DNA of 64,000 nt from Protoeuglena noctilucae (lineage: Eukaryota). The notes under the pieces were generated by a model. That model had not been told where the DNA came from. It searched no databases and saw only the letters and a program-made list of their open reading frames with translations. How positions within the stretch are numbered: the first letter of the stretch is position 1; every line of letters starts with the position of its first letter. The position numbers were made by a program, and so were the translations under genes. The stretch spans positions 62,001-126,000 of the forward strand of contig OY253684.1 in assembly GCA_958009085.1 (NCBI GenBank), written 5' to 3'. Shown here in pieces: positions 1 through 64,000 of the stretch.

Positions 1-2087
1 GGCCTTCGTGCTGCGATGGAGGAGGTGGAGGAGTTGCGTGCGCAGGTGGAGGTGATGGGCAACTACGACCGCACGAGGGGTCAATTAGCAAAGGCCATGG
101 CGGGGATGCAGGCGGAGAACGCCAGGCTCAGGGAGAGGCTCAAAGAGGCCACGGGTGAGTGAAGGGTGGGGGTGGCAGTGGGGGTGGTGTTAGGGGTAGC
201 AGTGGGGGTGGCAGCAAGGGTGGCAGCAAGGGTGGCAGTGGGGGCAGCAGTGAGGGTAGCAGGGGGGGTGGCAGTGAGGGTGGTGTTGAGGGTAGCAGTG
301 AGGGTGGCAGTGAGTGTGAGAGCGCGACTGTTGTGCAAGAGACAGTACCACTCACCGCCCCTCTCCCCGCTCTCCCCCCCCGCAGTGGAGGGTCCCGGTG
401 CTTCCCGCCTGGTCCGCGAGTATCAGATGAACGACCAGCTGCAGCTGCAGCGGAGAGTGGCGCGGGCGGAGGCAGAGGCGGAGGTGCTGCGTCGGCAGAT
501 GGAGCAGTTGCACGAGTGGGCGGCGGCCACGGGGGCCAGGAGCCAGGCGGAGATACGCAGGCTGAGGGCCGTGGTGGGGAGGTGAGAGAGGGAGTGGTGG
601 TGGGGGTGGGGGTGGGGAGGTGAGGGGGAGGAGGGTTGTGGGGGTGGGGAGGTGAGGGGAGGACGGTGTGGGATAGAGTAGAGTGACTACATAGCAATGT
701 GATACGGCATAACTTGCGTCGCCTCTCCATAACTGCACCCGTCTGCGCCCTTGTTAAGCTTATTATCAATCCACCCCACTCGTGTCTTCATATCCAACGC
801 AGATACGAGCCCCAGTCGGTGTCACCACCCCCCGGCATGGAGTTGGCTCTGAGGCGAAAGCCACGCAGTGCGGGGGCACTGGGGCTGGCACCCATTGCAC
901 GCCTGGGCTCTGCGGGGGGGCTTGGGACAGCGGGGAGGGGGTTTGATGTTGCGAGTGGCAGTGGCAGAGGCGGTGGGGGGGTTGTGGAGGGTGAGAGTGG
1001 TGCAACTGCGGTGGGGGGCAAACCCTGGGAGAGGGCGAGGCGTGGGGGTGACGGTGCAGGGACGGACTGGGCGGGGGTGGCGCATGCGGCAGCTGTGGTG
1101 GAGCACACGGGTGGGATGGGACTGATTACGGGGCTCATGAACGATCCGTCTGCTGCGGAGGTGCCGCGAGATCGCATACACAGGGGGGCGGGGGTGGGTG
1201 GGGGGGTGGCAACAGGGGCGGGTGCGGGTGGGGGGGTGGCGCCAGGAGTGGGGGCAGGGGCAGGGGCAGCAGCGGGGGTAGCAGTGGGGTTAGGAATGGG
1301 GGCAGGAACACAGGCAGCCCCTTCTGCAGTGCCTGGTATGGGCCCAGTGGATGGTGTGCCTGGCAGGGGCGGTGGTCGTGGGGTGCGTGGTGGGTCGTCG
1401 CTACGAGCGAGGGACGCTGTGGTGCGGCGGAGGGAGGTGGCGGCCTTGAAAGAGGGGTCTGGGGGTGTGGGGGATGCTAAGAGTGGTGGAGAGGTTGAGC
1501 TTGGGCCTGTGGATGTCGATGCGTTGCTGCGGGCGCCGGTGCTGGCGGGGCCAAGGAGCGAGGAGCGGTCCGCGGGTCGGCTGTTCGGTTTGAATGCGCT
1601 GGGGGAGCCTGAGCCGGAGCTGGCGTTCCTGCCGGGGCTGGCGATGTGGGCGGACGGGCCGGACGGGAAGGGCGGGACGAAGGCACTGCCCGAGACGGTG
1701 TGGAACCAGGTGGGATAGGTGTGGGGGTGGTGGGGATGAGTGTAGAGATGGTAGAGATGATGTGGAACCAGGTGGGGATGTGAGAAGAGACGGTGTGGAA
1801 CCAGGTGGGTGTGGTGGGTGGTAGAGATGGTGTGGGAGCAGGTGGGTTTAGTGGGTGTAGTGCGTGGGGATGGCATGAGCGAGGGTGATGGTATGCGTGG
1901 CACCAGTTAATGTTCACCACTTCATGTCCATTGCGATGCCACTACACACTCATCATGGTCACTCGTGCCTGTGCAGTTCGCCAGGGGCACGTCGATGACC
2001 AACGCAGCCGTGGCGGGGGCAGGCGGGGAAGCAGAGGGCGATGGGGGAGGGGAGGATGAGATTGGAGACGGGATCAACCTGCCTTGA
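1..2087 (+). CDS. Partial gene (5' end outside window): coiled-coil protein of unknown function with a Gly/Ala-rich C-terminal part
   Basis: Exons <1-154, 386-581, 803-1709 and 1977-2087 join in frame across GT-AG introns (ACG G|GTGAGT..CGCAG|TG GAG; AG|GTGAGA..CGCAG|A TAC; CAG|GTGGGA..TGCAG|TTC) and end at TGA 2085-2087. Heptad-like E/R/A/Q-rich segments (MEEVEELRAQVE..., QLQRRVARAEAEAEVLRRQMEQL). Confidence 0.7.
162..312 (+). repeat. Degenerate 12-bp minisatellite (GGGTGGCAGTG-type) in the 5' half of an intron
   Basis: About 12 units of (G/A)GGGT(G/A)GCAG(T/C)(G/A) at a 12-bp period. Related arrays occur at 37940-38050 (reverse complement) and 59935-60116. Confidence 0.85.
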
Positions 2088-2878
2088 TGCACATATGTCG
2101 TGCACATGGTTCATTCGCTCTTCTACTTGCAATTGCAGTCACTGCGCATAGGTTAGCTGAGCCTGCCTTGATGCATATCGCATGGTACACTTGCAAGCGC
2201 ACTGGTACTGGTTGATAGGGCAGAGCTTAAGATGGTGCAGGTTTGTTTGTCTTTTGGCCACATCGGCAGTCTACGTGGCAGTTGCTTGAGTTGCGTGCTT
2301 CGAATTGTGTGCTTCATAGCTCAGGCACTACAGGGCCGCCGCTAGGCATGCCCAGCACTAGACAGGCAAACGAAAAGGACTGGGGATAAGGTCCGCTGTG
2401 GGTGGTGGCTGGTCTGGGCTATACGACAAAGGTAAAGGCAGCGAGGGTTCGTGTGGCAAGGGATGGCGCAAATGTAGCATCGTCAAAGGCGTAACAGACA
2501 GCGATCGCTGAGGGGTCTCTCTGGGCAGTCCTGACGCGGGAAACGGAGAAAGGGCCGGGAAACGGGGCTGTGGCTGCGGCACAGGGGTGTGCGCATGCGT
2601 GCATGCATACACGCATGCCTGCCGCGCTCACATCGCAGTTACGCATGCGTCAGGATGGGGGCCGGCAGGGTCTCACGCACTCGCATCGACCATGCTGCCC
2701 CTCTCTCATGCCCTCTCATGCAGCTGCGCCCTCTATATGACACAGCATCCCCTCTCATACCACAGCACTGTACATGTGCGCGCTCACATGCAGCGCGGCG
2801 CCCCTCCCTCCCTCACACAGCATCCCGTCTGTGTCTCCAGAGACACACCCCGCACATGGGGTTTGCTGTGTGCGACTC

Positions 2879-5508
2879 TCACGCAGCGGCGCCCATCATG
2901 TCCCGGATGTCCGCCTCCGGGTCCTTCAGGTTGGGCGTCTTGAGCCCCCAATTGTCCACAATCAGCTGCACGGCGTCTGGCGTCAGGAACGCGGGGAGCT
3001 TGGGCCCCAGGCGGATGTTGCGCACGCCCAGGTGCAGCAGCGTCAGCAGAATGGACACGGCCTTCTGCTCAAACCACGAGATGTCCAGCGAGAGGGGCAA
3101 AGAGTTGATGTCGGTGCCCAGCGCATCGGCCAGGGCGGAGGCGACCGCGATGGCGGAATAGGCGTCGTTGCACTGCCCCATGTCCAGCAGGCGCGGGATG
3201 GGGGTGTTGGGGAGTGTGCCGAGGTCGTGGTCGAAGAAACGATACTTGGCGCACCCCAGCGTGAGGACCAGCGTGTCCTGGGGCAGCGCGTCGACCAGCT
3301 CCGCGTAGTACTTGCGCTCGGGCTGTCGGCCGTCGCAGCCGCCCACCAGGAAGATGTGGCGCAGGTTGCCCTGGCTCACGGCCTCCAGGACCTGGGTGGG
3401 ATGGGGACAGGGTGGGGTGGGTTCACACGAGAATGTGGCTTGTGTGGGCTTTTCAAAGCACATGCACCGCTGGCCCGCCACTCTCATGCCAGTCCCCACT
3501 ACCCCCACGCCACTCGCCTTGTCCGCGACCGACAGCACCGTGGCGTGCCCAAACCCCACCAGCACCGTGCGGTCCTCCGCGTCCTCATCAAACCCCGGCA
3601 GCTCCATCGCCCTCTTAATCACCGCCGAGAAGTCCTTCTTGCCGTTACTGGCCACCACGTGCCGAACACCCGGCACCGCCATCATGTTGCCAGTCGTGAA
3701 GAGATTGTCCGCGTAGTCCGTCGGGATCAGCACGCAGTTGGTGGTCATGAGGATGGCGCCGGGGAGGTCGCTGAACTCTTTCTTCTGCTTGTACCACGCC
3801 CCGCCGTAGTTGCCGGCCAGGTGGGGGTACTTCTTAAGCTTCGGGTAGCCGTGGGCCGGGATCATCTCGCCGTGCGTGTAGACTGCGGGGGTGGAGGGGA
3901 GAGGGAGGGGGTTGGGAGGTGTGGGGAGAGGACGTGGGGTGCGTAGCGTTGTTAAGCGGACGAGTGCGGTGCGGCATGGCATGAGTGATGGCGAGCAAGG
4001 CACACCTACCACCCCATGCACACCATCACACCCACCCCACCCCACACACCACCCCTCACAACCCCCCCCCCCCCCCCCCGCCCCTCACCGATGATCCCCA
4101 TCCCCTCCGTCTGCTGCAGCAGCTGCTCCAGGTCCCTCAGATCGTGCCCGGACACCACGATGCACTTGCCCTTGCGCGGGGTGATGCGCACGGCCGTGGG
4201 CACGGGAGTGCCATATGTCTCGGTGCTGGCGCGGTCCAGCAGAGCCATGGTCTCCAGGTTCACCGCCCCCAGCTCCATCGCCATCGCCAGCACCTTGTCC
4301 ACGTCCTGGCTTGCCGAGGAGGCCAGGAAGCCCATCGCCTTCCAAATGAAAAGGTCGACCGTCTGGCTGCGGTAGCCCAAGTTGTCGGCGTGGTGGGCGT
4401 AGGCGCAAATGCCCTTGATGCCGTACGCGATCATCTCGTGCAGGCCCAGCAGCGTGTCGAGGCCGCGGGACCGCATCTCGTGGCGCCGGTGGCTGAGGCT
4501 GGTGCGGAAGCCGAAGGCGGTGAGGTCGTCGATGGTCGGGTGGTCGCCCGCGATGGCGCGGACGGAGACATGAGCGGGGTGCGGCGCGGTGTCGAACCAG
4601 GGGAGCGCGGGGGCGTCCACGGCGATGGCGCGGGGGAGGCCCAAGTTCACGGACAGGTTGGCTGCGGGCGGGAGGGGAGAGAGGGGGGTTGGGGTGAGGT
4701 GCGACGGCAGGTGTGTGAGGGGGTGCGGGGGTGCGGGGCGCCAAGGCAAATGCATTGATTGCGGGTGCATTGGGAGGTGAGGGGTGAGGTGGGCACGGGA
4801 TGTCCAGAAGCCAAGCCAAGCACAGTGCAACAGGTGAGGGGTAAGCAGGGCTGTTGACGAGCGTGCGTCTCTCAATCATTGATGGCAATTAGCAATACCA
4901 TCTCCACTGCTTCTCTCACCAGCCTTGGCGCGCAGGGCCTCAAGGTATCGATCAGCGGTGAGAATCTTGTCGGCAAGGTTCATTCCGTCGAAGTTGGTGT
5001 TGGTGAGGGTCGCGAAGATGGCGTCCTTCGTGAACTGCGAGATGACAGGAATGCATGGGGATAAGCATGACGAATGGATCAGGGCGCTTTAATAGGGTTG
5101 GTGCGGGCACAGGGTCGTTGGCGTGGACAGCTAGCATGTGGTCCCGTGGCCCCTCACCCTCGCGACGTCGTCGTCGAAGTACCCCGCCTGATCGTGCAGC
5201 GCCGTGGCGTTGGCGCCGATGCCCTTGACCAGGTAGATGAGCGCGTCCTGAAGGGCCGCCACATCGGGCGTCTTGCCGCACACGCCGGACTTCTCGCACC
5301 CGACGCCGTTCACCGTCTCCTCGCATTGCATGCAGAACATGCCGCTCTCGTTGTCGAAGGCCACGTCATTGGGAGGGACGATCTCGCGGCCGTCGCGGGT
5401 CTTGAAGCGGGCCGCCACGGTCGGGCGACAGACGGGGCGCGGGCGCGAGGACGGAGCGGCCCGCGCGGCCGCCGGAGCGGCTGCCGTGCGACAGATAAGC
5501 GAGGGCAT
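2879..5508 (-). CDS. HCP: Hybrid cluster protein (prismane protein / hydroxylamine reductase) with a probable organellar transit peptide, 5 exons
   Basis: [23 protein letters not shown] (Cx2Cx8Cx5C), [76 protein letters not shown]. An Ala/Arg/Pro/Ser-rich extension precedes the Cys motif. Exons approx. 5508-5158, 5034-4920, 4661-4090, 3883-3518, 3391-2879. Confidence 0.96.
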
Positions 5509-6254
5509 CCTGCGGGGGGAGGGCGGGGACGTTGATGCGCTGTAGGCGGGTCAAACAGCAGGGGCCAGCTGGTTTAGCTGTCAGGGGACTTTTGCATTTT
5601 CAGGGTCACCAGTGCTGCCGAGACGAGAATTCCAGTTGAATCAAACGTAATTGTGCAGCATGCGAGGTTATCTACGCCTGTGGTGTCGCCGGCGATGCAA
5701 ACGAGCCGGTTTTGGTCCCCGTCAAACCGTCGCTATCCCCGCCTAAGTAGCTCACGATACACGCATCGGTCGCGACAATGGTTTTATATTCATGTGATAA
5801 AGCGGCACGCATCCGCTTGCGGATCATCACGCACCTCAGGAGCAGCGCTGAAGCGTTCCTTGCGAGTGCCTGTTGGATGCGGCTTGTTGGATGGTACTGG
5901 AGCCGTACACTTGCGGATCTGTTGAGAGAATGACGAGGGAACGAGGACGGCGGCGCTTCTTGTGCACAGCTGGTGCTCTGAAACAGCGGGTACGCCCCCC
6001 TTGCAGTTGCACCGCGTGTGCACGCGGGAGACCGCGTTTGCGCGGAAAATGCACCCACGCACGTCATTTGTTAGCTACATCACCACCGTCTGCGTCGCGA
6101 CACGCGCTGGAACCCGCTCCGTGCGACTGCTTGGCACGCTGACTAGGGCAACGCTCGGCCCCGCCGGCCCTCGACGCTGCCTGGACGCTCTCGCGCCATC
6201 CTTGTCCCTCACCTGTCGTCCAAATTGCCGAGGGAGAGCCGCTGGAGCGCTGCG

Positions 6255-7478
6255 ATGACGGTGCGCGACGTCATCGGCCGCTTGGCCGTGGCAGTGGACG
6301 AGGCGTCGTGCGCGGTCCTCCACGCGTGCACACCTTGCTCTCGCGACGTTCTTCCGAACACCACCTCCCACTCGCGCACCGTCCTTTTCGTCACGGCGCA
6401 CCCGGACGACGAGGCCATGTTTTTTGCTCCCTCCATCCTCAGGCGAGGCCCCGGCCGCCCCGCTGCGCCGCGCGACGATCGATTCCGATTGCTGGTAACT
6501 ATTTGCATGCGTCACGCGGACCGGCCCCCCGCTCCCGCGCCCGCGCAGGTGCCTGGCCCAGGGCCGCCCCGTCCACCTCCTGTGTCTCTCCGACGGCGGC
6601 TTCCTGGGCCCCGAGGCCGGCGCGCGACGCGTGAAGGAACTACGCGCGGCATGCGAGGTGCTGGGCCTGGCCCCCGGGTCGCTGACGGTGCACCGGAGCC
6701 CGTCTCTGCCTGACAGCCCCTACAAAGGGGACACGTGGCTTTTCAGCGAAGTGGCGCACGTCGTGGTCGCGAAAGCGAAAGAGATCCAGGCAGGGGCCGT
6801 CGTCACCTTCGACGCCGACGGGGTCACGGGGCACCCCAACCACGTCGCGTGCCGGTGCGTGCAGCGTGTAGCAACGTGCGTGCGTATGTGCATGTGTGTA
6901 TGTGCCAGTTGCCACCTTCCCGGCGGGTCTGCGAAGTCGCTGAAAGCGCCGTGGATTGCAGGACGGGGGTGATGTGGGCTCGCAAGGCTTTGGAGGCGGG
7001 AGGGGCGGGGGTGTGGACGCTCGCGACCCCTCCGGTGTGGGTGCGGTTCACGGGGCTGCTGGGGGCGGTGGCGTGCGCGGCATGGGGCAGAGCGGCAGGC
7101 GAGAGACGGGAATGGGCGTCGGCGTGCGTGACAGGGGGTATATGGCATGCTGTCTCTGTTGTGTGGGCGGTGTGGTGCAAGGGGGACCGTCTCCCTCGCT
7201 CATCGCTCCGAGTGCTGCTCGGGCATATGATATGCCCGGGAATTGAACCCGTAGCCTCTTTGATTCCTCTATGTCACATCTCCCCTCCAGGCTCGTCAGC
7301 GGTGTGGACGACGTCAGTGACGCGCGCATGGACCGCCATGGCGTGTCATGCGTCCCAGGCCGTGTGGTACCGGAGACTGTACATGGCAGCGTCGGTGCTT
7401 GTGCTGTGCAACGTCCTCGTTTCCCAGAGGGACAGGGGGGTGAGGCGAGGCGCAGAGTTGGGGAGAAAGACCGACTGA
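6255..7478 (+). CDS. PIGL: N-acetylglucosaminyl-phosphatidylinositol de-N-acetylase (PIG-L/GPI12)
   Basis: VLFVTAHPDDEAMFFAPSI joins across a GC-AG intron (6443-6548) to VHLLCLSDG..RVKELRAACEVLG. Also VVTFDADGVTGHPNH and AMACHASQAVWYRRLY; TGA at 7476-7478. Confidence 0.92.
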
Positions 7479-7832
7479 CGGGGGCACGCTGGCATGCGAG
7501 AGTGACTGGGCACCTTTTGTCCCGATCGACGCTACTCTTTGATGATTTCAAAAAAAAGTGTTAGATAGTTACAGTGACCGGGACTTGAACCACGGGAGGC
7601 ATCTTAGCAAAGCAAAGCAGAACAGCGAGGGCAGTCGGGGCGGTGGGGTGTGTGTTGGCACGACAGTGGTGGACGTGCTGAGAAAAAGCGTTTGAACCAG
7701 CGAGACTCTAGGGCAGTGCAGAATGACCCCACGCATGCCCCGGCTGCGCTGGGCCCATCTAGCCACCACCCCTCATGCCCCACCGTACATGCAGCACAGT
7801 GATGGTGACACGGGCCCACTACTCCCATGCCC

Positions 7833-10800
7833 TCACTGCCCCCTGCCCGTCTTGCTGAGGATGACCTGTGCCTCCTCGGATTGCATGAATGCCATGAAGG
7901 CATCCAGGAGGGCCATCTTGCGCTCTTCAGGGGAGGGGTCCCTGGGGGGAGCGAGATGGGGGGGATAAGGGTGAGGTGATGTGGGGGGGGCGATAGGGGT
8001 GGGGGAAGCAAAGCGGCGTGATCGGCATTCAGTCAACGAACTACACAAAGCCTGCAAACCCACACACAGCGCCTGCCCCCAACACCCGACCGCGCCTGAG
8101 GTCCTCCCTTCACCACCCCCACCTCCTCTCCCCCACCTGGTCCCACCCATCATCACGCCGCAGTGCTTCCTCATCCTCATCCTCTCCCCCGCACCCCCCA
8201 CCTGATCTTGCCCCCGTTGGCCGCCGGCGCCGCCTTGCCGCTGGTGCCGATGCAAGTAAACATTGCCTTGTCCGTGAAGTCGAACAGGTCATAGGCGGAG
8301 CCCACGTCGTCCACCGTGCACGTCTCGTACATGGTCACCAGGTCCCTGGGGTTGGGATTATGAGAGAGAGACAGCGTGAGACACATGGTAAGAGAGAGGG
8401 TCGTGTCTCCTACATGGTCACCCCAACATGCGCTCTCCCCAACACCCTACCCCACCCCACTTAACACCCCCTTCCCCTTCACCTGAGGCACTGGGCGCTC
8501 TCATCAACACCCGCTTCACTCCATCCATACATGCCTTCCCTCCCTTCTCAACCCACCTGAGGCACTGGGCGCTCTTCAGCGGCACCGCGTCCGACTGCAG
8601 GTGTGTCATCAGCGACAGCCAGTACCCGTTATCCTTCAAGTCACTCTCGTGTCTTGAAATCAACGTCCTCTTGGCCCGAGCCAGCTCCCGTGGGCTGATG
8701 GGGGAGGTCTTGAAGCCCCGCAGCACGCGAAGGCACGCCTGCAGGGCCGCATCAATCTTGGCGGGCTCGGAGGTGACTGGGGCGGAGTGAGGGGGAGGGG
8801 ATGTGGTAATCAATGGTGATCAGTGGTGAGTGAAGGGTTGTGTTAATTGCAGATGGATCTTCACCCACCCACTTACTTAATACCCACCCCGTCTGCAGCC
8901 GGTCAAACACTGCACATGCCACATGCTATAGACATACTGTAACTATTGCAACTGCACTATTGATATACAACCATTCCCATGCCTCTCACCCGACACGGAG
9001 AACCACCCCGTCTGCAGCCGGTCGAACACGGTGAGGTCGAACGACACATCGTACGTCAGACCCAGGCTGTCACGCACGGTAGTGAACAGCCGCGCGTTGA
9101 TGACCTCGCTCAGCAGCTGCAGGGTGGTGGAGCGGAAAAGGGGGTGGCCGCGGCGCAGGCGGTCGGCCTCCCTGCGCTGATCGGGGGTCATGCCCTCGTA
9201 GGCGTGTTCGGGGGGTGGGGGCGCCACGTCGCCCTTCACGATGCCCACCATGCGGGAGGGGTCCGAGAGGAGATCCGAGGGCTGGGGGGGAGATAAGGGG
9301 GGGGGGGGGGGTGAGTGGTGGGGTGAGGGGAGTGCGATTGGTGTGACAAATAGCGCAGCACAGCGCACGGTGGCATGCGCATCTGCATTGCGCAAGCACA
9401 TCGCCCCATGCGTTCATGCTACCTGCGCCTGTGGCAGAGACACATACACAGTACAGCCTACGTCAAGCACATCCACCCCATCGCCATCGCCCCTCGCCAG
9501 CCACGCCATCGCATGTCAGGCCACATCACACCCCCACCACCCACCACCCCTCCCTCACCAGCTTCCACCGGGGCGGCGCGGGCCCAGCGATGAACGCACA
9601 CGCCCTCTCATCGGAGTCCATCTGATGCCATCGCTGGTGAGCATTGGTGGGCTCGGGTGCGTGGAGCGTGAGGGGGGCCGTGTGGACCCAGCGGGGGAGG
9701 TCGCTGCTGGTGTCGATGGTGCCCAGGTAACGCAGGGCGCAGGCCTGGGGGGGGGAAGGGAGGGGGGTGATGGGGTGTTGTTGTTGTTGTGGGGGCGGCA
9801 GTGGGGGTGGCAGTAGCAGTGAGTGTGGGTGCACACCCACCCACCCACACCCAACCTCAACCCACTCACCTCCACCCTCTCCGGCTCCACGTCCCCCACC
9901 ACCGACACCTCGATGTTGTTGGACTGAAGGATGCGCGACACCACGGACTTGAGCTTGTCTGCACGGATTGAAAGTATCGCGGTGTGAGTGAGATTGTCTG
10001 CCATGGTGGAAATGCATTTGATTCATCTCTCATCCACTCTTCGCTCCCCACATACAATCGTCACCCAGGTCGAGCGCCTTGACGTCCTCACCACGTCACC
10101 ATGTTATACATCCATATAATCATCAAAATTGTCACTAATAACCCATCCTCACCCAGGTCCAGCGCCTCGATGTCCTCGGGCGTGGGGTCCCGGAACCGCC
10201 GGTCGTCTTTGATCATCGCCCCCATGATGCGGTTGGCAGTGGCCCTCTCCAGCGACTTGTCGGTGCTCCGGAAGTGGCTGGCGAACATCTGCTTGGCGCG
10301 GTCGAACGCCACGGGGTCCCACCGGGGGTGGCGCAGGAACTGGTGGAGCAGCTCAAAGGCACCCTCCATGCCGCCGTTCTGTGATAAGAGGGGGGGGAGT
10401 GGTTTGGGGGAATGGATTGTTTACTGAATGGATTGGGAGTGTGTGTGTGTGCGAACCACAGGTCCATGATGACGAGCTCTGTCTCATTTACTTCACTCCA
10501 CCTCTCACATCTATTATACTCTCTCATCTACTCGATACCCCCCTCACCTCCACCGCGAACCGCAGGTCCATGATGACGAACTCCTCGTCGCTGTCGATCA
10601 TGCAGTTGATGAGCTTGCTAATGCAGAAAAGCTCCATCTGCTCCCGCTCCCACGACCCCACCGTCCCGGACTCAGACACCGCGCGCACCCCCACGGCCAC
10701 AGAGCCGTACCCCGCGCCGGGCTCGGTCGGGTCCTCCACACTGCGACCGCCGCCCGCCACCAGCCGAAGCACGGCGCCCTTGGGCTCGTTATCCTGGGTT

Positions 10801-11767
10801 AAGAGGGGAGGGGAGAGGAAGGGTGCGGGTGTGATGGGAGTGGGAGTGTTTGAAATGAAGAGAGAGGGGGGGAGGGTGTGGGTGTGGATGAGAGAGTCAG
10901 CACCGTGCCCTTGGGCTCGTTCCTAGGTGGGGAGGAGAGAGATGGATGAGCTAGGGCATGTGCATCAATGCCCCATTGCCCACCTCCGCCAACCTCACCA
11001 ACACCCCCCCACCACGCCACCACAACCACCACCCCACCCCCTCCCTCACCGACACGCGGTAGTTGAGCCTGACACCGTTGCTGAGCCTCCTCAGCACGAT
11101 GCCCTTGTCATCGGCGGGCGGCGTGGCGTCCGCCCCCGGTCCCACGGGCACGAACTGCGGCCGTCGCTCCTCCACCAATCGTTGCAAGGCCTCTTCCTCC
11201 ACCAGGCTGTCGGGCACGTCGATGTCCTCCTTGGCGGGGATGTTGCCCAGGTCGCGCGCCAGCACCTCCTGTGTGGGAGAAGGGGGTGGGGTGTGTGTGA
11301 GTGGGGTGCATGGGAGGGGCACTGAGGGGGAAGCAGGGAGAGGCTGAGGAGGGAAGCCGGGTGAGATGCATGGTTAATTGTTCCAACATTAACACCCCCA
11401 CCCCCATCTCGCCTGTATCTGCTCCGCCGACAGGTCGAACCGCACGGCCCCCTCGGGCGGCGGCCCCCACTCATCCGCCCCCTCCTCGGACCCAAGCGGA
11501 TCGGTCACCGCATCCACGTCCAGCGCCTGGATGACCGAATCGTCCAAATGCTGACCGGTGGACACCCCCCCGCGCTTCGGGCCACCGCCGCCGCCCCCCA
11601 GCCCCTCCCCGCTCGCGTCCATGTATGCCGGCACGCATGCGATGATCGATGTGGTGCGCGAGGGCTCAGACGACCACGCATCGGGATCTGATTGATACGC
11701 ATGGTCCAGCTGGTCCTCCCGGCCGTAGTAGGCGGCGAAGCTCAGCAGGGACTGGCACACCGCGTTG
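7833..11767 (-). CDS. SPP: Chloroplast stromal processing peptidase (M16 metallopeptidase), C-terminal half only; the 5' part falls in the assembly gap
   Basis: IIACVP, RRLSNGVRLNYR, VRAVSESGTVGSWEREQMELFCISKLINC, AFDRAKQ..KSLERATANRIM, NIEVSVVGD, LRYLGTI, DSDERACAFIAGPAPPRW, EVINARLFTTVRDSLGLTYDVSF, RELARAKRTLISRHESDLKDNGYWLSLMTHLQ. Last exon ends at TGA 7833. At least 10 introns. Confidence 0.9.
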
Positions 11768-11967
11768 NNNNNNNNNNNNNNNNNNNNNNNNNNNNNNNNN
11801 NNNNNNNNNNNNNNNNNNNNNNNNNNNNNNNNNNNNNNNNNNNNNNNNNNNNNNNNNNNNNNNNNNNNNNNNNNNNNNNNNNNNNNNNNNNNNNNNNNNN
11901 NNNNNNNNNNNNNNNNNNNNNNNNNNNNNNNNNNNNNNNNNNNNNNNNNNNNNNNNNNNNNNNNNNN
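11768..11967. other. Assembly gap (200 N, probably a placeholder length)
   Basis: A run of exactly 200 N interrupts the SPP coding sequence. Confidence 0.99.
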
Positions 11968-12341
11968 AGCCGTGTCACTGTCACAGCCAGTCCCACGCGT
12001 TCGTGGACGAGAGCAACTGTTGCGCACCACAGCGGATAGAATGGGCAACAGACGACCGCGCTGGCTTGAACATACGCGGCCCGGGGGTGTGTGCAGATTG
12101 TGCTGCGCGTGGAACGTTCTGGAGGAGAAGGCTCCCCTAATTCGCCAGATCTGCGGGCTTAAGAGCCTGCTGCGGCCCAATCCGGCCTTCACTTTCGCGG
12201 ACACCAACACGTTGCTGCCAAGGACCTTTGCATTCGAGGCTACAGCCACACGCGCCCTCGCGAGTTTTAGGGTTGGTTCGCGAGTCGGCACGACGCTCTT
12301 CTGGTCCCCGCCGGGGCAGATCTAGTAGTTTTGTGTCAGAC

Positions 12342-13699
12342 ATGGTGAACGCGGAGGACGTGGACCTTATGGACACGGTGGGCAAGCACTGCTTCGCGTG
12401 CAAGTGCAACGATTTCTTGCCATTCCAGTGCGACGGCTGCAAGCGCTTCTTCTGCGCGGAGCATCGGTGAGCATTGCAGCGATATGAACGCTGCCAACCG
12501 CACGCTGTGACCTGCGTTTCGTCCTCGCTGCGAGCTTATGTGATCCCCACCGCTCCTTGCTTGCAGCGAGTACGGCCACCACGACTGCCCCAGGCCCCAC
12601 GCCAACCGGAACGTCACAGCGTTGGTGTGCAGCAAGTGCGGGGAGGTGAGCTGAGACCGCTTGTCTCGTGGTGCACCGTCGTGACGCGACCCGGCCGTCG
12701 ACCCGCAACCTTCCACCCCTTCCCTCCCCCAGTCCGTCAGAGTGGAGCCGGGGCACGACGCGGACGAGTCGCTGGCTCGCCACGTGGCCGCCTGCACCGA
12801 GGTCCCCCGTGCGCGCGTGCCCCGCTGCCCCGTGCCCGGATGCAAGGAGAAACTCACGGCCGTCTCGAGCTACACATGCGCTTCCTGCCGCACGGTCGTG
12901 TGCATGAAACACCGCTTCGCCGAGGACCACGCCTGCGGCTCCCTCCACACCGTCCCCCAGCCGCGGGGCAAGAGCTTTCGTATCGGCGTGGAAGAGTCCG
13001 CCCCAAGGCACGCCCCAGCGGCCGGCACGGCGCGAGACAACGTGCGCGGTGATGTAGCTGCGACGCCGTCTCCAGCCCCCGCCAAGGCAGTCCCCAGGTG
13101 CGCCGGGTGCCATTTAGGCTGTGTGATCGGGCTGTGCGACTTGGCTTGCATGAGCAATTGACACCCTCTTGGCATCCCTTCCCCCGCAGCGTCCGGGACC
13201 AGGTGCGCCGGGTGTGGCTGCAGCGATTCGAGGAGATGCTCCGCCCCTCGGCACGGGCGGCCTCTCCCACCCGCCCATCGCCAGCACAAGCGGAGCACTT
13301 TGCGACGCCCATGGGGTCCCCCGCCTCCCCGGTGAGCCAATTATCGCTGAGGCTTTCGGCAAGCACTTTGCCTCGACGACCACAGAGTTGCTCCCCACCC
13401 CGCGTGCCAATAACACCGTGCCCCTGCCTCGCCCACCGCAGTCACGCTCCGGACCATCCACGCCACTCGACCCGGAGCTCGCGAATGCGGACCTGTCCAT
13501 GCTCGCGTCCACGAGCCGGGGACCGACCCCGGAGCAGATCCGGGCCTTCTTGCGGGCCCAGGAGCGCGCGCGGCAGCCCAGCAAGCTGCAGCTGCTGGAC
13601 GGCTATGAGGGGTGCCCGTGGTGCGGGCGGTCGTTTGCGGACGCGTCGGAGCTCGTCTGGCACAGCGAACGCTGCTCCCACCGCCCCGTCCAGGCCTAG
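12342..13699 (+). CDS. AN1-type zinc-finger protein (two AN1 fingers plus a C-terminal C2HC finger; ZFAND2/AIRAP or plant SAP11/13-like)
   Basis: VGKHCFACKCNDFLPFQCDGCKRFFCAEHR-EYGHHDC; RCPVPGCKEKLT..YTCASCRTVVCMKHRFAEDHAC; C-terminal CPWCGRSF..LVWHSERC. Four GT-AG introns; TAG at 13697-13699. Confidence 0.88.
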
Positions 13700-13973
13700 C
13701 GACGAATGCCTTGCACGTTCAAAGGGGTAGTCTACATGTGCGTGTGAGCGCCCCAGCACCTCACTGGTCGAAGACGCGGTAGTTCTGGGGCGGGTTGAGG
13801 TAGTCCTTCGGGGAGATCTTGTTCCTGCGAGAAAGTTGAAAGCACAGCTTCGTCAGGCAGTCCCACAGAGCCCATCGCAAAAGCAGTCCATTCCCACGCC
13901 CACGCCGCCGCTATTGCGAGCGCCCAGACGCGGCCTGTAGATACATGGTTGCCAAGACACGCGGCCGCGGCAC

Positions 13974-14594
13974 TCACGTGAAGGGGTTCCGCCCGATGGG
14001 CTCGCCCGGTGCGGCCTGGCGCTCCTGCGGACCAAGTGGAGAGCGGGGCGCGATTCGAGGCCCGTATTTGCACTGGGAGACGCTAGAGACGCAGTACGCA
14101 ACGAGGAGCCGTCCCGCTCGGCCTGGGGGAGCCGCAGCTGGCCCCGGCAGGGCGGACACCTTGCTCGACGCCGGGCAGGCCCACCCTGGCGGCCGAGCGA
14201 CGTCCTGCCCGCGCCGGAGAGTCCCCCGCGCCCCTCTGCGCCTCCCACCTTCGCGTGCTCGCGGATCAGCTGCGCCTTCTTCCACTCGGGGTCGAAGGTG
14301 CCGGGGATCTTGCTGCCGTAGAGCTTCGGCAGGCCGAAGAAGAGGACCGTCGCGCCTCCGAAGACGAAAAGGATGGCGGGGGCCATCTCGCTCATCGACG
14401 CGAACCCGCTCTTCATGTCCCACGGCTCGAGCTTCTCGATCGGGCCCGCCTTGGCCGCGGTCGCCATGTACCGCACCCCCACCCTCCGGACCAGTCGGCT
14501 GCGAGCGAGGGGCCGAGAGGCGACGCGTCGTCGCGGGCCCTGGAGCGCCCTGGCTCGCCGGGCTCCACGCTCCGGCGTCCCCGCACCTGGCCAT
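13974..14594 (-). CDS. Small single-pass mitochondrial membrane protein, probably cytochrome c oxidase subunit IV-like
   Basis: Three exons give MASRLVRRVGVRYMATA (presequence-like), one hydrophobic helix (ILFVFGGATVLFFGL), then KIPGTFDPEWKKAQ..ERQAAPGEPIGRNPFT*. This fits the P-x-T-x3-EW...NP pattern I recall for COX4-type subunits, so the assignment rests on motif recall. Confidence 0.55.
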   Translation of the reverse strand: MARCGDAGAWSPASQGAPGPATTRRLSAPRSQPTGPEGGGAVHGDRGQGGPDREARAVGHEERVRVDERDGPRHPFRLRRRDGPLLRPAEALRQQDPRHLRPRVEEGAADPRAREGGRRRGARGTLRRGQDVARPPGWACPASSKVSALPGPAAAPPGRAGRLLVAYCVSSVSQCKYGPRIAPRSPLGPQERQAAPGEPIGRNPFT

Positions 14595-15091
14595 CTTCAC
14601 CCACGCCTAGCGAACTCCAAAAGCGTGCGCTGGCCGGTTCCTCTCTTCGCCTTGCGCAAGCCCAGCGCAAGCTTGACCTTCTCAAGCAGACCAGACCAGG
14701 GGAGCCTCCGGAAGCAGTTGATTCGTCAACGCGCACAAATCAACGGGGCCTGAGCATCGGGAGTCGAGAATTGGCCGAGTTCGTCGTTCTGACAAGTGCC
14801 AGCCACCGCGTTCATCGCCGCCGAGCCACCATCGCCCCATCCCTGGGCACCATCGCCACACTTGTCTTCATTTCTTGTGTGGGAGCACTTAAGCTCGCAC
14901 GTTGCTCCTCAGCGTTAATCCATCCACTTCACCACGGCGTGGATGGTCATCAGAGCGCGTAGATAGCTGCATCAGGTCCTCGTAGCTGGGATGATATTGC
15001 CGCAGATGTGTCATGTCGTGTCTAGGAGGGAGAGTGGAGTGACGCTCGGGCTCACCAGGCTTTGACACTCCACAGCGCACAGGGGAGCAGG

Positions 15092-18000
15092 ATGGCGAGC
15101 GGGAGCGGGTATGCCAGGGACCCGTCCCTCGAGATCCGCCCCGGCCAGGCTGTGGGCGGGCCCGATCTGCCTGTGAGCTCGTGGTCGGGGCAGCAGACGT
15201 CCGCGCATCTCCGGCGCGCGCACACGGGCGCATCCGCAGCGGAGTGGGGCCCGTCCGGCCCGGCGCCGAGTACCAGCGGATACACCGTCGCGCCATCGCC
15301 GATGGGAGCGAGCCGGGCGCCCCCCTGGAGGGCCGCGCCGGGCATGCCCACCCTTGCCGGGGACGGCACGGATCCGGACGCGGACTCCAAGCGCCCCGCG
15401 AGGCACGATGTCTTCCTCTACAACTGGCAAATTGCCGCGGCCCTCGTCCCGGCGATCGCCGTGGTGATCGGGTGCGCGCCGGGGCTTCCAATGCCCCGCT
15501 GAGCCGCGCCGCGCTGCCCCCGCGCCCCCCTCCGCCGCGACGCCGCCCCCACCGCGCTCAATTCGCAGGTACGGCAGTTATTTAGTGTTCGCGGTGCTCC
15601 TCGTGGGCGTCATGGTCGCCTACATCCTTGACGTCCTGGGCTCGTCCCTGGCGGCGTTCGGCGTGGCCTGGGCCAGCCTCCTCCTCGCCAACCTCGCCCT
15701 GCTCTTCGGGGGCCTCCTGGGAGCGCAGGACGCCCCGCTGCCCCTTGCCCTGGCCCTCTCGGCCTCGTGCGGCGCGGTGCTGCTGTGCGCGGCGTGCTGG
15801 GCCTCGGTGCAGTTCCCCTTCGCCATCGAAAGGCACCGCGCCGCGGTCTCTGCCGTGGAGAAATTCCTCATGGGCGCATGGTGAGGGGCGATGGTGACTG
15901 TTTTGAATGTGTATGGGTCATGTGTGTGAGCGAGGCGCGGCTTGCCACAGTGGGTTGTAGTGCACAACCCACAGCATGCAACCCCCTCTGCGCACGTCAC
16001 CCCTCTCATCGCCCACCCACCCCTCCTCTCACCCCCAGTGGCCCCATCTGCACCTCCATGTGTGCTTGGGTGCTTTTGGATGCCCTGGGCCCCGACGTGG
16101 CCCCTTTCTACCTGGCAGCGGCCGCCATCGCCATGCACGAGGTGCTGGGGCAGCCACGCACCTCCTCCTTCATACCCCTGCCGCCCAAAATGAGACCAGA
16201 CCAGCGGTGAGCCATGGGGGTCAGATGGCAGCGATGGCCATACGCATGCGTCGCGCAGATGCCCCGATTGGACACATATGGTGTGTCTGCTGCGACTAAG
16301 TAGTATCACTATGCTTAGAAAAAGCACCGTTTTTAACAAATGCAATTCCCTACCCCCCCAGTCTCCCCCCCCAATACTACGCCTGCTCCCCCGCCTCCTC
16401 CGCCACCAGCGCCGCCGTCGCCGCCCTCCTCCCCGCCACCGTCTACCTCGCCGTTCACCTCGCCACCCTCCCCTCATGGGACCATCTATGGAGCGTCCTC
16501 CTCCTCACTGGCGGGGCACTCACCTACCTCTTCGCCCGGCCGCACGGCACATGGTGGCTGTTCCTGGCGCCAGAGGGGGCCGCCAGGATGCGGTTCGCGG
16601 GGTGAGGGCAGTGGGGGCGTCTTCATCTAATATCTGTGCCATGCTTTTGATTCACAAGCGTGACAGTGGTGCAGTTCCTTGTCCCTTGTCCCGCCATCAC
16701 TCCCTCTCACCCACCCTCACCACACCCCACTCTCCACCCCCCCTCACACCCACCCTCTCACCCACCCCCCTTCTCTCTCCCCCCTCAGCCTCGTCGTCTC
16801 CTCCGCCCCCCTCACCGCCGGCCTCGTGGGCCGCGTCTTCGTCCCATCCTTCGGCGCCTATCTCCGCGCCCCCTGGCCCCTCAACGTCGTCCACGTCGCA
16901 GCCGTCGCCGTCGCAGCATGGGCCGCCGTCCTCGCGGCGCTCTCCGGCGCCGACATCCGCGCCATCCTCTTGTCCACCCGCGGCATGGCCGTGGCCGTCG
17001 CGGCCGCCGTCGCCGCCGCCGCCTCCCTCGGCGTGCCCCTCTACCTCCTCCCGCTCCCCGCCGTCGCCGCCGTGGCTCTCTGCATGTACGCGGAGGACCT
17101 CTCGCCCCTCCCCTGGCTGGGCTTCATGGGCGCATCGGGCGCCACCATGCTGTGGTTCGTCGAGCATCACTTCGGCTTCCTCCGCGTGCACCTCAACGGA
17201 GTTTCCGTCAAGGCCCTCTGCTGGCTCCTGGTGGCCCTCGCGGACCTTTCCATGGCAGCAGTGGGCATGCTCATCAGCCGCGCCAACCCACACGCGCTGG
17301 GCACAGCGATGGCCGCCCAGGCCCTTGCGCTCACGTGGCTCGAGGAGACGCTCTTCGCTGCCAGACACGAGCACCTCACCGCGGGCATCTACCCCGCGTG
17401 GATGGTGCTCCTCACCTCCGCTGCGGGACTGGCAGCCACCGTGCGACTGTCCGCCCACGCACGCCTCCCCACCTGGTCTGCCTCGCTCCTGCTGTGCACC
17501 TACGCGGCCAAGCTCGTCATGGTCATCCCCACCGATGACCCCATCGCAGTCACGCCCGCCCTCGCCCTCGCCCTCGCCGTCACACCGCCCCTCCTCCTCT
17601 ACACGCGAGGTCCCTTGGCACGTCTCTCGGCCCTACCCCCCTGGGCCGGCTGGGCCCACGCCGCCGCCGTCATCGCCGCCGTCGCCCACGCCCGCTTCCT
17701 CATCTACGATTTGGCAGCTCTGGCACTCGGGTCACACCCCAGCGAGGGCCTCGTCTTGGGCGCCTTGGTCGGCACGGCTGCCGCGGGGCTTCTCCCCCTC
17801 GTGCGGAGATTCTACCTCCACCGCCCCGCCGCCCGTCGCGCCGTGGCCCTTTTGGCGGCCCTCGCCGCGCTTCTGGCACTGCTGCGCCCCCCGCTGTCGG
17901 TGGTGGGTGGCGCCATGTGCCCCCGCCTCCCTTTCGCCCTCTGTCCGCGCCTCTGGGACGAAAGGCACTTCCCCAGCCACGAGTCAGACGACGCCGCCAT

Positions 18001-20131
18001 CTACGGAGCCGCGGACCGCGCCGTGCAGTGGCCCCTGTGGCTCCTGGTGGCAGCCGTGGCACTCGCATTGGCCGCGCTCCCTGCTGCGCTGGGCCGGGAT
18101 CCTCGCAAGGACGCCCGCCGCGCTTCCGCCGCCCGCGCGGTCCCCACCCTCGCCTCCGCCGCCCTCGCCGCCGCCTACGTGGCGCTGCAGGCCGCCCCGG
18201 GGTCCCCGCTGCTGCAGGCGGGGCTCTTCGTGGGTGCGATGTCTGCCGCCGCCACCCTCGTGCTGCTGTCCGTCCCTGTGCCCGGCGCCTCCGCCGCGCT
18301 GCCGTGGCTCTACGTCGCATGGGCTGCGTCCCTTCCCGCCAACCTCGCCCTGCATGCCATGCTGCCCGTGTCGGCAGGGGGCGTCGAGGCTGAGGTGAGG
18401 GCGTTGCGATGGGGTGGGGCGGGATGCACCAGTGCACCCTGACAGTGGGTGGCTTTGTTACATGATATGGATGCAATTGCGCTGTGGGTCTCTTATTCTC
18501 CCACTCACCCACCTCTGCAACACGAGCTGCACTACCACCACCACCTGACTGCGCTCCCACACAACGCCCGCAGCGCCTGTACGGCCAGCTGCGCACGACG
18601 GTGGAGGAGGAGCGGTACGAAGAGCGGCGCGTGGCCATCCTGGGTGCCTACGCCGTCGAGGCGCTGCTGGTGGCGTTCACGATGAACCTGCGTGTGACGA
18701 GCGCAATGGGGGCGCCGTGGGCAGCAACGGGCGGCGTGGGGGGCATCGGGCGCGCCGTGCAGGCGGGGCTGGCGGGGGCGGGCGCGGGGGCCATGGCGAG
18801 GGCCGCGGGGTTCTTGGGGATGCGCGGCGTGGGGCAGAGCGCGCCGGTCGAGCGGATGGAGGGCATGGCATCCGCGCAGGTGAGCGGGAGAGGGGGGGCG
18901 TGATGTGTGGAGTGTTGCATGCACGACGGGGTGTTGTGGGGGTGTTGTGGTCAGCGATGTGATGTGTGATAGGGTGGTATAAGTGTCAACACCACTACCT
19001 CTCTGCTCAGTCCCACCATCCCTTACTCAACTGCTTGCCCCAAACTGCCCCACCCAAGACTGCCCCACATAGCACCTCGACCTCCCTCCGCCTTGCCACT
19101 CCTACCACCCTCGTTCACCCTCCTTCCCTCCCCAGGTGGCCCTGTCCCGTCACCAGGCCGAGGGCCTCGCCTGGCTGGCGACGGCCGCCAACGCGGCCGC
19201 CCTGCTGTGCTTTGGCGTGGGGGTGCTGCTTGCCCGGTACTTCAGCGGGGGCAGTGACCTGGCCGTACCTATTTTGGCGCCCGTCCTGCTGCTGTTGAGT
19301 CAGGACGGGCTGCTCCTGGCGGACCTGACGCAGCGCAGGAGGTATGCCCCGCCAGCCATGGCCGTGTCGGGGTACCTGGCGGTGGCCGGGGCCGCGCAGA
19401 TGGCCGGGAGGGTGCTGGCGGGCGAGGCGCCCATGGTGAGGGGGCTGCTTGTGTATGGGTATACTGCATGAGAATGAGTGGTAGGGTGTGAGGGGGCAGT
19501 GGGTGCATGGGTGTTTAACAGTGAGGAGTAGTGGGTGCATGGGCACATGGAGTGTGCATGGACTGCGAGGGGGCAGTGGGTGGCACTGCGTCGCCCCTTG
19601 CACACTGTTGCACTCCGATCATCCACTCTGACCCTCTCCCCAACAGTCATCCACCCTCACCTTCTCCCCATCCCCAGTCCTCCACCCCCGGCCTGCCCCT
19701 CCTGGCCCCCGTGACTGTGCGAGGGCGCATCCTCACGCTCCTCCAAGAGACCCTCGCCCTCGCGTGCACCCACCCCACCCACGCACTCTTCTGCAACTAC
19801 CTCTGGACCTTCCAGTGAGCGCGCGCAGCCATGCGCAGCCACGGCACCGTCGTTGGGCTGCTGACCCTCCCTGCTTGATTGCCCAGACACATCCAGACAC
19901 ACCCACGCCGAAGCACTTGCATAGCGTAGTGATTAGCGTGACCCGCGTCGTTGGTCCCCCAGGTGGATCCCATGGACGTGGCTCCTCTTCACCATTCCCC
20001 TCAACATCGTCACCGTCATGCTCAGCGCCATCCACCCTCTCACCGTCATGGGCATCCTGGGCCTGTGCTACGGCGCCGCCCAAATCGCGCTGCAGTGGCA
20101 CAACAAGCGCAGGGGGCAGCGCATGGTGTGA
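15092..20131 (+). CDS. NEF1: NO EXINE FORMATION 1-like multi-pass membrane protein
   Basis: FLYNWQIAAALVPA..LLVGVMVAYILDVLG, WASVQF, PRTSSF, RVFVPSFGAYLRAPWPLN, WFVEHHFGFL, LTWLEETL, IYPAWMVLLTS, VTPPLLLY, HARFLIYD, HESDDAAIYG..WPLWLL, LAPVLLLLSQD, RRYAP, PTHALFCNYLW. About 8 introns; TGA 20129-20131. Confidence 0.88.
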
Positions 20132-20644
20132 CAGTGTGCATAGAAGGCACTTTGCGGTCCGCACCTCGCAAAGGGGCTTGAATTTAGTTGAGACTCTGAC
20201 GGGGTCATCCCCGCTCAACTGGCACTGGTTTATGCGCCGATTGGGGAAGGATTTGGTAGCCAAAAGACCTCAAGCACGACCGTCGCTGCCATCCGCGCTG
20301 CCGTTCGGCGCCGTAGCGACATTCCCTGCTGCCGGAACGGTTGCACCTCGTGGTCGCGCGACCGGCCGCGGCCGACACGGCCGGACCCCTGTCGAGGGTC
20401 TGAGTGCATGCAGGCACTTGTTTATTACGCCTGCGGGAGCCGCTCGCTTGCCCAGGGCCCCAACGAGCGAGGAGAGCCTCGTTGTCCAAGGTAAGAAATT
20501 GCGGGCGTTCGAGCCATCTGTGCGGACCGCGTGCTGGTCAGGCAGACTCGAATCGATGTAAACAGTGTCCGCGATGTCTCGGCACGCGCTCGGCGCCCGC
20601 GCGGGTCCCGGGAGCTGATCTGTTGCACGCGTCGCATGATGCAG

Positions 20645-23600
20645 ATGCGGGAGCGGAGCCGTGGAGATCATTGACGGCACGGAGGACGAGATTTTCGGAC
20701 AGGTACGACCGCGACGGGCCGTCGCGACTCCGGGGCGTTCCCCGAAAGCGTCTGCGCTGCGACCGCGCTGCGCTGGGGCCCTCTCAGTCGCGGCTGCCCC
20801 TGACCTGCCCCGCATTCCTGCAACCCGCTTTCCGGTCCACAGGAGGTTTACGGCATGGCCGGGCTCGACCTGCTGGCACGCATGCTCGCGCCCATGGCCC
20901 CCGCTCCTCCCGACGGACCGGACGCACCGCGCGGTCGGAGCATCCGCATTGGGGACTACGTGATCGGCAACATGGACGAGATCATGGAGACTCTCGCTGC
21001 TGAGCACGATCCTCGCCGTCCGACGCCGGCCGACCCCGATGCAGTCGCCGCGCTCCCCCGCATCGTCGTGGGGGCCAAGGGACCAGAGGCCGGCGAAGGT
21101 GGGGCGCGTGCGGACGGATTTGAACGTCAGCTTGCATTTCCTGTTCCCCGGGGATTGCGCGCGCGGCGGACGGGGCCCGCGACCTCCGGTTGGGTTGTTG
21201 CCATCACAGGCTCGTCTCCCGCGGCCTCCCCCGCGGCGGGAGCCACGCGCGAGGGCGACGTCTGCCACGTATGCATGGACGACTTTGTCGTCAGCGAGGT
21301 GCGGAGGCATTTCGCAGCAGCGGCGCCTCGCGGTGGCGTGCCAGGGCGTGCGCCTGCAAAGGACGCAGCGATTACACCGCGCCGCCCTCTCTTTGCGCCC
21401 CGCAGAGGCTCATTCTGCTTCCGTGCGGCCACGCCTTCCACGAGCAATGCCTGGAGCCCTGGCTGCGCGTCAAGAACACCTGCCCCGTCTGCCGGCACGC
21501 GTTGCCCGAGGCACCCGCACGCCCGCCCCCTGCCCCTGCCCCGGCTGCGCAGGGCGGGGACCCGGAATTCCGCCTCATGGCCTTCCCGGTGCGTCCTCGC
21601 CACCCCATCGCATGCCCGTGCTTTTTCAGCATCGTGACCCATGCGTGCATGCGCATACGCATCGCCCCAAGCACGGAGCCATGAGCCGTCCCTTGGATCC
21701 CCTGCCACGCCCACCCATCGCGCGCCTCGGCGTCGCATCGCAGGTCGACGCTTCGGATCCCGGCGCCTCCCTTTTCCAGGCCCTGCTGCACGAGTTCAAC
21801 GCGCTCGCCAGCGAATTCCCCGGCAGTGTCGGTGCGGAGGGGCCGCACCCGGGGCCCGCGAGGCCCCCCGCGGACCGCAACGCAGGCCCGCTGCCCGTGC
21901 CGCTGATGGGCGGCATCCCTCTCACATCAGGGAGGCACCCCTCTCACATCAGGGAGGCACCGGCGGCCCTGGGGCGGTGCGGCGGTGGTGATGCACCGGG
22001 TGGGGAGCGGGCGGATGGTGCGGGCGGGGGGAAGCCGGGGCAGCGGGGACGGGAGCTCCCGGGACGGGATGGGTGAGAGGGGCTGATGAGGCGTGATGAT
22101 CGATACATGATGAACCTGTATTCATATCGTGCCACCCACCCAGTCGATGCTGGCCTATGTATTCACTACGTATATCTATGTATATATGTTTCCATCATAT
22201 GCAGGATCGGACGCGTCGTCGGCCGCGTCGGGTCCCTCAACCTCCTCCAGCTCTGGCATCCCGCACTTGCACGCCTACGATCGGCGCAGCGACCGGGCGG
22301 TGGCGGTGGATGGGAGGGGCGGTGGGGTGGGGCAGGGGCGTGCGGGGGGCAGGCAGCAGCCGAGGCGCACGATTGTGACTGGGTACGGCGCAGTGGAGGC
22401 GAATGCGCAAGCGCCTGTGTCCAGCAGGGTGGGGTCTGGGGTGGTGGGGGTGGGGGCAGGAGCAGGGTCAGTGAGGGCGGAGGTGGGTGCAGGAGTGGAG
22501 GCAGGGGCTGGAGCGGCACGGGCAGGGACAGGGGCGGGGCCGGTGCGGTCCCAGCCCCGTCGCACGATCGTCACTGGGTACGGCACTGTGGACGCGAATG
22601 CGACAGGGGAGGTGCGGGGGGGAACTGTGGTGGGCGCTGGGGCAGGGGCGGCAGCGGGGGCTGCGGTGGGGGCAAGTGGTGGGGCAAGTGGTGGGGCGAG
22701 GGCGGGTGCAGCAGGGGCGGGTGCAGGGCCGGGTGCTGGGATGGGGATGGGGATGGGTGGCGAAGTGCCGCTGCATGTGCGGCCCGGTGTGGCCCTCCCT
22801 CCCGGTTTCGCAGAGATGGCGCGGGCCATCTTTGGCCCCCAGATGCCCGGGGTGGGTGGGTTGGTCCTCTTGGCTGGTCCCATGGGGCCAGGCATGATGA
22901 GGCCTATGATGGGGTCAGGGCGTGCGACCGGGGAGGCGGGGCAGGGTGGGGCGGTGGCTGGGGCTGGGAGAGGCGGTGCGGGTGGGGTGGAGGATGGAGA
23001 GGGTGGTGGTGGTGGGCGTGGGGCGGGGAGCGAGCATGGGGAAGTGACGCCATCCGTGTCGGATCACATGTCATCGTCATACGACGATGACTATGACGAG
23101 GAGTATGATGAGGATGAATATGAGGATGATGACGATGAGGAGTACGAGGATAATGAGGATGAGGAGTATGAGGGGAGCGAGAGCGACGGGGGGAGCGATT
23201 GGGAAGGTGAGGATTGGGGGGTGGGTGGTGCAGAGATCGCTAAGGCTGTGATGCTGATTCTGATGCTTGTGCTTGGTTCAGAGCATGAGGTTCAGAGCGT
23301 CAGCGAGAGCCGGACGGTGTCTTGTGTGGATGTCTGGTTGCAGGGAGCTGGGAGACGATCAGCGAGGACGGCGAGGGTGCCAAGGGGTCCAATGAGGAAG
23401 CAAAGGACTTGACTGGGGAAGCCAAGGGAGCAACCATCGAAACCAAGGGGTCGCCTGATGATACCAAGGGGTCGCTCGATGAGGCGAAGGTGTCAACTGC
23501 GGAAGCTAAGGGGGGGTCGACTGCTGACGCTAAGGTGTCGCCTGATGACGCCAAGGGAGAGACTGCGCATAGGGGGCAAGCGACCGCGGGGGACACGGGG

Positions 23601-24158
23601 GCAGGCGAAGAGGCAGAGGCAAAGACGGGGGCGTGCGAGTGCGCGGGATGCGAACACGACGCCATTGCATCTGCCGCCACCACGGCACCCGCTCCCGTCC
23701 CCACCACTGCCACCACCGCCACCACCCCTGCCACCACCTCGGCTCCCGCCCCCGCCCCCACCACCCCCGCCGGTGACGAGACGCCAGAGCTCCCCGTCTC
23801 ATCCATGCCCCCGCAAGCGTCCCACACCTCCAAGGCTTCCACGTCATCAGCAGAAGGAGAGGGAGAGGGACAGCTTTCGCACGCTGGGAGCGAGGGCGGC
23901 GTGGGGGGTGCCTTTGAGCTGGTGGAGAGCGCAGAGGGCGGGGCGAGTGGGGCCAGTGGGGCGGGGGCAGCGGTGGTGGCAGGCGCACGCGCAATGGGCA
24001 GCGGCGACGGGGCGGGAGCAGCGAGGGAGGTGGACGTGCGTGCGGAGGGCGGCAACGATGGTGTTTCTGAGGAGGGGGCTGCTGCGGCTGTGCCCTGGGC
24101 GTCGGTGTGGGCCACGGGCGCCAAGGGCCGCGCTTCGGATGCGACATCTGCCGGGTGA
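20645..24158 (+). CDS. RING-H2 E3 ubiquitin ligase (RNF126/RNF181-like core) with a long Gly-rich, acidic, repetitive C-terminal extension; start codon uncertain
   Basis: GDYVIGNMDEIMETL..PTPADPDAVAALPRI; CHVCMDDF..|LILLPCGHAFHEQCLEPWLRVKNTCPVCRHALP. Later exons encode Gly-rich sequence, a D/E/Y tract (23080-23200) and AKG repeats; TGA at 24156-24158. The first in-frame ATG seen is 20855, but an in-frame upstream exon (20645-20702) exists. Confidence 0.75.
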
Positions 24159-25092
24159 GACTCTCGCTTCACTGTGGCAATTTGGGGCATGCTGTCGGGT
24201 TTGGATGGTTTGTTGTGTGACCTTGACGGGCGCGCGAGAGAGTGCTTGTAGAGAAGACCCCATAGCACAGTTCCCACAGCATAGTCTCACGATGGCACGT
24301 CCCATCCCCGCAGAGTGCCGCCCCTCCCGCCGGGCCTGGGCGTGGCATCGCCTTCCGCAGCGCTGCTGGGGTTCCTGGAGAAGGCGACGCGGTTCGCGGA
24401 GATGGTGGGGGCATCGCGGGAGGTCGTGGGCGCGTCCCGGGTTGGGTCTGCCAGTGGCAAGTGAATGCAAGGGCACCCATGCGAACACGAGGGCCAGATA
24501 GGGCGCCCCTCTCTCTCTCCATATATTCAGTAGCATGAGCGCGTATCTGTGCATTTATAGGCCTGTCCACCATCAGCACGCTCGCTCCTTCAAAGGACCT
24601 GCCTGCTCTCTGAACTGCACAAGACTGGCGGAAGCCCCGCGGCGCCGACCTTTGACTGGCCTGGCATCGCGTGCACCCTGCCATGCGAAACACGGTGTGC
24701 CATGCGTCACATGACCTGCCATGCTTTTACACGGCCAGCCATGCGAGATGCGAGGGGGCCAAAGACGCAGCGGCAGCGCAGCTAGGGGGAGAATTCGAAA
24801 TCAATGCACATTGCATGGGAAGCGTAGCTAAGGGCAGCGGAAGCAACGGAGGCAGACAGGCGAGATCACGTGGCAAGGGGGGCAGAGACGCTAACGACAG
24901 AGGTTGGCAGGCGAAGGGCGGGTGGGGCGCGCCGATCCACAGCGGTGGCCACGCCCGGCGAGCGAGCTAACCGAAGCGGCAGGCAGCTAGCCGGCGCTGG
25001 CGCACCCTGCGACATGCCAAACGCCCGCCAGGCCCTCAAGAGGGAGAGTCGTGGCGGTTGGAGCGATGTCCACCATAGCGGCGGCCGCCCCA

Positions 25093-28000
25093 TCAAGGCC
25101 TCCCCCCCTGCGTTTGCGCCTGGGGGTGCGCGTGGGCGTGGGCGTGCGCCTGCGCCTGGGCCATCTGCTGCGAGTAGGCGGCCCAGTGGGCGGGGTCCGT
25201 GCTGGTGGGCATGCCCTGGTAGTACACGTAGGGCATCCCCATCATGGGCTGCGCCGGGAGCATCATGGGCTGCCCGCCCTGGTGCGGCATGATGAGCATG
25301 GGCGCCGTGGCACCCGGCTGGGGGAAGAAGAGCATGGGCGCGTGGCCGCCCTGGGCCGCCACCCCCTGCGACATGCCTTGAGCTCCCGACTCCATGCCCA
25401 GGCTCATCTGGGACATCATCTGCGGGGGAGAGACGCGGGGGATTTGAATGGGTGATTGAAAGCGGAAGTAGCGCAGATGCGAGGGCCGGGACATGCCGGC
25501 AGGGGCGGGGTGCGCACGGCACACAAGCAGTCAGGCTGGAGCAAGAGACGTGGGTTCTCTCTTGCATCGCCGGTGCATGTGCTCGCCTGGGAGGGGTCGA
25601 CGGGCGCCATGCCCGCGCCCGAGTAGTGGGGCATGCCGACCGTGCCCGGCATCGCCATGCCCGGGCCCATGTCGCCGCCCTGGCCCCCGCTCCCTGGCTG
25701 GTACGACGCCGCCTGGATGTTGAGCTTGCCGAACGACCCGCCGGACGCGGGCGACGCGCGGTGGTGCCCGGGAACGGAGTCCGACGGGGCAGGCACGAAG
25801 CCACGGGCCAAAGCCGGCACCGGCTGAGGCTGCGGCTGCTGCGGCGGCTGCTGTGCGGCCGTTGGGACGTACCCCGCCGGCCCCGCCAGCCCCAGCTGCG
25901 GCTGCTGAGGGGCGGGCTGAGGCTGAGGGTGCGCGGCCGGGTGGGTCTGTCCGAGAGAGGCCATGCCACCCCGGCCGCCCTCCGCGCCCTGCCCCCGCGC
26001 CGGCCCCGCCGACGGTGCGTTCGCCGTCGCCGTCGACTCCCGCCGCTGCGCCTCCTCCCGCCGCTGGGCCTCCTCGCGCTTGGCACCCCACGCCCCCGCC
26101 GCCCCCACCGCCCCCTGTGGCGCCGCCCCCGACCCCAGCGCAGGGAAGTCGGCCTGGCTGGGGCGGTACGTCAATCCCCCGCCGCCGCCGCCCCCATGCC
26201 TCACGCGATCCTCCCTGTACTCGTCACGCAGCGACCGGTGTGACCCGATGTCGTGCGTGTCCACCCCCTCCATGTGCCACTTGTCCCGGTTGAACTTCCG
26301 GACGGGGTCCGGCGCCGCGCCGCCGTAGCCCCCGCCGCGACCCGGGCCGTCCCCGCCCTCCTCCCCGCCCTCCCGGAACCGCCCACCGTACCCGTACCCG
26401 TCCTCACCCCGCCCAAAGCGCCCGCGGCCACGCCCGCGCCCGCGGCCGCGACCCGCCCACTCCGCGCCCCGCCCCTCCCCGTGCTCCTCCTCGCCGTGGT
26501 ACCCGCGCGGCCGGCCCCAGCCCCGGCCGCCCCGCTCAGCCCGCTCGCCCCCCTCCTCCCCGGCCTCGCCCTCCGCCCCCGCCTCGGGCCACTCCCGGCC
26601 GCCCCGCCCCTCGTCGAAGCGACCCCGGCCCCGCCCGCGCCCGCGGCCGTAGCCCCGCCCGCCCCCCTCCTCCTCCTGCCCCCTGTCCCACCACCCCCGC
26701 CCCCCGCGCCGCTCCCGGCCGCCCTCCGCCGCCAATGGCGCCGGGGCGTCCCGGGGAGCGTCAACGTCGTCCTCGCCCCGGCCCCGCCCGCGGCCCCCGC
26801 GCCCGGCCCGGCCCCCGCGACCCCCGCGTCCAGGCATGGACACCGCGACCGCCACCGCCTCCACCACCCGAGGGGCCCCGCCAGGGGACGCCTCGCCACG
26901 CCCCGCACCCCCGCGCCCGCCGCCGCGGCCCCACGCGCCGCGCCGCCACCTCGACCGTCACGACCCCGTCGTCCCCCCGCGGAGTGGCAGCCCCGTTAGC
27001 ACCCCTGCCGCGACCACGCTCCCCCCGACCACCCTCGCCCCTGCCCCCGCGGCCCCGCCCGCGGCCCCGCCAGCCGTGCGACTCGGCCGGCTCGCCCCTC
27101 TCCAGCGAGTCGAACTTGTCGTGGCGCCAGGCTGTGGGGCAACGCGACGAGAACAGGTGAGGTGGCGGGGCAGCGGCGCAGGTGACACGGCATCGCCAGT
27201 CATGACCCGCAGTCGCCGCGACTCACCGACGTCGGTCGTGTCCCACACGCGCTTGCCGCTGCGCTTGGCATCCATGCGGTTCCTCGCGGCCTGCGGAAAG
27301 CAAAGCGGTGGCAGATTCGCAACATGCCACGGCCCATCGCTCGCCTCCTGGCGCGCAGCAGCGGTCCCCCGCACGCGCCCGCACCTCGTTCTCGGCCTCG
27401 TCGACCTCCTGCTCCCCGCCGCGGTCGTCGTGCTGGTAAAAGGCGCCGCGGGGGGCCTCGAAAGCGTCGGTGGCGGGGGCTTCCTTGGCCTGGGAGAGGG
27501 ACGGGGGCGCGAGGTTCAGGCAAGGGCGGGGATGGATGAGTAGAATGTTCGCAGGCGGCGAGCAGGCGGCGCGCTGGGCGGCGGCGGCGCGACGATCGCT
27601 GAAGCGACCGCAAGGCAGGAAGGGCGGAGCAGCACCCACCGGGGCGCCCGCCGCGTCGATGATCTCCTCTTCTTCGATCACATGCTCCTCGATGACCTCC
27701 TCCTCCACCGGCCGAGAGCCGTTCGCCTGCGGGAAAGCGCGGGAGCAGCTCAGCAGGGGCCGACGGCCACGCCCGAGGTCGCTGACCGCAGCGCGCGGGG
27801 GGTCGGCCTATGCGCGGAGCTGCCCTCCGCCCCGGCTGCGGCCAGGAGCAAGAACGCATGCGCATGCGCTGGGGCGCGCGCTGCCGGGCCCGGGGGCGCG
27901 CACTAACGGTCCGAGGCAGGGAGGGTCCCCGAGGACGCAGGCGGATCGCCCCGGTCCCCGCGCCTCGCGAACCAACTCGTGAGTGGCCCACGGGCCACGC

Positions 28001-28275
28001 AGGGGGTGCGGGGGCGCGGGCGCGCGGCGGGGCGATCGGAGGCGCTCCAAAGGTGCTTTTGAGAAGAGATCTGGGCAAGTCCTCGGGCAGAGCGTGCGCA
28101 TCCCGACTCTAGGTACGTTGCCGGGCGGGAGGAGCGGGGCGCTCGGCCCCGGTCGCCCAACGGGGATCCGCAGGCCCAGTCCCCGCCAAAAAGGAAGCCC
28201 GCCCGATTGCGGCCCGCGGCGGGGCCCGCTCACCGGCTGTGCGGCAGCGGCGGTCTTCTCATCTGCGGTGGACAT
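25093..28275 (-). CDS. CASC3: CASC3/Barentsz/MLN51 exon-junction-complex subunit (Btz domain plus RGG-rich region)
   Basis: Spliced exons give APRGAFYQHDDR ... KRVWDTTDV-AWRHDKFDSLE, the two Btz/SELOR motifs, followed by extensive RGG/RG repeats and a Q/P/M-rich tail. ATG 28275, TGA ending 25093. Confidence 0.88.
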
Positions 28276-28578
28276 GCTCGTTGCGGACGCCGCGGGGCCG
28301 AGCCTCGGCAGGTGACCGTTGGACGAAAAACGGTTGCGCCGCGGGCTCTCGAGCGCGGGGAACCCACGACGGCCTGAATCTGCGGCGCGGGAGGGGCAGC
28401 CTGACGGGAGGCGTCGTCTGTTGATTCCTGGCATTTTCTGACAGGGGCAATTTTTGAACCCCCGCCGCGCTCCTTGCCCGAGAGCGCTGGCCCCACGGTC
28501 CGCAGGCACCCGTTGATGTAGGAAGAGCCCCGGACTCTACGCCGGCCGCGCCGGAGGTCCCCTTCCCCCGGCCACGCC

Positions 28579-31500
28579 ATGGCGTCGTCCCCAGGCGCCG
28601 TTCGCTACGCGTGGGCGCTCGTGGCGCTCGCGGCGCTGGTCGCGGGCGCGTCCCTCCTGGCCTCCATCGCCAGCCGGTTGCTGCTGATGCTGACGGCGCC
28701 CACGGATGCCGCGATGACGTACATGTTCCCCGCCTGGGTCGCCTTCCCCGTGCCAGGCGCACATCTGGGAACCCACTACCGCGCGTGGCTCTACCACGAC
28801 CAGCGCGCGCAGCCCGCGTGCTCCGCCTCGGTCCTGCCGGTGCTGTACGTGCCCGGGAACGCGGGGAGCTTCAAGCAGGCCCGGTCCCTGGGCGGCGAGC
28901 TGGCCCAGGCTGCGGTGGACGCGGGGGCCCAAGGGGTCCCTGCTGAGAACTGCGTGCGGATGCCGGTCGTCGCCGTCGACCTCGGGGAGGAGCTTTCCGC
29001 TTTTGACGCCAGGTGAGCTTGGCATGGCCATGCAGGGGGGGGCCTCGCGAGTTTTACGGGTCCGCCCAACCAGCATGACAGTGAGGGAGGCGCCACCCCC
29101 GCAGGAACGCACAGCTGCAGAGCGAGTTCGTGGCCGCGGCCATCGCTGCGGTCTGGCAGCGCCTCTGCGCCCCGGCCGACCTCCCAGGCCCCGCGTGCTC
29201 GGGGATGGTCCTGGTCGGACAGTCGATGGGTGGCGTGGTGGCGCGCCTGGCCCTGCGGCGCCTGGCGGGCTCCGCGGACGCCGGCGACCGCAGCGCCGCT
29301 GCCTCCGCGCGGGTCCTCGTGACGCTGGCCACCCCGCACGCGGCCCCACCCCTCGACATCTTTGCGCCCATGCGCGCACTCTACGCCTCCCTCTCCGCCA
29401 CCCAGACCCAAGCGCGGCCCTATAAAGACGCGTGGCCCGTCATCGCGTCGCTTTCGCTCGGCGATCGCGACGTCCAGGTCCGGCCGTGGATGACGGCCCC
29501 GCCCGCCACCCCCGCCCGCCTGTGGGTCGACACTCGGGTCGTGGCTGGGGCCTGGTCGAGCGTCATGCACGACGCCGTGTGGGCCAACCAGGCCGCGCGG
29601 GCACTCAGCCACGCGCTGCGGTGCGCCGCGGCCCTCCTCCCAGCCCCCGACACCGGCAGCATGGCAGCTGCGATGGCGCCGGCCTTGCAAGCACACTGCC
29701 CCCTGGGCCTGGCCGACTTGCCATGGGAGCACATGAGGCGAGAGGCGGAGGAGAGGGGCGCGCCGGCTGTCATCGCTGCCGCCATGGATGCAGGTGAGAG
29801 GTGCTTGCAGCTAGCTTGGGAGGGTGACATAGTAGTAGGCTCACATAGTAGGATATGACGTCCATATTTGTGGGCGCCCGTCATCTCACACCAAGCAGCA
29901 CAGCCTAGCAACGCTCCCTCACTCCTGCCTGCCGCCCACAGCGCTGCGAGGGCGGCCCTTCCGTACCCGCATGGTCCCGCACACACCTGTTGAGATGCCG
30001 CCCATCTCCGCCCATCTCATGGAGCTGGACAGCGTTCCCGACTGCGGGGACACGTGGCAGTGGCCGGGACCCGGCAGCGGCGAGCTGCGGGAAGATGGCA
30101 GGCGATGGCATGTGTGCCGTTTGGGCGATGCCCCGGGTGCCATCCTCCGCACCCATGCCGTCGCACCGGGCAGCTCCATCGTCGCTTACCTCGCTCGGCC
30201 CCACGGCTGCGACGAGCATCTGAATGCGGGTGTCCTTGGCACAGCCACGGCCACCTGCGAGCCCTGTGCGCCAGGAGAGGTGCTCTCAGGTCCCCTCTGC
30301 CTGACGCCTGCATCGTGGATCGACGCGCCCCGCGCCGCGCCGGGGGACTGGGACGCCGCGGCGATGTCGGGGCAGCCCCTCGAATCGCTCGTGCGGCACA
30401 ACATGACGGGCGGAGCGGTCGGGGCCTCGGCTGTGGGGGTGCTGATGCCGCCTGAGGGGGTGGAGGGGGTAGAGGAGCTGACCGTGCTTTTCGGTGTGTC
30501 GGAAGAGCAGGGGTGGGCGGCAGACGCCAGCCTGGACGCTCTCGTTCCCGCGGGCACCGTGGCACGGCCCGGGACCGGGCTGGGTCGCGATGGGGGCGGT
30601 CACGGCAGCGAGTGGCGTGCGAGCGTGGCGGTGGAGCGGCTGGGCCCGCCTTTGGCAGCGGGGCACGAGCGCAGGGCACGTGGAAAGGGTGTGGGTGATG
30701 CGGGGCTGTGTGGGAGCAGCGAAGTGTCTGCAGGCCCAGGCGTGTCGCTGCCGTGCGCGTTGACGGAGGTGTACCGAGTCAGCGAGAGCAAATCTAAGCA
30801 TGGGGTCATTAGCGTGGCACCGTCGGCAGAGGTGCTTCACCGAGCCCCGTGGGCGCAGTGGATCCCTAGCAGGGTCGTGCTCAGGTGAGGCATGCCTGGC
30901 ACCCGGGCCATCAACATCCACCTGCGCCTGTGCAGCATTGACATTGGGCGCAAGTCACCACATTGCCATCTGAACACACACTAGAGATGAGGGACGAGTA
31001 CTACACACCGCCCCCCGCAGTCTCCTGCCCGTCGCGGACGGCCACCCCCCTCCCTCCTGCGCCCCGCCGGCCCTGCTCCTCCTCGCCACCTGCGGCCCCG
31101 ACGCACCCCCCGGCTGCCGCCCCGAGCCTCTCGCCACCGCCCGCTCCCGCCCTGAACCATCGCCGTGGTTCGCCGCGGCTGCCCTCGCGCTCCGGGCGCT
31201 GGGCTGGGCCTCGTGAGTCGCGCTGCTGCGCGAGAGTGAATGCAACTGTCGGCTAGTATCATTCTCTGCATTCAGTCTCTCGCTCTGTTCATGTCAGGTC
31301 ACATCGAGCCCTCAACGCATGGGACTTGCAAGCCAGGCAAGCTGTTGTTTGCATGTATGGACTCCTCCCCCCTCCCTTTCGCACATCGCAGATTTGAGCA
31401 GAGCAAGGAGTCGCTCATCGTCGCTGCCCTCACCGCCCGTCACTTCGAGGTCTCCTCTACCAAGGCAGCCGCCCTCACCGCCTTTGCTCTTCAGGCACTT

Positions 31501-32637
31501 GAGGGTCTCTCTGATCCAGCCTTACCAAAGAACCATGGTAATAGTAATCAGTCGCTGCTCCACACAAGCAGAGTCGTCTCTGTCGCGGTGCTCCAGGACC
31601 GCGCGAGTGGATGCGCTTTCACGATTGCTGTGCAGCCCGCGGTGGGAGAGGCGCTGTTTCAGCTCCTGGTCGACAACGCCAGCGCCGCCCTCTCCGCGCT
31701 GCCGTGGCTGTGCGTGGCGTGGGGGGCGGCCCGCGTCATGTCACACGCTCAGTTCACGCCCATGTTACACACGGGCAAAGCCGACCTCTCCGAAGCCCCG
31801 TCATCTGGTGGCTCCCTTGCCACTGCTTCCGACCATGACAGCGAGGCCTCTCATGTCATGCCAGGGCCAAGCAACCTAAGGGCGTCCGGCACAGCTGCAC
31901 GCTTGGGGTGGGCGGCACTGTCGGTGCTTGCGTGCGTGGCCGTGGATCCAGCGGTGGGCATGGCCGTCGCTGTGGGGCGGCACGCGTGGGTGCTGCGGAG
32001 GGTAGCTTGGATGGGCAGAAGTGGGGTCGAAAGGGGTGGCCAGAGCAGCGGGGGAGAGAAGGGGGAGGGAGGGGCACCTGCCTGGGCAATGGACCGCATG
32101 GTGGCAGCCCTGCAGGGACCCGCACTGGCATGGGAGGTGTACCAGTTGGCCCGGGCCGCACTCCCGGCCGTGTCCTTTGGGCGCTTTGCCGCCAACTGCG
32201 TCGCGTCGGGGGGCCCAGGGAGGTCTGCGCTGCTACGAGAGGTGAGTGGCATGCTATGCACGATGGCGGGGAGTGGAGATGGTCTGTGAAGGGTGGCGGG
32301 GAGTGGAGATGGCCTGTGAAGGGTGGGGGGGCTTGGAGATGGCCTGTGAAGGGTGACGGAAAGTCCAGATGGCCTGTGAAGGGTGGGGGGGAGTGAAGAT
32401 GGCCTGTGAAGGAGCATCTGTAGTGGCTGAGCGTATTCTATGTGCCCACTTGCGCAGGTGCTGTGGGTGCTGTTCCCGAGTAATAGGGCAGCGGAGGGTG
32501 GTGCGCTGTGGGCGTGGCTGGGCTACCGGGGGGCAAATGCCGTCTGGGGATGCGTTGTGAGTGCGGTGGCCCTGGGCATGGCCGTGAGGCCAGGGGATGG
32601 GCACCGTGCCGAGAAAACGAAGCGCAAGAGGCTTTAG
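28579..32637 (+). CDS. PGAP1: GPI inositol-deacylase (PGAP1/BST1-like alpha/beta hydrolase with C-terminal membrane helices)
   Basis: N-terminal hydrophobic anchor; VLYVPGNAGSFKQARSLG, VDLGEELSAFD, LVGQSMGGVVAR, VTLATPHAAPP, GDRDVQVRP, HDAVWANQ. Hydrophobic C-terminus ending KRKRL* (KxKxx ER-retrieval-like). The middle exons are less certain. Confidence 0.82.
32262..32412 (+). repeat. Intronic 30-bp tandem repeat, about 5 copies (core GATGGCCTGTGAAGGGTG)
   Basis: AGATGG(C/T)CTGTGAAGG recurs at a 30-bp period inside the last PGAP1 intron (32242-32457). Confidence 0.93.
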
Positions 32638-33914
32638 AAAGTGACGTAGTGGTGTTAGTGATACAAATGCTTCAATGGCAGTTGTAGAATTAGCCAATGA
32701 CGGTCTCCGCGTTGAGCCAGACGACGACAGAGACGACGAACCAGCCCGTCGCCCACACCGTCTCGCGGGCAGCGGGGTCCAGGAGCCTCTCCCTGCGGCG
32801 TGGGGCCAGGGTTTGCTTGGAGTCAATCCTATCCCGACTAAATGCATCTCATCTCGTGGCCCTGGCGTGCCTCGGCTGCGGATCGCTCGCTGCAGCGCTC
32901 ACTTGAGCCGCGTCAGCAGACCCGCCTGCTGCCCCTCCGCCCGCGCCATGCTCTCGTCCTTCTCGTCCGCGCCTGCCTGACCCAGGACTATCCTTAACGA
33001 CCCCTGCCTCTTCTTCCCTGCGCGAAGCACGCGGGCGAGTTCCCCCGGTCTGTGCAACACGCCAGCCCCCCACGCACACGCGGCGGCCTCGGGGGCGCCA
33101 GCTCGCATACGCAGCGTCACATGGAGCCCTGACGACATGCCTAGCGGTGGTTTCGGGAACACCGCGCAGCGCAGGGGCGGCCTCACCGTTGCGACGGCGA
33201 CGGAACCGTGGAGACTCGTTGGAATGCGCGATCGTCGTCGGCATTCGAGGTCAGAGGTACCGCAACGCAAAGCTCGAGGTCCCGACCTGAGCCTCGCGCC
33301 GGATGAGTGGGGGTCGCGACGGGTGCCAGCGACACTCTTGGTTTAACCCATCCCCGAAATTCTCATTGCTGACCGCCTGACGCAGCGTGTCCCCTATGCC
33401 TGCACATGATATGAATGGGATCGCTCGAAGCACCTGTGTCGCGTCCATTGGTGCGATCCTTTCAAGGTCTGAAAAAAAGGCCTCTTGGTGCCTGGGTCAT
33501 CGACCGTCACAAGATTGCTGGATGCCAGCTTTCGAGGATGAGCTCGCAGCTCGCGTCCAGGGAGCTGGAAGCACTCAAGAGCCGGCCCCTGGTTTCGATG
33601 GGTCGCACGACCCTGCTCCAGGTTCGCCGGCGATCTGGCTGCATGCGGTGGCGGCTCCGAGTGCGCCGTCCTCTCATTTCTTAGTATCAGTCATCCAATG
33701 ACATCGATCCAATCGCTTTGGGACCCTCCCCAGCCGGCCCAGCACGGGCGCTCCTCCTTGCGGACCGTGGGGCGCCGCGGGCTTGCAGTCTCAGGGCACG
33801 AGAGGCGCAGCGACGCGAAGCTTGGCAGTGATAGCGTATGCCTTATGACGAATCTTTGATCCGCGCCCTCCACGCCGTGCCCTGGCAAGGCGCTGGCTTC
33901 GGCACGTCCCGTGC

Positions 33915-36900
33915 ATGCCCTCCCGCGCAGCTCCCGTGCCCCGCGCGCGGAACGTGAATGGGGCGGAGGACATGGAGGACGAGGGTCCGGTGGAGCGGAG
34001 CCTCAGCGAGGAGGAGGCGCGCGCCCAGCTGGCCAGGATCCGCAGCATGTGGTGTGTCCCCGCGCCGCCCGCCGGCGCCCGCCCGCGCCCCACGAAACGC
34101 ACCTCGATGCCTTTCTGTTTGCGATCTGCGTCTTGGAGGCCGTGCAGGCGGCCCGACCCAAGCGCGGGGCCGCGTCGCACCCTACCCTCCGCGTCCTTGC
34201 GGGGGCCCGTGCGCCCGGCGGGAGCATCTCGAATCGGCCGCGCGCGACTTTCGCAATCTTCACGTATTATTGTAACTGAATTTGCCCTCTCCTGCCCGCA
34301 GGGAATTCGCTTCCGCCATGTTCTTCATGCATTCCTTCGCTGCGCACATATTCAACGACGGGACCTCCGCGGAGCCTCTGGAGGTGTCGGCCGAGGCTCT
34401 CGAGGACGCTTTGGTCCGGTCGAGCGGCGACGGGGGCGTCTTGCAGTCCATCCACGTGGCCCTGCTGTCGGGCGTGATGTGGAAGCGGTGAGGTCCCCTG
34501 GCCTCCGCATTTCTGGCCGTGTCGCGTCACCGCCCGCATGCCGGCTCACTCTGCCATCGCGCGCACCGCCACTCGCACCGCACCGCCGCCCGCACGCCCT
34601 CGCTGCACCGCCCCAGCGCTCATCTCACCGTCTCCCGCACCGCACCGCGCCACGCCCGTCGCCGCCTGCAGGGATGCGGTGAAGGAAGACGCCTGGCAGC
34701 TGCAGGTGGAGCGCAAGGTCCACGAGCACTGGGCCCTGACGTACCCCGGCGTGCCCTACCCCTGGCGCCCCCACCGCAACGACCCTTTGCGTGCCGCCAC
34801 GTCTTACGCCCGCATGCCCGCGGCTGACCGCGTCCGCGCCCTCAAACTCCTCTGCGATCTGCGCCTGGACCAGGAGGACATCCAGAACCGCATGAGCAAG
34901 GCGGCAGGGACGCTGGCACGGCCGCCCAAGAAGCGCAAGAAACAAAAGCAGGGGACGGTGGCGGTGGATGACGGGGAGGAGACGCTGGAGAGGTTCCAGG
35001 AACAGACGCCTTTTTGTAAAGATGACGAGGGGGGCACGTACTGGTGAGGGTCAGGGGGTTGGGTGGGGGCATTGGTGGTAACACCGATGCGCTCTTACGA
35101 TGCTTGCATCGTACTAGATGACGGTTGGGGGTGTGCACGTGCCAAGTAAGATACCCTTACCCTAACGAGTGTTTCACAAGTGCCATCCTCACCAATCTGC
35201 TTCACTGCAGGCTGCACGACATGAGCGACACGTTCGGGGTGCGGTTGTACCGAGAGGGGCCGGCCCCAGTGGACCCAGCGGCAGTGGCGGCGGGGGAGGA
35301 GTGGGAGCGGATGCGGGCGGCGGCGGTGGCGCGGATGGCGCAGGCGGCGCGGCAGCCGCGGGGGCAAGCGCGGGAGGAGCGGGGGACTGGGGCTGTTTCT
35401 GGCATTGCCGGGGGTGGCAGGGGGCGGGAGGCGGCGCACGGGGTGGGGCTTTAGGGTGCCGTTGCGCAGATCCTGGCGCCGGACGGGACGGTGGTGACGA
35501 TGGGGCAGGACGTGGCGCTTCGATACCTGGCGGCTTATCGGGAAATGTGCACGGCACGTGGGATGGGCCCGGAGGCGGCGACGGTGGCGGCGACGCAGCT
35601 ACTGCAGCGCAACGCGGTGGCGATCGCCGCGCAGTCGCGGGCGCTGGCGGCGGCGCAGGCGCAGATGCGGGCGGGGGCGCAGATAGGAGCGGCGGCGGGG
35701 GCGGCGGGGGTGACACACGCACAAGCACAAGCCCAGGCGCAGGCGCACATGCAGATGCAGGTCATGCAAATGCAGGCCATGCAGGTCATGCAAATGGTGC
35801 AGATGCAGCAAATGCAACTACTGCAAATGCAGCAGGCGGGTGCGGCTGCCATGAACGGGCATGCGCAGGGCGCTAAGCCTGGGGTGGGGGTGGTGGCGAA
35901 GGCGCCTGCAGGGAGTGAGAATGGTGCTGCTGCGAACCACGTTCCCAGTACAGTTGCACTGGCAACTGCCGGGGATGCGGGGGTAGCATCGGTGGCGCAG
36001 CAGGCGGGGGCGAATGGGTCTGATGCAGCAAGAGCGACTGGGGGTGGGTATGGGAGTGGGGAAGCGGTCAAGGGAGAGGGGAGTGGGGTAATAGGGGTGG
36101 CGGGGGTGGGCAAGGGCGGTGGGGAGGGTCATGCCGCGGTGGGGGTGGGGGGGGGTGGGAAAGACAAGGGGGGGCTGTTAAGAGAGAAAATGGAAGCAGG
36201 GGCGTTGGAGGCGAGCGAAGGGGGTGCGGCACGCGATGGGAGCGGGGGTGGCGAGGGTGGAGTGGGAAGGGAGGCAGGGGGCGGTGCGAACGAGGGCGGG
36301 GGTGGGGTTGAGGGTGGTGGTGGTGCAACGGGGGGCGAGGGTAGGGGTGTTGGTGTGGCTGAGGGTGCGGATGGGGTTGTGGGGTCAACACCGGGTGCGG
36401 GTATGACTGAGGGTGCAACAGGGGGTGCGGGTGCGGGTGGTGGTGCGGGTGCAGGTGTGGGGAGGGGTGTTGGTGCGGGTGCGGGTGCGGATGGGGTTGC
36501 AGGGTCAACAGCGGGTGCGAGTGGTGGTGCGGGTGCGGATTTGAGTGTGGGTGCGGATGGTGGTGCGGCAGCGGGAGTGGGTGTGGGTGCGGGTGTGGGG
36601 TCAACAGCGGGTGCGGGTGCAGATGGGGTTGCAACTGCGGGTGCGGGTGTGGTCCCTCCCCCTGCCCCTCGTCCCCTGGGTCCGCGTCACGAGGTGGATG
36701 TGCCAGAGGCGGTGTTTTCTCGCATCCACGCCATGCACCAGCCGTGCGGGGAGGTGAGGGGGTCGAATGGGCATGAAATGGTGCATGCGTGCTCCAGCAG
36801 TCATAATGTTTAATCACAACCCTTTGTTTTGTAATTAACATACACTTTTGTTATCTCCGTTGCTCACGAATGTCGCACCCGGTCACCAACCCACCACCCT

Positions 36901-37320
36901 CTCCACAAGCAACCCCTGCTAATGGCTCATTCCTCCCCTGTCCCGCAGTGGGCGATGCTGGCTTCTGGCACCGGGGAGCTGCGTCAGTGGGCGGAGCGCA
37001 TGGCGGGGGCCAAGGCTGCGTGGGAGAGGGAAGCGGGGGCGCGGCTGTTAAGCGAGGTGCTTCCGGGATTGGAGGAAAGGGAAAGAGAGGAGGAGAGGCG
37101 CGTTCGCAAGCAGATGCGGATGCAAAGCAACCTGGGGCTGGGGGGTGCGTACTGGGCGGAGAGTAAGGGGCGGCGGGTGGGGCGTGTGGATTACGCTTTT
37201 CAGGGATTTGAAAATCAGATACAGGACGCGATTCGGCGCGCGGAGGGGTCGGGGGAGGAGGGAGGGGAGGGGCGGGGAGGGGGGGAGGGGGAGGGGGAGG
37301 GAGATGGTGGGTGGGAGTGA
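33915..37320 (+). CDS. DDT-domain/WHIM chromatin-remodelling cofactor (Arabidopsis DDR4-like) with a large low-complexity insertion
   Basis: IRSMW-EFASAMFFMHSF..EALEDALV..IHVALL (DDT); SYARMPAADRVRALKLLCDLRLDQEDIQ (WHIM1); PFCKDDEGGTYW and GVRLYRE; WAMLASGTGELRQW; RVDYAFQGFENQIQDAI. Start is ATG 33915 or 33972. An in-frame TAG at 35452 needs an intron I could not resolve. Confidence 0.8.
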
Positions 37321-37685
37321 GTGAGAGCAAAGTGTGCTGGTGTCATTATGTATATATCTTGATGCCAAATCATGGCATGCGTGCCTCGTGTCATGATGTG
37401 GGACGTGGCTGCTGCGTTTGAAATTGTCTCGTAACAATGACGCGTGAATTGGCGTTTTGCCAGTGCTGATGGGCAGACTGGTTAAAGCTGCCACCACGCT
37501 GGCACAATCGCTATGACGCAAGCAGCCACTTGTCACCGTCTCTCTTTCGTTCATCGTATACCCTTTTCATCTGCTCCCTTTCAAGCAACCCCTCACTCGC
37601 CGTGCGAACCCTCGCCTTGCCACCCCACCCCCTCCCATCACAGCGCAGTACCATCTACCGCTCCAAACCACCCCTCCCCATCACA

Positions 37686-40380
37686 TCACGGCGCTCGCTT
37701 GTGGATGAGGGCTGCCCCGCTCTCCTGGTACTCGACGCGCGACATCCACATCTGCTGGAATGTCCCAAGGCTGGACAGAATGGACCCGCCAATCCAATTG
37801 GCGAAGCGGCGCTGGGGGCGGGGGGGGGGAGGTGGGGGTGAGGTGAAGGGAGGTGGGGGGGTGGGTGACGATGGATGACAGGACAGTCATTTGGTAAATC
37901 AGTAGGTGATTATCACAAGGCACTCGGTCACTCAATCGCACTTACTGCCACCTCACCGCTACCTCCACCCCCAACCCCAACACCACCCCTACTGCCACCC
38001 CCACTGCCACCCTTAACACCAACCCCGCCGCTGCCCTCACTGCCACCCTCCCAGCACCCCATCACCCCACCCCATCACCCCCACCCACCTCCACCGCCTC
38101 TCACCTCCGGCCCAGCCGTGGGCATCACCACCCGGACCCTCATCGTTCCCTGGTGTGTCGAGATCGGCGCCCTCTCCGTGACTGCCATCTCCAATCGATC
38201 TCTAAGCCCAGTGATAGACGAGCACCCTCCCACCAGCACAATGTTGCCGTACAGGTCCTTGCTGTGATCGACGTCCACCTTGTGGATGGCAGACTTCACT
38301 GCGAGGTAGGGGAGGGGAGTAAGTGAGGTGTATGTAGTAATACTATGATTGATATCGATACCATCCCATCCCATCTGTCATTTCATCTAACACCCAACAT
38401 CTTATCCCATCTTTCATCCCATCTCATGTCATCCCATCCCATCTCATCTCATCCCCTCTCTCATCTCCCCTCACCGCACTCGGGCAGCCCCTGGCACGCC
38501 TCCCCCCCCCAGAATTTGACCTCTTGGCCCCCGGGGATCTCTTTGGCCCAGTCGGGGTTGAGGAGAACCTGCATGATGAGGGGAGGGATGCGTATTAGCA
38601 TGTACTGTCACTGCCACCCCCACTACCACCCCCACTACCACCCTCACTACCACCCCCACCTCTACCACCCTCACTACCACCCCACCCACCCCTCACCTCC
38701 GGCACCATCACCCTCTCCCCCTGCAGCTTCACTTCCTGCCCATCTGGCAGCTCGTACGAGGCCGCGGGCACCGACAGCGCGTCCTCCGCCCTCAGGATGG
38801 CCAGCTCGCTCACGCGAGAGCACAGCACCTCCCTCACATCCGTGACCACTTGCGAGGCTTGGAAGCGGCGGAAGGAGGGGGTAAGGGCGTCGGTGGACAG
38901 CTCCTGAATGGCAGAGAGGGGGAGTGAGTGTGGTAAGAGTTGGGGTGAGTGGGGGTGGGGTGGAGGGGTGGGAGCGGGGAAGATGGTGACGGGACAGGTG
39001 AGGCAGTAAGTGGTAGGAAAGGCTCATAACACTCATCACCCTCTCCCTCTTCCCCCCCCTCGCCTGCACCGCGAACCCCCCGCTCCCGTCCGGCACCCTC
39101 TTGACCTCGTGCCTGGACCGCACTTGCATGCCCTTGGCGGATATGGCGCCCCCCACCAGGTCCGTCAGCAGCTGGCCGGCCAGGGGGACGCGGGTCACGG
39201 AGCCCTTCAGCAGGAAGCCGTCCAGCACCGCTGCGGTGGTTGGGGACAAGGGAAGTCATATGATAGGTATTGTGCATTGTGATTGGCGGGTAATGACTGG
39301 TGGAGCCTTTGAGGAGGAAGCCGTCCAGCACCGCTGCGGTGGGAAGTGGCAGTGCAGGAGAGGTGTTGGTAATGGTATTGATCATTGCACATGTAACCAC
39401 TCCCTCTCCACTCACCCGACAGGCACGTCTGCCCGTGCATTACAACCACAACCACCACCACCATCACCATCACCACCACTCACCCGACAGGCACGTCTGC
39501 CCGTGCCCCACGTCCACCACCAGCGCTGTCGACCGTGCGGACGAGAAGGTCGCCATCACGGCGTCCTTCCCCAGAAACACCGCGGGCGCGTGGTACTTCT
39601 CAAACATCAACTGGACCAGGCGCTCGCGTGCCTCGTCTGCGCATGGTACCTGATATATAAGGAATCAGTCGAATGCCCATAGCATTGCCAATGCGTAGTG
39701 CTACTGTGCGTACTATGAACATCCGTCTCTCTATGCCCCACCCGCGATCAGCCACACAGCCACGCCCCGGCATCGCGAGTCCCTCACCCGTATTGCAGCT
39801 GGGCTCGCACAGCAGCAGGGGCCTGTCCTTGGGGTCGACATCCAGGGCTTGGTAGAAGAGATGGTCGTATACGGCCTCCACGCCGTCCCAATCCGAGTAC
39901 AAACCCGTCGCGGGGTCAAAAATCTGAGAAACTTCCATGCCGGGACGCGGATAGTTGACGGCGATGTTGCCGACGTACAGATCCCGCGTGCCCTTGCGCA
40001 GGGGAGCCCCCGCCTTGCGTGGCACGCCGTCCATCGCCATGTCCCCGTCGCTCTCGCGCACGCCAAACGCCTGAGAGGAACAGGTATAATACTAACAACC
40101 GATAGGAGGAACACGGGGCGTCGCATCGGCGCGGAGAGCGGCGGCGCGCGGCGAAAAGCACACGCAAGTTTGGGAGGCGGGCCCGGAGGGGCGGGAGCTC
40201 GTGCGCGGAGCGTTCCGCGGCCCCGATGCGTTGCTGCAACTATATACTGTCCGCACGCGCGAGCTCGCGGCCCACCGACGGGAAGACGGACTTGGGCTGG
40301 TCCTCCCCCGCGAAGCCCGCCTTCACGGTGTGGGAGCCCAGGTCCACCACGATCCCGTTGATCTCATCGCCCCCAAACAT
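37686..40380 (-). CDS. ARP4: Actin-related protein 4
   Basis: [121 protein letters not shown] ending 37686. Confidence 0.95.
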
Positions 40381-40966
40381 GCTCACGGGCCGGAACTACC
40401 CGGCGAAAGAGACGGGCGGGCGCGCCCGGCAGCGGGGGGAAAAGGGGGCACGGGGCCAGCCAGCGCTTGATGTTTTCCGAATCTCTTGAAGCTCCTCGCT
40501 GTCGGATGGCGAGCGCTGCTTCAGTCGCACACAAGAATTGTCCACGCGAACTCCGGGGCGCGCAGGCTCGGCCTTGCATGCCGCCAGTCCAGCGTGAGAA
40601 GACGGTGTCACGGCCCTGAGCGCACCTGGCGAGCTGCGGGCACTCCGGCAGCAAGTTGTCCACAACGGAATCCGACGGTGCCTGGTGCGGCAGGTGCACG
40701 CCGTGCCGGAAGCGTTCAGGAGGCATTCTTCGCGCCAAGCAGCGCGAGCTCGCCGATTTGCGGCCTTTTCGGACGGCGTCCGCTGCACTGAGAGCCTGGC
40801 TAAGAATGTCCGCGACTCCGCGGGCGCTTCTCAAGCCTGGCCAGCGCGGCGCCGCGCTCGGGCGACTGCAGGTGCGGGCGCCACAAGGCCTCTCCCCCGC
40901 CCAGCGCCTCGCCTGCCGCGCGGGGCGGCGGCGGCGCAAGCGCGCTGTGTAACTGGATAGCTTCGG

Positions 40967-43913
40967 ATGCCATTGCGCATCGACCGGGGCCCGGTCGGAG
41001 TCGGGCGCATCGAGCGCGGCTGGCGCCCCAGCGTGCACGCTTTATCCACCACGACTCCGCCGCGCGCGGGCTATCACGCCGCAACTTGCCGCGGATCTCC
41101 TGTACCGCTGAAACCAAAACGCTTCGCTGCAACCACGCGTCCCCCGCGCCACCGGGGAGTGTGCGCGGACGGGCTTTCGACCGCTAGCTCCTTTCTCCGC
41201 GCTCGCAGGTCCTCCGCACGCCGCCTTCGGTCCTCCGCCGGCAGGCCTTCCCTTGTATCGGTCTGTCCCGCGCTCCCCCCCTGTGTGCTCCCCGCGGAGA
41301 GCGATGGTCGTCGAAGAGGCGGGCAGTGGCCGCGGAGCAGGTGGGCGAAACGCCTCTCTTATGCAACGCGGGCTCATGGCGGCATGCGATATCAGTAATC
41401 GAACGTGTTTTCGATAACCTAAGCCGCTTGCATCGACACACGCCTGCGTAGAGAGGACTTGCGCCCATCCGTTGCGCTCCCGCCCTCGCTCCCTGCGCAC
41501 AGGAGGAGGTTCAGACCACTCCCGGCCAGGCCCCGCGCCAGTACCCCTTCCCCGAGATCGAGCGCAAGTGGCAGAAATACTGGGCGGACCATCAGACCTT
41601 CCGCACGCCTGACATTAAGGACCTCGACACTACCAAGCCTAAATTCTATGCTTTGGACATGTTCCCGTACCCCTCGGGTGCAGGGCTGCACGTGGGGCAC
41701 CCGGAGGGGTACACGGCCACGGGTGAGGGGTAGTGCAGAGTGTGTGTGCGGGGGGTTTGACTGAGGGGCGGTGAAGGGTGGTGAGGGGTGAGGAGCAGTG
41801 CAGTGCAAGGGAATCTCAACCGTGTGCATACCACCCCACTGCCCCTCTCCCACACCTGGTGCCTCGCAACCCACCCCTCTACCGCACCTTGCACCCCCAC
41901 CCCACCCCACAACCCTCAGCCACACGCAACGCCTCCCCACCCACCCGACATCCCTCTGCCACACCCAACGTCTCCCCACCACCCCCTCCTTCTGCAGACA
42001 TCATGGCCCGGTACAAGCGCATGCGCGGCTTCAACGTGCTCCACCCGATGGGCTGGGACGCCTTCGGTCTTCCCGCGGAGCAGTACGCATTGCAGACCGG
42101 CACGCACCCTGCTGTCACGACTGATCGTAATATTCGGCGATTTCGCGAGCAGCTCCAGTCTCTGGGCTTTTCCTATGATTGGGAGCGGGAGGTGTCGACC
42201 ACCGATCCCAACTACTACAAGTGGACCCAGTGGATCTTCCTGCAGCTGCTAAACAAGGGACTGGCGTACCAGGCGGAGGTGCCAGTGAACTGGTGCCCCG
42301 CGCTGGGCACGGTTCTGGCGAACGAGGAGGTGATCGACGGCAAGTCGGAGCGGGGGGGTCACCCCGTGGTGCGCATGCCGATGCGGCAGTGGATGCTGAA
42401 GATCACGGCGTATGCCGACCGCCTGCTGTCGGATTTGGACGGTCTGGACTGGGCGGACAGTATCAAGGACATGCAGCGGAACTGGATTGGGAGGTCGGAG
42501 GGGGCCGAGGTGGTGTTCGAAATCGAGGGGGGCGAGGGGGGGCAGGCGGTGACGGTCTTCACCACCAGGCCAGACACGCTCATGGGGGCCACGTACGTGG
42601 GTGAGACGAGAACAGATTGTGCAAAAGGGGGGTGTTGTGGTATATCTATGGTGATGTCTTGTAGCGCTGTTGGTGCTGGTGACACTGCTGGATACAGCCA
42701 GCGTGGGCTGGGGTATGCTTTGGGATAGTCGCTAGTTGGTTTTGGTAAGGAATTGCTGGTCCTGGGGCACCCATCCATCACCACAATCGCCCTCTGTTAA
42801 CCGCAGTGCTCGCCCCCGAGCACCCGCTGGTATCCGCCATCACCAAGCCCGCCCAGCGCGCGGCCGTCGATGCGTACGTGGCAGCCGCATCACGCAAGTC
42901 CGATTTGGAGAGGACAGAACTAACTAAAGACAAGACCGGGGTGTTCACGGGAGCCACGGCGACGCACCCGGTGACGGGAGAGCGCGTGCCGGTGTGGGTG
43001 GCGGACTATGTGCTGGGGGGGTACGGGTCGGGGGCAGTGATGGCGGTGCCGGCGCATGACGAGCGGGACTGGGAGTTCGCCAGGGCATTCGAACTGCCCG
43101 TCAAGCAGGCGAGGGGGTGGGGGGACGCTGTGTGCAGTAAACATGTAACAGTGCATGGCGCGGGGGCGTGTGGTGCTAAGTAGTACAAAGTACATGGCGG
43201 GCAAGGTGTCACTACACTACAATCCACCATGTCAACGACAGATGTAGTTATTGATAACAACTCATATTGGCCTTGTCTTCGCAGGTGGTGCACCCGTCGG
43301 ACGGCGGAGACGCGGATCTCCCCTTCACGCAGCCAGGCGTGGCGGTGGGGTCGAGTGTCGATGGTCTGTCCATCGATGGGATGACCACGGAGGAGGCCAA
43401 GAGGGCAGTGGTGGCGTGGCTGGAGGGGAAGGGGTGAGGGACGGGGTGACAAAGACACGGCAGTATTCGTATATCTATGAACCACATCCATTCCATGACT
43501 CACGCCCGTGTCACGCTCGACCTACAGCCACTCCACAACTCACCCCTTCCGCTCTGCACCCTTCCTGTCAGCTGGACGCACCCCATCACCCCCAGCCCCT
43601 ACTCCATAGCCTCACCCACCGCCCACCCTCATCGCTCTCTCGCTTGTTCACTCGCAGCAAGGGCGCCGGCAAGGTCAACTACAAGCTCCGCGACTGGCTG
43701 TTCGCCCGCCAGCGTTACTGGGGGGAACCCTTCCCCGTGGTTTACCCCGAGGGCAGCGAAACGCCAGTGCCCCTGCCTGAGTCGGCGCTGCCAGTGACGC
43801 TGCCAGAAACTGAGGAGATCAAGCCATCGGGGAACGGCAAGGGTCCCTTGGCGAATATCGAGGAGTGGGTGCGGACGGTGGATCCCGGGACGGGGCGGCC
43901 GGCTGTGAGGGAC

Positions 43914-43949
<36 letters not shown>

Positions 43950-46233
43950 GTGAGTGGGGGAGGGAGTGAGGGTGTGAGAGAGTGACACAGAGAGTGAGTG
44001 AGTGACAGAGATGCGAGACACCAACACCATGCCGCAGTGGGCGGGGTCGTGCTGGGTGAGTGGGCTGATGACTGGTGCAGCTAACACTATGCTTGTAACA
44101 GCGCAGTGCTCCCTCCTCCGCTACACATCTCCCCTCCCATCCATCACTCTCAGCGCCACCCCTCTTCTCCCATCCCAGTACTACCTCCGCTACATCTCCC
44201 CGTCTTTCTCCCCCGCCCTCGTCGACCCAGCTGCTGAGCGCTACTGGATGCCCGTGGACCTCTACGTGGGGGGAGCTGAGCACGCCGTGCTGCACCTCCT
44301 CTACGCCCGATTCTGGCACAAGTTCCTTTTCGATATTGGGGCCGTGTCGACGCCGGAGCCGTTCCAAAGGCTCGTGTCGCAGGGGATGATCCTGGGGGAG
44401 GTGGAGTATGCGGGGGCGAAGACGGAGGGGGGGGAGTGGGTGTCAGGTGAGGGGGGTGGGTGTATGGGTGGTGGGGTGGTGTGGGAGTGGGTGTCGGGTG
44501 AGGGGGGGTGGTGGGGTGTGGGTAGGGGAGTGGTGGGTGGTGAGTGAGGGTTTTGTTGAGGAGTGGAATGGAGTGGTTGCTCGGGTGGCAGTGATACCGA
44601 TGTTGCGATGTGCGGGTAATGTGCATTGGTGAGAACAATGTAGCATACAACCACCAGTCCCCCCCCACCCTCCCCTTCCCGCAGCCGACGACCCCCGCGC
44701 ATCTCTCTCCACCTCTACTTGGGTGAAGCTGGATCCCCAAGACGTGGAACGAAGCGGGGACGCTTACGTGCTACGCTCCGACCCATCGGTGCGCGTCACA
44801 GCGCGTGCCCACAAGATGTCCAAATCCCGCGGCAACGTGATCAATCCCGACGACGTGGTGTCCGAGTTCGGTGCCGACTCGCTGCGGCTGTATGAGATGT
44901 TCATGGGGCCGCTGCGGGACACGAAGGTGTGGAGTACGCGGGGGGTGGAGGGCGTGCATCGATTCCTGGGGAGGGCGTGGAGACTCTTGGAGGGGGGGGT
45001 GGGGGAGGAGGAGCCGAGCAAGGAGCAGATGAGGTGAGGGGGGGGGGAGGTGGGGGTGGGGGGGTGCATGGGTGGGGGCAAATGAAGTGAAGGGGTGGAG
45101 TTGGGGAGGTGCGTGGATGAGAGCGGATGGGGTGAGAGGATGGTGGGGCTGGAGGATGTAGGCGGCTGTCGGGAGGTCACTGGTGACCGTCGCGGTGACT
45201 ATCAATAGCAGCAAATGTCGCAGTCAATCAGTAATTGACTCCCTTAGTAACTCTCACACACAGCGACTGTCCTAGTGACTGACCATCGCAGTGACAGACT
45301 GATAGCCTCACACGCATGTCACCTCCCCACGCAGGGACCTGCACGCGTGCATCAAGAAGGTGACGGAGGAGACGGAGGAGATGCGATTCAACACGGCGAT
45401 ATCCGCCATGATGGAGTTCGTGAATGCCGCCACCAAATGGACCAACCGGCCACGAATGGCACTCGAGCCGTTCGTGCTGCTGCTCAGGCGAGAGATGTTG
45501 GGGTGGGGAGGGGGGAGGGGGGTTGCAAGTAGCGAGGGGTGTTGTTGTGGTAGCGGTGGTGGTGTTGTGGTAACGGGGAACGAGGCTGCAGTTGGCAGTT
45601 GTAGTTATGTGAGGGAACAGAGCAGTTGACCATTCCGTCATGGATACGCACACGCCTCGTTCCGACAACATCAACACACTGGCATGTTTGCCCCCCCGCA
45701 GTCCCTACGCCCCCCACGTGGCGGAGGAGCTCTGGGAGCGGCTGGGACACCAACAGTCGCTGGCTTATGAGCCCTGGCCCGCGTTCGACCCCTCGCTGCT
45801 GCAGCAGGACACAGTCACGCTGGCCGTGCAAGTGGGCGGGAAGGTGAGGGGTGTCAGGGGTGGCTAGCGAGAAAAGAAAAAAGGTGAGGGCAAGAGTGGA
45901 TGAGGTGAGCGGGTTATGAGGGCAAGAGTGGGTGACGAGGTGAGCGGGGTATGAGGGTGAAAGTGGGTGATGAGGTGGTGTTGGGTCTGCTCACGATTGG
46001 GTCAGCTGCGGCAAGCGGCGGTGCTTCTACGACCATGTGTTTGCTGACGGGGCCCGCGTGCCGTCACTTGCCCGCAGATGAGGGGCACGGTGGAGCTGGC
46101 GGTGGGGGCGGGGGAGGCGGAGGCGATGGAGGCGGCGCTCGCGGGGCCGGCTGCCAAGTGGGTGGAGGGCAAGGCGGTGAAGAAAGTCATTTACGTGCCG
46201 GGGAAGATCCTCAACATCATCGTGGGCAAGTGA
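40967..46233 (+). CDS. Leucine--tRNA ligase, organellar (bacterial-type, chloroplast/mitochondrial); exact start uncertain
   Basis: [34 protein letters not shown] (HIGH), [117 protein letters not shown] transit-peptide-like exon lies at 41209-41340; ATG 40967 is a guess. Confidence 0.96.
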
Positions 46234-46497
46234 CGCGTCGCGGGAAAGCCATATGTAGATTCGTTGAACGTAATTATCGCCACCAAGGACTCGAGAACAG
46301 GTCATCGTTGTCCCGCGTATCGTGCGGGCCGAGGTGCTTGGCCAACGTGCCGCGCGCGTGGCGGGATCGACGGGCGCTGTGATGCAAGCGTCTTCGATGT
46401 GTCACGTGATGTGTCACGCAATTGCTGGGCCAGGCAGCGTCGCACCTGGGCGGCGAGCGATCCGTCCGGCTGCGGCGCCCCGAGGCAGCCGAGCAGG

Positions 46498-47605
46498 ATG
46501 GGGCGAGGGAGGACAGGTGAGCGGAGAGCGCGCGCGTCGCGGGTGGCGTGGCATTGCGACGGTACAAATGTATCGTTCGGGCGCAGTCGGGCCGCGCCTC
46601 GCGGCTGGCCGGCGATCGCGGGTCCCGTCGATGTCTGCCTGTGCAGGCGAGCGTGGGGCGGGGGGGGCCGGCGATGAGGCGGGGGCGCGGGATGGTGACA
46701 GAGACCGCGAGAAGCGCTGGGTTATCCCGGATGAGGAGCTGGAGGTGGGCACGTCGCTGGGCGGGCAGGTGTTCCGGGGCCGATGGAAAGGTCGCGCCGG
46801 TGCTGTGGCGATCAAGCGGCTGGACGCGGGCATGAGCGGCGTGGAGGGGGATGCGCTAGAGCGTGGGACGGAGGAGTTGCGGCGGATGGCGGCGGCATGC
46901 GAGGGCTGCAAGCACCTGTGCCCGTGAGTGCGCGCTGCAGCACGACTGGCTGTGGGCCGGGCATGGTTACCAGCGTGTGCGTTGGCTTGGCGGCGCATCG
47001 GGGAGCTGTTTATGAGAGGAACAATAGCCTTTTGCGGAGGGTGCTGGGTGTGATGATCCGTGACGCACAGCTGCACGTGGTCATGCCGCTGTACGAGAGG
47101 GGGTCGCTGGCGCAGCGCATCGCGGGGCATGGGGCGGGGCTGGAAGCGGCGGAAGTGGTGGAGGTGGCGGTGCAGGTGCTGGAGGGGCTGGCGGAGCTGC
47201 ACGAGCGGGGGGTGGTGCACAGGGGCGTGAAGCCGGGGAACGTGCTTTCCAAAGGCGTGGGCTGCAAGCTGGTCGTGCAGGGGGGGCGCATTACAAATGC
47301 CCAGGATGGGGCGAGATGCAATGCTGGGTACGTCGAGCTCTGCGGCGTGACCGTCGCAGAGTGCAGGAGCCATGGGGTGGTTTGTTTTAGCAAGGACAGC
47401 AGGGTGGCGATGCGGGGGGGGGCGCATCACGGGGTGCAGGAAAGGTCACGGCATGATTTGCGTGTGTCAGGGGAAAGCGACGGTGCGGGACGCGGAGATC
47501 ACCGACTGCGGTCGGCACGGCCTGCGTTGCGAGAGCGGCGCCACTCTGCAGCACAGCTGGTGCACCGTGACGGGGTGCGGGTGGGGCGCGTATTTTAATT
47601 GCTGA
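46498..47605 (+). pseudogene. Probable pseudogene: truncated TKL-like protein kinase fused to right-handed beta-helix repeats
   Basis: WVIPDEELEVG..VFRGRWKG..VAIKRL..VVMPLYERGSL..QVLEGLAELHERGVVHRGVKPGNVL. HRD is changed to HRG and there is no DFG or C-lobe. The sequence runs straight into repeats GGRITNA / GVTVAECRSHGV / AEITDCGRHGL. An extra G in the G9 run 47414-47422 shifts the frame, and the second acceptor is GAG rather than YAG. Confidence 0.7.
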
Positions 47606-47859
47606 GGGGCGGGAGTGGGGGTAGCGTGCCGCTCAACGCAAATATCCTGGCCTGCCTGTAACCATGGGTTTCGAATTTCAACGTTAGCGGCAGGCCATAG
47701 TACGTATGTCAATGCACACGCTGTGGCGGTACAGTTAATGCTACTATGCATGGGTCAAGACGCCATGGCATGGCTGGCGGCGCCGATTGCACGGTGAATG
47801 GTGACACATCAACTGCCTGTCATGTCCGGTAACACCATTTGATGATCCCATTTTCCGTC

Positions 47860-50800
47860 TCAGCCCCCCACCGCCGCCCGCACCACCGCTGCAGCGTCCC
47901 TCAGCCCCGCGTGCCAGGGCAGGGCATGGGCTGACTGGGCCTGCGAGACAAGACAGATGAGTGAAGTTGCTTTATCGCATAACTGTTGCTATCATCTGCT
48001 GTCATCTGTGCATCACGCCCACCGCCATCACCAACCCCAGCACTGCCACTACCAGCCATGCCACCCGCATCACCCACCCACACCCACCCATCCCCATCCT
48101 CACCAGCGCCACCGCCGCCGCCCCCATCGCCCCCTCTCCCAGCTCCCCCACCCCCGCCGCCCCCGCCAATGCCAGCAGATGCCTCACATCCCCATTCAAA
48201 TCATCCCCACGCGCCGCCCCAGGCTCAAACGCAGCGATTGTTGCACCACTGCTCACGTCCACCCACGCCGCCCCCGCCCCCGGTGTCCCGCAAACACGTG
48301 GGGTGGTCATGGCAGCCGCCACACCGGCCCCGCCACCCCCCCGCAGCGCAGGGCTCAGTTTCGCGACCCTCCCGCCCACTGCCGCCGCCAGCACCCGCGA
48401 TCGCTCCGACCAGGGGGCGATGTGCACGGCCGCTCCCGCATGCACCCTCGCGCGCACTGCAGCTGCGCTCGTCACAGCATCCCCCGCCCCCGCCGCTCTC
48501 GCCGCCGCCGCGTGGCTCGCCGCGAGGGTTGCGTGGCTCCGCACCCGCACCCGCATGGCTGCATCCCCCCCCGCTTTGGCTGCAAACGCCTCCGCACACT
48601 CCACCACCATCGCATGCCTGTCCTCCGCCTCTCGCAGACTCTCTGGCTGCCCTGCCGCCCCCGCTTGTGCCAAAAACGCAGCTTTTGCATCGTTAGGCAA
48701 CGCCGCAGCTGCCACCCGCAACGCACAGGCAGCGAGGAGGCAGTCAAAGCACCGCGCCACACCCGCACTCCACTGCGCATGGGCTGACGCTGAATGGGCG
48801 TCGATAGCAGGGGTGCCATGGGTAGCAGTGGTGGTGGAAGATCCATGATGGGTGTAAATGTTTGTGCTTGTATTTGCAGTGCTGTCCGTGTCTGGCTGTC
48901 GATAGGATGCGTCGATGGTGACTGCGATGGCATCGTCGATGCGCGATGCGGCGCAGAGGGCGGTGACGAGGGCAGAAGCCAGATGGGCGGAGTCGGGTTG
49001 GCCTGGGGGGAACAGGGGAATGGGGGGAGAGTGAGGGGGTGAATGAGTAGGTGAGGGTTGGGTGGGCAGAGTGGGTGGACAGCAGAGTGACACGCCACAC
49101 ACCAATTACACCCGCCCATCACATACACACACCATTTAGATATACACATGAACACACGCCTCCCGCCCCACCCCCCACCCCTCACCTCTCCCCTCCGCCG
49201 CCCCCACCGCCACCCGCAGCATCCCCGCCGCCCCTGCCGCATCGCCCTTGGCCGCCACCACGCACGCCGCGCCCGCCATGGCCCAGGAATCCCCCGCCTT
49301 CTGCATTTCCAGATTCTCATACAGCATCCCCGCCTCCTCCAGCTTGCCCATTCTGGCGAGCACGCGTGCCAGACTGACGCGCACCGCGGCTGACACCGCG
49401 TCAGGGTCTGACGTGGGGCCGCGGTCGGACGGGACCTGAGTTGGGGAAGGGAGTTTGAATTTGAATGTGAATTTGCATGCCAGAAGAGTGGGAGAGGTGG
49501 GGGGAGGATGACAGTGAGCATCAGTAGTAGCATCAGTAGCATCACTAGACTAGGGACAGTTGCAACGGTAGCCATGCCACCCCTTACAACCACCCGCTTT
49601 CACACCCGTCACCATCACCACCACCCCGCCCCACCCATCCCTCCACCGTGACCGTCACCCCCCCCTGGTCGCCCCCACCACCACCACCACCCCTCACCCC
49701 TCACTTTCAAAATAACCACTATCCAACTCCCTTACACCCCCCCCCTCCCCATCCCTCACCGTGACCGTCACCCCCCCCCGGGTCGCCCCCACCATCGCGT
49801 GTGCTTTGGACAGACTGACCAGCGCCCCCTCCATCAGCCCCCTCGCTTCCCTCGCCAGTCCCAGCGCGTGGTGAGCCGCTGCGTTCCAAGGCTCAAGCTC
49901 TGCCCATCTTGATGCGGTGGGGAGGAGGAGGGGGTGGGTGGCGTGGCCAAGGGAGAGGGCGCACGTGGCGGCGTAGTGGAGGGCCTGGGGGGGTGGGAGG
50001 AATTGATAATGTGATTTTACAATGCAGTGTGAATATACACTATTATAGAGCGCTGGTGTATGAGAGCGAGAGTGCGCAGGTGCTGGCGTAGTGGAGGGCC
50101 TGGGGGGGTGGGAGGGATTGATAGTGTAATTATATAATGTGAATGTACATTTACTATATAGCATGGGTGTATGAGAGGGGGTGGGTGGCATGGCCAAGTG
50201 ATAGTGATAGTGATAGTGATAGTGATAGTGATAGTGATAGTGATAGTGATAATGATAGAAATAGTAAATGTAAAAGTAATAGTAATAGTAATAGTAAAAG
50301 GAATAGTAATAGTTAAAGTAATAGTAATAGTAATAGTAATAGTAATAGTAATAGTAATAGTAATAGTAATAGTAATAGTAATAGTTATAGTAATAGTAAT
50401 AGTAATAGTAATAGTAATAGTAATAGCAATAGTAATACAGTGCTGCACTCGCAACCGTTCCCGCCACCCTCACCACTCTCACCCATACACACCCCCCACC
50501 CACCCATTCCACTCACCTCCGTCCCGCACACCATACCCAGCGCGTGCCGGGCGAACTCAAACGCCCCCCTCACATCCCCCGCCCCCGCCGCCATCCCCGC
50601 CATCGCCTCCCACACCCCCGCATAATCGGGATCCTGAGCCCGCGCCTGCTGCCAGCATCTTTCTGCCAGATTAGTCTGTTGCATATTCGCGTATAATCGG
50701 CCCAACGCCGTCCACGCCCCCGCATTGCCAGGATCCAATTGCAGTGCTCTGGACAGCGCATATTCCCTTTCAGGTGGGGTGGTAAGAACGCTGCTCAGGG

Positions 50801-53800
50801 CGAGCCAGGCGGAGGGGGAGGTGGGGCTGCGGGGGGAGATGGATGGGGGGGGGTGGATGAGTGGGGTGGGGTGTTGGGGTGGGGTGTGGGGTGTTGGGTG
50901 GGGTCTGGGGGTGGGTGGCGTGGAGTGTGCAGTGTGGTAAGAGTGGGGATGGTTGAGTGGTGTGGGGTGTAGTAAGAAAGTGGCAGTAACAGTCACTGCC
51001 ACTACCCCCTTCCCCATACCCTCACTTACCCCCCCACCACCCCACATACACCCACCCCACCCCACCCCACCCCACCACCCCCTACCCTCACCTGGCCTCC
51101 ACCGCCCCCCTCATCAGTCTCCTGCACACCCTGCTCCTCTCCTCCGCCACCCTTTCATCCTCCCCCGTGATTCTGCGCAAGTCGCTCTCTGCCATCAGTG
51201 ACGCGCCCACGTCCACCAACACGCACGCCCTGGGTGGGTGAGAGGTATAAGAGATTTGGAATTGGAATTGGAATCTGCCAATGTTTGGATTGAAAAGTGA
51301 TGATAATGTACTCGATTGTCGTTACTGTTGATCTCATCTTGTCCCCTGATCTCACAAACAGTGACATAACACGAACACCACATCACACACGGACTTGGCA
51401 TATACACTAACACCCACACATTTCCCCCTCACCTATGTGCCCTATCCCCAGGTCTCAAAAACAGCGACTTGGCATACGCTCTCCTCGCCATCTCCACCAT
51501 CGCTGCTCTGCGCTGGTAGCCCGCCAGAATGGCACTGGCTGCCTGGGGTCCCTCGGTCAGCAATCGAAGGGCGTAGTCTATGGTGTCCAGGGGGGGCTGG
51601 GGGGAGAGAGAGAGAAGAGAGTGAGATGGGTGGATGAGTGGGAGGAAAAGGGCATCGCATCTTGTTTGTTGTGTGTGACCCACCCTCACATCGCCACGCC
51701 CCTGACTCCCCACCTCCCCTCCGCCCACCATCTCAGCTGCACATACCTTCACAACCACCCTCACATCTACACACACCCTCACACCCCCCAACCACCCCCT
51801 CACCTCCCCCCCCCCCTCGTGCACCGGCACATGCCGATGCATGGCCAGTGCATCTCCCAGCGTCTTCCACCCCCCCGCCACGCCCCCATCTCTCGCACAC
51901 GCCGCCTTTGCCGCCGCCACCGCTCTCGCAAGCTGCTTGGACGCCAGCCCCACCGCCCCCCTTGCAAACGCCTCATCCGCGCTCGCTAGCAACGCCTGGG
52001 CTAGCCCCGTGAGTGCGGGCACGCAGTGTTTGTCGATTAACAGTGCTTGTTTGTGCAATTCGAGGGATTCATCGGTGTCGTTTTCGTAGAGGGCGATCGA
52101 TGCGGAGAGCACGCGTGGGAGGGAGCGGGTAGGGTCCAGGGAGGTGGCGGTGAGGAGGGCCTGGGGGGGAGTGGGGTGGGGTGATTGTTAGTAGATATTA
52201 CTAAATGTGAAACGGTTATTGCTAAGTGGGGTTTGTGGCTATTGTTGAACGGGCGTTGCAGTGTGAGAGAGTGGGGTGGGGTTTGAGTGACATGGGGTGG
52301 AGGGAGTGGGGTAGGTCACCACTCAATGCTCATTGCTAGCTCCTCACTGCTAAGTTCCCCACCCCCACCCCCTCACCATTTTCGCCGCATCCGCCATCCC
52401 CAGCCCCACGTACGCCCTCCCCAGTCCCTCCCATGCGTCTGCGTCATTGCTGTCCATGCGAGTGCACCTCTGATACGCGCCCATCGCCTCGCGCCACTCC
52501 CCGCGCTTCTCCAATAGCTGAATATGAGGGGGGGGGTGGGTGGTTGAGAGGGGTGAGATTGAATGAGGGGTGAGAGTAAGAGAGGGGTTAGGAGAGGTGG
52601 AGTGGTTGGTACTTGTGTCCTGGTTTTGTCAACAGCCCATACCTGACCACCACCACCACTACCAACCCCTCACCTGCCCCATCGCCTTGACCGCCCACGC
52701 CGCCCTCTCGCTCCTCCCCGCCATCGCCCGGCACAGCCGCTCCACCACTCCATCCCCCGCCCCCTTCGCCACCAACAGCGCACACAGCCGCCGCCCCGCC
52801 TCCGCGCAAGCAGGGTCCGCGGCGAGCGCCTTTTGGTAGTAGCGCTGCGCGGATTCGATATCGCGACCTCTCTCGCAGTCGACGCCCAGCCACGCGAGTG
52901 CCGCGCCCTGTGCCACGCCTGCGCTGGCTGCTGCGAGCTCGACCTCGGTGCGGGCGCGGGTGAGGAGGGCGGCGGCTCTGGGGGGGGGGGGGGTGGGGGG
53001 GGGTTGGTTGCGGTGGGGTGGGGTAAGGGGAGGTGGTGTGGGGTGAGGCAGGTGCATTCACTTACCAATGTTAACCTATCTAACTGAAACTCCCACTCCC
53101 ATATCAACCACCCCCCTCACCTCTCCCTCTCCTCCTCCCCCACCCCCTCTTGCCCCAGCAGCCCCCTCCGCACATCCAACAACGCGCGCGCCATCACCAG
53201 CCGCCATGCCCCCACATCGCCATCACTGGGCACCACCACAGTCGCCGCGGATAGCAGCGCCGATGCGCGCACGCAAGCGGGGTTGCACAGCGATGCGGAG
53301 GGGAGCAGGGGGGCTGACAGACTGGCACGGCGAAGGCTGCGGGTGGGGGTTGAAAAGGAGTGACTGAGATACTTTGAATCGACTTGCTGTCAATTGTGAT
53401 ATGGATTCCACATGTAATTGTACATGGCGTGGCTTCTGTAAGCTTTGTAAATTATCATGCACCGTTCGGCACGCTCTCAGCCGCACGCTCGCACCCCACA
53501 ACCACCCTCACCCCACACCCCACACCCCAACCCCCCCCTCACCTCTCCTGCGCTCTCCCCGCCGCCGCCACCGCTCTCCCCGCCGCCCTCGCCGCCACCG
53601 CACCCTGCCCCTCCCTGAACGCCCCCTTTGCTTCCCACGCCCGCACCCACCCCTCCACCCCCCCACACACCGCATCCGCCAGCATCCCCACCCACTCCCC
53701 CTCCTCCACTCCCTCCCTTTTCAACCCCTCAATCACCCCATTCACATCCCCCGTCAGCCCCCTCAGCTCCCGCACTGCACCCTCATGCACACGCACTCTG

Positions 53801-56800
53801 GTCACGTCACTCCCCAAACCCCCCTCAGGTGCCACCAGCTTGGCTGTCAGCTCCATACCCGCTGCAGCGCGCGCCAAGCCGGGCAGGAGAGTGGGAGCGG
53901 ATGCAATTCCATGTGCGTTGGGTGACAACCCTATCGCCAGCCCACCAGCACCGTCATTGTTATCGGCACCACCCCCAGTCACCGCCTCCCCACTGCCCGC
54001 ACCAGCGCTGCTGTGGTTATTGTTACCATCGGCACCGGTCACGCCATCACCAGTAATAACGTTGTTACTAACACTGTTACTAGTATAATTACTGTTGTCA
54101 CGGCCAGCGCTGCTCGTGCCACCACCCCCACCCCCACCCGCACCCGCACCCCCACTACCACCCTCCCCCCCCCCATTCAGCGCATTCACTCCGTTCCTGC
54201 TGAACGGCTCTTGCGTGGCGTCGGCGATCAGCACCTGTGCCGCGATCAGCGACAGCAGAGTGGGGGCGTCGTGGCAGACTTGCTGGGCCTCCCGGACGGC
54301 CGCGGCGTGGCTGGGGGGGTGGGAGAATAGTGGGGTTTATGAGAGTTGCTTATAATTTACTAGCACAGTTCCTCGCTGGGCCTCGTGGACGGCCGCGGGG
54401 TGGCTGGGGGTGGGGAGAGAGGATATGGGTTAATGAGGGTGATGAAGGTTGATGATAAGACTAGCACGCTTGCTTGCTGGGCCTCGTTCAACTGTCATGC
54501 CTGCACCCTCAACCTCCCCACCCACGCGTGCAGGACCCCTCATCATCACCCACTCATGCACCACAACTCACCTCTGCAGCGCTATCAACGCCCGCGCTTT
54601 CACCACCCTCGCCGTGGCCGCATCGACCCTGCAGGCCCACGGCAGCTGGGAGGGAACGCGTGAATCCCGGGCCAGTTTCTCTGACTTGTCGCGCACCATC
54701 TCCACGGACATCTGAGACGATTTGATGGCATCGTGGAAGCGGCCGGACTGGGGGGGGGGGGTGGGTTAGATGGGGTGGGACCGGGTGGTGGGGTTGAAAA
54801 AGATGGTTACGCTCAGTCAGCAACAAAAATATGGAGATAGCTTTGTCATCAGTCACCCAATGCAAGTGGGTCCGAACGCGACACCCCCACAGCACGTTCC
54901 TAATATCGTGCCCCCCACTACACACCCACTGTCCACGCACCTGCGTCGCCGCCATCACTGCAGCACAACATGACCTACATTGTATACAATGCCCCCCTAC
55001 CACCCACGCACCTGCATGGCCGCGGCTGCTGCCGCGAACTTCTTGCTGATTTGAAACTTCTCGTCCGCCCCCCTCCCCTGCAGCAGATCCTCTGCTTTGC
55101 TGATCAGGCGGGGGCGGTCGATGGGGTCGGCGGCCATGGCGACGAGCGTGCCCAGCAGCGCGGTGCCCAGGGCGTGCTGAGAGTGAGAAGGGTGAGGGGA
55201 TAAGGTGAGTGAGTGGAGTGGAGTGGGGTGTGTGGGTGTGGGCCGCAACCACTGCTATACACACTGCAATACACAGCTGCCACTACAACAGCACGTCATC
55301 GCCGGCCCATTTGCCGCCTGTGAGGGGGTGGTTTACATCGTCGAGAAGGTCCTCAGATTCACTCACCCTATCTTGCAGCTGCCACTACACACCACCATGC
55401 ATGCCATACATAGTATACTCACCCTGGCCTGCAGCTGCCACGGCGTGGCGTGCGCGGCGTGCGCTGCGACGCGGCACACGTCCGGAGACCACGCGCAGGG
55501 CAGCAGGGCGTCTGCGCTGTCGAGCGCGGCCATCAGCAGCGCCCTGTTCACTGTGCCCGTCGATCGCAGCACGCCCACGCACCAGTCGAGGCAGCGGAGG
55601 TGGCCGGGGGGGCCCTGGGGTCCAAAGAGAGGGGAAGAAGGGAGGTGAGAGGGGCGATGTGTTGAAAGAGGAGGGGTGTGGGTGGCAGTGCTTTGAACTG
55701 GGTGTGCGTGATGATTGCTCTTCTGTAGGATTCACTGGGTGAATGCTCTTCATTAACCATCGAGGGTTCATGTACCATCCACGATCAACCCTCTCACCAT
55801 GCTCTTCTGCAGGTCGATCATCGTGTTCATGTATCGCTGCGATTCGGGCGACAAATCGTCCACGCACGCGCGCTCCAAAAGGCCACACGCCTGCGACTGA
55901 CGGTCCTGCTTAGCGGTGCCGTCCCGCAAATCCCGATAGCTGTTGACGGCCCACTCGTACACCTTGGCGCGGATGCGACGGCTGCGGTGCGGCCGGAGAG
56001 ATATATGGCGGTTCCTCTTTGCTAGCAGGCAAGCGCGAGCGTGTGTGACCGAAACGCGATCTTCGACGCCTCGCATTCGCCGATCGAGTTCTTTATGCAA
56101 TAATTGTTATCACAGTGCTTATAGCTCCCCGCAAAGACCCTCGCCTGAGGTCGTCGCCGACCCATCCCCCCGTCCGGTCCAACACGTCCGCCAGCACCCG
56201 CGCCGCCGCGATGTCGCCCTCCTGCCGCCCCGCGTGGTCCTCGTGCGCTCTGCAGAATTTCTCCAGCTCCTCGCCGACCCTCGCGGGGTCGTTGCCGTGC
56301 GACGCGAGGCTCAGGAGCTCCTGCAACGCATCGTGCTCCACGCTCGCGCCGGTTGCGCAGGCGCGCAGAGCCACCGGACATTAAGATGACACATTCGACA
56401 CATTACTCACACCGTCTATGATAATCTCTTACCGCGGAGACCTCCATGTAAGCCTGGAAGTCGCCGCACGCCTGCGACACGATCGCCAGCCCCCGCATGG
56501 CGTCGGGCCGCGTGGGCTCGAGCTGAATCGCGCGGCGCAGCACCCTCATGGCTTCTGGAAACTCCCCGCAATCGCAGTGGACCCGGCCCAAGAGCAGCAA
56601 CGCGTGGTAGTGCTGCGAGGGAGGGGACAGTCCAGGCACGCTCTGCGCGACCCGCCGGCCCGGAGAGGTCGCGTAAAGTGCATCACAAGCAAGAATACAT
56701 GACGAATATGCGATCGGGCAGGCATAACAGGCGCGGGATCCGGTCGCGCACCCGGGGGTCTGCCTGGAGCGCAGTCCTGCAGTGGAGGACGCACGCGGAC

Positions 56801-56853
56801 AGGGCGCCGTCATTGTAGGCCTTGAACGCCTCCTTGTAGGCATGTTGCGCCAT
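47860..56853 (-). CDS. SKI3: Superkiller complex TPR protein SKI3 (TTC37/SKIC3)
   Basis: MAQHAYKEAFKAY..LQADPR-HYHALLLLG..AIQLEPTRPDAMRGL; many TPRs (YYQKALAADP, DADAWEGLGRAY, GGWKTLGDAL); ARRAYAKSLFLRPG; AWLALSSV..REYALSRALQLDPGNAGAWTALGRLY..WQQARAQDP; LEPWNAAAHHALGLAREARG; terminal AHALPW. About 17 introns. Confidence 0.85.
50198..50437. repeat. Compound hexanucleotide microsatellite (TAGTGA)n(TAGTAA)n, about 40 units, intronic
   Basis: Directly visible; lies in a SKI3 intron and produces the spurious poly-Y, IT and VI ORFs in the ORF track. Confidence 0.97.
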
Positions 56854-57238
56854 CGCGCGAGCGAGCGCGGCCCAGAGGGCCGAGCGGTGAGAGAGACGCC
56901 ACCAAAAGGCCTGGGTGGGTGGGAACTCTGAGCTCAGACGCTGGCCGGAAGCCGATGATCGCTAGATTCCTCCAGCAATAACTTTGTGAGGAGCAAGAGC
57001 AGCGGCAGAGGCGTATGAATCGGCGATCGCTCGGCGATTGACTGGCGACACTGGCGTCGGACATCCGTGGCGCCGGCATACAGCCTTTGACGGTTGGCGA
57101 TGCAATGCTTTGAGGCATTGTTCGCAAGACTCCTGTCGGCCACAGCGTGATGCTCAACTGCGATACTCTCTGAGTAGCTTCTCGCGTGCGCTGCCGAGAG
57201 CGGCGGCCGTTCCGCAACTCTCAGTGCTCAAAAGCGCA

Positions 57239-58598
57239 ATGGCGGCGCAGGAGCGCGTGGAGGAGGCGTGTCGGGCCTTGGAGGATTTGTTGAGCGTATT
57301 CAATGACGAGGTCCAGGAGAAGACGAGCACCAAAGGCGAGCCGGATGCGTGGATGTCTCAGCAATGCATATCAACCGCATCCTCGCGCCTTCCTCACGCC
57401 ATCTCACGCCCGCGCAGAGGAGTTGCAAGCCGCCGTCGATCGCGCCAAGAGGAGCGCGACCAACGTCGGCGTGGCGTGCTCGGGCGGTGCCGCCTCGGCC
57501 GCTTCCGTCGTGGACCTCTTAGGTGCGCGGGCGCGCGGCCGGAGCACTCTTGCAGCATCTAAATGCATACTTATCATGTATAATATCTATCTCAATTACA
57601 TACGTTTCTCTTCGATGCGTATCGCGGATGCTTCGCCCCGCAGACGAGGTATACGCCAGCGTTCGCGCGGTCGTGGAGGCGTGCGCGGGCCTGGGGTCCT
57701 TTCCCGGTTCAGAATTGCGTTCGGCGTTGAGTCAGGCCACCGCCGGGTTCGTCGGGAGCTTCGCGCGGGCGCTGCGGGAGGCGGCGGCGGGCGGAGACCG
57801 CGTCACGCTGCGGGTGGGTCAGTGCTGGGCGGAGTGCGACGCAATGCGCAAAGCGCCGACGGACAATCGCTCGGCGCTGACTCGCGCGTTCGCACGTTTG
57901 CTCAAATCGATGACGTCAGCGGTCGCGGAGCTGGGGGATGCGGGGGGCGGGGGGAACGAAGCGCGGGGCAGTGCGCTGGCAGAGGGTGGCGGCATTGAGG
58001 TGGTGGATTGGGATGAGGGGAGCAGTGAGGGGGGGGAGGAGGAGGATCCAGTGGCGGCGGGGGTGGCTAGGGAGAAGGGACGCGTATTGTGTGACAAGTG
58101 TGTGGGGGCGATCAAGGCGTACATGCGGACAGTGGTGACATCGGGTGAGGGAGTGGAATGGGGGGTGGGATGTGAGGATGTGGGACGTTAGATGGTAGAT
58201 GTGGGGTGAGGGAGTGAAACGGGGCGTACGATGTGTTATATCCCACTCTCACCACCACACACGTTTGCGTCCTAGCCATACCCAACGCTTGCCATCACAC
58301 CCCGACACCCCCCGCAGTGGCGGTGAGCAAGGACGACCGGTGCGCGTTGGGCGAGGCGGTGCTGGGGTCGTTGCGGCAGGCGGAGGTGCGACTGGAAGCA
58401 ACGGTGGCGAGCCTGCACGCGCCGATTGAGCCAGAAATGGCGATGCAAGAGGCGACAGCGCTAGTGGAGGGAATCAGGGCGGTGGATATCGATTTGCGGG
58501 CGTATAGCTTGGATGTGGATGTGGCGGGGATTATGGAAGCGTTGGGGGCGATGAGGGGGGCGCTGGGGGAGGTGGGGGGCCTTGATGAGGATACGTGA
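57239..58598 (+). CDS. GCIP / cyclin-D1-binding protein 1 family protein
   Basis: AKRSATNVGVAC; GSELRSAL; RVGQCWAECDAMRKAPTDNRSALTR..MTSAVAEL (family motif GxVWxxCDxxxxxPxDN); acidic linker; VASLHAP. Three introns, the first GC-AG; TGA 58596-58598. Confidence 0.8.
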
Positions 58599-58643
58599 GA
58601 TGCGGTTGGGGAGGGAGTGTTTAAATGTGCGTGATGATTATCA

Positions 58644-58648
58644 TGTAA
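58644..58648 (+). promoter_or_regulatory. TGTAA chlorophyte-type polyadenylation signal candidate for the GCIP-like gene
   Basis: TGTAA lies about 45 bp downstream of the stop at 58598. A similar minus-strand TGTAA lies at 7569-7573, downstream of SPP. A 5-mer can occur by chance. Confidence 0.45.
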
Positions 58649-58747
58649 TGTCTTGGTCATCATACAATGACAGTACCATGGCGAATGCTGCGGCGATGTG
58701 AATGGTCGACGCGCTATTCAATATCATCATGGTATGTACGTGACTCT

Positions 58748-61700
58748 TCAATCGAGCTGGTCCATCCATGCATCATCCTCATCCCCCTCATCTTCACTCC
58801 CCCCATCACCATCCCCACCAACCCCACCACCCATGCCGCCCCCACTCCCCAACGCAAAGCCCATCGACCCAGCAAGCGACCCCGCGGGCCCGGGCATTCC
58901 CATCTGCGCCTCATAGCTCGCCAACAGACCACGCAGTGCCCCCACATCCACATCCACCGGCCCCTCACCACCACCGCTATTGGTGACACCACTACCACCA
59001 CCACCACTCTTAACTCCCTTAGCCCCCTTCACGTCGCTTTTCCTCAATTCTGTCTCCATCGCTTCATCATAGGCCTCTCGAAAAGCAATGTCCAGATCTG
59101 TTGACCCCACACCCACGCCGCCCTGGTTACCCACCACCCCCGCACGCCCCCGCCTCATCCCTGCCACCCCCACTTCGCCCTCGCTCTCACTGTCCCCATC
59201 CTCTGATGAACCATCGCTCCCACTTATCCCACCCTCACTGCCGCCCTCACTGCTACCCTCGCTGCCATCCCCACCGCTACCCACCGACGCCCCCACCTCC
59301 TCCCCCAGCGCCGCCGCCAACTCTCGCAGAAATCCGTCCGCATCCAAACCCACGGGTCCCACCCCCCCAGGCACCTCGGCCCCTTCTGGCCCTGAATCAG
59401 CTGCCAGAAAACGACCCATGCCCTCCAGGAGGGCGCCCAGGTCCAAAGACGAGGACTGCGGGTGAGGATATATCTATATATAGATATATATTGATACTAT
59501 GTATAATATGTATAATGTGTTGTGAGTTATGTATGTGTGTCTGTGGTTATAAATCTCGACGAAATATAACAATGGCAAACCACGTTATGATTTGAATACC
59601 CCAACACGCTGCCCACCCCTCACCTCCGCCCCCTCCCCGCCCCTCTCTCCCCCCCCACCCCTCCCCCCCGCCGACTCCGCCATCTCTTTTTGTCTCATTC
59701 CCATTTCCGCATCCAACAGCGCACCCCCCTCCTCCATCCACTCCTCCCCATCCACCGACCCCTCTTCCATCGCTGCATCGTTGGAATACTCCATTGGCGT
59801 GTCATTTGAATTATCCATGGATGCTTTCTCGAATGACGCGATGATCTCCTCGATGCGGCGGCCGGGGGCAGAGGCGCGCTCTTGCATGGCCCGGTGAGCC
59901 TGCGGGGAAAGTGAGGGTGGAGGTGGTGTTGATAAGGGTGGCAGTTAAGGTTGGGGTGGGGGTGGCAGTGGGGGTGGTGTTAAGGGTGGTGTTAAGGGTG
60001 GTGTTAAGGGTGGCAGTGGGGGTGGGGGTGAGTGTGTAAATAAGGGTGGCAGTGGGGGTGGCAGTTGGGGTGGTGTTGAGGGTGGCAGTGGGGGTGGGTG
60101 TAGGGGTGGCAGTGAGAGCAGCATTGCAAGAGGTTGACTAAGTGCCACTGCTTAACACCCCACCCAATTATCGCCCCATCTCCACCCCACCCCCATTCAC
60201 CTCTGTGCTCTCATATGCCTCCCTCGCCCTCCTCTCCCTCTCCCGGTACTCCACCGACCCCTCCACCAGTCCCAGGTAATACCCCGCCCTCGTCAGCGAC
60301 GCTTGAAACCGCCCCCACCCACCACTGCTCCCACCGCCACTCATACCAACCCCCCTCTTTTCCCCACCCCCACCGCCACCCCCACTGCCACCTCCACTGC
60401 CACCCCCACGGTCACCCCCACTCCCCTCCATTTTCTGACTTCTCTGGCACAGCATCTCCAGCCCCATGGTCAATTTGAATCCCAACTCTACCGCGCGACG
60501 ATCGGGGTCGCCCAATGCTGGCATGGGCACGCGTGCCTGTTTGGGCGGGTGGAGTATCTGCTGGGATAGTTGCGCGTAGAGGAATCTCGTGAAATGGATG
60601 ACGGCGGGGACGGGGGCGGTGGCGGTGTAGGGGAAGTGGGGGAGGGACGAGGAGGCGCGGAGCTCTTGGGGGTCTCTGGGGGTGGGGTGGGGAAGGGGGT
60701 GAGGAGATGAGATGAGATGAGATGAGGTTAGATGAGATGAAATGAAATGATATATGAGGCGAAATGAGCAAGTGCTAGGTTTGAATAATGCTTGAGTGTC
60801 AATGCTGGGGTCTTTGGTTGGGGTGGAGTGAGCGTTGTTGCATGGGTGGGCATGGGACGCTGGGTGTCATGGCATCTTGCCATTAATAACCATTCGATTC
60901 TCACATATATTAATTCGTTTCTAATAGCAAGTATCCTCACCTCATGCACACTGCTTCGACGGCAGGCGCGACGAGCTGTGGGTCCTGGCGGAGGATGCGG
61001 GCCACCAAAGGGGGGACGAGGCAGCGGGCGCGGTGGAGGGAATGGGAGGCGATCTGTGATGAGGGAAGGAGTGGGGTTGGTGGGTGAGTGAGAGTGGGTG
61101 GCGATGTAAGGTAAGTGAGAGTGGGTGAGGGGATAGTGGGGCGATGTGAGAGGAGGGGACGAGGCAGCAGGTGCGGTGGAGGGACTGGGAGGCGATCTGA
61201 GGGGAGAGAGAGGGGGGTGGGTGGGTAAAGTGTGGGTGGGTGGGTGAGAGAGAGACAATGAGATGAGAGAAGAGGGGTGAGGGGTGAGGGGAGCGTGGCC
61301 GAGGGTGGCGGTGAGGGCGGGAGTGGCAGAGAGACCAAACTAGCCAAGTGCGTCATATTGATGCTCACAATGCGCATCTATTCCAATCCGTACCTCACCC
61401 GCAGCATCCACTCACAACCACTCCACCACTCCACCCTCACCCTGGGCACCTCCCCCATGCATTCATTGAGTGTTCATTGTTCACTGATACCACCACTCCG
61501 CCCCTCACCCGTGGCACCTCCCCCAGTCTCCTCTGCAGCATTGCCTGCGCCTCGTCGGGCAGTCGCGTGAGCACAGATGCCGACTGCACTGCGCCCAGGC
61601 ACTGGGACAGGCTGGGGCGGGGGGGGAGCTGCGGGACAGGGTGGGGAGGGAGAGGGTGAGAGTTAGTTAGTGAGTGTGGACTGCTGCAAAGAAAAAAGCT

Positions 61701-62945
61701 TTACGCCATTCGCTACTCACATTTACACACATGAACCACCCTACGTTGATTGCCATACAATCACCCTCCGCACCTCTTTTGCCACCTTGGCTGGTGGCAC
61801 CACACCACATGCTATCCTCTCCTTTATACAATAAACACACATGCTATCCTCTTCCCAACTAGTACTACACACCAACACTCTCATCTCACCTCTCTCGCCA
61901 CCTTGGCCGGCGGCACCACATGCGCCTCTCCGTTATACACAAACACGCGCCCCTCGGCTGTCTCCGGCTGCACCCACTTGGGCAAAGCAAAGGCGGACTC
62001 GATCAGAAGGAACTCCCCGTCGTTGTCGAACACGCGGGCCACGGAGCCGGGGACGCGAACGGTCACTTGGAACTAAGGGGGAATGGGGAGGGATAGTCAG
62101 TGATTGGGTATGGCGAAGGGTCACTTGGAACTAAGGGGGAAGGGCGGGAGGGAGTTAGTGCGCGTGAGAGGGGGTGACGATATGAGCGCACGGGTGAGGG
62201 AATGCTGAGCGATGGTTGGTGGCACCGCACATTGGGAGTTGTCAGGGAGGGAGGTGAGAGTGTGCGTTGGAAATGCAGCAAACGCTACCATTACTCTCTC
62301 TCTGCTGCCCCCCATCTATGCTACACTGCGCTCACCAGCACATACGTGGCCAGCCAGTCGTCCTCGACGTTGTCGCCGAACTGCATCGTGCCCCAGAGGT
62401 GCGGGACATCGCCGGCGCCCCTGCAGACGCGAAGAGAGCGCAGCTGGCGAGACAAAAGGCCTTGCACAAGCGTCTCACAGCCAAGCGTGCACGCCGCGAG
62501 GCATCTCCGGCATCAACGACGTCGCGATGTTACATTATTTACATAATGCTACAAATACATCGCTCACCGGCCGTCCGGAGCGTCGATCGGGGACGGGGAG
62601 TCGGTGCTGCGGCGCAGAGCGAAGGGATCCCGCTGCCATATGTAGCCCCGCGCGACCTCCGCCAGGACCGTCATCGCCTCCACCTCCAGGGACGCGAGAG
62701 ACGATTCCGCATCCTGGCCTGGGGACGCAGACGAGCGAGGTTGATCCGGCAACGCGCTTGTGAGCAGTTCTCCGGCGGCGGAGAGACGCGTCCGCGAATC
62801 TGATGTCACACATGTGTACTCTACGAATATAAGCAAACGCTGCGTCGCCCCATGTCTCACCGGGCGCGGGGAAGAGGAAGAACGTCGCCGCGTTGGCGTC
62901 ATGCTCGAGGTCGTCCAGCCCGAGCAGCTCGCGGACGCCGGCCAT
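58748..62945 (-). CDS. ECD: Ecdysoneless (ECD; SGT1 domain) protein
   Basis: YIWQRDPFAL; LWGTMQFGDNVEDDWLATYVL; VFDNDGEFLLIESAFALPKWVQPETAEGRVFVYNGEAHVVP; LRQDPQLVAPAVEA; ELGFKLTMGLEML; WGRFQASLTRAGYY..EGSVEY; YDEAMETEL; PVDVDVGALRGLLASYEAQMGMPGPAGSL. Confidence 0.92.
59935..60116 (+). repeat. Degenerate 12-bp minisatellite (AGGGTGGCAGTG / AGGGTGGTGTTA), intronic
   Basis: 12-bp period visible across the 3' half of an ECD intron; same family as 162-312. Confidence 0.85.
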
Positions 62946-63414
62946 CGCGACGCGGCGCGGACGGACAGAGTACGAGGTCAGGAGTAGCAGAGAGCTGCAA
63001 ATGGGACCATCGCCTATCCCAGGGAGCGGAGCGTGACCCAGGACGGACGCAAGCACTAAAGGTCGGCGTGGCGGACCCCGGGGATCGACGGAGCTCGTCT
63101 GACGGGCAGCGGAACATTGTTATCAGGCTTGCAACGCTGCTGGGATAAATAGCCACCCGCGAGCAGCCTCGCCAGTCCTGTGCCGCACGCGCCTGTCCCG
63201 AGCCCCGCCGCGCCTGCCTGACCCCGCGCACGCCTCCCGCCACTTTGTATTCCTGCGGCAGCGATCGTCTCAACCTGCCGAAAGTGTCGCGCGGCCGTTG
63301 CTTCGACAGGGCGCAAGACAGCCCCTGACGTCTGCGCGAGGAGGGACGGCGCGCGCACGGGGAGGCTCTGTTTCAGCATTAGGCCCTGCTTGTCGCCTTG
63401 TTTATTAGCTTCTC

Positions 63415-64000
63415 ATGGTGGCGCTGGAGGAGCCCCGCGGGGGGCCCGCAGGTCCGGCGGGGCTGGACCCGACGGCAGCGCAGCTCCTCGACCGCTTCCT
63501 GGACGCGGCGGACAACACGGCGGCGTTTCTGCGCCCGAACGAAGCCCTCGCATCGGAGGCGCGGAGCGTGGCGAAGGTGCGGCGGCCGCGGGGTCCGGCC
63601 ATGCGCCGGCGGGGGCAGGCGGGCGGTCCTAGCAACCGCGCCCTCCCGGGCGGCCGTCCGGGCCCCATTGCGCCGCGCGAGCCTCGCAGCGCTTAGATAG
63701 GGTATCTCATTACAACATGTAACTCTTCGTTTCTTTCGCTCCAGGCCCTTTTCGACCACACGTTGCGCCTGGCCAGGACCCGCAACGGCGCCGACCCGGA
63801 CGCGGAGGCGCCGCGGCTGCACGTCGACGGCTTCCACGCGGAGCAAATATGGGCACAGATGGACATGGAGGTGCGGTCGCGGCCCTCCCGCAGCGGCTAC
63901 CGCGTCCGCACGCGGGTGCAGTCGTAATGTCGCACCGTACAACCCGCGTCCACCGCCGCCTCGCCGCCCGCGCAGGTCGGCCCGCTGGTGAAGCGCGTAC
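63415..64000 (+). CDS. MPP10: U3 snoRNP protein MPP10, 5' part (continues beyond the window)
   Basis: Exons 63415-63576, 63745-63870 and 63976->end give ..AFLRPNEALASEARSVAK-ALFD..LHVDGFHAEQIWAQMDME-VGPLVKR, matching the Mpp10 N-terminal motif L.vdGFd.EQIW.Q. Confidence 0.82.

Follow-up and report, generated by a model that had tools for sequence, protein, structure and literature searches.

Introns in six genes of Protoeuglena noctilucae carry direct copies of their own exon borders

Introduction

Intron gain and intron lengthening are a long-standing open question, and recent events that can still be read are rare. In the stretch of DNA analysed here, i.e., a 64-kb window from the marine green alga Protoeuglena noctilucae, an initial annotation had pointed to about 20 direct repeats in seven genes that place a second copy of an exon border inside the adjacent intron, and had proposed that introns grow there by tandem duplication across their splice junctions. 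Why would an intron contain a copy of its own border, and what kind of process would write it?

Results

Echoes are spaced direct repeats of exon borders

An echo was defined as a same-strand copy of an exon end or start that is placed deeper in the neighbouring intron. In our draft annotation of the window, 20 echoes were counted; they are spread over 17 of the 95 introns (roughly one in six) and belong to six genes, so that the claimed number of repeats stood while that of genes was one too high. Both kinds of border are copied (13 donor and 7 acceptor echoes), as had been proposed, and two further matches consisting of G-runs were set aside as low complexity. The repeats are 18–48 nt long, are direct in every case, lie at offsets of 51–143 nt and range from perfect to decayed (identities of 88–100%); their exon part is 12–42 nt, beside which the copied segment usually includes 3–11 nt of the adjoining intron (median 8 nt). 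All 11 repeat pairs quoted in the initial annotation were rechecked, and their identities proved exact (22/22, 26/27, 26/29, 27/29, 21/23, 31/31, 38/41, 47/48, 24/25, 42/45 and 23/23).

The copies had been said usually to include the GT or AG of the junction, which holds for 10 of the 13 inner donors (with the GT in register) and 5 of the 7 inner acceptors; a splice site is absent from three copies, since the repeats starting from 9003–9029 and 10555–10583 have no GT and that from 8322–8339 starts 6 nt into the exon. The repeat's inner edge is anchored, lying at +3 to +10 in 11/13 donor echoes and, on the acceptor side, at –3 to –11 in 5/7.

Tandem duplication spanning the junction, as initially proposed, does not describe this geometry. 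Every echo takes the form repeat-spacer-repeat, in which the repeat covers only 20–65% of the offset (20/20), the spacer is not duplicated, and the DNA past the second copy shows no relation to it. The spacers are of low complexity, rich in G but poor in C next to donors and with the reverse bias next to acceptors, and no further copies of them were found elsewhere in the window. Simple tandem duplication or minisatellite expansion was accordingly rejected, given repeats of 18–48 nt at offsets of 51–143 nt in 20/20 cases, with three loci (introns 1710, 49985 and 54311) being secondarily small arrays with related spacers.

Positions of the echoes

On the plus strand, the predicted intron 1710–1976 has a multi-copy donor echo (1692–1846), in which the original at 1692–1714 (18 nt of exon plus GTGGG) recurs at 1761–1776, 1787–1809 (23/23) and 1819–1846; the junctions of this gene at 1–2 kb, like those of the TPR gene below, are predicted by the gene finder only. 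Two donor echoes on the same strand lie in LeuRS introns: one at 43911–44064 in intron 43950–44178 (original 43911–43958 with 39 nt of exon and 9 nt of intron, copy 44017–44064, 47/48, offset 106), and a G-rich one at 44432–44507 in intron 44447–44684 (original 44432–44456, copy 44483–44507, 24/25, offset 51).

The remaining echoes are on the minus strand. The M16 peptidase intron 8346–8556 has a donor echo at 8480–8575 (original 8554–8575 with 19 nt of exon plus GTG, copy 8480–8501, 22/22, offset 74), whose exon end is backed by an intronless ortholog, and a weak acceptor-side echo at 8322–8422 (copy 8405–8422, 17/18, offset 83, score 15), whose original at 8322–8339 is exon-internal (6–24 nt inside the exon). 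Two donor-side echoes come without the splice site: that of intron 8777–8989 (8884–9029; original 9003–9029, copy 8884–8910, 26/27, offset 119) starts from an original that stops 13 nt short of the donor (exon end 8990/8991), and that of intron 10379–10547 (10451–10583; original 10555–10583, copy 10451–10479, 27/29) from one that stops 7 nt short, its copy being followed by (AC)6. In the donor echo of intron 9959–10152 (10057–10177; original 10145–10177 with 25 nt of exon and 8 nt of intron, copy 10057–10089, 29/33, offset 88), the copy retains two older exon states that are common to the ortholog, while the acceptor echo of intron 10794–11049 (10768–10921; original 10768–10790, copy 10899–10921, 21/23, offset 131) crosses the AG if an indel of 2–3 nt is allowed.

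The actin-related-protein intron 39231–39483 carries an acceptor echo at 39199–39342 (original 39199–39239 with 9 nt of intron and 32 nt of exon, copy 39302–39342, 38/41, offset 103) as well as a donor echo at 39408–39506 (original 39476–39506 with 23 nt of exon plus GTGAGTGG, copy 39408–39438, 31/31, offset 68), the spacer of the latter being a (TGG)-like array. The TPR-gene intron 49436–49759 has a donor echo at a gene-finder junction (49636–49794; original 49750–49794, copy 49636–49680, 43/46 with two 1-nt gaps, offset 114). Acceptor echo arrays were found in intron 49985–50516 (49928–50198, unit of ~115 nt; original 49950–50024 with 40 nt of intron and 35 nt of exon, copy 50065–50139, 87% over 75 nt, and a further exon-derived copy at 50175–50198) and in intron 54311–54571 (54282–54487; original 54282–54317, copy 54375–54410, 33/36, offset 93), the latter with mutually related spacers and a third partial unit ~100 nt further in (about 54460–54487, an intron-internal repeat pair). 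Intron 54748–55011 has a weak donor echo (54933–55023; original 55004–55023, copy 54933–54952, 18/20, offset 71, score 14) and intron 55177–55422 another donor echo (55361–55441; original 55417–55441, copy 55361–55385, 22/25, offset 56).

Finally, intron 61054–61508 of an SGT1/ecdysoneless-like gene, in which exon 60940–61050 is matched by homologs, has an acceptor echo at 61012–61199 (original 61012–61056 with 3 nt of intron and 42 nt of exon, copy 61155–61199, 42/45, offset 143) and a donor echo at 61434–61525 (original 61502–61525, copy 61434–61457, 22/24, offset 68); these are joined by a donor echo in intron 61629–61889 (61771–61920; original 61887–61920, copy 61771–61804, 30/34, offset 116) and an acceptor echo in intron 62073–62335 (62055–62141; original 62055–62083 with 11 nt of intron and 18 nt of exon, copy 62113–62141, 28/29, offset 58).

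Duplication is specific to the cognate border and to one strand

When the window was shuffled 20 times within 100-nt blocks, no exact direct runs of at least 18 nt at offsets of 25–400 were obtained, compared with 56 in the real window; 10 of these are of normal complexity, and 7 of those 10 are junction echoes. Each border of an automatically derived intron set, taken as a query of 45 exon and 10 intron nucleotides, was locally aligned to its own intron. Of the 182 junction queries, 14 reached a score of at least 16 (11 from the 91 donors, 3 from the 91 acceptors), versus 3 of 17,860 non-cognate comparisons. At a laxer cut-off of 14, exon segments lying 55–110 nt from the border gave 1 hit in 182, which is a coding repeat, and inverted queries gave 0 in 182. 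The duplication is thus real and specific to an intron's own border and to one strand. Equal duplication in mid-intron DNA, which had been named as the observation that would undo the initial reading, was not seen, as none of 281 intron-internal tiles had an independent spaced complex repeat. Mid-intron DNA does contain micro- and minisatellites, in adjacent tandem arrays with periods of 6, 12, 30, 35 and 39 nt.

The description of the phenomenon as window-wide was overstated: 13 other gene regions, with 42 introns between them, contain no echo. Introns with an echo have a median length of 256 nt versus 164.5 nt for the others, a difference of about 90 nt, and their median becomes 168 nt once the offsets are subtracted; the echo process seems to lengthen introns, in line with the growth initially proposed, although this gap is confounded by the extra room that longer introns offer.

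Outer splice sites restore the protein

It had been claimed that only the outermost site preserves the protein, and this was borne out in two genes. The exons of the M16 gene map end to end on its intronless ortholog with only the outer sites restoring the protein, and in the SGT1-like gene homolog residues are contiguous across 62336|62072, again through the outer sites. At 43950, use of the outer donor was seen directly as an RNA joint (43948>44178) in metatranscriptome runs X9, X10 and X12, in assembled contigs from which rare forms are dropped. Joints share 1–6 nt at both ends, which is indistinguishable from the AG|G consensus.

The spare inner sites look intact, and the cell does not appear to use them. 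The decoy donor in 39408–39438 equals the real site over 31 nt around the junction, and that in 44017–44064 does so at 47/48 nt with an identical 11-nt core; the sole visible difference between outer site and decoy in both cases is the G-rich, C-poor stretch that follows the outer site. Only 3 of the 20 offsets are divisible by 3; for the other 17, use of the inner site would shift the reading frame. The gene finder made three false micro-exons at echoes, one of which (54377–54403, 27 nt) would be in-frame.

Independent DNA contigs from marine metagenome X5 hold both copies of two of the 20 echoes, each with 0 differences: record 13 (39487–44434) covers those of 43911–44064 and record 12 (38059–39435) those of 39199–39342. 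Public contigs break at the perfect 31-mer repeat (39408–39438/39476–39506), and the window itself contains a 200-N gap. Many introns of this lineage are absent from an 81%-identical ortholog. At the echo-intron sites, the single related locus recovered (L001) lacks introns altogether, and no echo-free allele of an echo intron was found.

Discussion

Break repair at intron ends as a possible origin

With slightly better than even confidence, we take echoes to be non-functional traces left in the DNA where error-prone repair takes place, or replication restarts, at the two ends of introns. A break or stall would hit the intron only a few nucleotides from its end, immediately beyond the donor consensus or immediately ahead of the acceptor, and its healing would write the border-spanning segment of 18–48 nt again, 51–143 nt deeper, with a unique low-complexity spacer in between. 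Either a staggered break might be filled in, or synthesis-dependent end joining might add spacer and repeat together; alternatively, a templated insertion of the polymerase-theta type might put the exon-derived copy alone into an existing tract. Misalignment between the two copies could then build the small arrays. The echo allele would survive because the spliceosome keeps to the outer site, leaving the mRNA unchanged and the intron merely longer.

Direct duplication together with unrelated filler, as in an end-joining scar, was found (repeat-spacer-repeat with spacers unique in the window), and the identities of 88–100%, along with the copy that retains two ancestral exon states, fit neutral decay. 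For a polymerase-theta product, a nearby direct template is present, inverted copies are absent (0/182), and any microhomology is inseparable from the repeat itself. Against break repair, no break is visible in the data, and the intron part of the repeat is long for microhomology. Uniformly placed repair would fall mostly inside introns, yet this is not what is seen, so that breaks would additionally have to be concentrated no more than about 10 nt from the borders. Inverted copies are also a normal product of templated end joining, and their absence would call for selection against hairpins as a further assumption. The confinement of echoes to six genes is likewise not explained by break repair.

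Other explanations

The same repeat-spacer-repeat geometry would result from a short mobile or retro-copied insert (introner-like, or the tail of a 5′-truncated retroelement), with the spacer as insert and the repeat as a long, variable target-site duplication. Target-primed reverse transcription typically gives variable long target duplications, and introns missing from the 81%-identical ortholog are expected where intron-generating elements are active. We nevertheless deem such an insert unlikely: the spacers have no common sequence or termini and none recurs in the window, and all-against-all blastn of the 95 introns returned no family except a 12-nt minisatellite (its 8 hits being this minisatellite, one C-rich 50-nt match and self-overlap). 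Terminal inverted complementarity did not exceed the non-cognate level either (2 of 95 introns with a 5′/3′ half score of at least 14, versus 0.5% of non-cognate pairs). Moreover, two repeats fall short of the junction, and the "spacer" at 10480–10554 holds conserved codons and therefore cannot be an insert. The target duplications described for introners measure 3–9 bp and enclose the intron as a whole (PMC9860276). The strictness with which echoes keep to borders and to one strand would instead be explained if border-spanning RNA fragments, or breaks at the spliceosome or a stalled polymerase, were copied back into the gene, an origin that also suits the concentration of echoes in certain genes. 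The exon part of 12–42 nt is in the size range that the spliceosome covers on an exon. Still, the 3–11 nt of intron in the repeat imply that spliced mRNA is not the source, we know of no RNA species with the ends of an echo, and no signature of reverse transcription (tail or truncation series) was seen, making this origin quite unlikely.

The GT or AG kept by most inner copies, their invariable sense orientation and the in-frame 27-nt exon that 54377–54403 would form could be taken to mean that the copies are selected, i.e., as decoy or helper sites recruiting U1/U2AF, as recursive-splicing steps or as alternative micro-exons. This has a similarly small likelihood in our view, given the continuous decay series from 100% to 88%, the three copies without a splice site, the variable positions and lengths, the 78 of 95 introns that do without an echo, the offsets that mostly break the frame, and the RNA contigs that give the outer joint alone at 43950, though contigs drop rare forms. 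Nor do echoes look like just the conspicuous cases of a tandem duplication or minisatellite turnover that is equally common everywhere, with borders highlighted by survivorship and the higher complexity of exons. Introns are full of tandem arrays and three echo loci are small arrays; however, intron-internal repeats are adjacent rather than spaced (0/281 tiles versus 14/182 junction queries), exon segments further from the border are uncopied apart from the one coding repeat, and the spacer is not duplicated, so that this very improbable explanation is already disfavoured in the window. An assembly artefact through haplotype stacking or polishing errors, which the 200-N gap and the breaking of short-read contigs at the 31-mer might suggest, is exceedingly improbable for a pattern of which the X5 contigs 38059–39435 and 39487–44434 reproduce two instances without a difference.

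Implications

Echoes are a new form of duplication-driven intron evolution, and our literature searches found no description of own-border echoes in introns. Within 64 kb, the window offers some 20 dated events (identities between 100% and 88%), in genes whose introns a close relative entirely lacks, which makes the process directly testable. The perfect or near-perfect, apparently unused decoys also pose a clean splicing puzzle and suggest that, in short GC-rich introns, the choice between splice sites obeys rules of context. Since echoes fool gene finders, annotations of the Protoeuglena noctilucae genome may carry similar errors. A wider reading, possible but doubtful, is that a mutational process is aimed at exon-intron borders, with breaks or template switches steered by co-transcriptional splicing, by R-loops at G-rich intron starts or by an RNA template, so that repeated copying of their own borders would lengthen introns and perhaps even create them. 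Such a process would constitute a new mechanistic link between splicing and heritable change of gene structure, and would keep supplying intact decoy splice sites and micro-exons.

Comparison with known systems

Polymerase-theta end joining copies tens of bases from within about 150 nt of a break, sometimes as stutter-like filler. Echoes likewise consist of tens of bases from nearby sequence, but polymerase-theta insertions include direct and inverted copies and have no reason to prefer borders, whereas echoes have no inverted copies and are strictly anchored to borders. Huff et al. (2016) reportedly described introners as transposon-derived introns with target-site duplications, and Li et al. 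(2009) are said to have found short direct repeats flanking newly gained introns in Daphnia, which they attributed to double-strand-break repair.

Introners form sequence families and their target-site duplications of 3–9 bp flank the two intron ends (PMC9860276). They resemble the present case in being lineage-specific introns missing in a close ortholog, in a duplicated target that supplies or accompanies splice sites, and in occurring in a marine alga; an echo, in contrast, duplicates 18–48 nt with both copies at one intron end, and no family was seen among the 95 introns. Direct repeats at intron borders have also been surveyed and read as repair scars, and these are 4–30 bp (mean 11) and pair the 5′ with the 3′ border (PMC11782384), whereas in an echo the partner of the border lies inside the intron itself.

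In the model of Rogers, for which there are Drosophila cases, tandem duplication across a proto-splice site leads to intron gain or sliding (PMC2891723). Echoes share with it the local duplication of splice-site sequence, the preservation of mRNA through use of just one site of an equivalent pair, and the gain of the duplicated length. In that model, however, the 3′ end of the new intron repeats the upstream exon end and its 5′ end the downstream exon start, at an offset equal to the repeat length, while donor-flank echo copies lie within an intron that already exists, 36–124 nt from its start. A Rogers-type intron was rejected, as donor-flank copies are never at the 3′ end and acceptor-flank copies lie 40–146 nt from the intron end. 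A precedent for the break-repair reading comes from another marine green alga, Ostreococcus tauri, where the scars of DNA integration contain fillers of 55–83 bp whose source is unknown, as well as a direct duplication of 518 bp of the target (PMC8002553). Repeat-insert-repeat structure, filler of tens of bases and direct target duplication are common to both; the Ostreococcus tauri scars, however, are rare, experimentally induced or isolated events that carry large inserts and lie at arbitrary positions, whereas echoes are 20 small events within 64 kb, all anchored to exon-intron borders.

Gene content and draft gene models

The window (GC 55–78%) is densely genic, with many short introns per gene, and finds near-complete matches in sequencing runs of one labelled organism and in marine metagenomes, while about one third of its words are contained in marine metatranscriptomes. 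Protein matches of its genes fall within the green lineage; the exon examined in the leucyl-tRNA synthetase gene is too conserved for any finer placement, and Micromonas is an unlikely source, since its genes hold 0.6–0.9 introns each (PMC4540971). Named genes include those for a hybrid-cluster protein, a PIG-L-like deacetylase, an M16 (stromal-processing-type) peptidase (7837–11766, minus strand) with an adjoining AN1 zinc-finger protein gene, an actin-related protein (37699–40395, minus), an organellar leucyl-tRNA synthetase (LeuRS; 40743–46225, plus), a long TPR protein (48–57.6 kb, minus) and an SGT1/ecdysoneless-like protein (about 59.3–63.3 kb, minus). The M16 gene is interrupted by a gap of 200 N (11768–11967), and since the region corresponding to ortholog residues 1–421 is absent from the window, this gap conceals well over 1.2 kb.

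Fifteen introns, including three of the GC-AG type, were anchored by RNA contig joints or pieces and served to train a small dynamic-programming gene finder, with strands decided by exon score. This yielded 91 automatic introns, to which four were added that a filter had dropped but that were backed by the finder or by RNA (i.e., 95 in total). The resulting gene models are drafts, with independent junction backing for the M16, actin-related, LeuRS and SGT1-like genes; the junctions of a gene at 1–2 kb and of the TPR gene are gene-finder predictions, a homolog search with the TPR gene having returned no match. Three strings from loose ends of RNA contigs, meant to extend the TPR model, were all absent from the window (0/3) and probably represent other organisms sampled by the metatranscriptomes. 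RNA contigs from the metatranscriptome runs X9 and X10 match until 41907, in a 39-nt tandem repeat of LeuRS intron 41723–41997, and then run on for 255 letters without a counterpart in the compared stretch.

GC-AG introns are common (3 of the 15 RNA-supported and 16 of the 91 predicted introns; e.g., 38904–39063, 43109–43284 and 45488–45701), their donors reading GCGAGGGG or GCGAGAGA. The only similarity found between introns involves three of them (74–80% identity across 54–76 nt, in sense orientation) and stems from G-rich minisatellites (period 12 nt; GGGGGTGGCAGT and AAGGGTGGTGTT types), which recur among introns of different genes (132–323, 37955–38026, 38610–38693, 59910–60137 and 60321–60419). 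Contigs from the metagenome DNA run X5 contain go-back joints at these minisatellites, suggesting that they vary in copy number.

Introns contain copies of their own borders

The initial annotation had reported about 20 echoes in seven genes, i.e., same-strand copies of an exon end (donor) or exon start (acceptor) lying deeper inside the adjoining intron, and recomputing the identities of its 11 quoted repeat pairs returned exactly the same values for all 11. Exact direct runs of at least 18 nt at offsets (original-to-copy distances) of 25–400 nt numbered 56 in the window, ten of them of normal complexity and seven of these ten being junction echoes; 20 block shuffles of the window produced none. 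When each junction (45 exonic and 10 intronic nt) was aligned to its own intron, 11/91 donors and 3/91 acceptors scored at least 16, and 14/91 and 4/91, respectively, at least 14, compared with 3 of 17,860 non-cognate junction–intron pairs at a score of at least 16. With the four additional introns included, 22 alignments scored at least 14, and setting aside two G-run alignments (573/611 and 44989/45046) left 20 echoes (13 donor, 7 acceptor) within 17 of the 95 introns. Echo-bearing introns made up 5/9 in the M16 gene, 5/15 in the TPR gene, 3/7 in the SGT1-like gene, 2/11 in the LeuRS gene, 1/7 in the actin-related gene and 1/4 in the gene at 1–2 kb, with 0/42 in the thirteen other gene regions. 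All echo counts apply to the 64-kb window, where the observation is confirmed and lies far above chance expectation.

A duplication process acting equally often in mid-intron DNA might have made border copies only its most visible products. However, while 16 of 281 non-overlapping intron-internal tiles had a repeat scoring at least 16, these comprised arrays of 6-mers or 12-mers, re-copied echoes and two tandem duplications of adjacent units (35 and 39 nt), and none of the 281 held a spaced, normal-complexity repeat independent of the echoes, so that this scenario, named by the initial annotation as one that would refute its reading, fails in the window. Exon segments 55–110 nt from the border were copied at a score of at least 14 in 0/91 cases on the acceptor side and in 1/91 on the donor side, the latter being a coding repeat with synonymous differences, and inverted copies reaching that score were found for neither donors (0/91) nor acceptors (0/91). 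The echo process is border-specific and strand-specific.

A 42-nt direct repeat (22366–22407 vs. 22561–22602; 37/42 identical, 195 nt apart) within a G-rich reading frame was considered as an exon-internal echo and rejected as a coding repeat, given its synonymous or conservative differences and its spacing of 65 codons; it encodes RTIVTGYG[A/T]V[E/D]ANA and looks like a protein-level repeat. At three echo copies the gene finder called false micro-exons (44038–44055, 8877–8909 and 54377–54403), the last of which (27 nt, in frame) would insert a near-repeat of nine residues, and other automatic annotations of this genome may hold similar echo-derived micro-exons.

Anatomy of the echoes

The initial annotation had read the echoes as products of repeated junction-spanning duplication; simple tandem duplication is not supported by their structure. 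Across the 20 echoes, the repeat measures 18–48 nt (median 28.5) and the offset 51–143 nt (median 94), so that just 20–65% of each offset is repeated, and the sequence beyond the second copy bears no relation to the spacer between the copies, including at the echoes with 31/31 and 47/48 matching positions. Echoes are repeat–spacer–repeat structures and not tandem duplications. A tandem duplication whose second spacer had since diverged was likewise ruled out, by eye, as these nearly or fully identical repeats adjoin unrelated flanks. Taken modulo 3, the offsets leave remainder 2 in 12 cases, 0 in three and 1 in five, a weak excess.

Searched for elsewhere in the window in both orientations, the spacers yielded nothing beyond low-complexity matches of 13–21 nt. 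They are themselves of low complexity, being G/T/A-rich and nearly C-free on the donor side (e.g., 0 C in the 76 nt of 49681–49756) and C/T/A-rich and nearly G-free on the acceptor side, and this composition mirrors the general gradient along the sense strand of the 95 introns (between the first and the last tenth of the intron, G drops from 53% to 18% and C climbs from 13% to 48%). On the donor side, 11/13 echoes have the inner edge of their repeat at intron positions +3 to +10 (the remaining two stop 7 and 13 nt before the junction), and on the acceptor side 5/7 have it at –3 to –11 (one extends to –40 and one begins at +6), while the exon-side edge is variable (12 to 42 nt). Three loci form small arrays with mutually related spacers, i.e., 1710–1976 (four copies), 49985–50516 (unit of about 115 nt) and 54311–54571. 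The 532-nt TPR intron also carries an AT-rich hexamer microsatellite (AGTAAT/AGTGAT on the plus strand; 50172–50469), and a single X5 DNA contig joint (49695>50864) omits 1168 nt, its shorter side being just 22 letters long.

The independent X5 metagenome run covers 38059–39435 and 39487–44434 with no differences, and its contigs therefore span both copies at the acceptor echo 39199/39302 and the donor echo 43911/44017, establishing the copies as real DNA and not an assembly artefact at these two of the 20 echoes. The perfect 31-mer 39408/39476 interrupts the public contigs, as expected from a true repeat.

Splicing at the outer sites

The initial annotation had further proposed that introns grow in this way and that the spliceosome must either ignore their internal decoy sites or use them in nested steps; of this, growth of introns whose decoys go unused finds support. 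In the LeuRS gene, three metatranscriptome runs of one study yielded RNA contigs with joint 43948>44178, whose donor is the outer one at the 47/48 echo (copy at 44017–44064). For intron 39231–39483 of the actin-related gene, with its 31/31 copy at 39408–39438, a joint was absent among the RNA joints listed, the contigs breaking at the 31-mer, but a 1564-nt contig containing both exons, together with conserved protein across the border, suggests that the outer sites are joined here as well. M16 exons bounded by outer sites map end to end onto the best homolog, P0001 (81% identity), which is a single uninterrupted reading frame on the related metagenome contig L001, and homologs of the SGT1-like protein continue without a break across 62336|62072. 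Use of an inner site would shift the frame in 17 of the 20 echoes, whose offset is not divisible by three.

The inner sites retain GT in register in 10/13 donor echoes and AG in 5/7 acceptor echoes, and the 11-nt core of the two youngest donor decoys (those in the actin-related and LeuRS genes) is identical to that of the outer site. In these two, the outer site is followed by the G-rich, C-poor spacer (G 47–53%, C 3–5%) and the inner site by mixed sequence (G 25–28%, C 17–23%). At the acceptor side, the G-poor spacer could supply its own branch point and AG-free run. Judged from sequence, these features suggest that splice-site choice is decided by context outside the core motif.

Age of the copies and possible origins

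Copy identities lie between 88% and 100%, three copies being perfect. Copy 10057–10089 retains two states (GTC and CTC) that it shares with the intronless ortholog and that the live exon has since altered, so that the copies preserve former exon states like fossils and, by sequence comparison, appear to decay like neutral DNA. The M16 ortholog (L001:3922–7266, 81% protein identity) is an uninterrupted frame, against at least nine introns in the shared part of 7837–11766, and the neighbouring AN1 zinc-finger gene on L001 also looks intronless, pointing to either massive lineage-specific intron gain in the window lineage or loss in the relative.

Several known routes of intron origin were considered and rejected. 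The 95 introns share no sequence family within the window, as an introner family would, and their halves lack the complementarity expected of a fold-back or terminal-inverted-repeat structure, pairing no better than non-cognate halves; birth of introns by tandem duplication needs donor-flank copies at the intron 3′ end, where they never occur. A perfect 16-mer (CCAGGTGCGCCGGGTG) that spans the donor of intron 13098–13189 (at 13094–13109) and recurs 10 nt into the next exon (13199–13214) does recall a relic of a duplication-born intron, although the alternative acceptor would disrupt a frame conserved in the ortholog, the frames misfit that model, and the geometry is unlike that of the echoes.

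We infer instead that error-prone break repair or restart of stalled replication acts at both intron ends, whereby repair would rewrite 20–50 nt spanning the border and leave or add a stutter-like spacer. Another marine green alga, Ostreococcus tauri, offers a precedent, in that DNA integration leaves 55–83 bp fillers of unknown origin and can directly duplicate the target over 518 bp (PMC8002553). The inserted piece could comprise spacer plus repeat, which fits the intron lengths (median of 256 nt with echoes vs. 164.5 nt without, or 168 nt once offsets are subtracted), a comparison confounded by the greater room for echoes in longer introns. Alternatively, the exon-derived copy alone might enter a pre-existing G- or C-rich tract, as favoured by the two copies without a junction and by the "spacer" 10480–10554, which holds conserved codons. 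One might speculate that R-loops or G-quadruplexes at G-rich intron starts, or else nucleosome edges or co-transcriptional events, cause breaks to cluster no more than about 10 nt from the borders.

Comparison with known systems

Templated insertions arise in alternative end joining, and work on Daphnia has reportedly found new introns flanked by direct repeats, taken as repair scars. Intron gain or sliding through tandem duplication over a proto-splice site has been described (PMC2891723), as have direct repeats at new-intron borders interpreted as repair scars (PMC11782384). Introners (PMC9860276; see also PMC3879977 and PMC4540971) create target duplications of 3–9 bp that pair both intron ends, whereas the echoes place both copies at one intron end. 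Neither tandem duplication, repair-scar repeats, introners nor templated insertions place a border copy inside the same intron end at such density, and a full-text literature search covering main texts returned no account of introns that carry copies of their own borders. The echoes represent intron evolution driven by duplication and targeted to exon–intron borders.

Follow-up and report, generated by a model that had tools for sequence, protein, structure and literature searches.

Nearly all introns in the 64-kb window, by which we mean the whole stretch of DNA analysed, run from a G-rich start to a C-rich end, and the same skew wave is present in the exons at silent sites. Base composition linked to splice sites is known, in a weaker form, from GC-rich vertebrate introns; here it is unusually strong. 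Skew was calculated for G versus C as (G-C)/(G+C), with 10 nt cut off each end of the RNA-verified introns when their thirds were compared. It was higher in the 5' third than in the 3' third in 15/15 RNA-verified introns and in 97/107 introns predicted by a hidden-state gene model (HMM), compared with just 43% of 2000 matched GT/GC..AG pseudo-introns placed in exons or intergenic DNA, bearing out the earlier note, which had claimed a G-rich start and a C-rich end for most introns. The mean skew of the RNA-verified introns was +0.42 in the 5' third (above zero in 12/15) and -0.46 in the 3' third (below zero in 14/15), and that of the predicted introns was +0.33 and -0.38, respectively, with 44/107 strongly bipartite. 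AT skew showed no consistent pattern. A literature search in a limited collection returned no description of such a wave in an alga.

The RNA-verified set, an unbiased sample, comprises the 15 listed of 27 joints of spliced RNA contigs in 36000-55999:

36754..36948, + strand: intron
37812..38104, - strand: intron of an actin-related gene, strongly bipartite
38299..38474, - strand: intron
38569..38696, - strand: intron
38904..39063, - strand: intron with a GC donor
39637..39787, - strand: intron with weak skew
40071..40275, - strand: intron with weak skew
40872..41208, + strand: intron not called by the HMM, its gradient of -0.02 to -0.20 being the weakest of the set
41341..41502, + strand: intron with a weak gradient, missed by the HMM
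41723..41997, + strand: intron of the LeuRS gene, bipartite
42601..42806, + strand: intron
43109..43284, + strand: intron with a GC donor
43434..43657, + strand: intron
43950..44178, + strand: intron
45488..45701, + strand: intron with a GC donor

The HMM was self-trained, and its intron and intergenic states were given an identical background, making it blind to skew. In addition to missing two RNA-verified introns, it placed one acceptor at 44801 instead of the correct 44684, called an (AGTAAT)n array an exon and probably merged neighbouring genes. The results cover this one window, and 92/107 introns depend on our own gene model of it. The introns are short and GC-rich (median 184 nt, GC 0.61). 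GC donors made up 3/15 RNA-verified and 14/107 predicted introns, a share far lower than the roughly 60% given for Emiliania huxleyi (PMC4028052).

All seven introns named in the earlier note open with GTGAG, followed by a G-rich run, and finish in a C-rich tract. Those at 41723..41997 and 37812..38104 were confirmed by spliced RNA contigs. Four of the coordinates first given were wrong by one base. Besides these two, the introns are:

155..385, + strand: predicted intron, skew +0.75/+0.74/-0.14, with a C-rich 3' end
3883..4088, - strand (earlier 3884-4089): intron of a hybrid-cluster-protein gene, strongly bipartite, skew +0.96/-0.10/-0.85
9745..9869, - strand (earlier 9745-9868): intron of an M16 peptidase gene, skew +0.57/-0.67/-1.00
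44447..44684, + strand (earlier 44446-44683): intron with GT..AG ends, RNA contigs restarting at 44682
50749..51091, - strand (earlier 50848-51091): predicted intron with a clear donor at 51091 and an uncertain 3' end, the end first given having no AG

In Pfam searches, which were run on single exons and not on full spliced proteins, the Prismane profile continues from 231 to 234 across the intron at 3883..4088, and Peptidase_M16_C positions are consecutive over the exons flanking 9745..9869.

The skew is tied to the splice sites. It falls off from the donor, from +0.60 at 0-20 nt to +0.14 at 100-120 nt, and stands at -0.47/-0.43 in the final 40 nt of the intron. At all positions taken together, it changes abruptly at the junctions, from +0.24 to +0.60 at the donor and from -0.43 to -0.04 at the acceptor. 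An annotation-free scan found 47 G-to-C switches within 200 nt, 41 of them intronic, and 33 C-to-G switches, none of them intronic. Among the 107 introns, GGG occurred at 0.071 per nt in 5' parts and 0.014 in 3' parts, and CCC at 0.075 in 3' parts and 0.011 in 5' parts; such enrichment of GGG towards the donor and of CCC towards the acceptor marks the class of G-run/C-run enhancers in short GC-rich introns, a class further defined by less efficient splicing once the motifs are mutated. Being G then C read on either DNA strand, the wave is symmetric under reverse complement. McCullough and Berget reportedly described, in 1997, G-triplet intronic enhancers in small GC-rich vertebrate introns with GGG runs after the 5' splice site. 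The introns of the window resemble these in being short and GC-rich and in carrying GGG runs after the donor. Here, however, the G-rich zone, a putative enhancer, extends up to about 100 nt and consists largely of donor-like repeats; it is present in most introns, the organism is an alga-like marine eukaryote, and the 3' end of the intron has a C-rich zone of equal strength.

The wave is also real in exons. At four-fold sites of 78 internal exons, skew rose by fifths from acceptor to donor (-0.15, +0.03, +0.21, +0.41 and +0.49), the share of G among G- or C-ending codons increasing from about 0.42 to about 0.75, and 61/76 internal exons were rising. The RNA-verified exons agree, third-position skew going from -0.04 over first halves to +0.35 over last halves (Fisher p 5e-7), with a rise in 8/9. 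The proposed extension of the wave into codon choice was thus upheld. Donor and acceptor proximity acted independently and with opposite sign on four-fold sites (logistic coefficients +0.99 for the donor and -0.93 for the acceptor; best-fitting decay about 100 nt). Three exon segments illustrate the pattern:

16789..18394, + strand: exon that opens with successive C-ending codons right after the acceptor at 16788
41998..42600, + strand: RNA-verified LeuRS exon, third-position skew rising from +0.05 (first half) to +0.33 (last half)
44985..45033, + strand: exon end of LeuRS with G-ending codons ahead of the donor at 45034

Both codon strings quoted in the earlier note, at 16789 and 44990, are present in the sequence, but the gene name 'NEF1' attached to the exons at 16789 found no Pfam match on those exons in the single-exon scan. 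The protein of the LeuRS exon at 41998..42600 is 79% identical to bacterial LeuRS, and all matches to it in a metagenome scan were bacterial LeuRS loci lacking introns, with identity up to 79%. In 10 predicted last exons there was no C-bias after the acceptor (G at 112/167 in the first 100 nt vs 264/383 elsewhere), which fits poorly with a simple acceptor-proximal effect, though last-exon models are the least reliable. Zhang, Leslie and Chasin are said to have described, in 2005, complementary flanks of high-GC human exons, C-rich upstream and G-rich downstream, a layout shared by the exons here; we know of no four-fold-site gradient inside exons from that work. The silent-site range of 100-200 nt exceeds that expected for exonic enhancers, which counts against a reading in terms of splicing signals.

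Considering these results, we propose, at a probability of roughly one half, that the wave consists of two separate position-dependent compositions related to splicing, to which tandem duplication and slippage at intron edges have contributed. Downstream of the donor lie G-runs along with repeated motifs resembling donors (GGTGAG, GGTGGG). Upstream of the acceptor lies a long C-rich tract with branch-like CTCAC motifs, which would be the form that a pyrimidine tract takes in a genome so rich in GC. Both compositions extend into the flanking exons, where for roughly 100-200 nt they bias the choice between G- and C-ending synonymous codons. Some of the intron material derives from tandem duplication or slippage of junction-proximal sequence and from a 12-nt minisatellite, and duplicated material would persist only if donor-like motifs fall 5' and acceptor- or branch-like motifs fall 3'. 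We infer that the motifs either enhance splicing or are maintained because selection removes decoy sites in the wrong order; local mutation bias may alternatively be the source of the wave.

The distribution of motifs is in keeping with this scenario. Donor-like decoys numbered 64 in 5' halves and 5 in 3' halves, and 105 of 110 GTGAG copies stood over 80 nt away from the acceptor. The commonest branch-like pentamer, CTCAC, occurred 74 times, 34 of them 10-50 nt from the acceptor. Two findings weigh against the scenario. Acceptor decoys scored with a short PWM showed no asymmetry (43 vs 37). Compensation of weak donors by G-runs was rejected, because the donor PWM score correlated positively with 5' G-richness (rho +0.50). 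Two signals are further favoured by the skew peaking at splice sites and decaying away from them, by the four-fold gradient being present in the conserved LeuRS exon as well, and by the two halves being uncorrelated within an intron: 5' G-richness and 3' C-richness gave rho 0.11 (p 0.26) and 0.09 (p 0.38) with n=102, a sample that excludes only rho above about 0.3. Among neighbouring introns of one gene, 5' and 3' strengths do correlate (0.28 and 0.38). A precedent was described by Murray et al. (2008, PMC2481429) in GC-rich human introns, where G-rich and C-rich intronic enhancers lie upstream of weak pyrimidine tracts. The two cases have GC-richness and both kinds of motif in common; in the human introns both stand upstream of the pyrimidine tract, whereas here they are split to opposite intron ends (PMC2481429).

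The earlier note had suggested that the complementary halves fold each intron into a loose hairpin. In such a model, a G/U-rich 5' half would pair with a C/A-rich 3' half, perhaps together with a G-rich exon end and the C-rich start of the next exon, so that true splice sites would be drawn together and internal decoys buried, as in fish introns with complementary repeats. The composition is indeed complementary: 5-mers of 5' halves matched the reverse-complement 5-mers of 3' halves with r 0.87, compared with r 0.21 on the same strand, and the mean best duplex of any 5' half with any 3' half was about -46 to -48 kcal/mol. Strongly bipartite introns were predicted to fold into single long irregular hairpins joining their ends. 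For two RNA-verified introns, the MFE and the centroid structure were both end-to-end hairpins, 37812..38104 forming a single long hairpin in silico, though the tool z was only -0.38 for 41723..41997 and -1.74 for 37812..38104. In 92 introns with 14 shuffles per control, pairs joining the first and last 40% numbered 22.7 in native sequences and 12.4 in whole-intron shuffles, and bridging scaled with bipartite strength (rho 0.64). Intron-specific pairing gained no support, however. Half-wise shuffles bridged as well as native introns (24.2 vs 22.7 pairs), and had the same energy as whole shuffles (p 0.29); native MFE was only modestly below that of half-wise shuffles (mean z -0.88, 19/92 below -2, Wilcoxon p 1e-8), with a z of -3.0 for the intron at 3883..4088. 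Native half-pairs were no better than swapped partners (51/86 residuals negative, p 0.15; 19/35 in the strong subset, p 0.39). Reversing the order of the halves in silico left the energy equal (-65.7 vs -65.5); since swapped halves fold equally well, folding does not explain the G-first order. The hairpin proposal was thus partly supported, but not as a selected, intron-specific structure.

Lin et al. (2016, PMC4691745) described teleost introns bridged by (AC)m-(GT)n repeats and human introns of a GGG...CCC type. The introns here share with these complementary low-complexity sequence at opposite ends and a predicted bridging structure, and, as in the human GGG...CCC class, the gain in stability over shuffles is small (PMC4691745). 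In fish, the co-occurrence of both repeats in the same intron above expectation is the key evidence for bridging, but the ends here vary independently, as the within-intron correlations and the swap of partners indicate. The class is also defined by repeats needed for correct pairing of splice sites and by splicing that does not depend on U2AF2. Murray et al. (2008, PMC2481429) weighed up a G:C stem-loop for the human introns as well, and mutagenesis gave it no support; one human intron was still spliced after C-rich motifs were replaced by G-rich ones. The hairpin is unlikely as the cause of the wave. Quite unlikely, too, is a broader proposal in which G-rich donor flanks and C-rich acceptor flanks, including four-fold sites 100-200 nt into exons, would constitute a selected genome-wide polarity code, with generic pairing zipping introns as the transcript emerges; if true, it would mean structure-assisted splice-site pairing outside vertebrates and pervasive silent-site constraint.

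The duplications, which the earlier note suggested G-runs might generate as stall sites, are themselves real. Exon-end 12-mers recurred inside their own intron with 23 matches in 15/101 introns, nearly all in the 5' half, compared with 3.4 expected, and acceptor-side echoes numbered 8 compared with 2.15 expected. Many intronic G-rich or C-rich arrays have periods of 12, 24 and 36 nt, and 28/31 tandem arrays in introns follow the orientation rule. A 12-nt minisatellite of the GTGAGGGTGGCA type spans 166-318, in the 5' part of the intron at 155..385, and the orientation of its family depends on position in the intron (5' part vs 3' part). Further examples are:

1710..1976, + strand: predicted intron with four copies of the last 12 nt of the upstream exon
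39231..39483, - strand: predicted intron with echoes of both neighbouring exons, the Actin profile continuing from 156 to 160 across it
59925..60114, - strand: 12-nt minisatellite of the family at 166-318, oriented so that the RNA carries the C-rich strand, in the 3' part of the intron 59900-60200

The wave might be a neutral by-product, in which introns grow from their edges by duplication or slippage of junction-proximal sequence and local mutation bias carries the wave into silent exon sites. The donor consensus being G-rich (GTGAGGGG) and the acceptor side C-rich, edge growth would copy these compositions inward, and the echoes, the array periods, the tracking of downstream G-richness by donor score and the independence of the halves are all consistent with it. 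However, just 10% of the intron sequence lies in TRF arrays, and no more than about 15% of introns have echoes that can be detected, the skew steps lie sharply and exactly at the junctions, and neither the synonymous gradient in the conserved LeuRS exon nor the position-dependent orientation of the common minisatellite is explained. We consider an entirely neutral origin improbable.

Two further explanations draw on the repetitive content and G-runs of the introns. Introner elements are known from Micromonas and Aureococcus, marine algae with GC-rich genomes and repetitive intron content. The introns here might be decayed transposon-derived sequences of this kind, terminal inverted repeats giving a G-rich left and a C-rich right end; the reverse-complement symmetry and mirrored k-mer vocabularies would fit, and a marine, GC-rich, alga-like genome with repetitive introns is common to both. 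Unlike introners, however, multi-copy or near-identical intron families were not found among the 107 introns of the 64-kb window, all-against-all BLAST yielding only 8 similar pairs, every one from a single minisatellite, and native ends matched no better than those of other introns; this origin is extremely unlikely. The earlier note had also raised G-quadruplexes. G-runs near donors, in RNA or non-template DNA, and C-runs near acceptors, as template-strand G-quadruplexes, could tune elongation or splicing, perhaps with R-loops. The canonical (G3+N1-7)x4 motif occurred in 17/94 5' halves and 0/94 3' halves, and its C-strand equivalent in 22/94 3' halves and 4/94 5' halves. With canonical motifs in about one-fifth of introns, compared with a gradient in 97/107, the G-quadruplex is not a general intron feature, and such a role is very unlikely to account for the wave.

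If the wave is a by-product of duplication or slippage at junctions, it documents the growth of introns from their edges. If it is kept by selection, many silent sites and much intron sequence would be constrained by splicing and not by translation, with consequences for gene prediction, codon-usage models and transgene design in GC-rich algae. In that case, nature would also have provided introns in which to study whether ends made of G-runs and C-runs act via proteins or RNA pairing, the question left open for GC-rich human introns.

The window has a G+C content of 65% over 64 kb and carries close-packed, intron-rich eukaryotic genes on both strands, with an assembly gap of 200 N at 11768-11967. 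Four marine metatranscriptome runs supplied spliced RNA contigs matching it. Gene identities were assigned by Pfam scans of single exons, as follows.

2882-5508, minus strand, hybrid-cluster protein
37689-40380, minus strand, actin-related protein
40.7-46 kb (40670-46000), plus strand, bacterial-type leucyl-tRNA synthetase (LeuRS)
Within the window, PIG-L, M16 peptidase, AN1 zinc-finger protein, RING protein, PGAP1, TPR protein and SGT1-like protein

The LeuRS gene has at least nine RNA-supported spliceosomal introns, and the 200-aa translation of one of its exons shows at most 79% identity to intron-less bacterial metagenome loci; being bacterial-type yet interrupted by spliceosomal introns, the gene is presumably nuclear and organelle-targeted. 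The protein-kinase domain immediately beyond the LeuRS model (47041-47595, plus strand) is probably a separate gene fused onto it by the HMM.

Two intron sets were analysed. The RNA-verified set, picked on RNA evidence independently of composition, comprised the 15 joints listed of 27 within 36000-55999, all 15 of which resolved to GT-AG or GC-AG introns. The predicted set came from a two-strand HMM with a 3-periodic Markov exon score, a single strand-symmetric background common to introns and intergenic DNA, and splice-site scoring restricted to -3..+6 and -5..+1; the HMM was thus unable to favour G-first, C-last introns beyond those bases. It gave 107 internal introns, with a median length of 184 nt and a GC content of 0.61, and recovered 13/15 RNA-verified introns exactly, and Pfam profile coordinates were continuous across predicted introns for Prismane, Actin, PIG-L, PGAP1, M16_C and the LeuRS editing domains. 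Its faults were two missed verified introns, one acceptor at 44801 (correct, 44684), an (AGTAAT)n array called as exon, and probably the fusion of some adjacent genes. The (AGTAAT)x40 microsatellite at 50197-50437, called a poly-tyrosine 'exon', is almost certainly intronic. GC-AG introns made up 14/107 predicted introns and, among the joints listed, 3/15 RNA-verified introns, far under the figure of roughly 60% given for Emiliania huxleyi (PMC4028052). The RNA-verified GC-AG introns were as follows.

38904-39063, minus strand
43109-43284, plus strand
45488-45701, plus strand

The earlier note proposed that introns are G-rich at the start and C-rich at the end, and both sets bear this out. With 10 nt trimmed off both intron ends, GC skew along the gene strand was higher in the 5' than in the 3' third in all 15 listed RNA-verified introns (on average +0.42 vs -0.46; p 6e-5, binomial test) and in 97/107 predicted introns (p 5e-19), compared with 43% of 2000 matched GT/GC..AG pseudo-introns from exons or intergenic DNA. 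In the predicted set, mean skew per third was +0.33, -0.02 and -0.38, the 5' third being positive in 80/107, the 3' third negative in 90/107, and 44/107 being strongly bipartite. Across 94 introns, skew fell from +0.60 over the first 20 nt to +0.14 at 100-120 nt, and was -0.47/-0.43 in the last 40 nt. An annotation-free scan placed 41/47 short-range G-to-C switches inside introns and 0/33 C-to-G switches, which span exons. The pattern was identical whichever DNA strand was read and chiefly concerned G versus C, with a small A/T component.

Donor-like sites numbered 64 in 5' halves versus 5 in 3' halves, GTGAG being nearly restricted to the former, and canonical G4 motifs occurred in 17/94 5' halves. 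CTCAC, whose reverse complement is exactly the donor core GTGAG, was the commonest branch-like pentamer in introns window-wide (74 occurrences, 34 of them 10-50 nt from the acceptor, versus 8-16 each for CTGAC, CTAAC and CTTAC) and is a plausible branch motif. Arrays repeating in tandem every 12, 24 or 36 nt were common, and 28/31 intronic arrays obeyed the same orientation rule, G-rich 5' and C-rich 3'; one 12-nt minisatellite presents its G-strand in the 5' parts and its C-strand in the 3' part of different introns. This GGGTGGCAGTGG-type unit, a lookalike of the donor consensus minus one base, is dispersed over several genes in either orientation, and the copies within HMM 'exons' (59229-59282, 60362-60425) may mark missed introns.

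166-318, minisatellite copy
37944-38049, minisatellite copy
38609-38690, minisatellite copy
59229-59282, minisatellite copy
59925-60114, minisatellite copy
60362-60425, minisatellite copy

Exon-end 12-mers were repeated within their own intron in 15/101 introns (23 matches vs 3.4 expected), those of the upstream exon sitting in the 5' half. These echoes show junction duplication: the exon-donor junction looks to have been copied in tandem, with splicing at the outermost donor. Three of the introns concerned are listed below. Among the window's 107 predicted introns there were 8 similar pairs, and multi-copy intron families were not found.

1710-1976, plus strand, intron containing the final 12 nt of the upstream exon four times
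39231-39483, minus strand, intron with upstream-exon 12-nt copies
49436-49759, minus strand, intron with upstream-exon 12-nt copies

The skew wave also reached codon choice, as had been suggested. Ten exons had an RNA-verified intron at either end; in the nine of known frame, third-position skew went from -0.04 over the first half to +0.35 over the last (Fisher p 5e-7), increasing along 8/9. Skew at four-fold sites by fifths of 78 predicted internal exons was -0.15, +0.03, +0.21, +0.41 and +0.49 (chi-square 191), rising in 61/76 individual exons. Proximity to the donor and to the acceptor had separate effects (coefficients +0.99 and -0.93, respectively), fitted best by a decay of about 100 nt. 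Exons of at least 300 nt had a G share of 0.47 in the 100 nt next to the acceptor, compared with about 0.70 in the 200 nt leading up to the donor; baseline G share differs widely among genes, from about 0.5 to >0.9. For one member of the RNA-bounded set, a LeuRS exon whose protein has 79% identity to bacterial LeuRS, the gradient is thus not explained by exon ends having recently arisen from introns. Mutation bias may contribute to the wave. C-bias after the acceptor was absent in ten predicted last exons (G fraction 112/167 over the first 100 nt vs 264/383 elsewhere), a small sample with the least reliable gene models, which does not fit an acceptor-proximal wave. The four-fold-site gradient is likewise absent from predicted last coding exons, for example 2882-3391 (minus), 36949-37317 (plus) and 58318-58595 (plus).

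The suggestion that the halves fold each intron into a hairpin stood only in part. The halves are complementary: 5-mer frequencies in 5' halves correlated at r 0.87 with those of the reverse complements in 3' halves (same-strand r 0.21), nine of the top fifteen 5-mers being mirror pairs such as GGGTG/CACCC, and predicted MFE folds of bipartite introns were long hairpins running end to end. Pairs joining the outer 40% regions averaged 22.7 in native introns versus 12.4 after whole-intron dinucleotide shuffling, but 24.2 when each half was shuffled separately; half-wise and whole shuffles had the same energy (p 0.29), and native introns lay below them by only about 5% (mean z -0.88; z < -2 in 19/92). 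Over 102 introns, 5' G-richness did not predict 3' C-richness of the same intron (rho 0.11 and 0.09); introns next to each other were alike end for end (rho 0.28 and 0.38). A duplex matrix of 86 x 86 halves showed native partners pairing no better than foreign ones (p 0.15), and half-swapping in silico left folding energy unchanged. An intron-specific, selected structure was thus not supported: pairing potential is a generic consequence of composition and, since swaps are neutral, cannot account for G coming first. Generic RNA zipping may operate.

The most economical account of the wave is two independent splice-site-proximal compositions. G-runs and donor-like repeats follow the 5' site, a C-rich pyrimidine and branch-like tract precedes the 3' site, and both run on into silent exon sites; on this account, duplication and slippage supply material to both, subject to a filter on orientation. 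The wave resembles the G-rich/C-rich intronic enhancers of human GC-rich introns (PMC2481429), any function of the two compositions in the window being inferred; it also resembles the GGG...CCC intron class of Lin et al. (PMC4691745), although the window introns lack the co-occurrence by which bridging introns are defined there. What is unusual is the strength of the wave, its near-universality within the window and its gradient at four-fold sites.

Follow-up and report, generated by a model that had tools for sequence, protein, structure and literature searches.

Intron 3 of an actin-family gene, on the minus strand of the 64-kb window (the whole stretch of DNA analysed, 64,000 nt in length), contains copies of both of its own exon borders, and these enclose a complete inner GT-AG intron. 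The structure is real and is most likely a neutral by-product of a lineage-wide copying habit. At a rough probability of 60%, copy-and-insert by-products have enlarged what is otherwise an ordinary spliceosomal intron, and its decoy splice sites are ignored or removed first. The earlier note had implied a special device of a single gene; this view has to be given up, as the intron supplies one of at least 17 border copy pairs in the window and is one of four introns with copies on both sides. The features of the locus are as follows, in the order of transcription.

39484 to 39636, minus strand: exon 3 (RNA joint 39636 to 39788 in the metatranscriptome runs X9, X10 and X12; Pfam Actin profile positions 107-156)
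39231 to 39483, minus strand: the outer, real intron 3 (sequence; the X9 RNA piece of exon 4 ends at 39231; contig arithmetic)
39476 to 39506, minus strand: donor source block, the exon end (23 nt) plus the donor GTGAGTGG (repeat finder)
39439 to 39475, minus strand: spacer 1, 37 nt, a G/T-rich run of TGGTGR type (read as an ACC period-3 run on the plus strand)
39408 to 39438, minus strand: donor-side copy, with a decoy donor at 39415 (repeat finder; 28 of 31 nt present in a contig of the DNA run X4)
39334 to 39415, minus strand: inner GT-AG intron, 82 nt (sequence read)
39302 to 39342, minus strand: acceptor-side copy, CCACCGCAG plus 32 nt of the exon 4 start, with a decoy acceptor (repeat finder; present in the X4 DNA contig)
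39240 to 39301, minus strand: spacer 2, 62 nt, AT-rich and then C-rich (sequence)
39199 to 39239, minus strand: acceptor source block, the real acceptor CCACCGCAG plus the exon 4 start (repeat finder)
39064 to 39230, minus strand: exon 4 (RNA pieces and the joint 38902 to 39063; Pfam Actin profile from position 156 on)

The outer intron (39483-39231, 253 nt, GTGAGT...CAG) begins with the G at 39483, which is the start of the GTGAGTGG donor, and ends with the acceptor AG at 39232-39231, exon 4 beginning at 39230. The donor-side copy is templated by the last 23 nt of exon 3 together with the donor. A repeat finder returns it as 31 nt at 100% identity and a spacing of 68 (39476-39506 and 39408-39438), in agreement with the perfect 31-nt copy at 39438-39408 that the earlier note had reported, and returns the acceptor-side copy, reported there as 41 nt at 39342-39302, with 93% identity, 3 mismatches and a spacing of 103 (39199-39239 vs 39302-39342). 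Between the two copies lie 65 nt of unique intron sequence. If the donor side is called A and the acceptor side B, the order of blocks is A, A', B', B. The donor-side copy translates to HGQTCLS and the acceptor-side copy to (A) followed by ten further residues; the latter keeps the peptide of its source because all three mismatches are synonymous.

The inner unit extends from the decoy donor at 39415 to an acceptor AG at 39335-39334, so that the earlier note was also right, in anatomy and in coordinates, to describe a full GT-AG intron lying between copies of the two exon borders. This unit bears the signals GTGAGT, a branch-like motif (TTAC or CTGCAC), a C-rich tract and CAG. Its composition, G-rich at first, then AT-rich and finally C-rich, matches that of the other introns of the gene. 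Spacer 2 carries a TGAC branch-point-like motif 25 nt upstream of the real acceptor. The RNA fold of the whole intron is unremarkable (z = 0.33; 136 of 200 shuffles fold at least as well), and the two spacers pair with each other in the best fold for reasons of composition only.

The gene has seven introns, with GT-AG borders and one GC-AG, and its exons give an open frame of 442 residues. Pfam Actin matches six of the seven exon frames tested and crosses the outer junction of intron 3 (positions 107-156, then 156-213); the gene encodes an actin-related protein. The name ARP4, proposed in the earlier note, is plausible but unproven from the sequence comparisons: when exons were searched singly, exon 3 matched human ACTL6A (BAF53A) first, while exons 2 and 7 matched plain actin first. 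A search with the exon 2 protein among longer proteins gave no match; therefore the species' own ARP protein is absent from that collection in long form. A metagenome scan with exon 3 yielded one confirmed locus from 597 pattern matches, an AT-rich intronless relative (51% identity) whose protein runs on across the intron 3 point. The host is a marine alga, and the nearest named relatives of the LeuRS exon in the same window are chlorophyte green algae (81-86% identity).

The RNA data consist of assembled contigs of three metatranscriptome runs (X9, X10 and X12), in which rare or short-lived forms are lost. At least five of the seven introns of the gene have RNA joints in the three metatranscriptomes, among the 15 of 27 joints listed, a set that does not include intron 3. 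Contig depth in the bin 38945-39393 is 8.47 in X9, 2.33 in X10 and 2.21 in X12, which is exactly what 169 nt of exon 4 would give with the single contig of each run; therefore 39232-39393 has no RNA contig cover. In the 1564-nt X9 contig, exon 4 occupies letters 680-848 and is preceded by 679 letters, compared with 680 (245 + 282 + 153) for exons 1 to 3. An additional 68 or 103 letters cannot fit, so that the mature mRNA is taken to be the outer-outer product; contig arithmetic and bin depths thus indicate that it joins the outer donor to the outer acceptor. If the outer donor were paired with the inner acceptor, the mRNA would gain 103 nt and be frameshifted; the inner donor paired with the outer acceptor would bring in 68 nt, a frameshift and, in the exon 3-4 read, a stop at codon 55. 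As both mixed pairings shift the frame, the mRNA does need either choice of the outer sites or removal of the inner intron followed by the outer one, as had been proposed. After removal of the inner intron, 171 nt of the outer intron would be left, with a junction (...CTGTCGG|CGGTGCT...) that has no GT or AG at the join. The RNA contigs lack cover of intron parts and could not have revealed an inner junction; they are equally compatible with removal in one step and in two.

Copies of exon borders occur across the window. Exact direct repeats that are not of low complexity, of at least 16 nt and spaced by 25-300 nt, number 23, compared with one inverted repeat and with zero direct repeats in each of 20 third-order Markov simulations of the window; therefore chance is excluded as the origin of the copies. 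At a looser threshold, 66 direct repeats were found vs 0-3 in 10 simulations. At least 17 exon-border copy pairs were tabulated (12 donor-side and 5 acceptor-side), to which a sixth acceptor-side copy, gapped, is added by the LeuRS intron. In the 17 pairs, the exon member is the first or last 12-42 nt of an exon and its partner lies 33-143 nt away in the adjoining intron. Exon borders have RNA support inside 36700-50150; outside this region, they derive from reading frames and Pfam matches. At least four introns carry copies on both sides: intron 3 of the actin-family gene and the following three.

43950 to 44178, plus strand: LeuRS intron, two-sided (sequence; RNA joint 43948 to 44178 in three runs)
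8346 to 8556, minus strand: intron of an M16-like peptidase gene ('SPP'; exon borders from reading frames only)
61054 to 61508, minus strand: intron of an SGT1-family gene, 455 nt (Pfam SGT1 on the neighbouring exons; exon borders from reading frames)

In the LeuRS intron, 48 nt of the donor side recur at 44017-44064 with 1 mismatch and 20 nt of exon 2 recur, with a gap, at 44115-44134; the two copies bound an inner intron of 51 nt. The upstream donor is the one joined in three RNA runs, the donor copy 106 nt downstream being passed over, and the spliced motif WAGSCW|YYLRY is present in 111 of 120 homologues. In the SGT1-family intron, a donor copy (61434-61457) and an acceptor copy (61155-61199) result in a complete inner intron of 244 nt, and the donor copy differs from its source by synonymous changes only (CCA/CCC, CGG/AGG). 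In the peptidase intron, 22 nt of the donor side are copied exactly (8480-8501 = 8554-8575), and 18 nt of exon 2 (8322-8339) reappear at 8405-8422 with 1 mismatch. Reading of the sequence finds no AG before the exon 2 copy and hence no complete inner intron, so that the similar two-sided layout seen there by the earlier note (8556-8346) extends to the donor and exon 2 copies but not to an inner acceptor. An inner AG acceptor is thus present in three of the four two-sided introns: ARP4, LeuRS (with a CTAAC motif) and the SGT1-family gene. At least nine other introns carry one-sided decoys, seven with a donor copy only and two with an acceptor copy only.

The two copy types fall in one intron more frequently than they would as independent events. 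Under a uniform threshold, three introns are common to the 11 with donor copies and the five with acceptor copies (P from 0.005 with 120 introns assumed to 0.085 with 45; by a skew count, the window has at least 43). When the gapped LeuRS copy is included, four of six acceptor-copy introns also have donor copies. Among the nine RNA-supported introns, the two with a donor copy are the same two that have an acceptor copy (P = 0.028). This excess hints at one coupled event or at selection. Possible sources are introns prone to breakage, the insertion in one event of sequence from a diverged allele together with the intron it carried, or selection favoring an inner acceptor because it disarms the decoy donor.

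The edges of the copies were compared with those of a plain tandem duplication of 115 nt (49953-50139), which served as a control for the flank test and scored strongly on both sides. Past the copied block, the flanks are unrelated in four of nine copy pairs (both p >= 0.3; LeuRS donor, SPP donor, SPP exon 2 and SPP 8884), and in the other five, including both ARP4 copies, one flank reaches p 0.003-0.04. Spacers have no significant match to the inner intron in ARP4, LeuRS and the peptidase; in the SGT1-family intron there is an extension of 11 nt (p = 0.008). Plain tandem duplication was rejected as the origin of the copies on account of the unrelated flanks in four of nine pairs and of spacers unlike the inner intron in those three genes. 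A repeated mobile element found no support within the 64-kb window, in which no repeated element family occurs. The copies are therefore sharply bounded, with unrelated DNA between them, and are not simple tandem repeats, the exceptions being 1692-1857 and 62055-62141. The first of these is a true array (period 37 nt, 3.1 copies) and the second a 58-nt repeat. The unique parts of three copy-bearing introns have no second copy in the window, and their spacers have no source there.

Differences between exons and their copies amount to 13 synonymous and 14 non-synonymous in 410 sites, a ratio that fits free decay of the intron copy combined with synonymous drift of the exon. In an earlier subset, six of eight differences fell at third positions (P = 0.11 under a model of free decay plus synonymous drift). 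The ARP4 acceptor copy, in which three of three mismatches are synonymous, gives P of about 0.01 when taken alone; the pooled value is the same P = 0.11. Coding constraint on the copies was rejected overall, given the 13 synonymous vs 14 non-synonymous differences and P = 0.11. Some older copies have no decoy site left (e.g., GTGAGG changed to GTGACG at 10065-10089). These observations fit copies that decay like unconstrained DNA.

In the favored explanation, a local copy-and-insert process, active throughout the genome, would produce sharply bounded pieces of 17-48 nt that insert 30-145 nt from the original, always in direct orientation. In ARP4, the exon end plus donor would have been copied 68 nt downstream, and the acceptor plus exon start 103 nt upstream. 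Copies would persist only where the insertion falls in introns and, where both types come to lie in one intron, the nested order would be automatic. The decoys would then be passed over, the most upstream donor winning as it does in the LeuRS intron and in human F7, or they may be excised first as a harmless inner intron; RNA from mixed pairings would be frameshifted and lost. The near absence of inverted repeats speaks for in-register copying on one and the same strand. On their intron side, the ARP4, LeuRS and SGT1 copies have edges that coincide with generic motifs of GTGAG type or C-rich CAG type, both abundant in these introns; such motifs may thus have primed DNA synthesis while breaks were being repaired. 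The copying route may, as a guess, consist of repair synthesis primed on splice-site-like G-rich or C-rich motifs and completed by end joining. The spacers, which have no detectable source in the window and are unlike remnants of plain tandem duplication, fit this explanation poorly.

An unlikely alternative is that intron 3 works as a Russian doll: the 82-nt inner unit would be excised first as a rule, deleting both decoys at once, and the outer sites would finish the reaction, the acceptor copy having been kept or favored as a harmless partner that compensates for the decoy donor. The inner unit does carry a full set of signals from GTGAGT to CAG, and its removal would rebuild a junction lacking GT and AG while 171 nt of outer intron still remain. 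The decoy acceptor is intact and precedes the real one, yet it does not appear in the mRNA, as would be expected if the inner unit were removed first. The enrichment of two-sided layouts and the inner AG acceptor in three of the four such introns point in the same direction. However, no inner junction appears in the RNA contigs (which could not have revealed one), and all nine RNA-supported introns (128-293 nt) exceed in length the inner introns of ARP4 (82 nt) and LeuRS (51 nt), a mild argument against splicing of the inner intron first in these two genes. Furthermore, an inner acceptor is missing from the peptidase intron, at least nine other introns tolerate one-sided decoys, and the copies decay like free DNA. 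A broader form of the same idea also appears doubtful: lineage-wide copying would make introns grow from their edges and give birth to introns inside introns, with two-sided layouts enriched as the inner acceptor disarms the decoy donor, and splicing of such introns would proceed in two steps, the inner one first.

A single insertion is rather improbable. Here, a break in an older intron of 116 nt (spacer 1 plus spacer 2) would have been mended with about 146 nt from a diverged allele or paralogue, which brought its own 82-nt intron and short exon flanks. Spacers 1 and 2 together resemble a normal intron of this genome, as does the inner unit, and no spacer DNA would need to be made from nothing. 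Such an event would also account for the coupling of both sides, for the sharp edges of the copies and for the synonymous-only differences in ARP4 and in the SGT1-family donor copy. Against it, other copies carry non-synonymous and nonsense differences (14 of 27 differences are non-synonymous) and the peptidase inner unit has no acceptor. No second haplotype was seen in X4 (no other letters or indels here), nor was a paralogue, the one metagenome scan giving a distant relative only.

It is highly improbable that the structure is an assembly artefact in which two haplotypes or strains were joined in series: the window does include a 200-N scaffold gap, marine metagenome runs, one of them flagged as a possible source, contain the stretch, and the spacer between the donor copies has no independent cover, but an unscaffolded X4 contig from another study passes without difference through the start of the donor copy, and a serial join of alleles would give the order A, B', A', B rather than A, A', B', B. 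The study that produced X4 is not that of the sample flagged as a possible source. Its contig covers 37992-39435 with zero differing letters, passing from exon 4 across spacer 2, the acceptor copy and the inner intron into the donor copy, of whose 31 nt it includes 28. X4 contigs break at 39436-39486, a stretch masked as repeat, as expected because of the exact 31-nt repeat there; spacer 1 lies outside the independent cover. Two X4 joints (39417 to 48076 and 39186 to 49673) have sides of 20-21 letters and were treated as repeat noise.

The enlargement of an ordinary intron by copied borders can be compared with several described systems. Intron 7 of human F7 contains a 37-bp VNTR minisatellite that spans the exon-intron border and reiterates the donor within the intron, and donors reiterated by border minisatellites also occur in the 6-16, CBS and lamin B2 genes (PMC1557585). 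In F7, the most upstream donor alone is used although the others are functional, as was shown experimentally (PMC1557585). The F7 minisatellite is the closest known case. Both share an exon end repeated in the intron with an identical 5′ splice site (here 31 nt, exact), and both share the choice of the upstream donor, seen here in the LeuRS joint of three RNA runs and, for ARP4, deduced from arithmetic and bin depths. In contrast to the head-to-tail array of F7, ARP4 has a single copy and an unrelated spacer; the array feature is present in another intron of the window, at 1692-1857. Also unlike F7, the acceptor side is copied too, giving a whole inner intron, and many genes of one genome are affected.

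Known forms of nested and multi-step splicing (intrasplicing, the nested introns of dystrophin and recursive splicing) involve very long introns with known RNA intermediates. Intron 3 resembles them in having a complete GT-AG unit that is entirely enclosed by a larger intron and could be excised before it. At recursive sites, a splice site is regenerated where the ends meet after the first excision; the rebuilt junction of intron 3, in contrast, has no splice site. The stwintrons of fungi share the intron within an intron; there, the inner one splits the outer intron's donor, branch point or acceptor and thus has to go first. In intron 3, by contrast, the outer GTGAGT and CAG are intact, at 45 and 62 nt or more from the inner unit.

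Models of intron gain reviewed in PMC3443670 include tandem duplication of an exon segment with AGGT, after which the beginning of the intron matches the following exon and its end the preceding one (order A, B', A', B), and insertion at staggered breaks, in which the inserted DNA is flanked by direct repeats, short ones in Daphnia. Both are alike to the present case in the local duplication that multiplies splice signals and in the direct repeats on both sides (PMC3443670). The AGGT model, as given there, differs in order (here A, A', B', B) and in the junction, which is CGG|CGG and not AG|GT, and the staggered-break model differs in that the repeats here (17-48 nt) are far longer than those of Daphnia (PMC3443670). 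Furthermore, these models make a new intron, whereas here an existing one is enlarged (PMC3443670). Introners, the transposon-derived introns of marine algae, which occur as many near-identical copies with target duplications of fixed length, are similar in host type and in the many introns with marks of recent insertion; unlike them, no element is shared within the 64 kb and the 'target duplications' vary from 17 to 48 nt. Neither the border-minisatellite nor the intron-gain models predict the order A, A', B', B. Word searches of open papers found no other genome with sharply delimited copies of both borders in many of its genes, such that whole introns come to lie within introns. Reed and Maniatis reportedly worked on duplicated splice sites, and Gao and Lynch are said to have worked on internal duplications.

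Competing identical splice sites are a classic tool for the study of site choice by the spliceosome. Here, a marine alga living in the wild supplies both sides naturally, in essential genes that include LeuRS, and 64 kb contain at least four nested cases. Even if the copies are neutral debris, they would be a warning for gene predictors, as each copy is a perfect false splice site; the interest would be higher if two-step splicing or the birth of introns by copying proved true. If the pattern is genome-wide, it would be a footprint of the lengthening, and possibly the multiplication, of introns in this lineage, and would provide natural constructs for testing donor choice by order, acceptor choice and the removal of introns within introns.

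Introns across the window share a fixed layout, in which a G-rich, C-poor first part gives way to an AT-rich middle and then to a C-rich, G-poor last part (for example 37812-38104 and 38299-38474); minisatellites often make up the G-rich first part. Because this layout is fixed, the order on the plus strand is the same for genes of either strand: in plus-strand coordinates every intron runs G-rich and then C-rich, regardless of gene strand, and a skew scan of the window detected 43 such units. The share of GC-AG introns is high, with GC replacing GT as the intron start in two of the nine introns whose joints are supported by metatranscriptome contigs:

39063-38904, minus strand, starting GCGAGG
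45488-45701, plus strand, starting GCGAGA

Two tandem repeats span exon borders:

1692-1857, plus strand, 37-nt minisatellite of 3.1 copies, its first unit comprising the exon end (…GTGTGGAACCAG) and donor (GTGGG)
62055-62141, minus strand, 58-nt tandem repeat at an exon of the SGT1-family gene

The former is built like the array in intron 7 of human F7, a 37-bp minisatellite that repeats exon end and donor inside the intron. The latter doubles the branch-point motif (CTAAC/CTGAC), the pyrimidine tract and the TTAG acceptor, together with 18 nt of the exon, and places a decoy acceptor, itself intact, ahead of the genuine acceptor.

Further features of the window are as follows:

2882-5550, minus strand, hybrid-cluster (prismane) protein gene, three long exon frames, the largest matching Pfam PF03063 (E = 3.5e-94)
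11768-11967, scaffold gap of 200 N within the M16-like peptidase gene region
32264-32412, 30-nt minisatellite, 5 copies
36339-36650, GGGTGC-based minisatellite of 6/48/120 nt
49953-50139, 115-nt tandem duplication adjoining the next feature
50197-50437, AGTAAT repeated in series some 40 times, an AT-rich tract in a window of 65% GC

The hybrid-cluster family is best known from anaerobic microbes.

Some donors are copied downstream. In the minus-strand pair 61771-61804 and 61887-61920, all four differences set an exon G against a copy A, three of them at CG dinucleotides, which would be consistent with methylated CpG sites having decayed on the intron side. The next donor of the plus-strand LeuRS gene (exon end CAG followed by GTGAGGGGGG, 44432-44456) is copied 51 nt downstream at 44483-44507, and a loose RNA end at 44682 is compatible with either donor. 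The offset is a multiple of three; splicing at the copy, if used, would add 17 codons and keep the frame.
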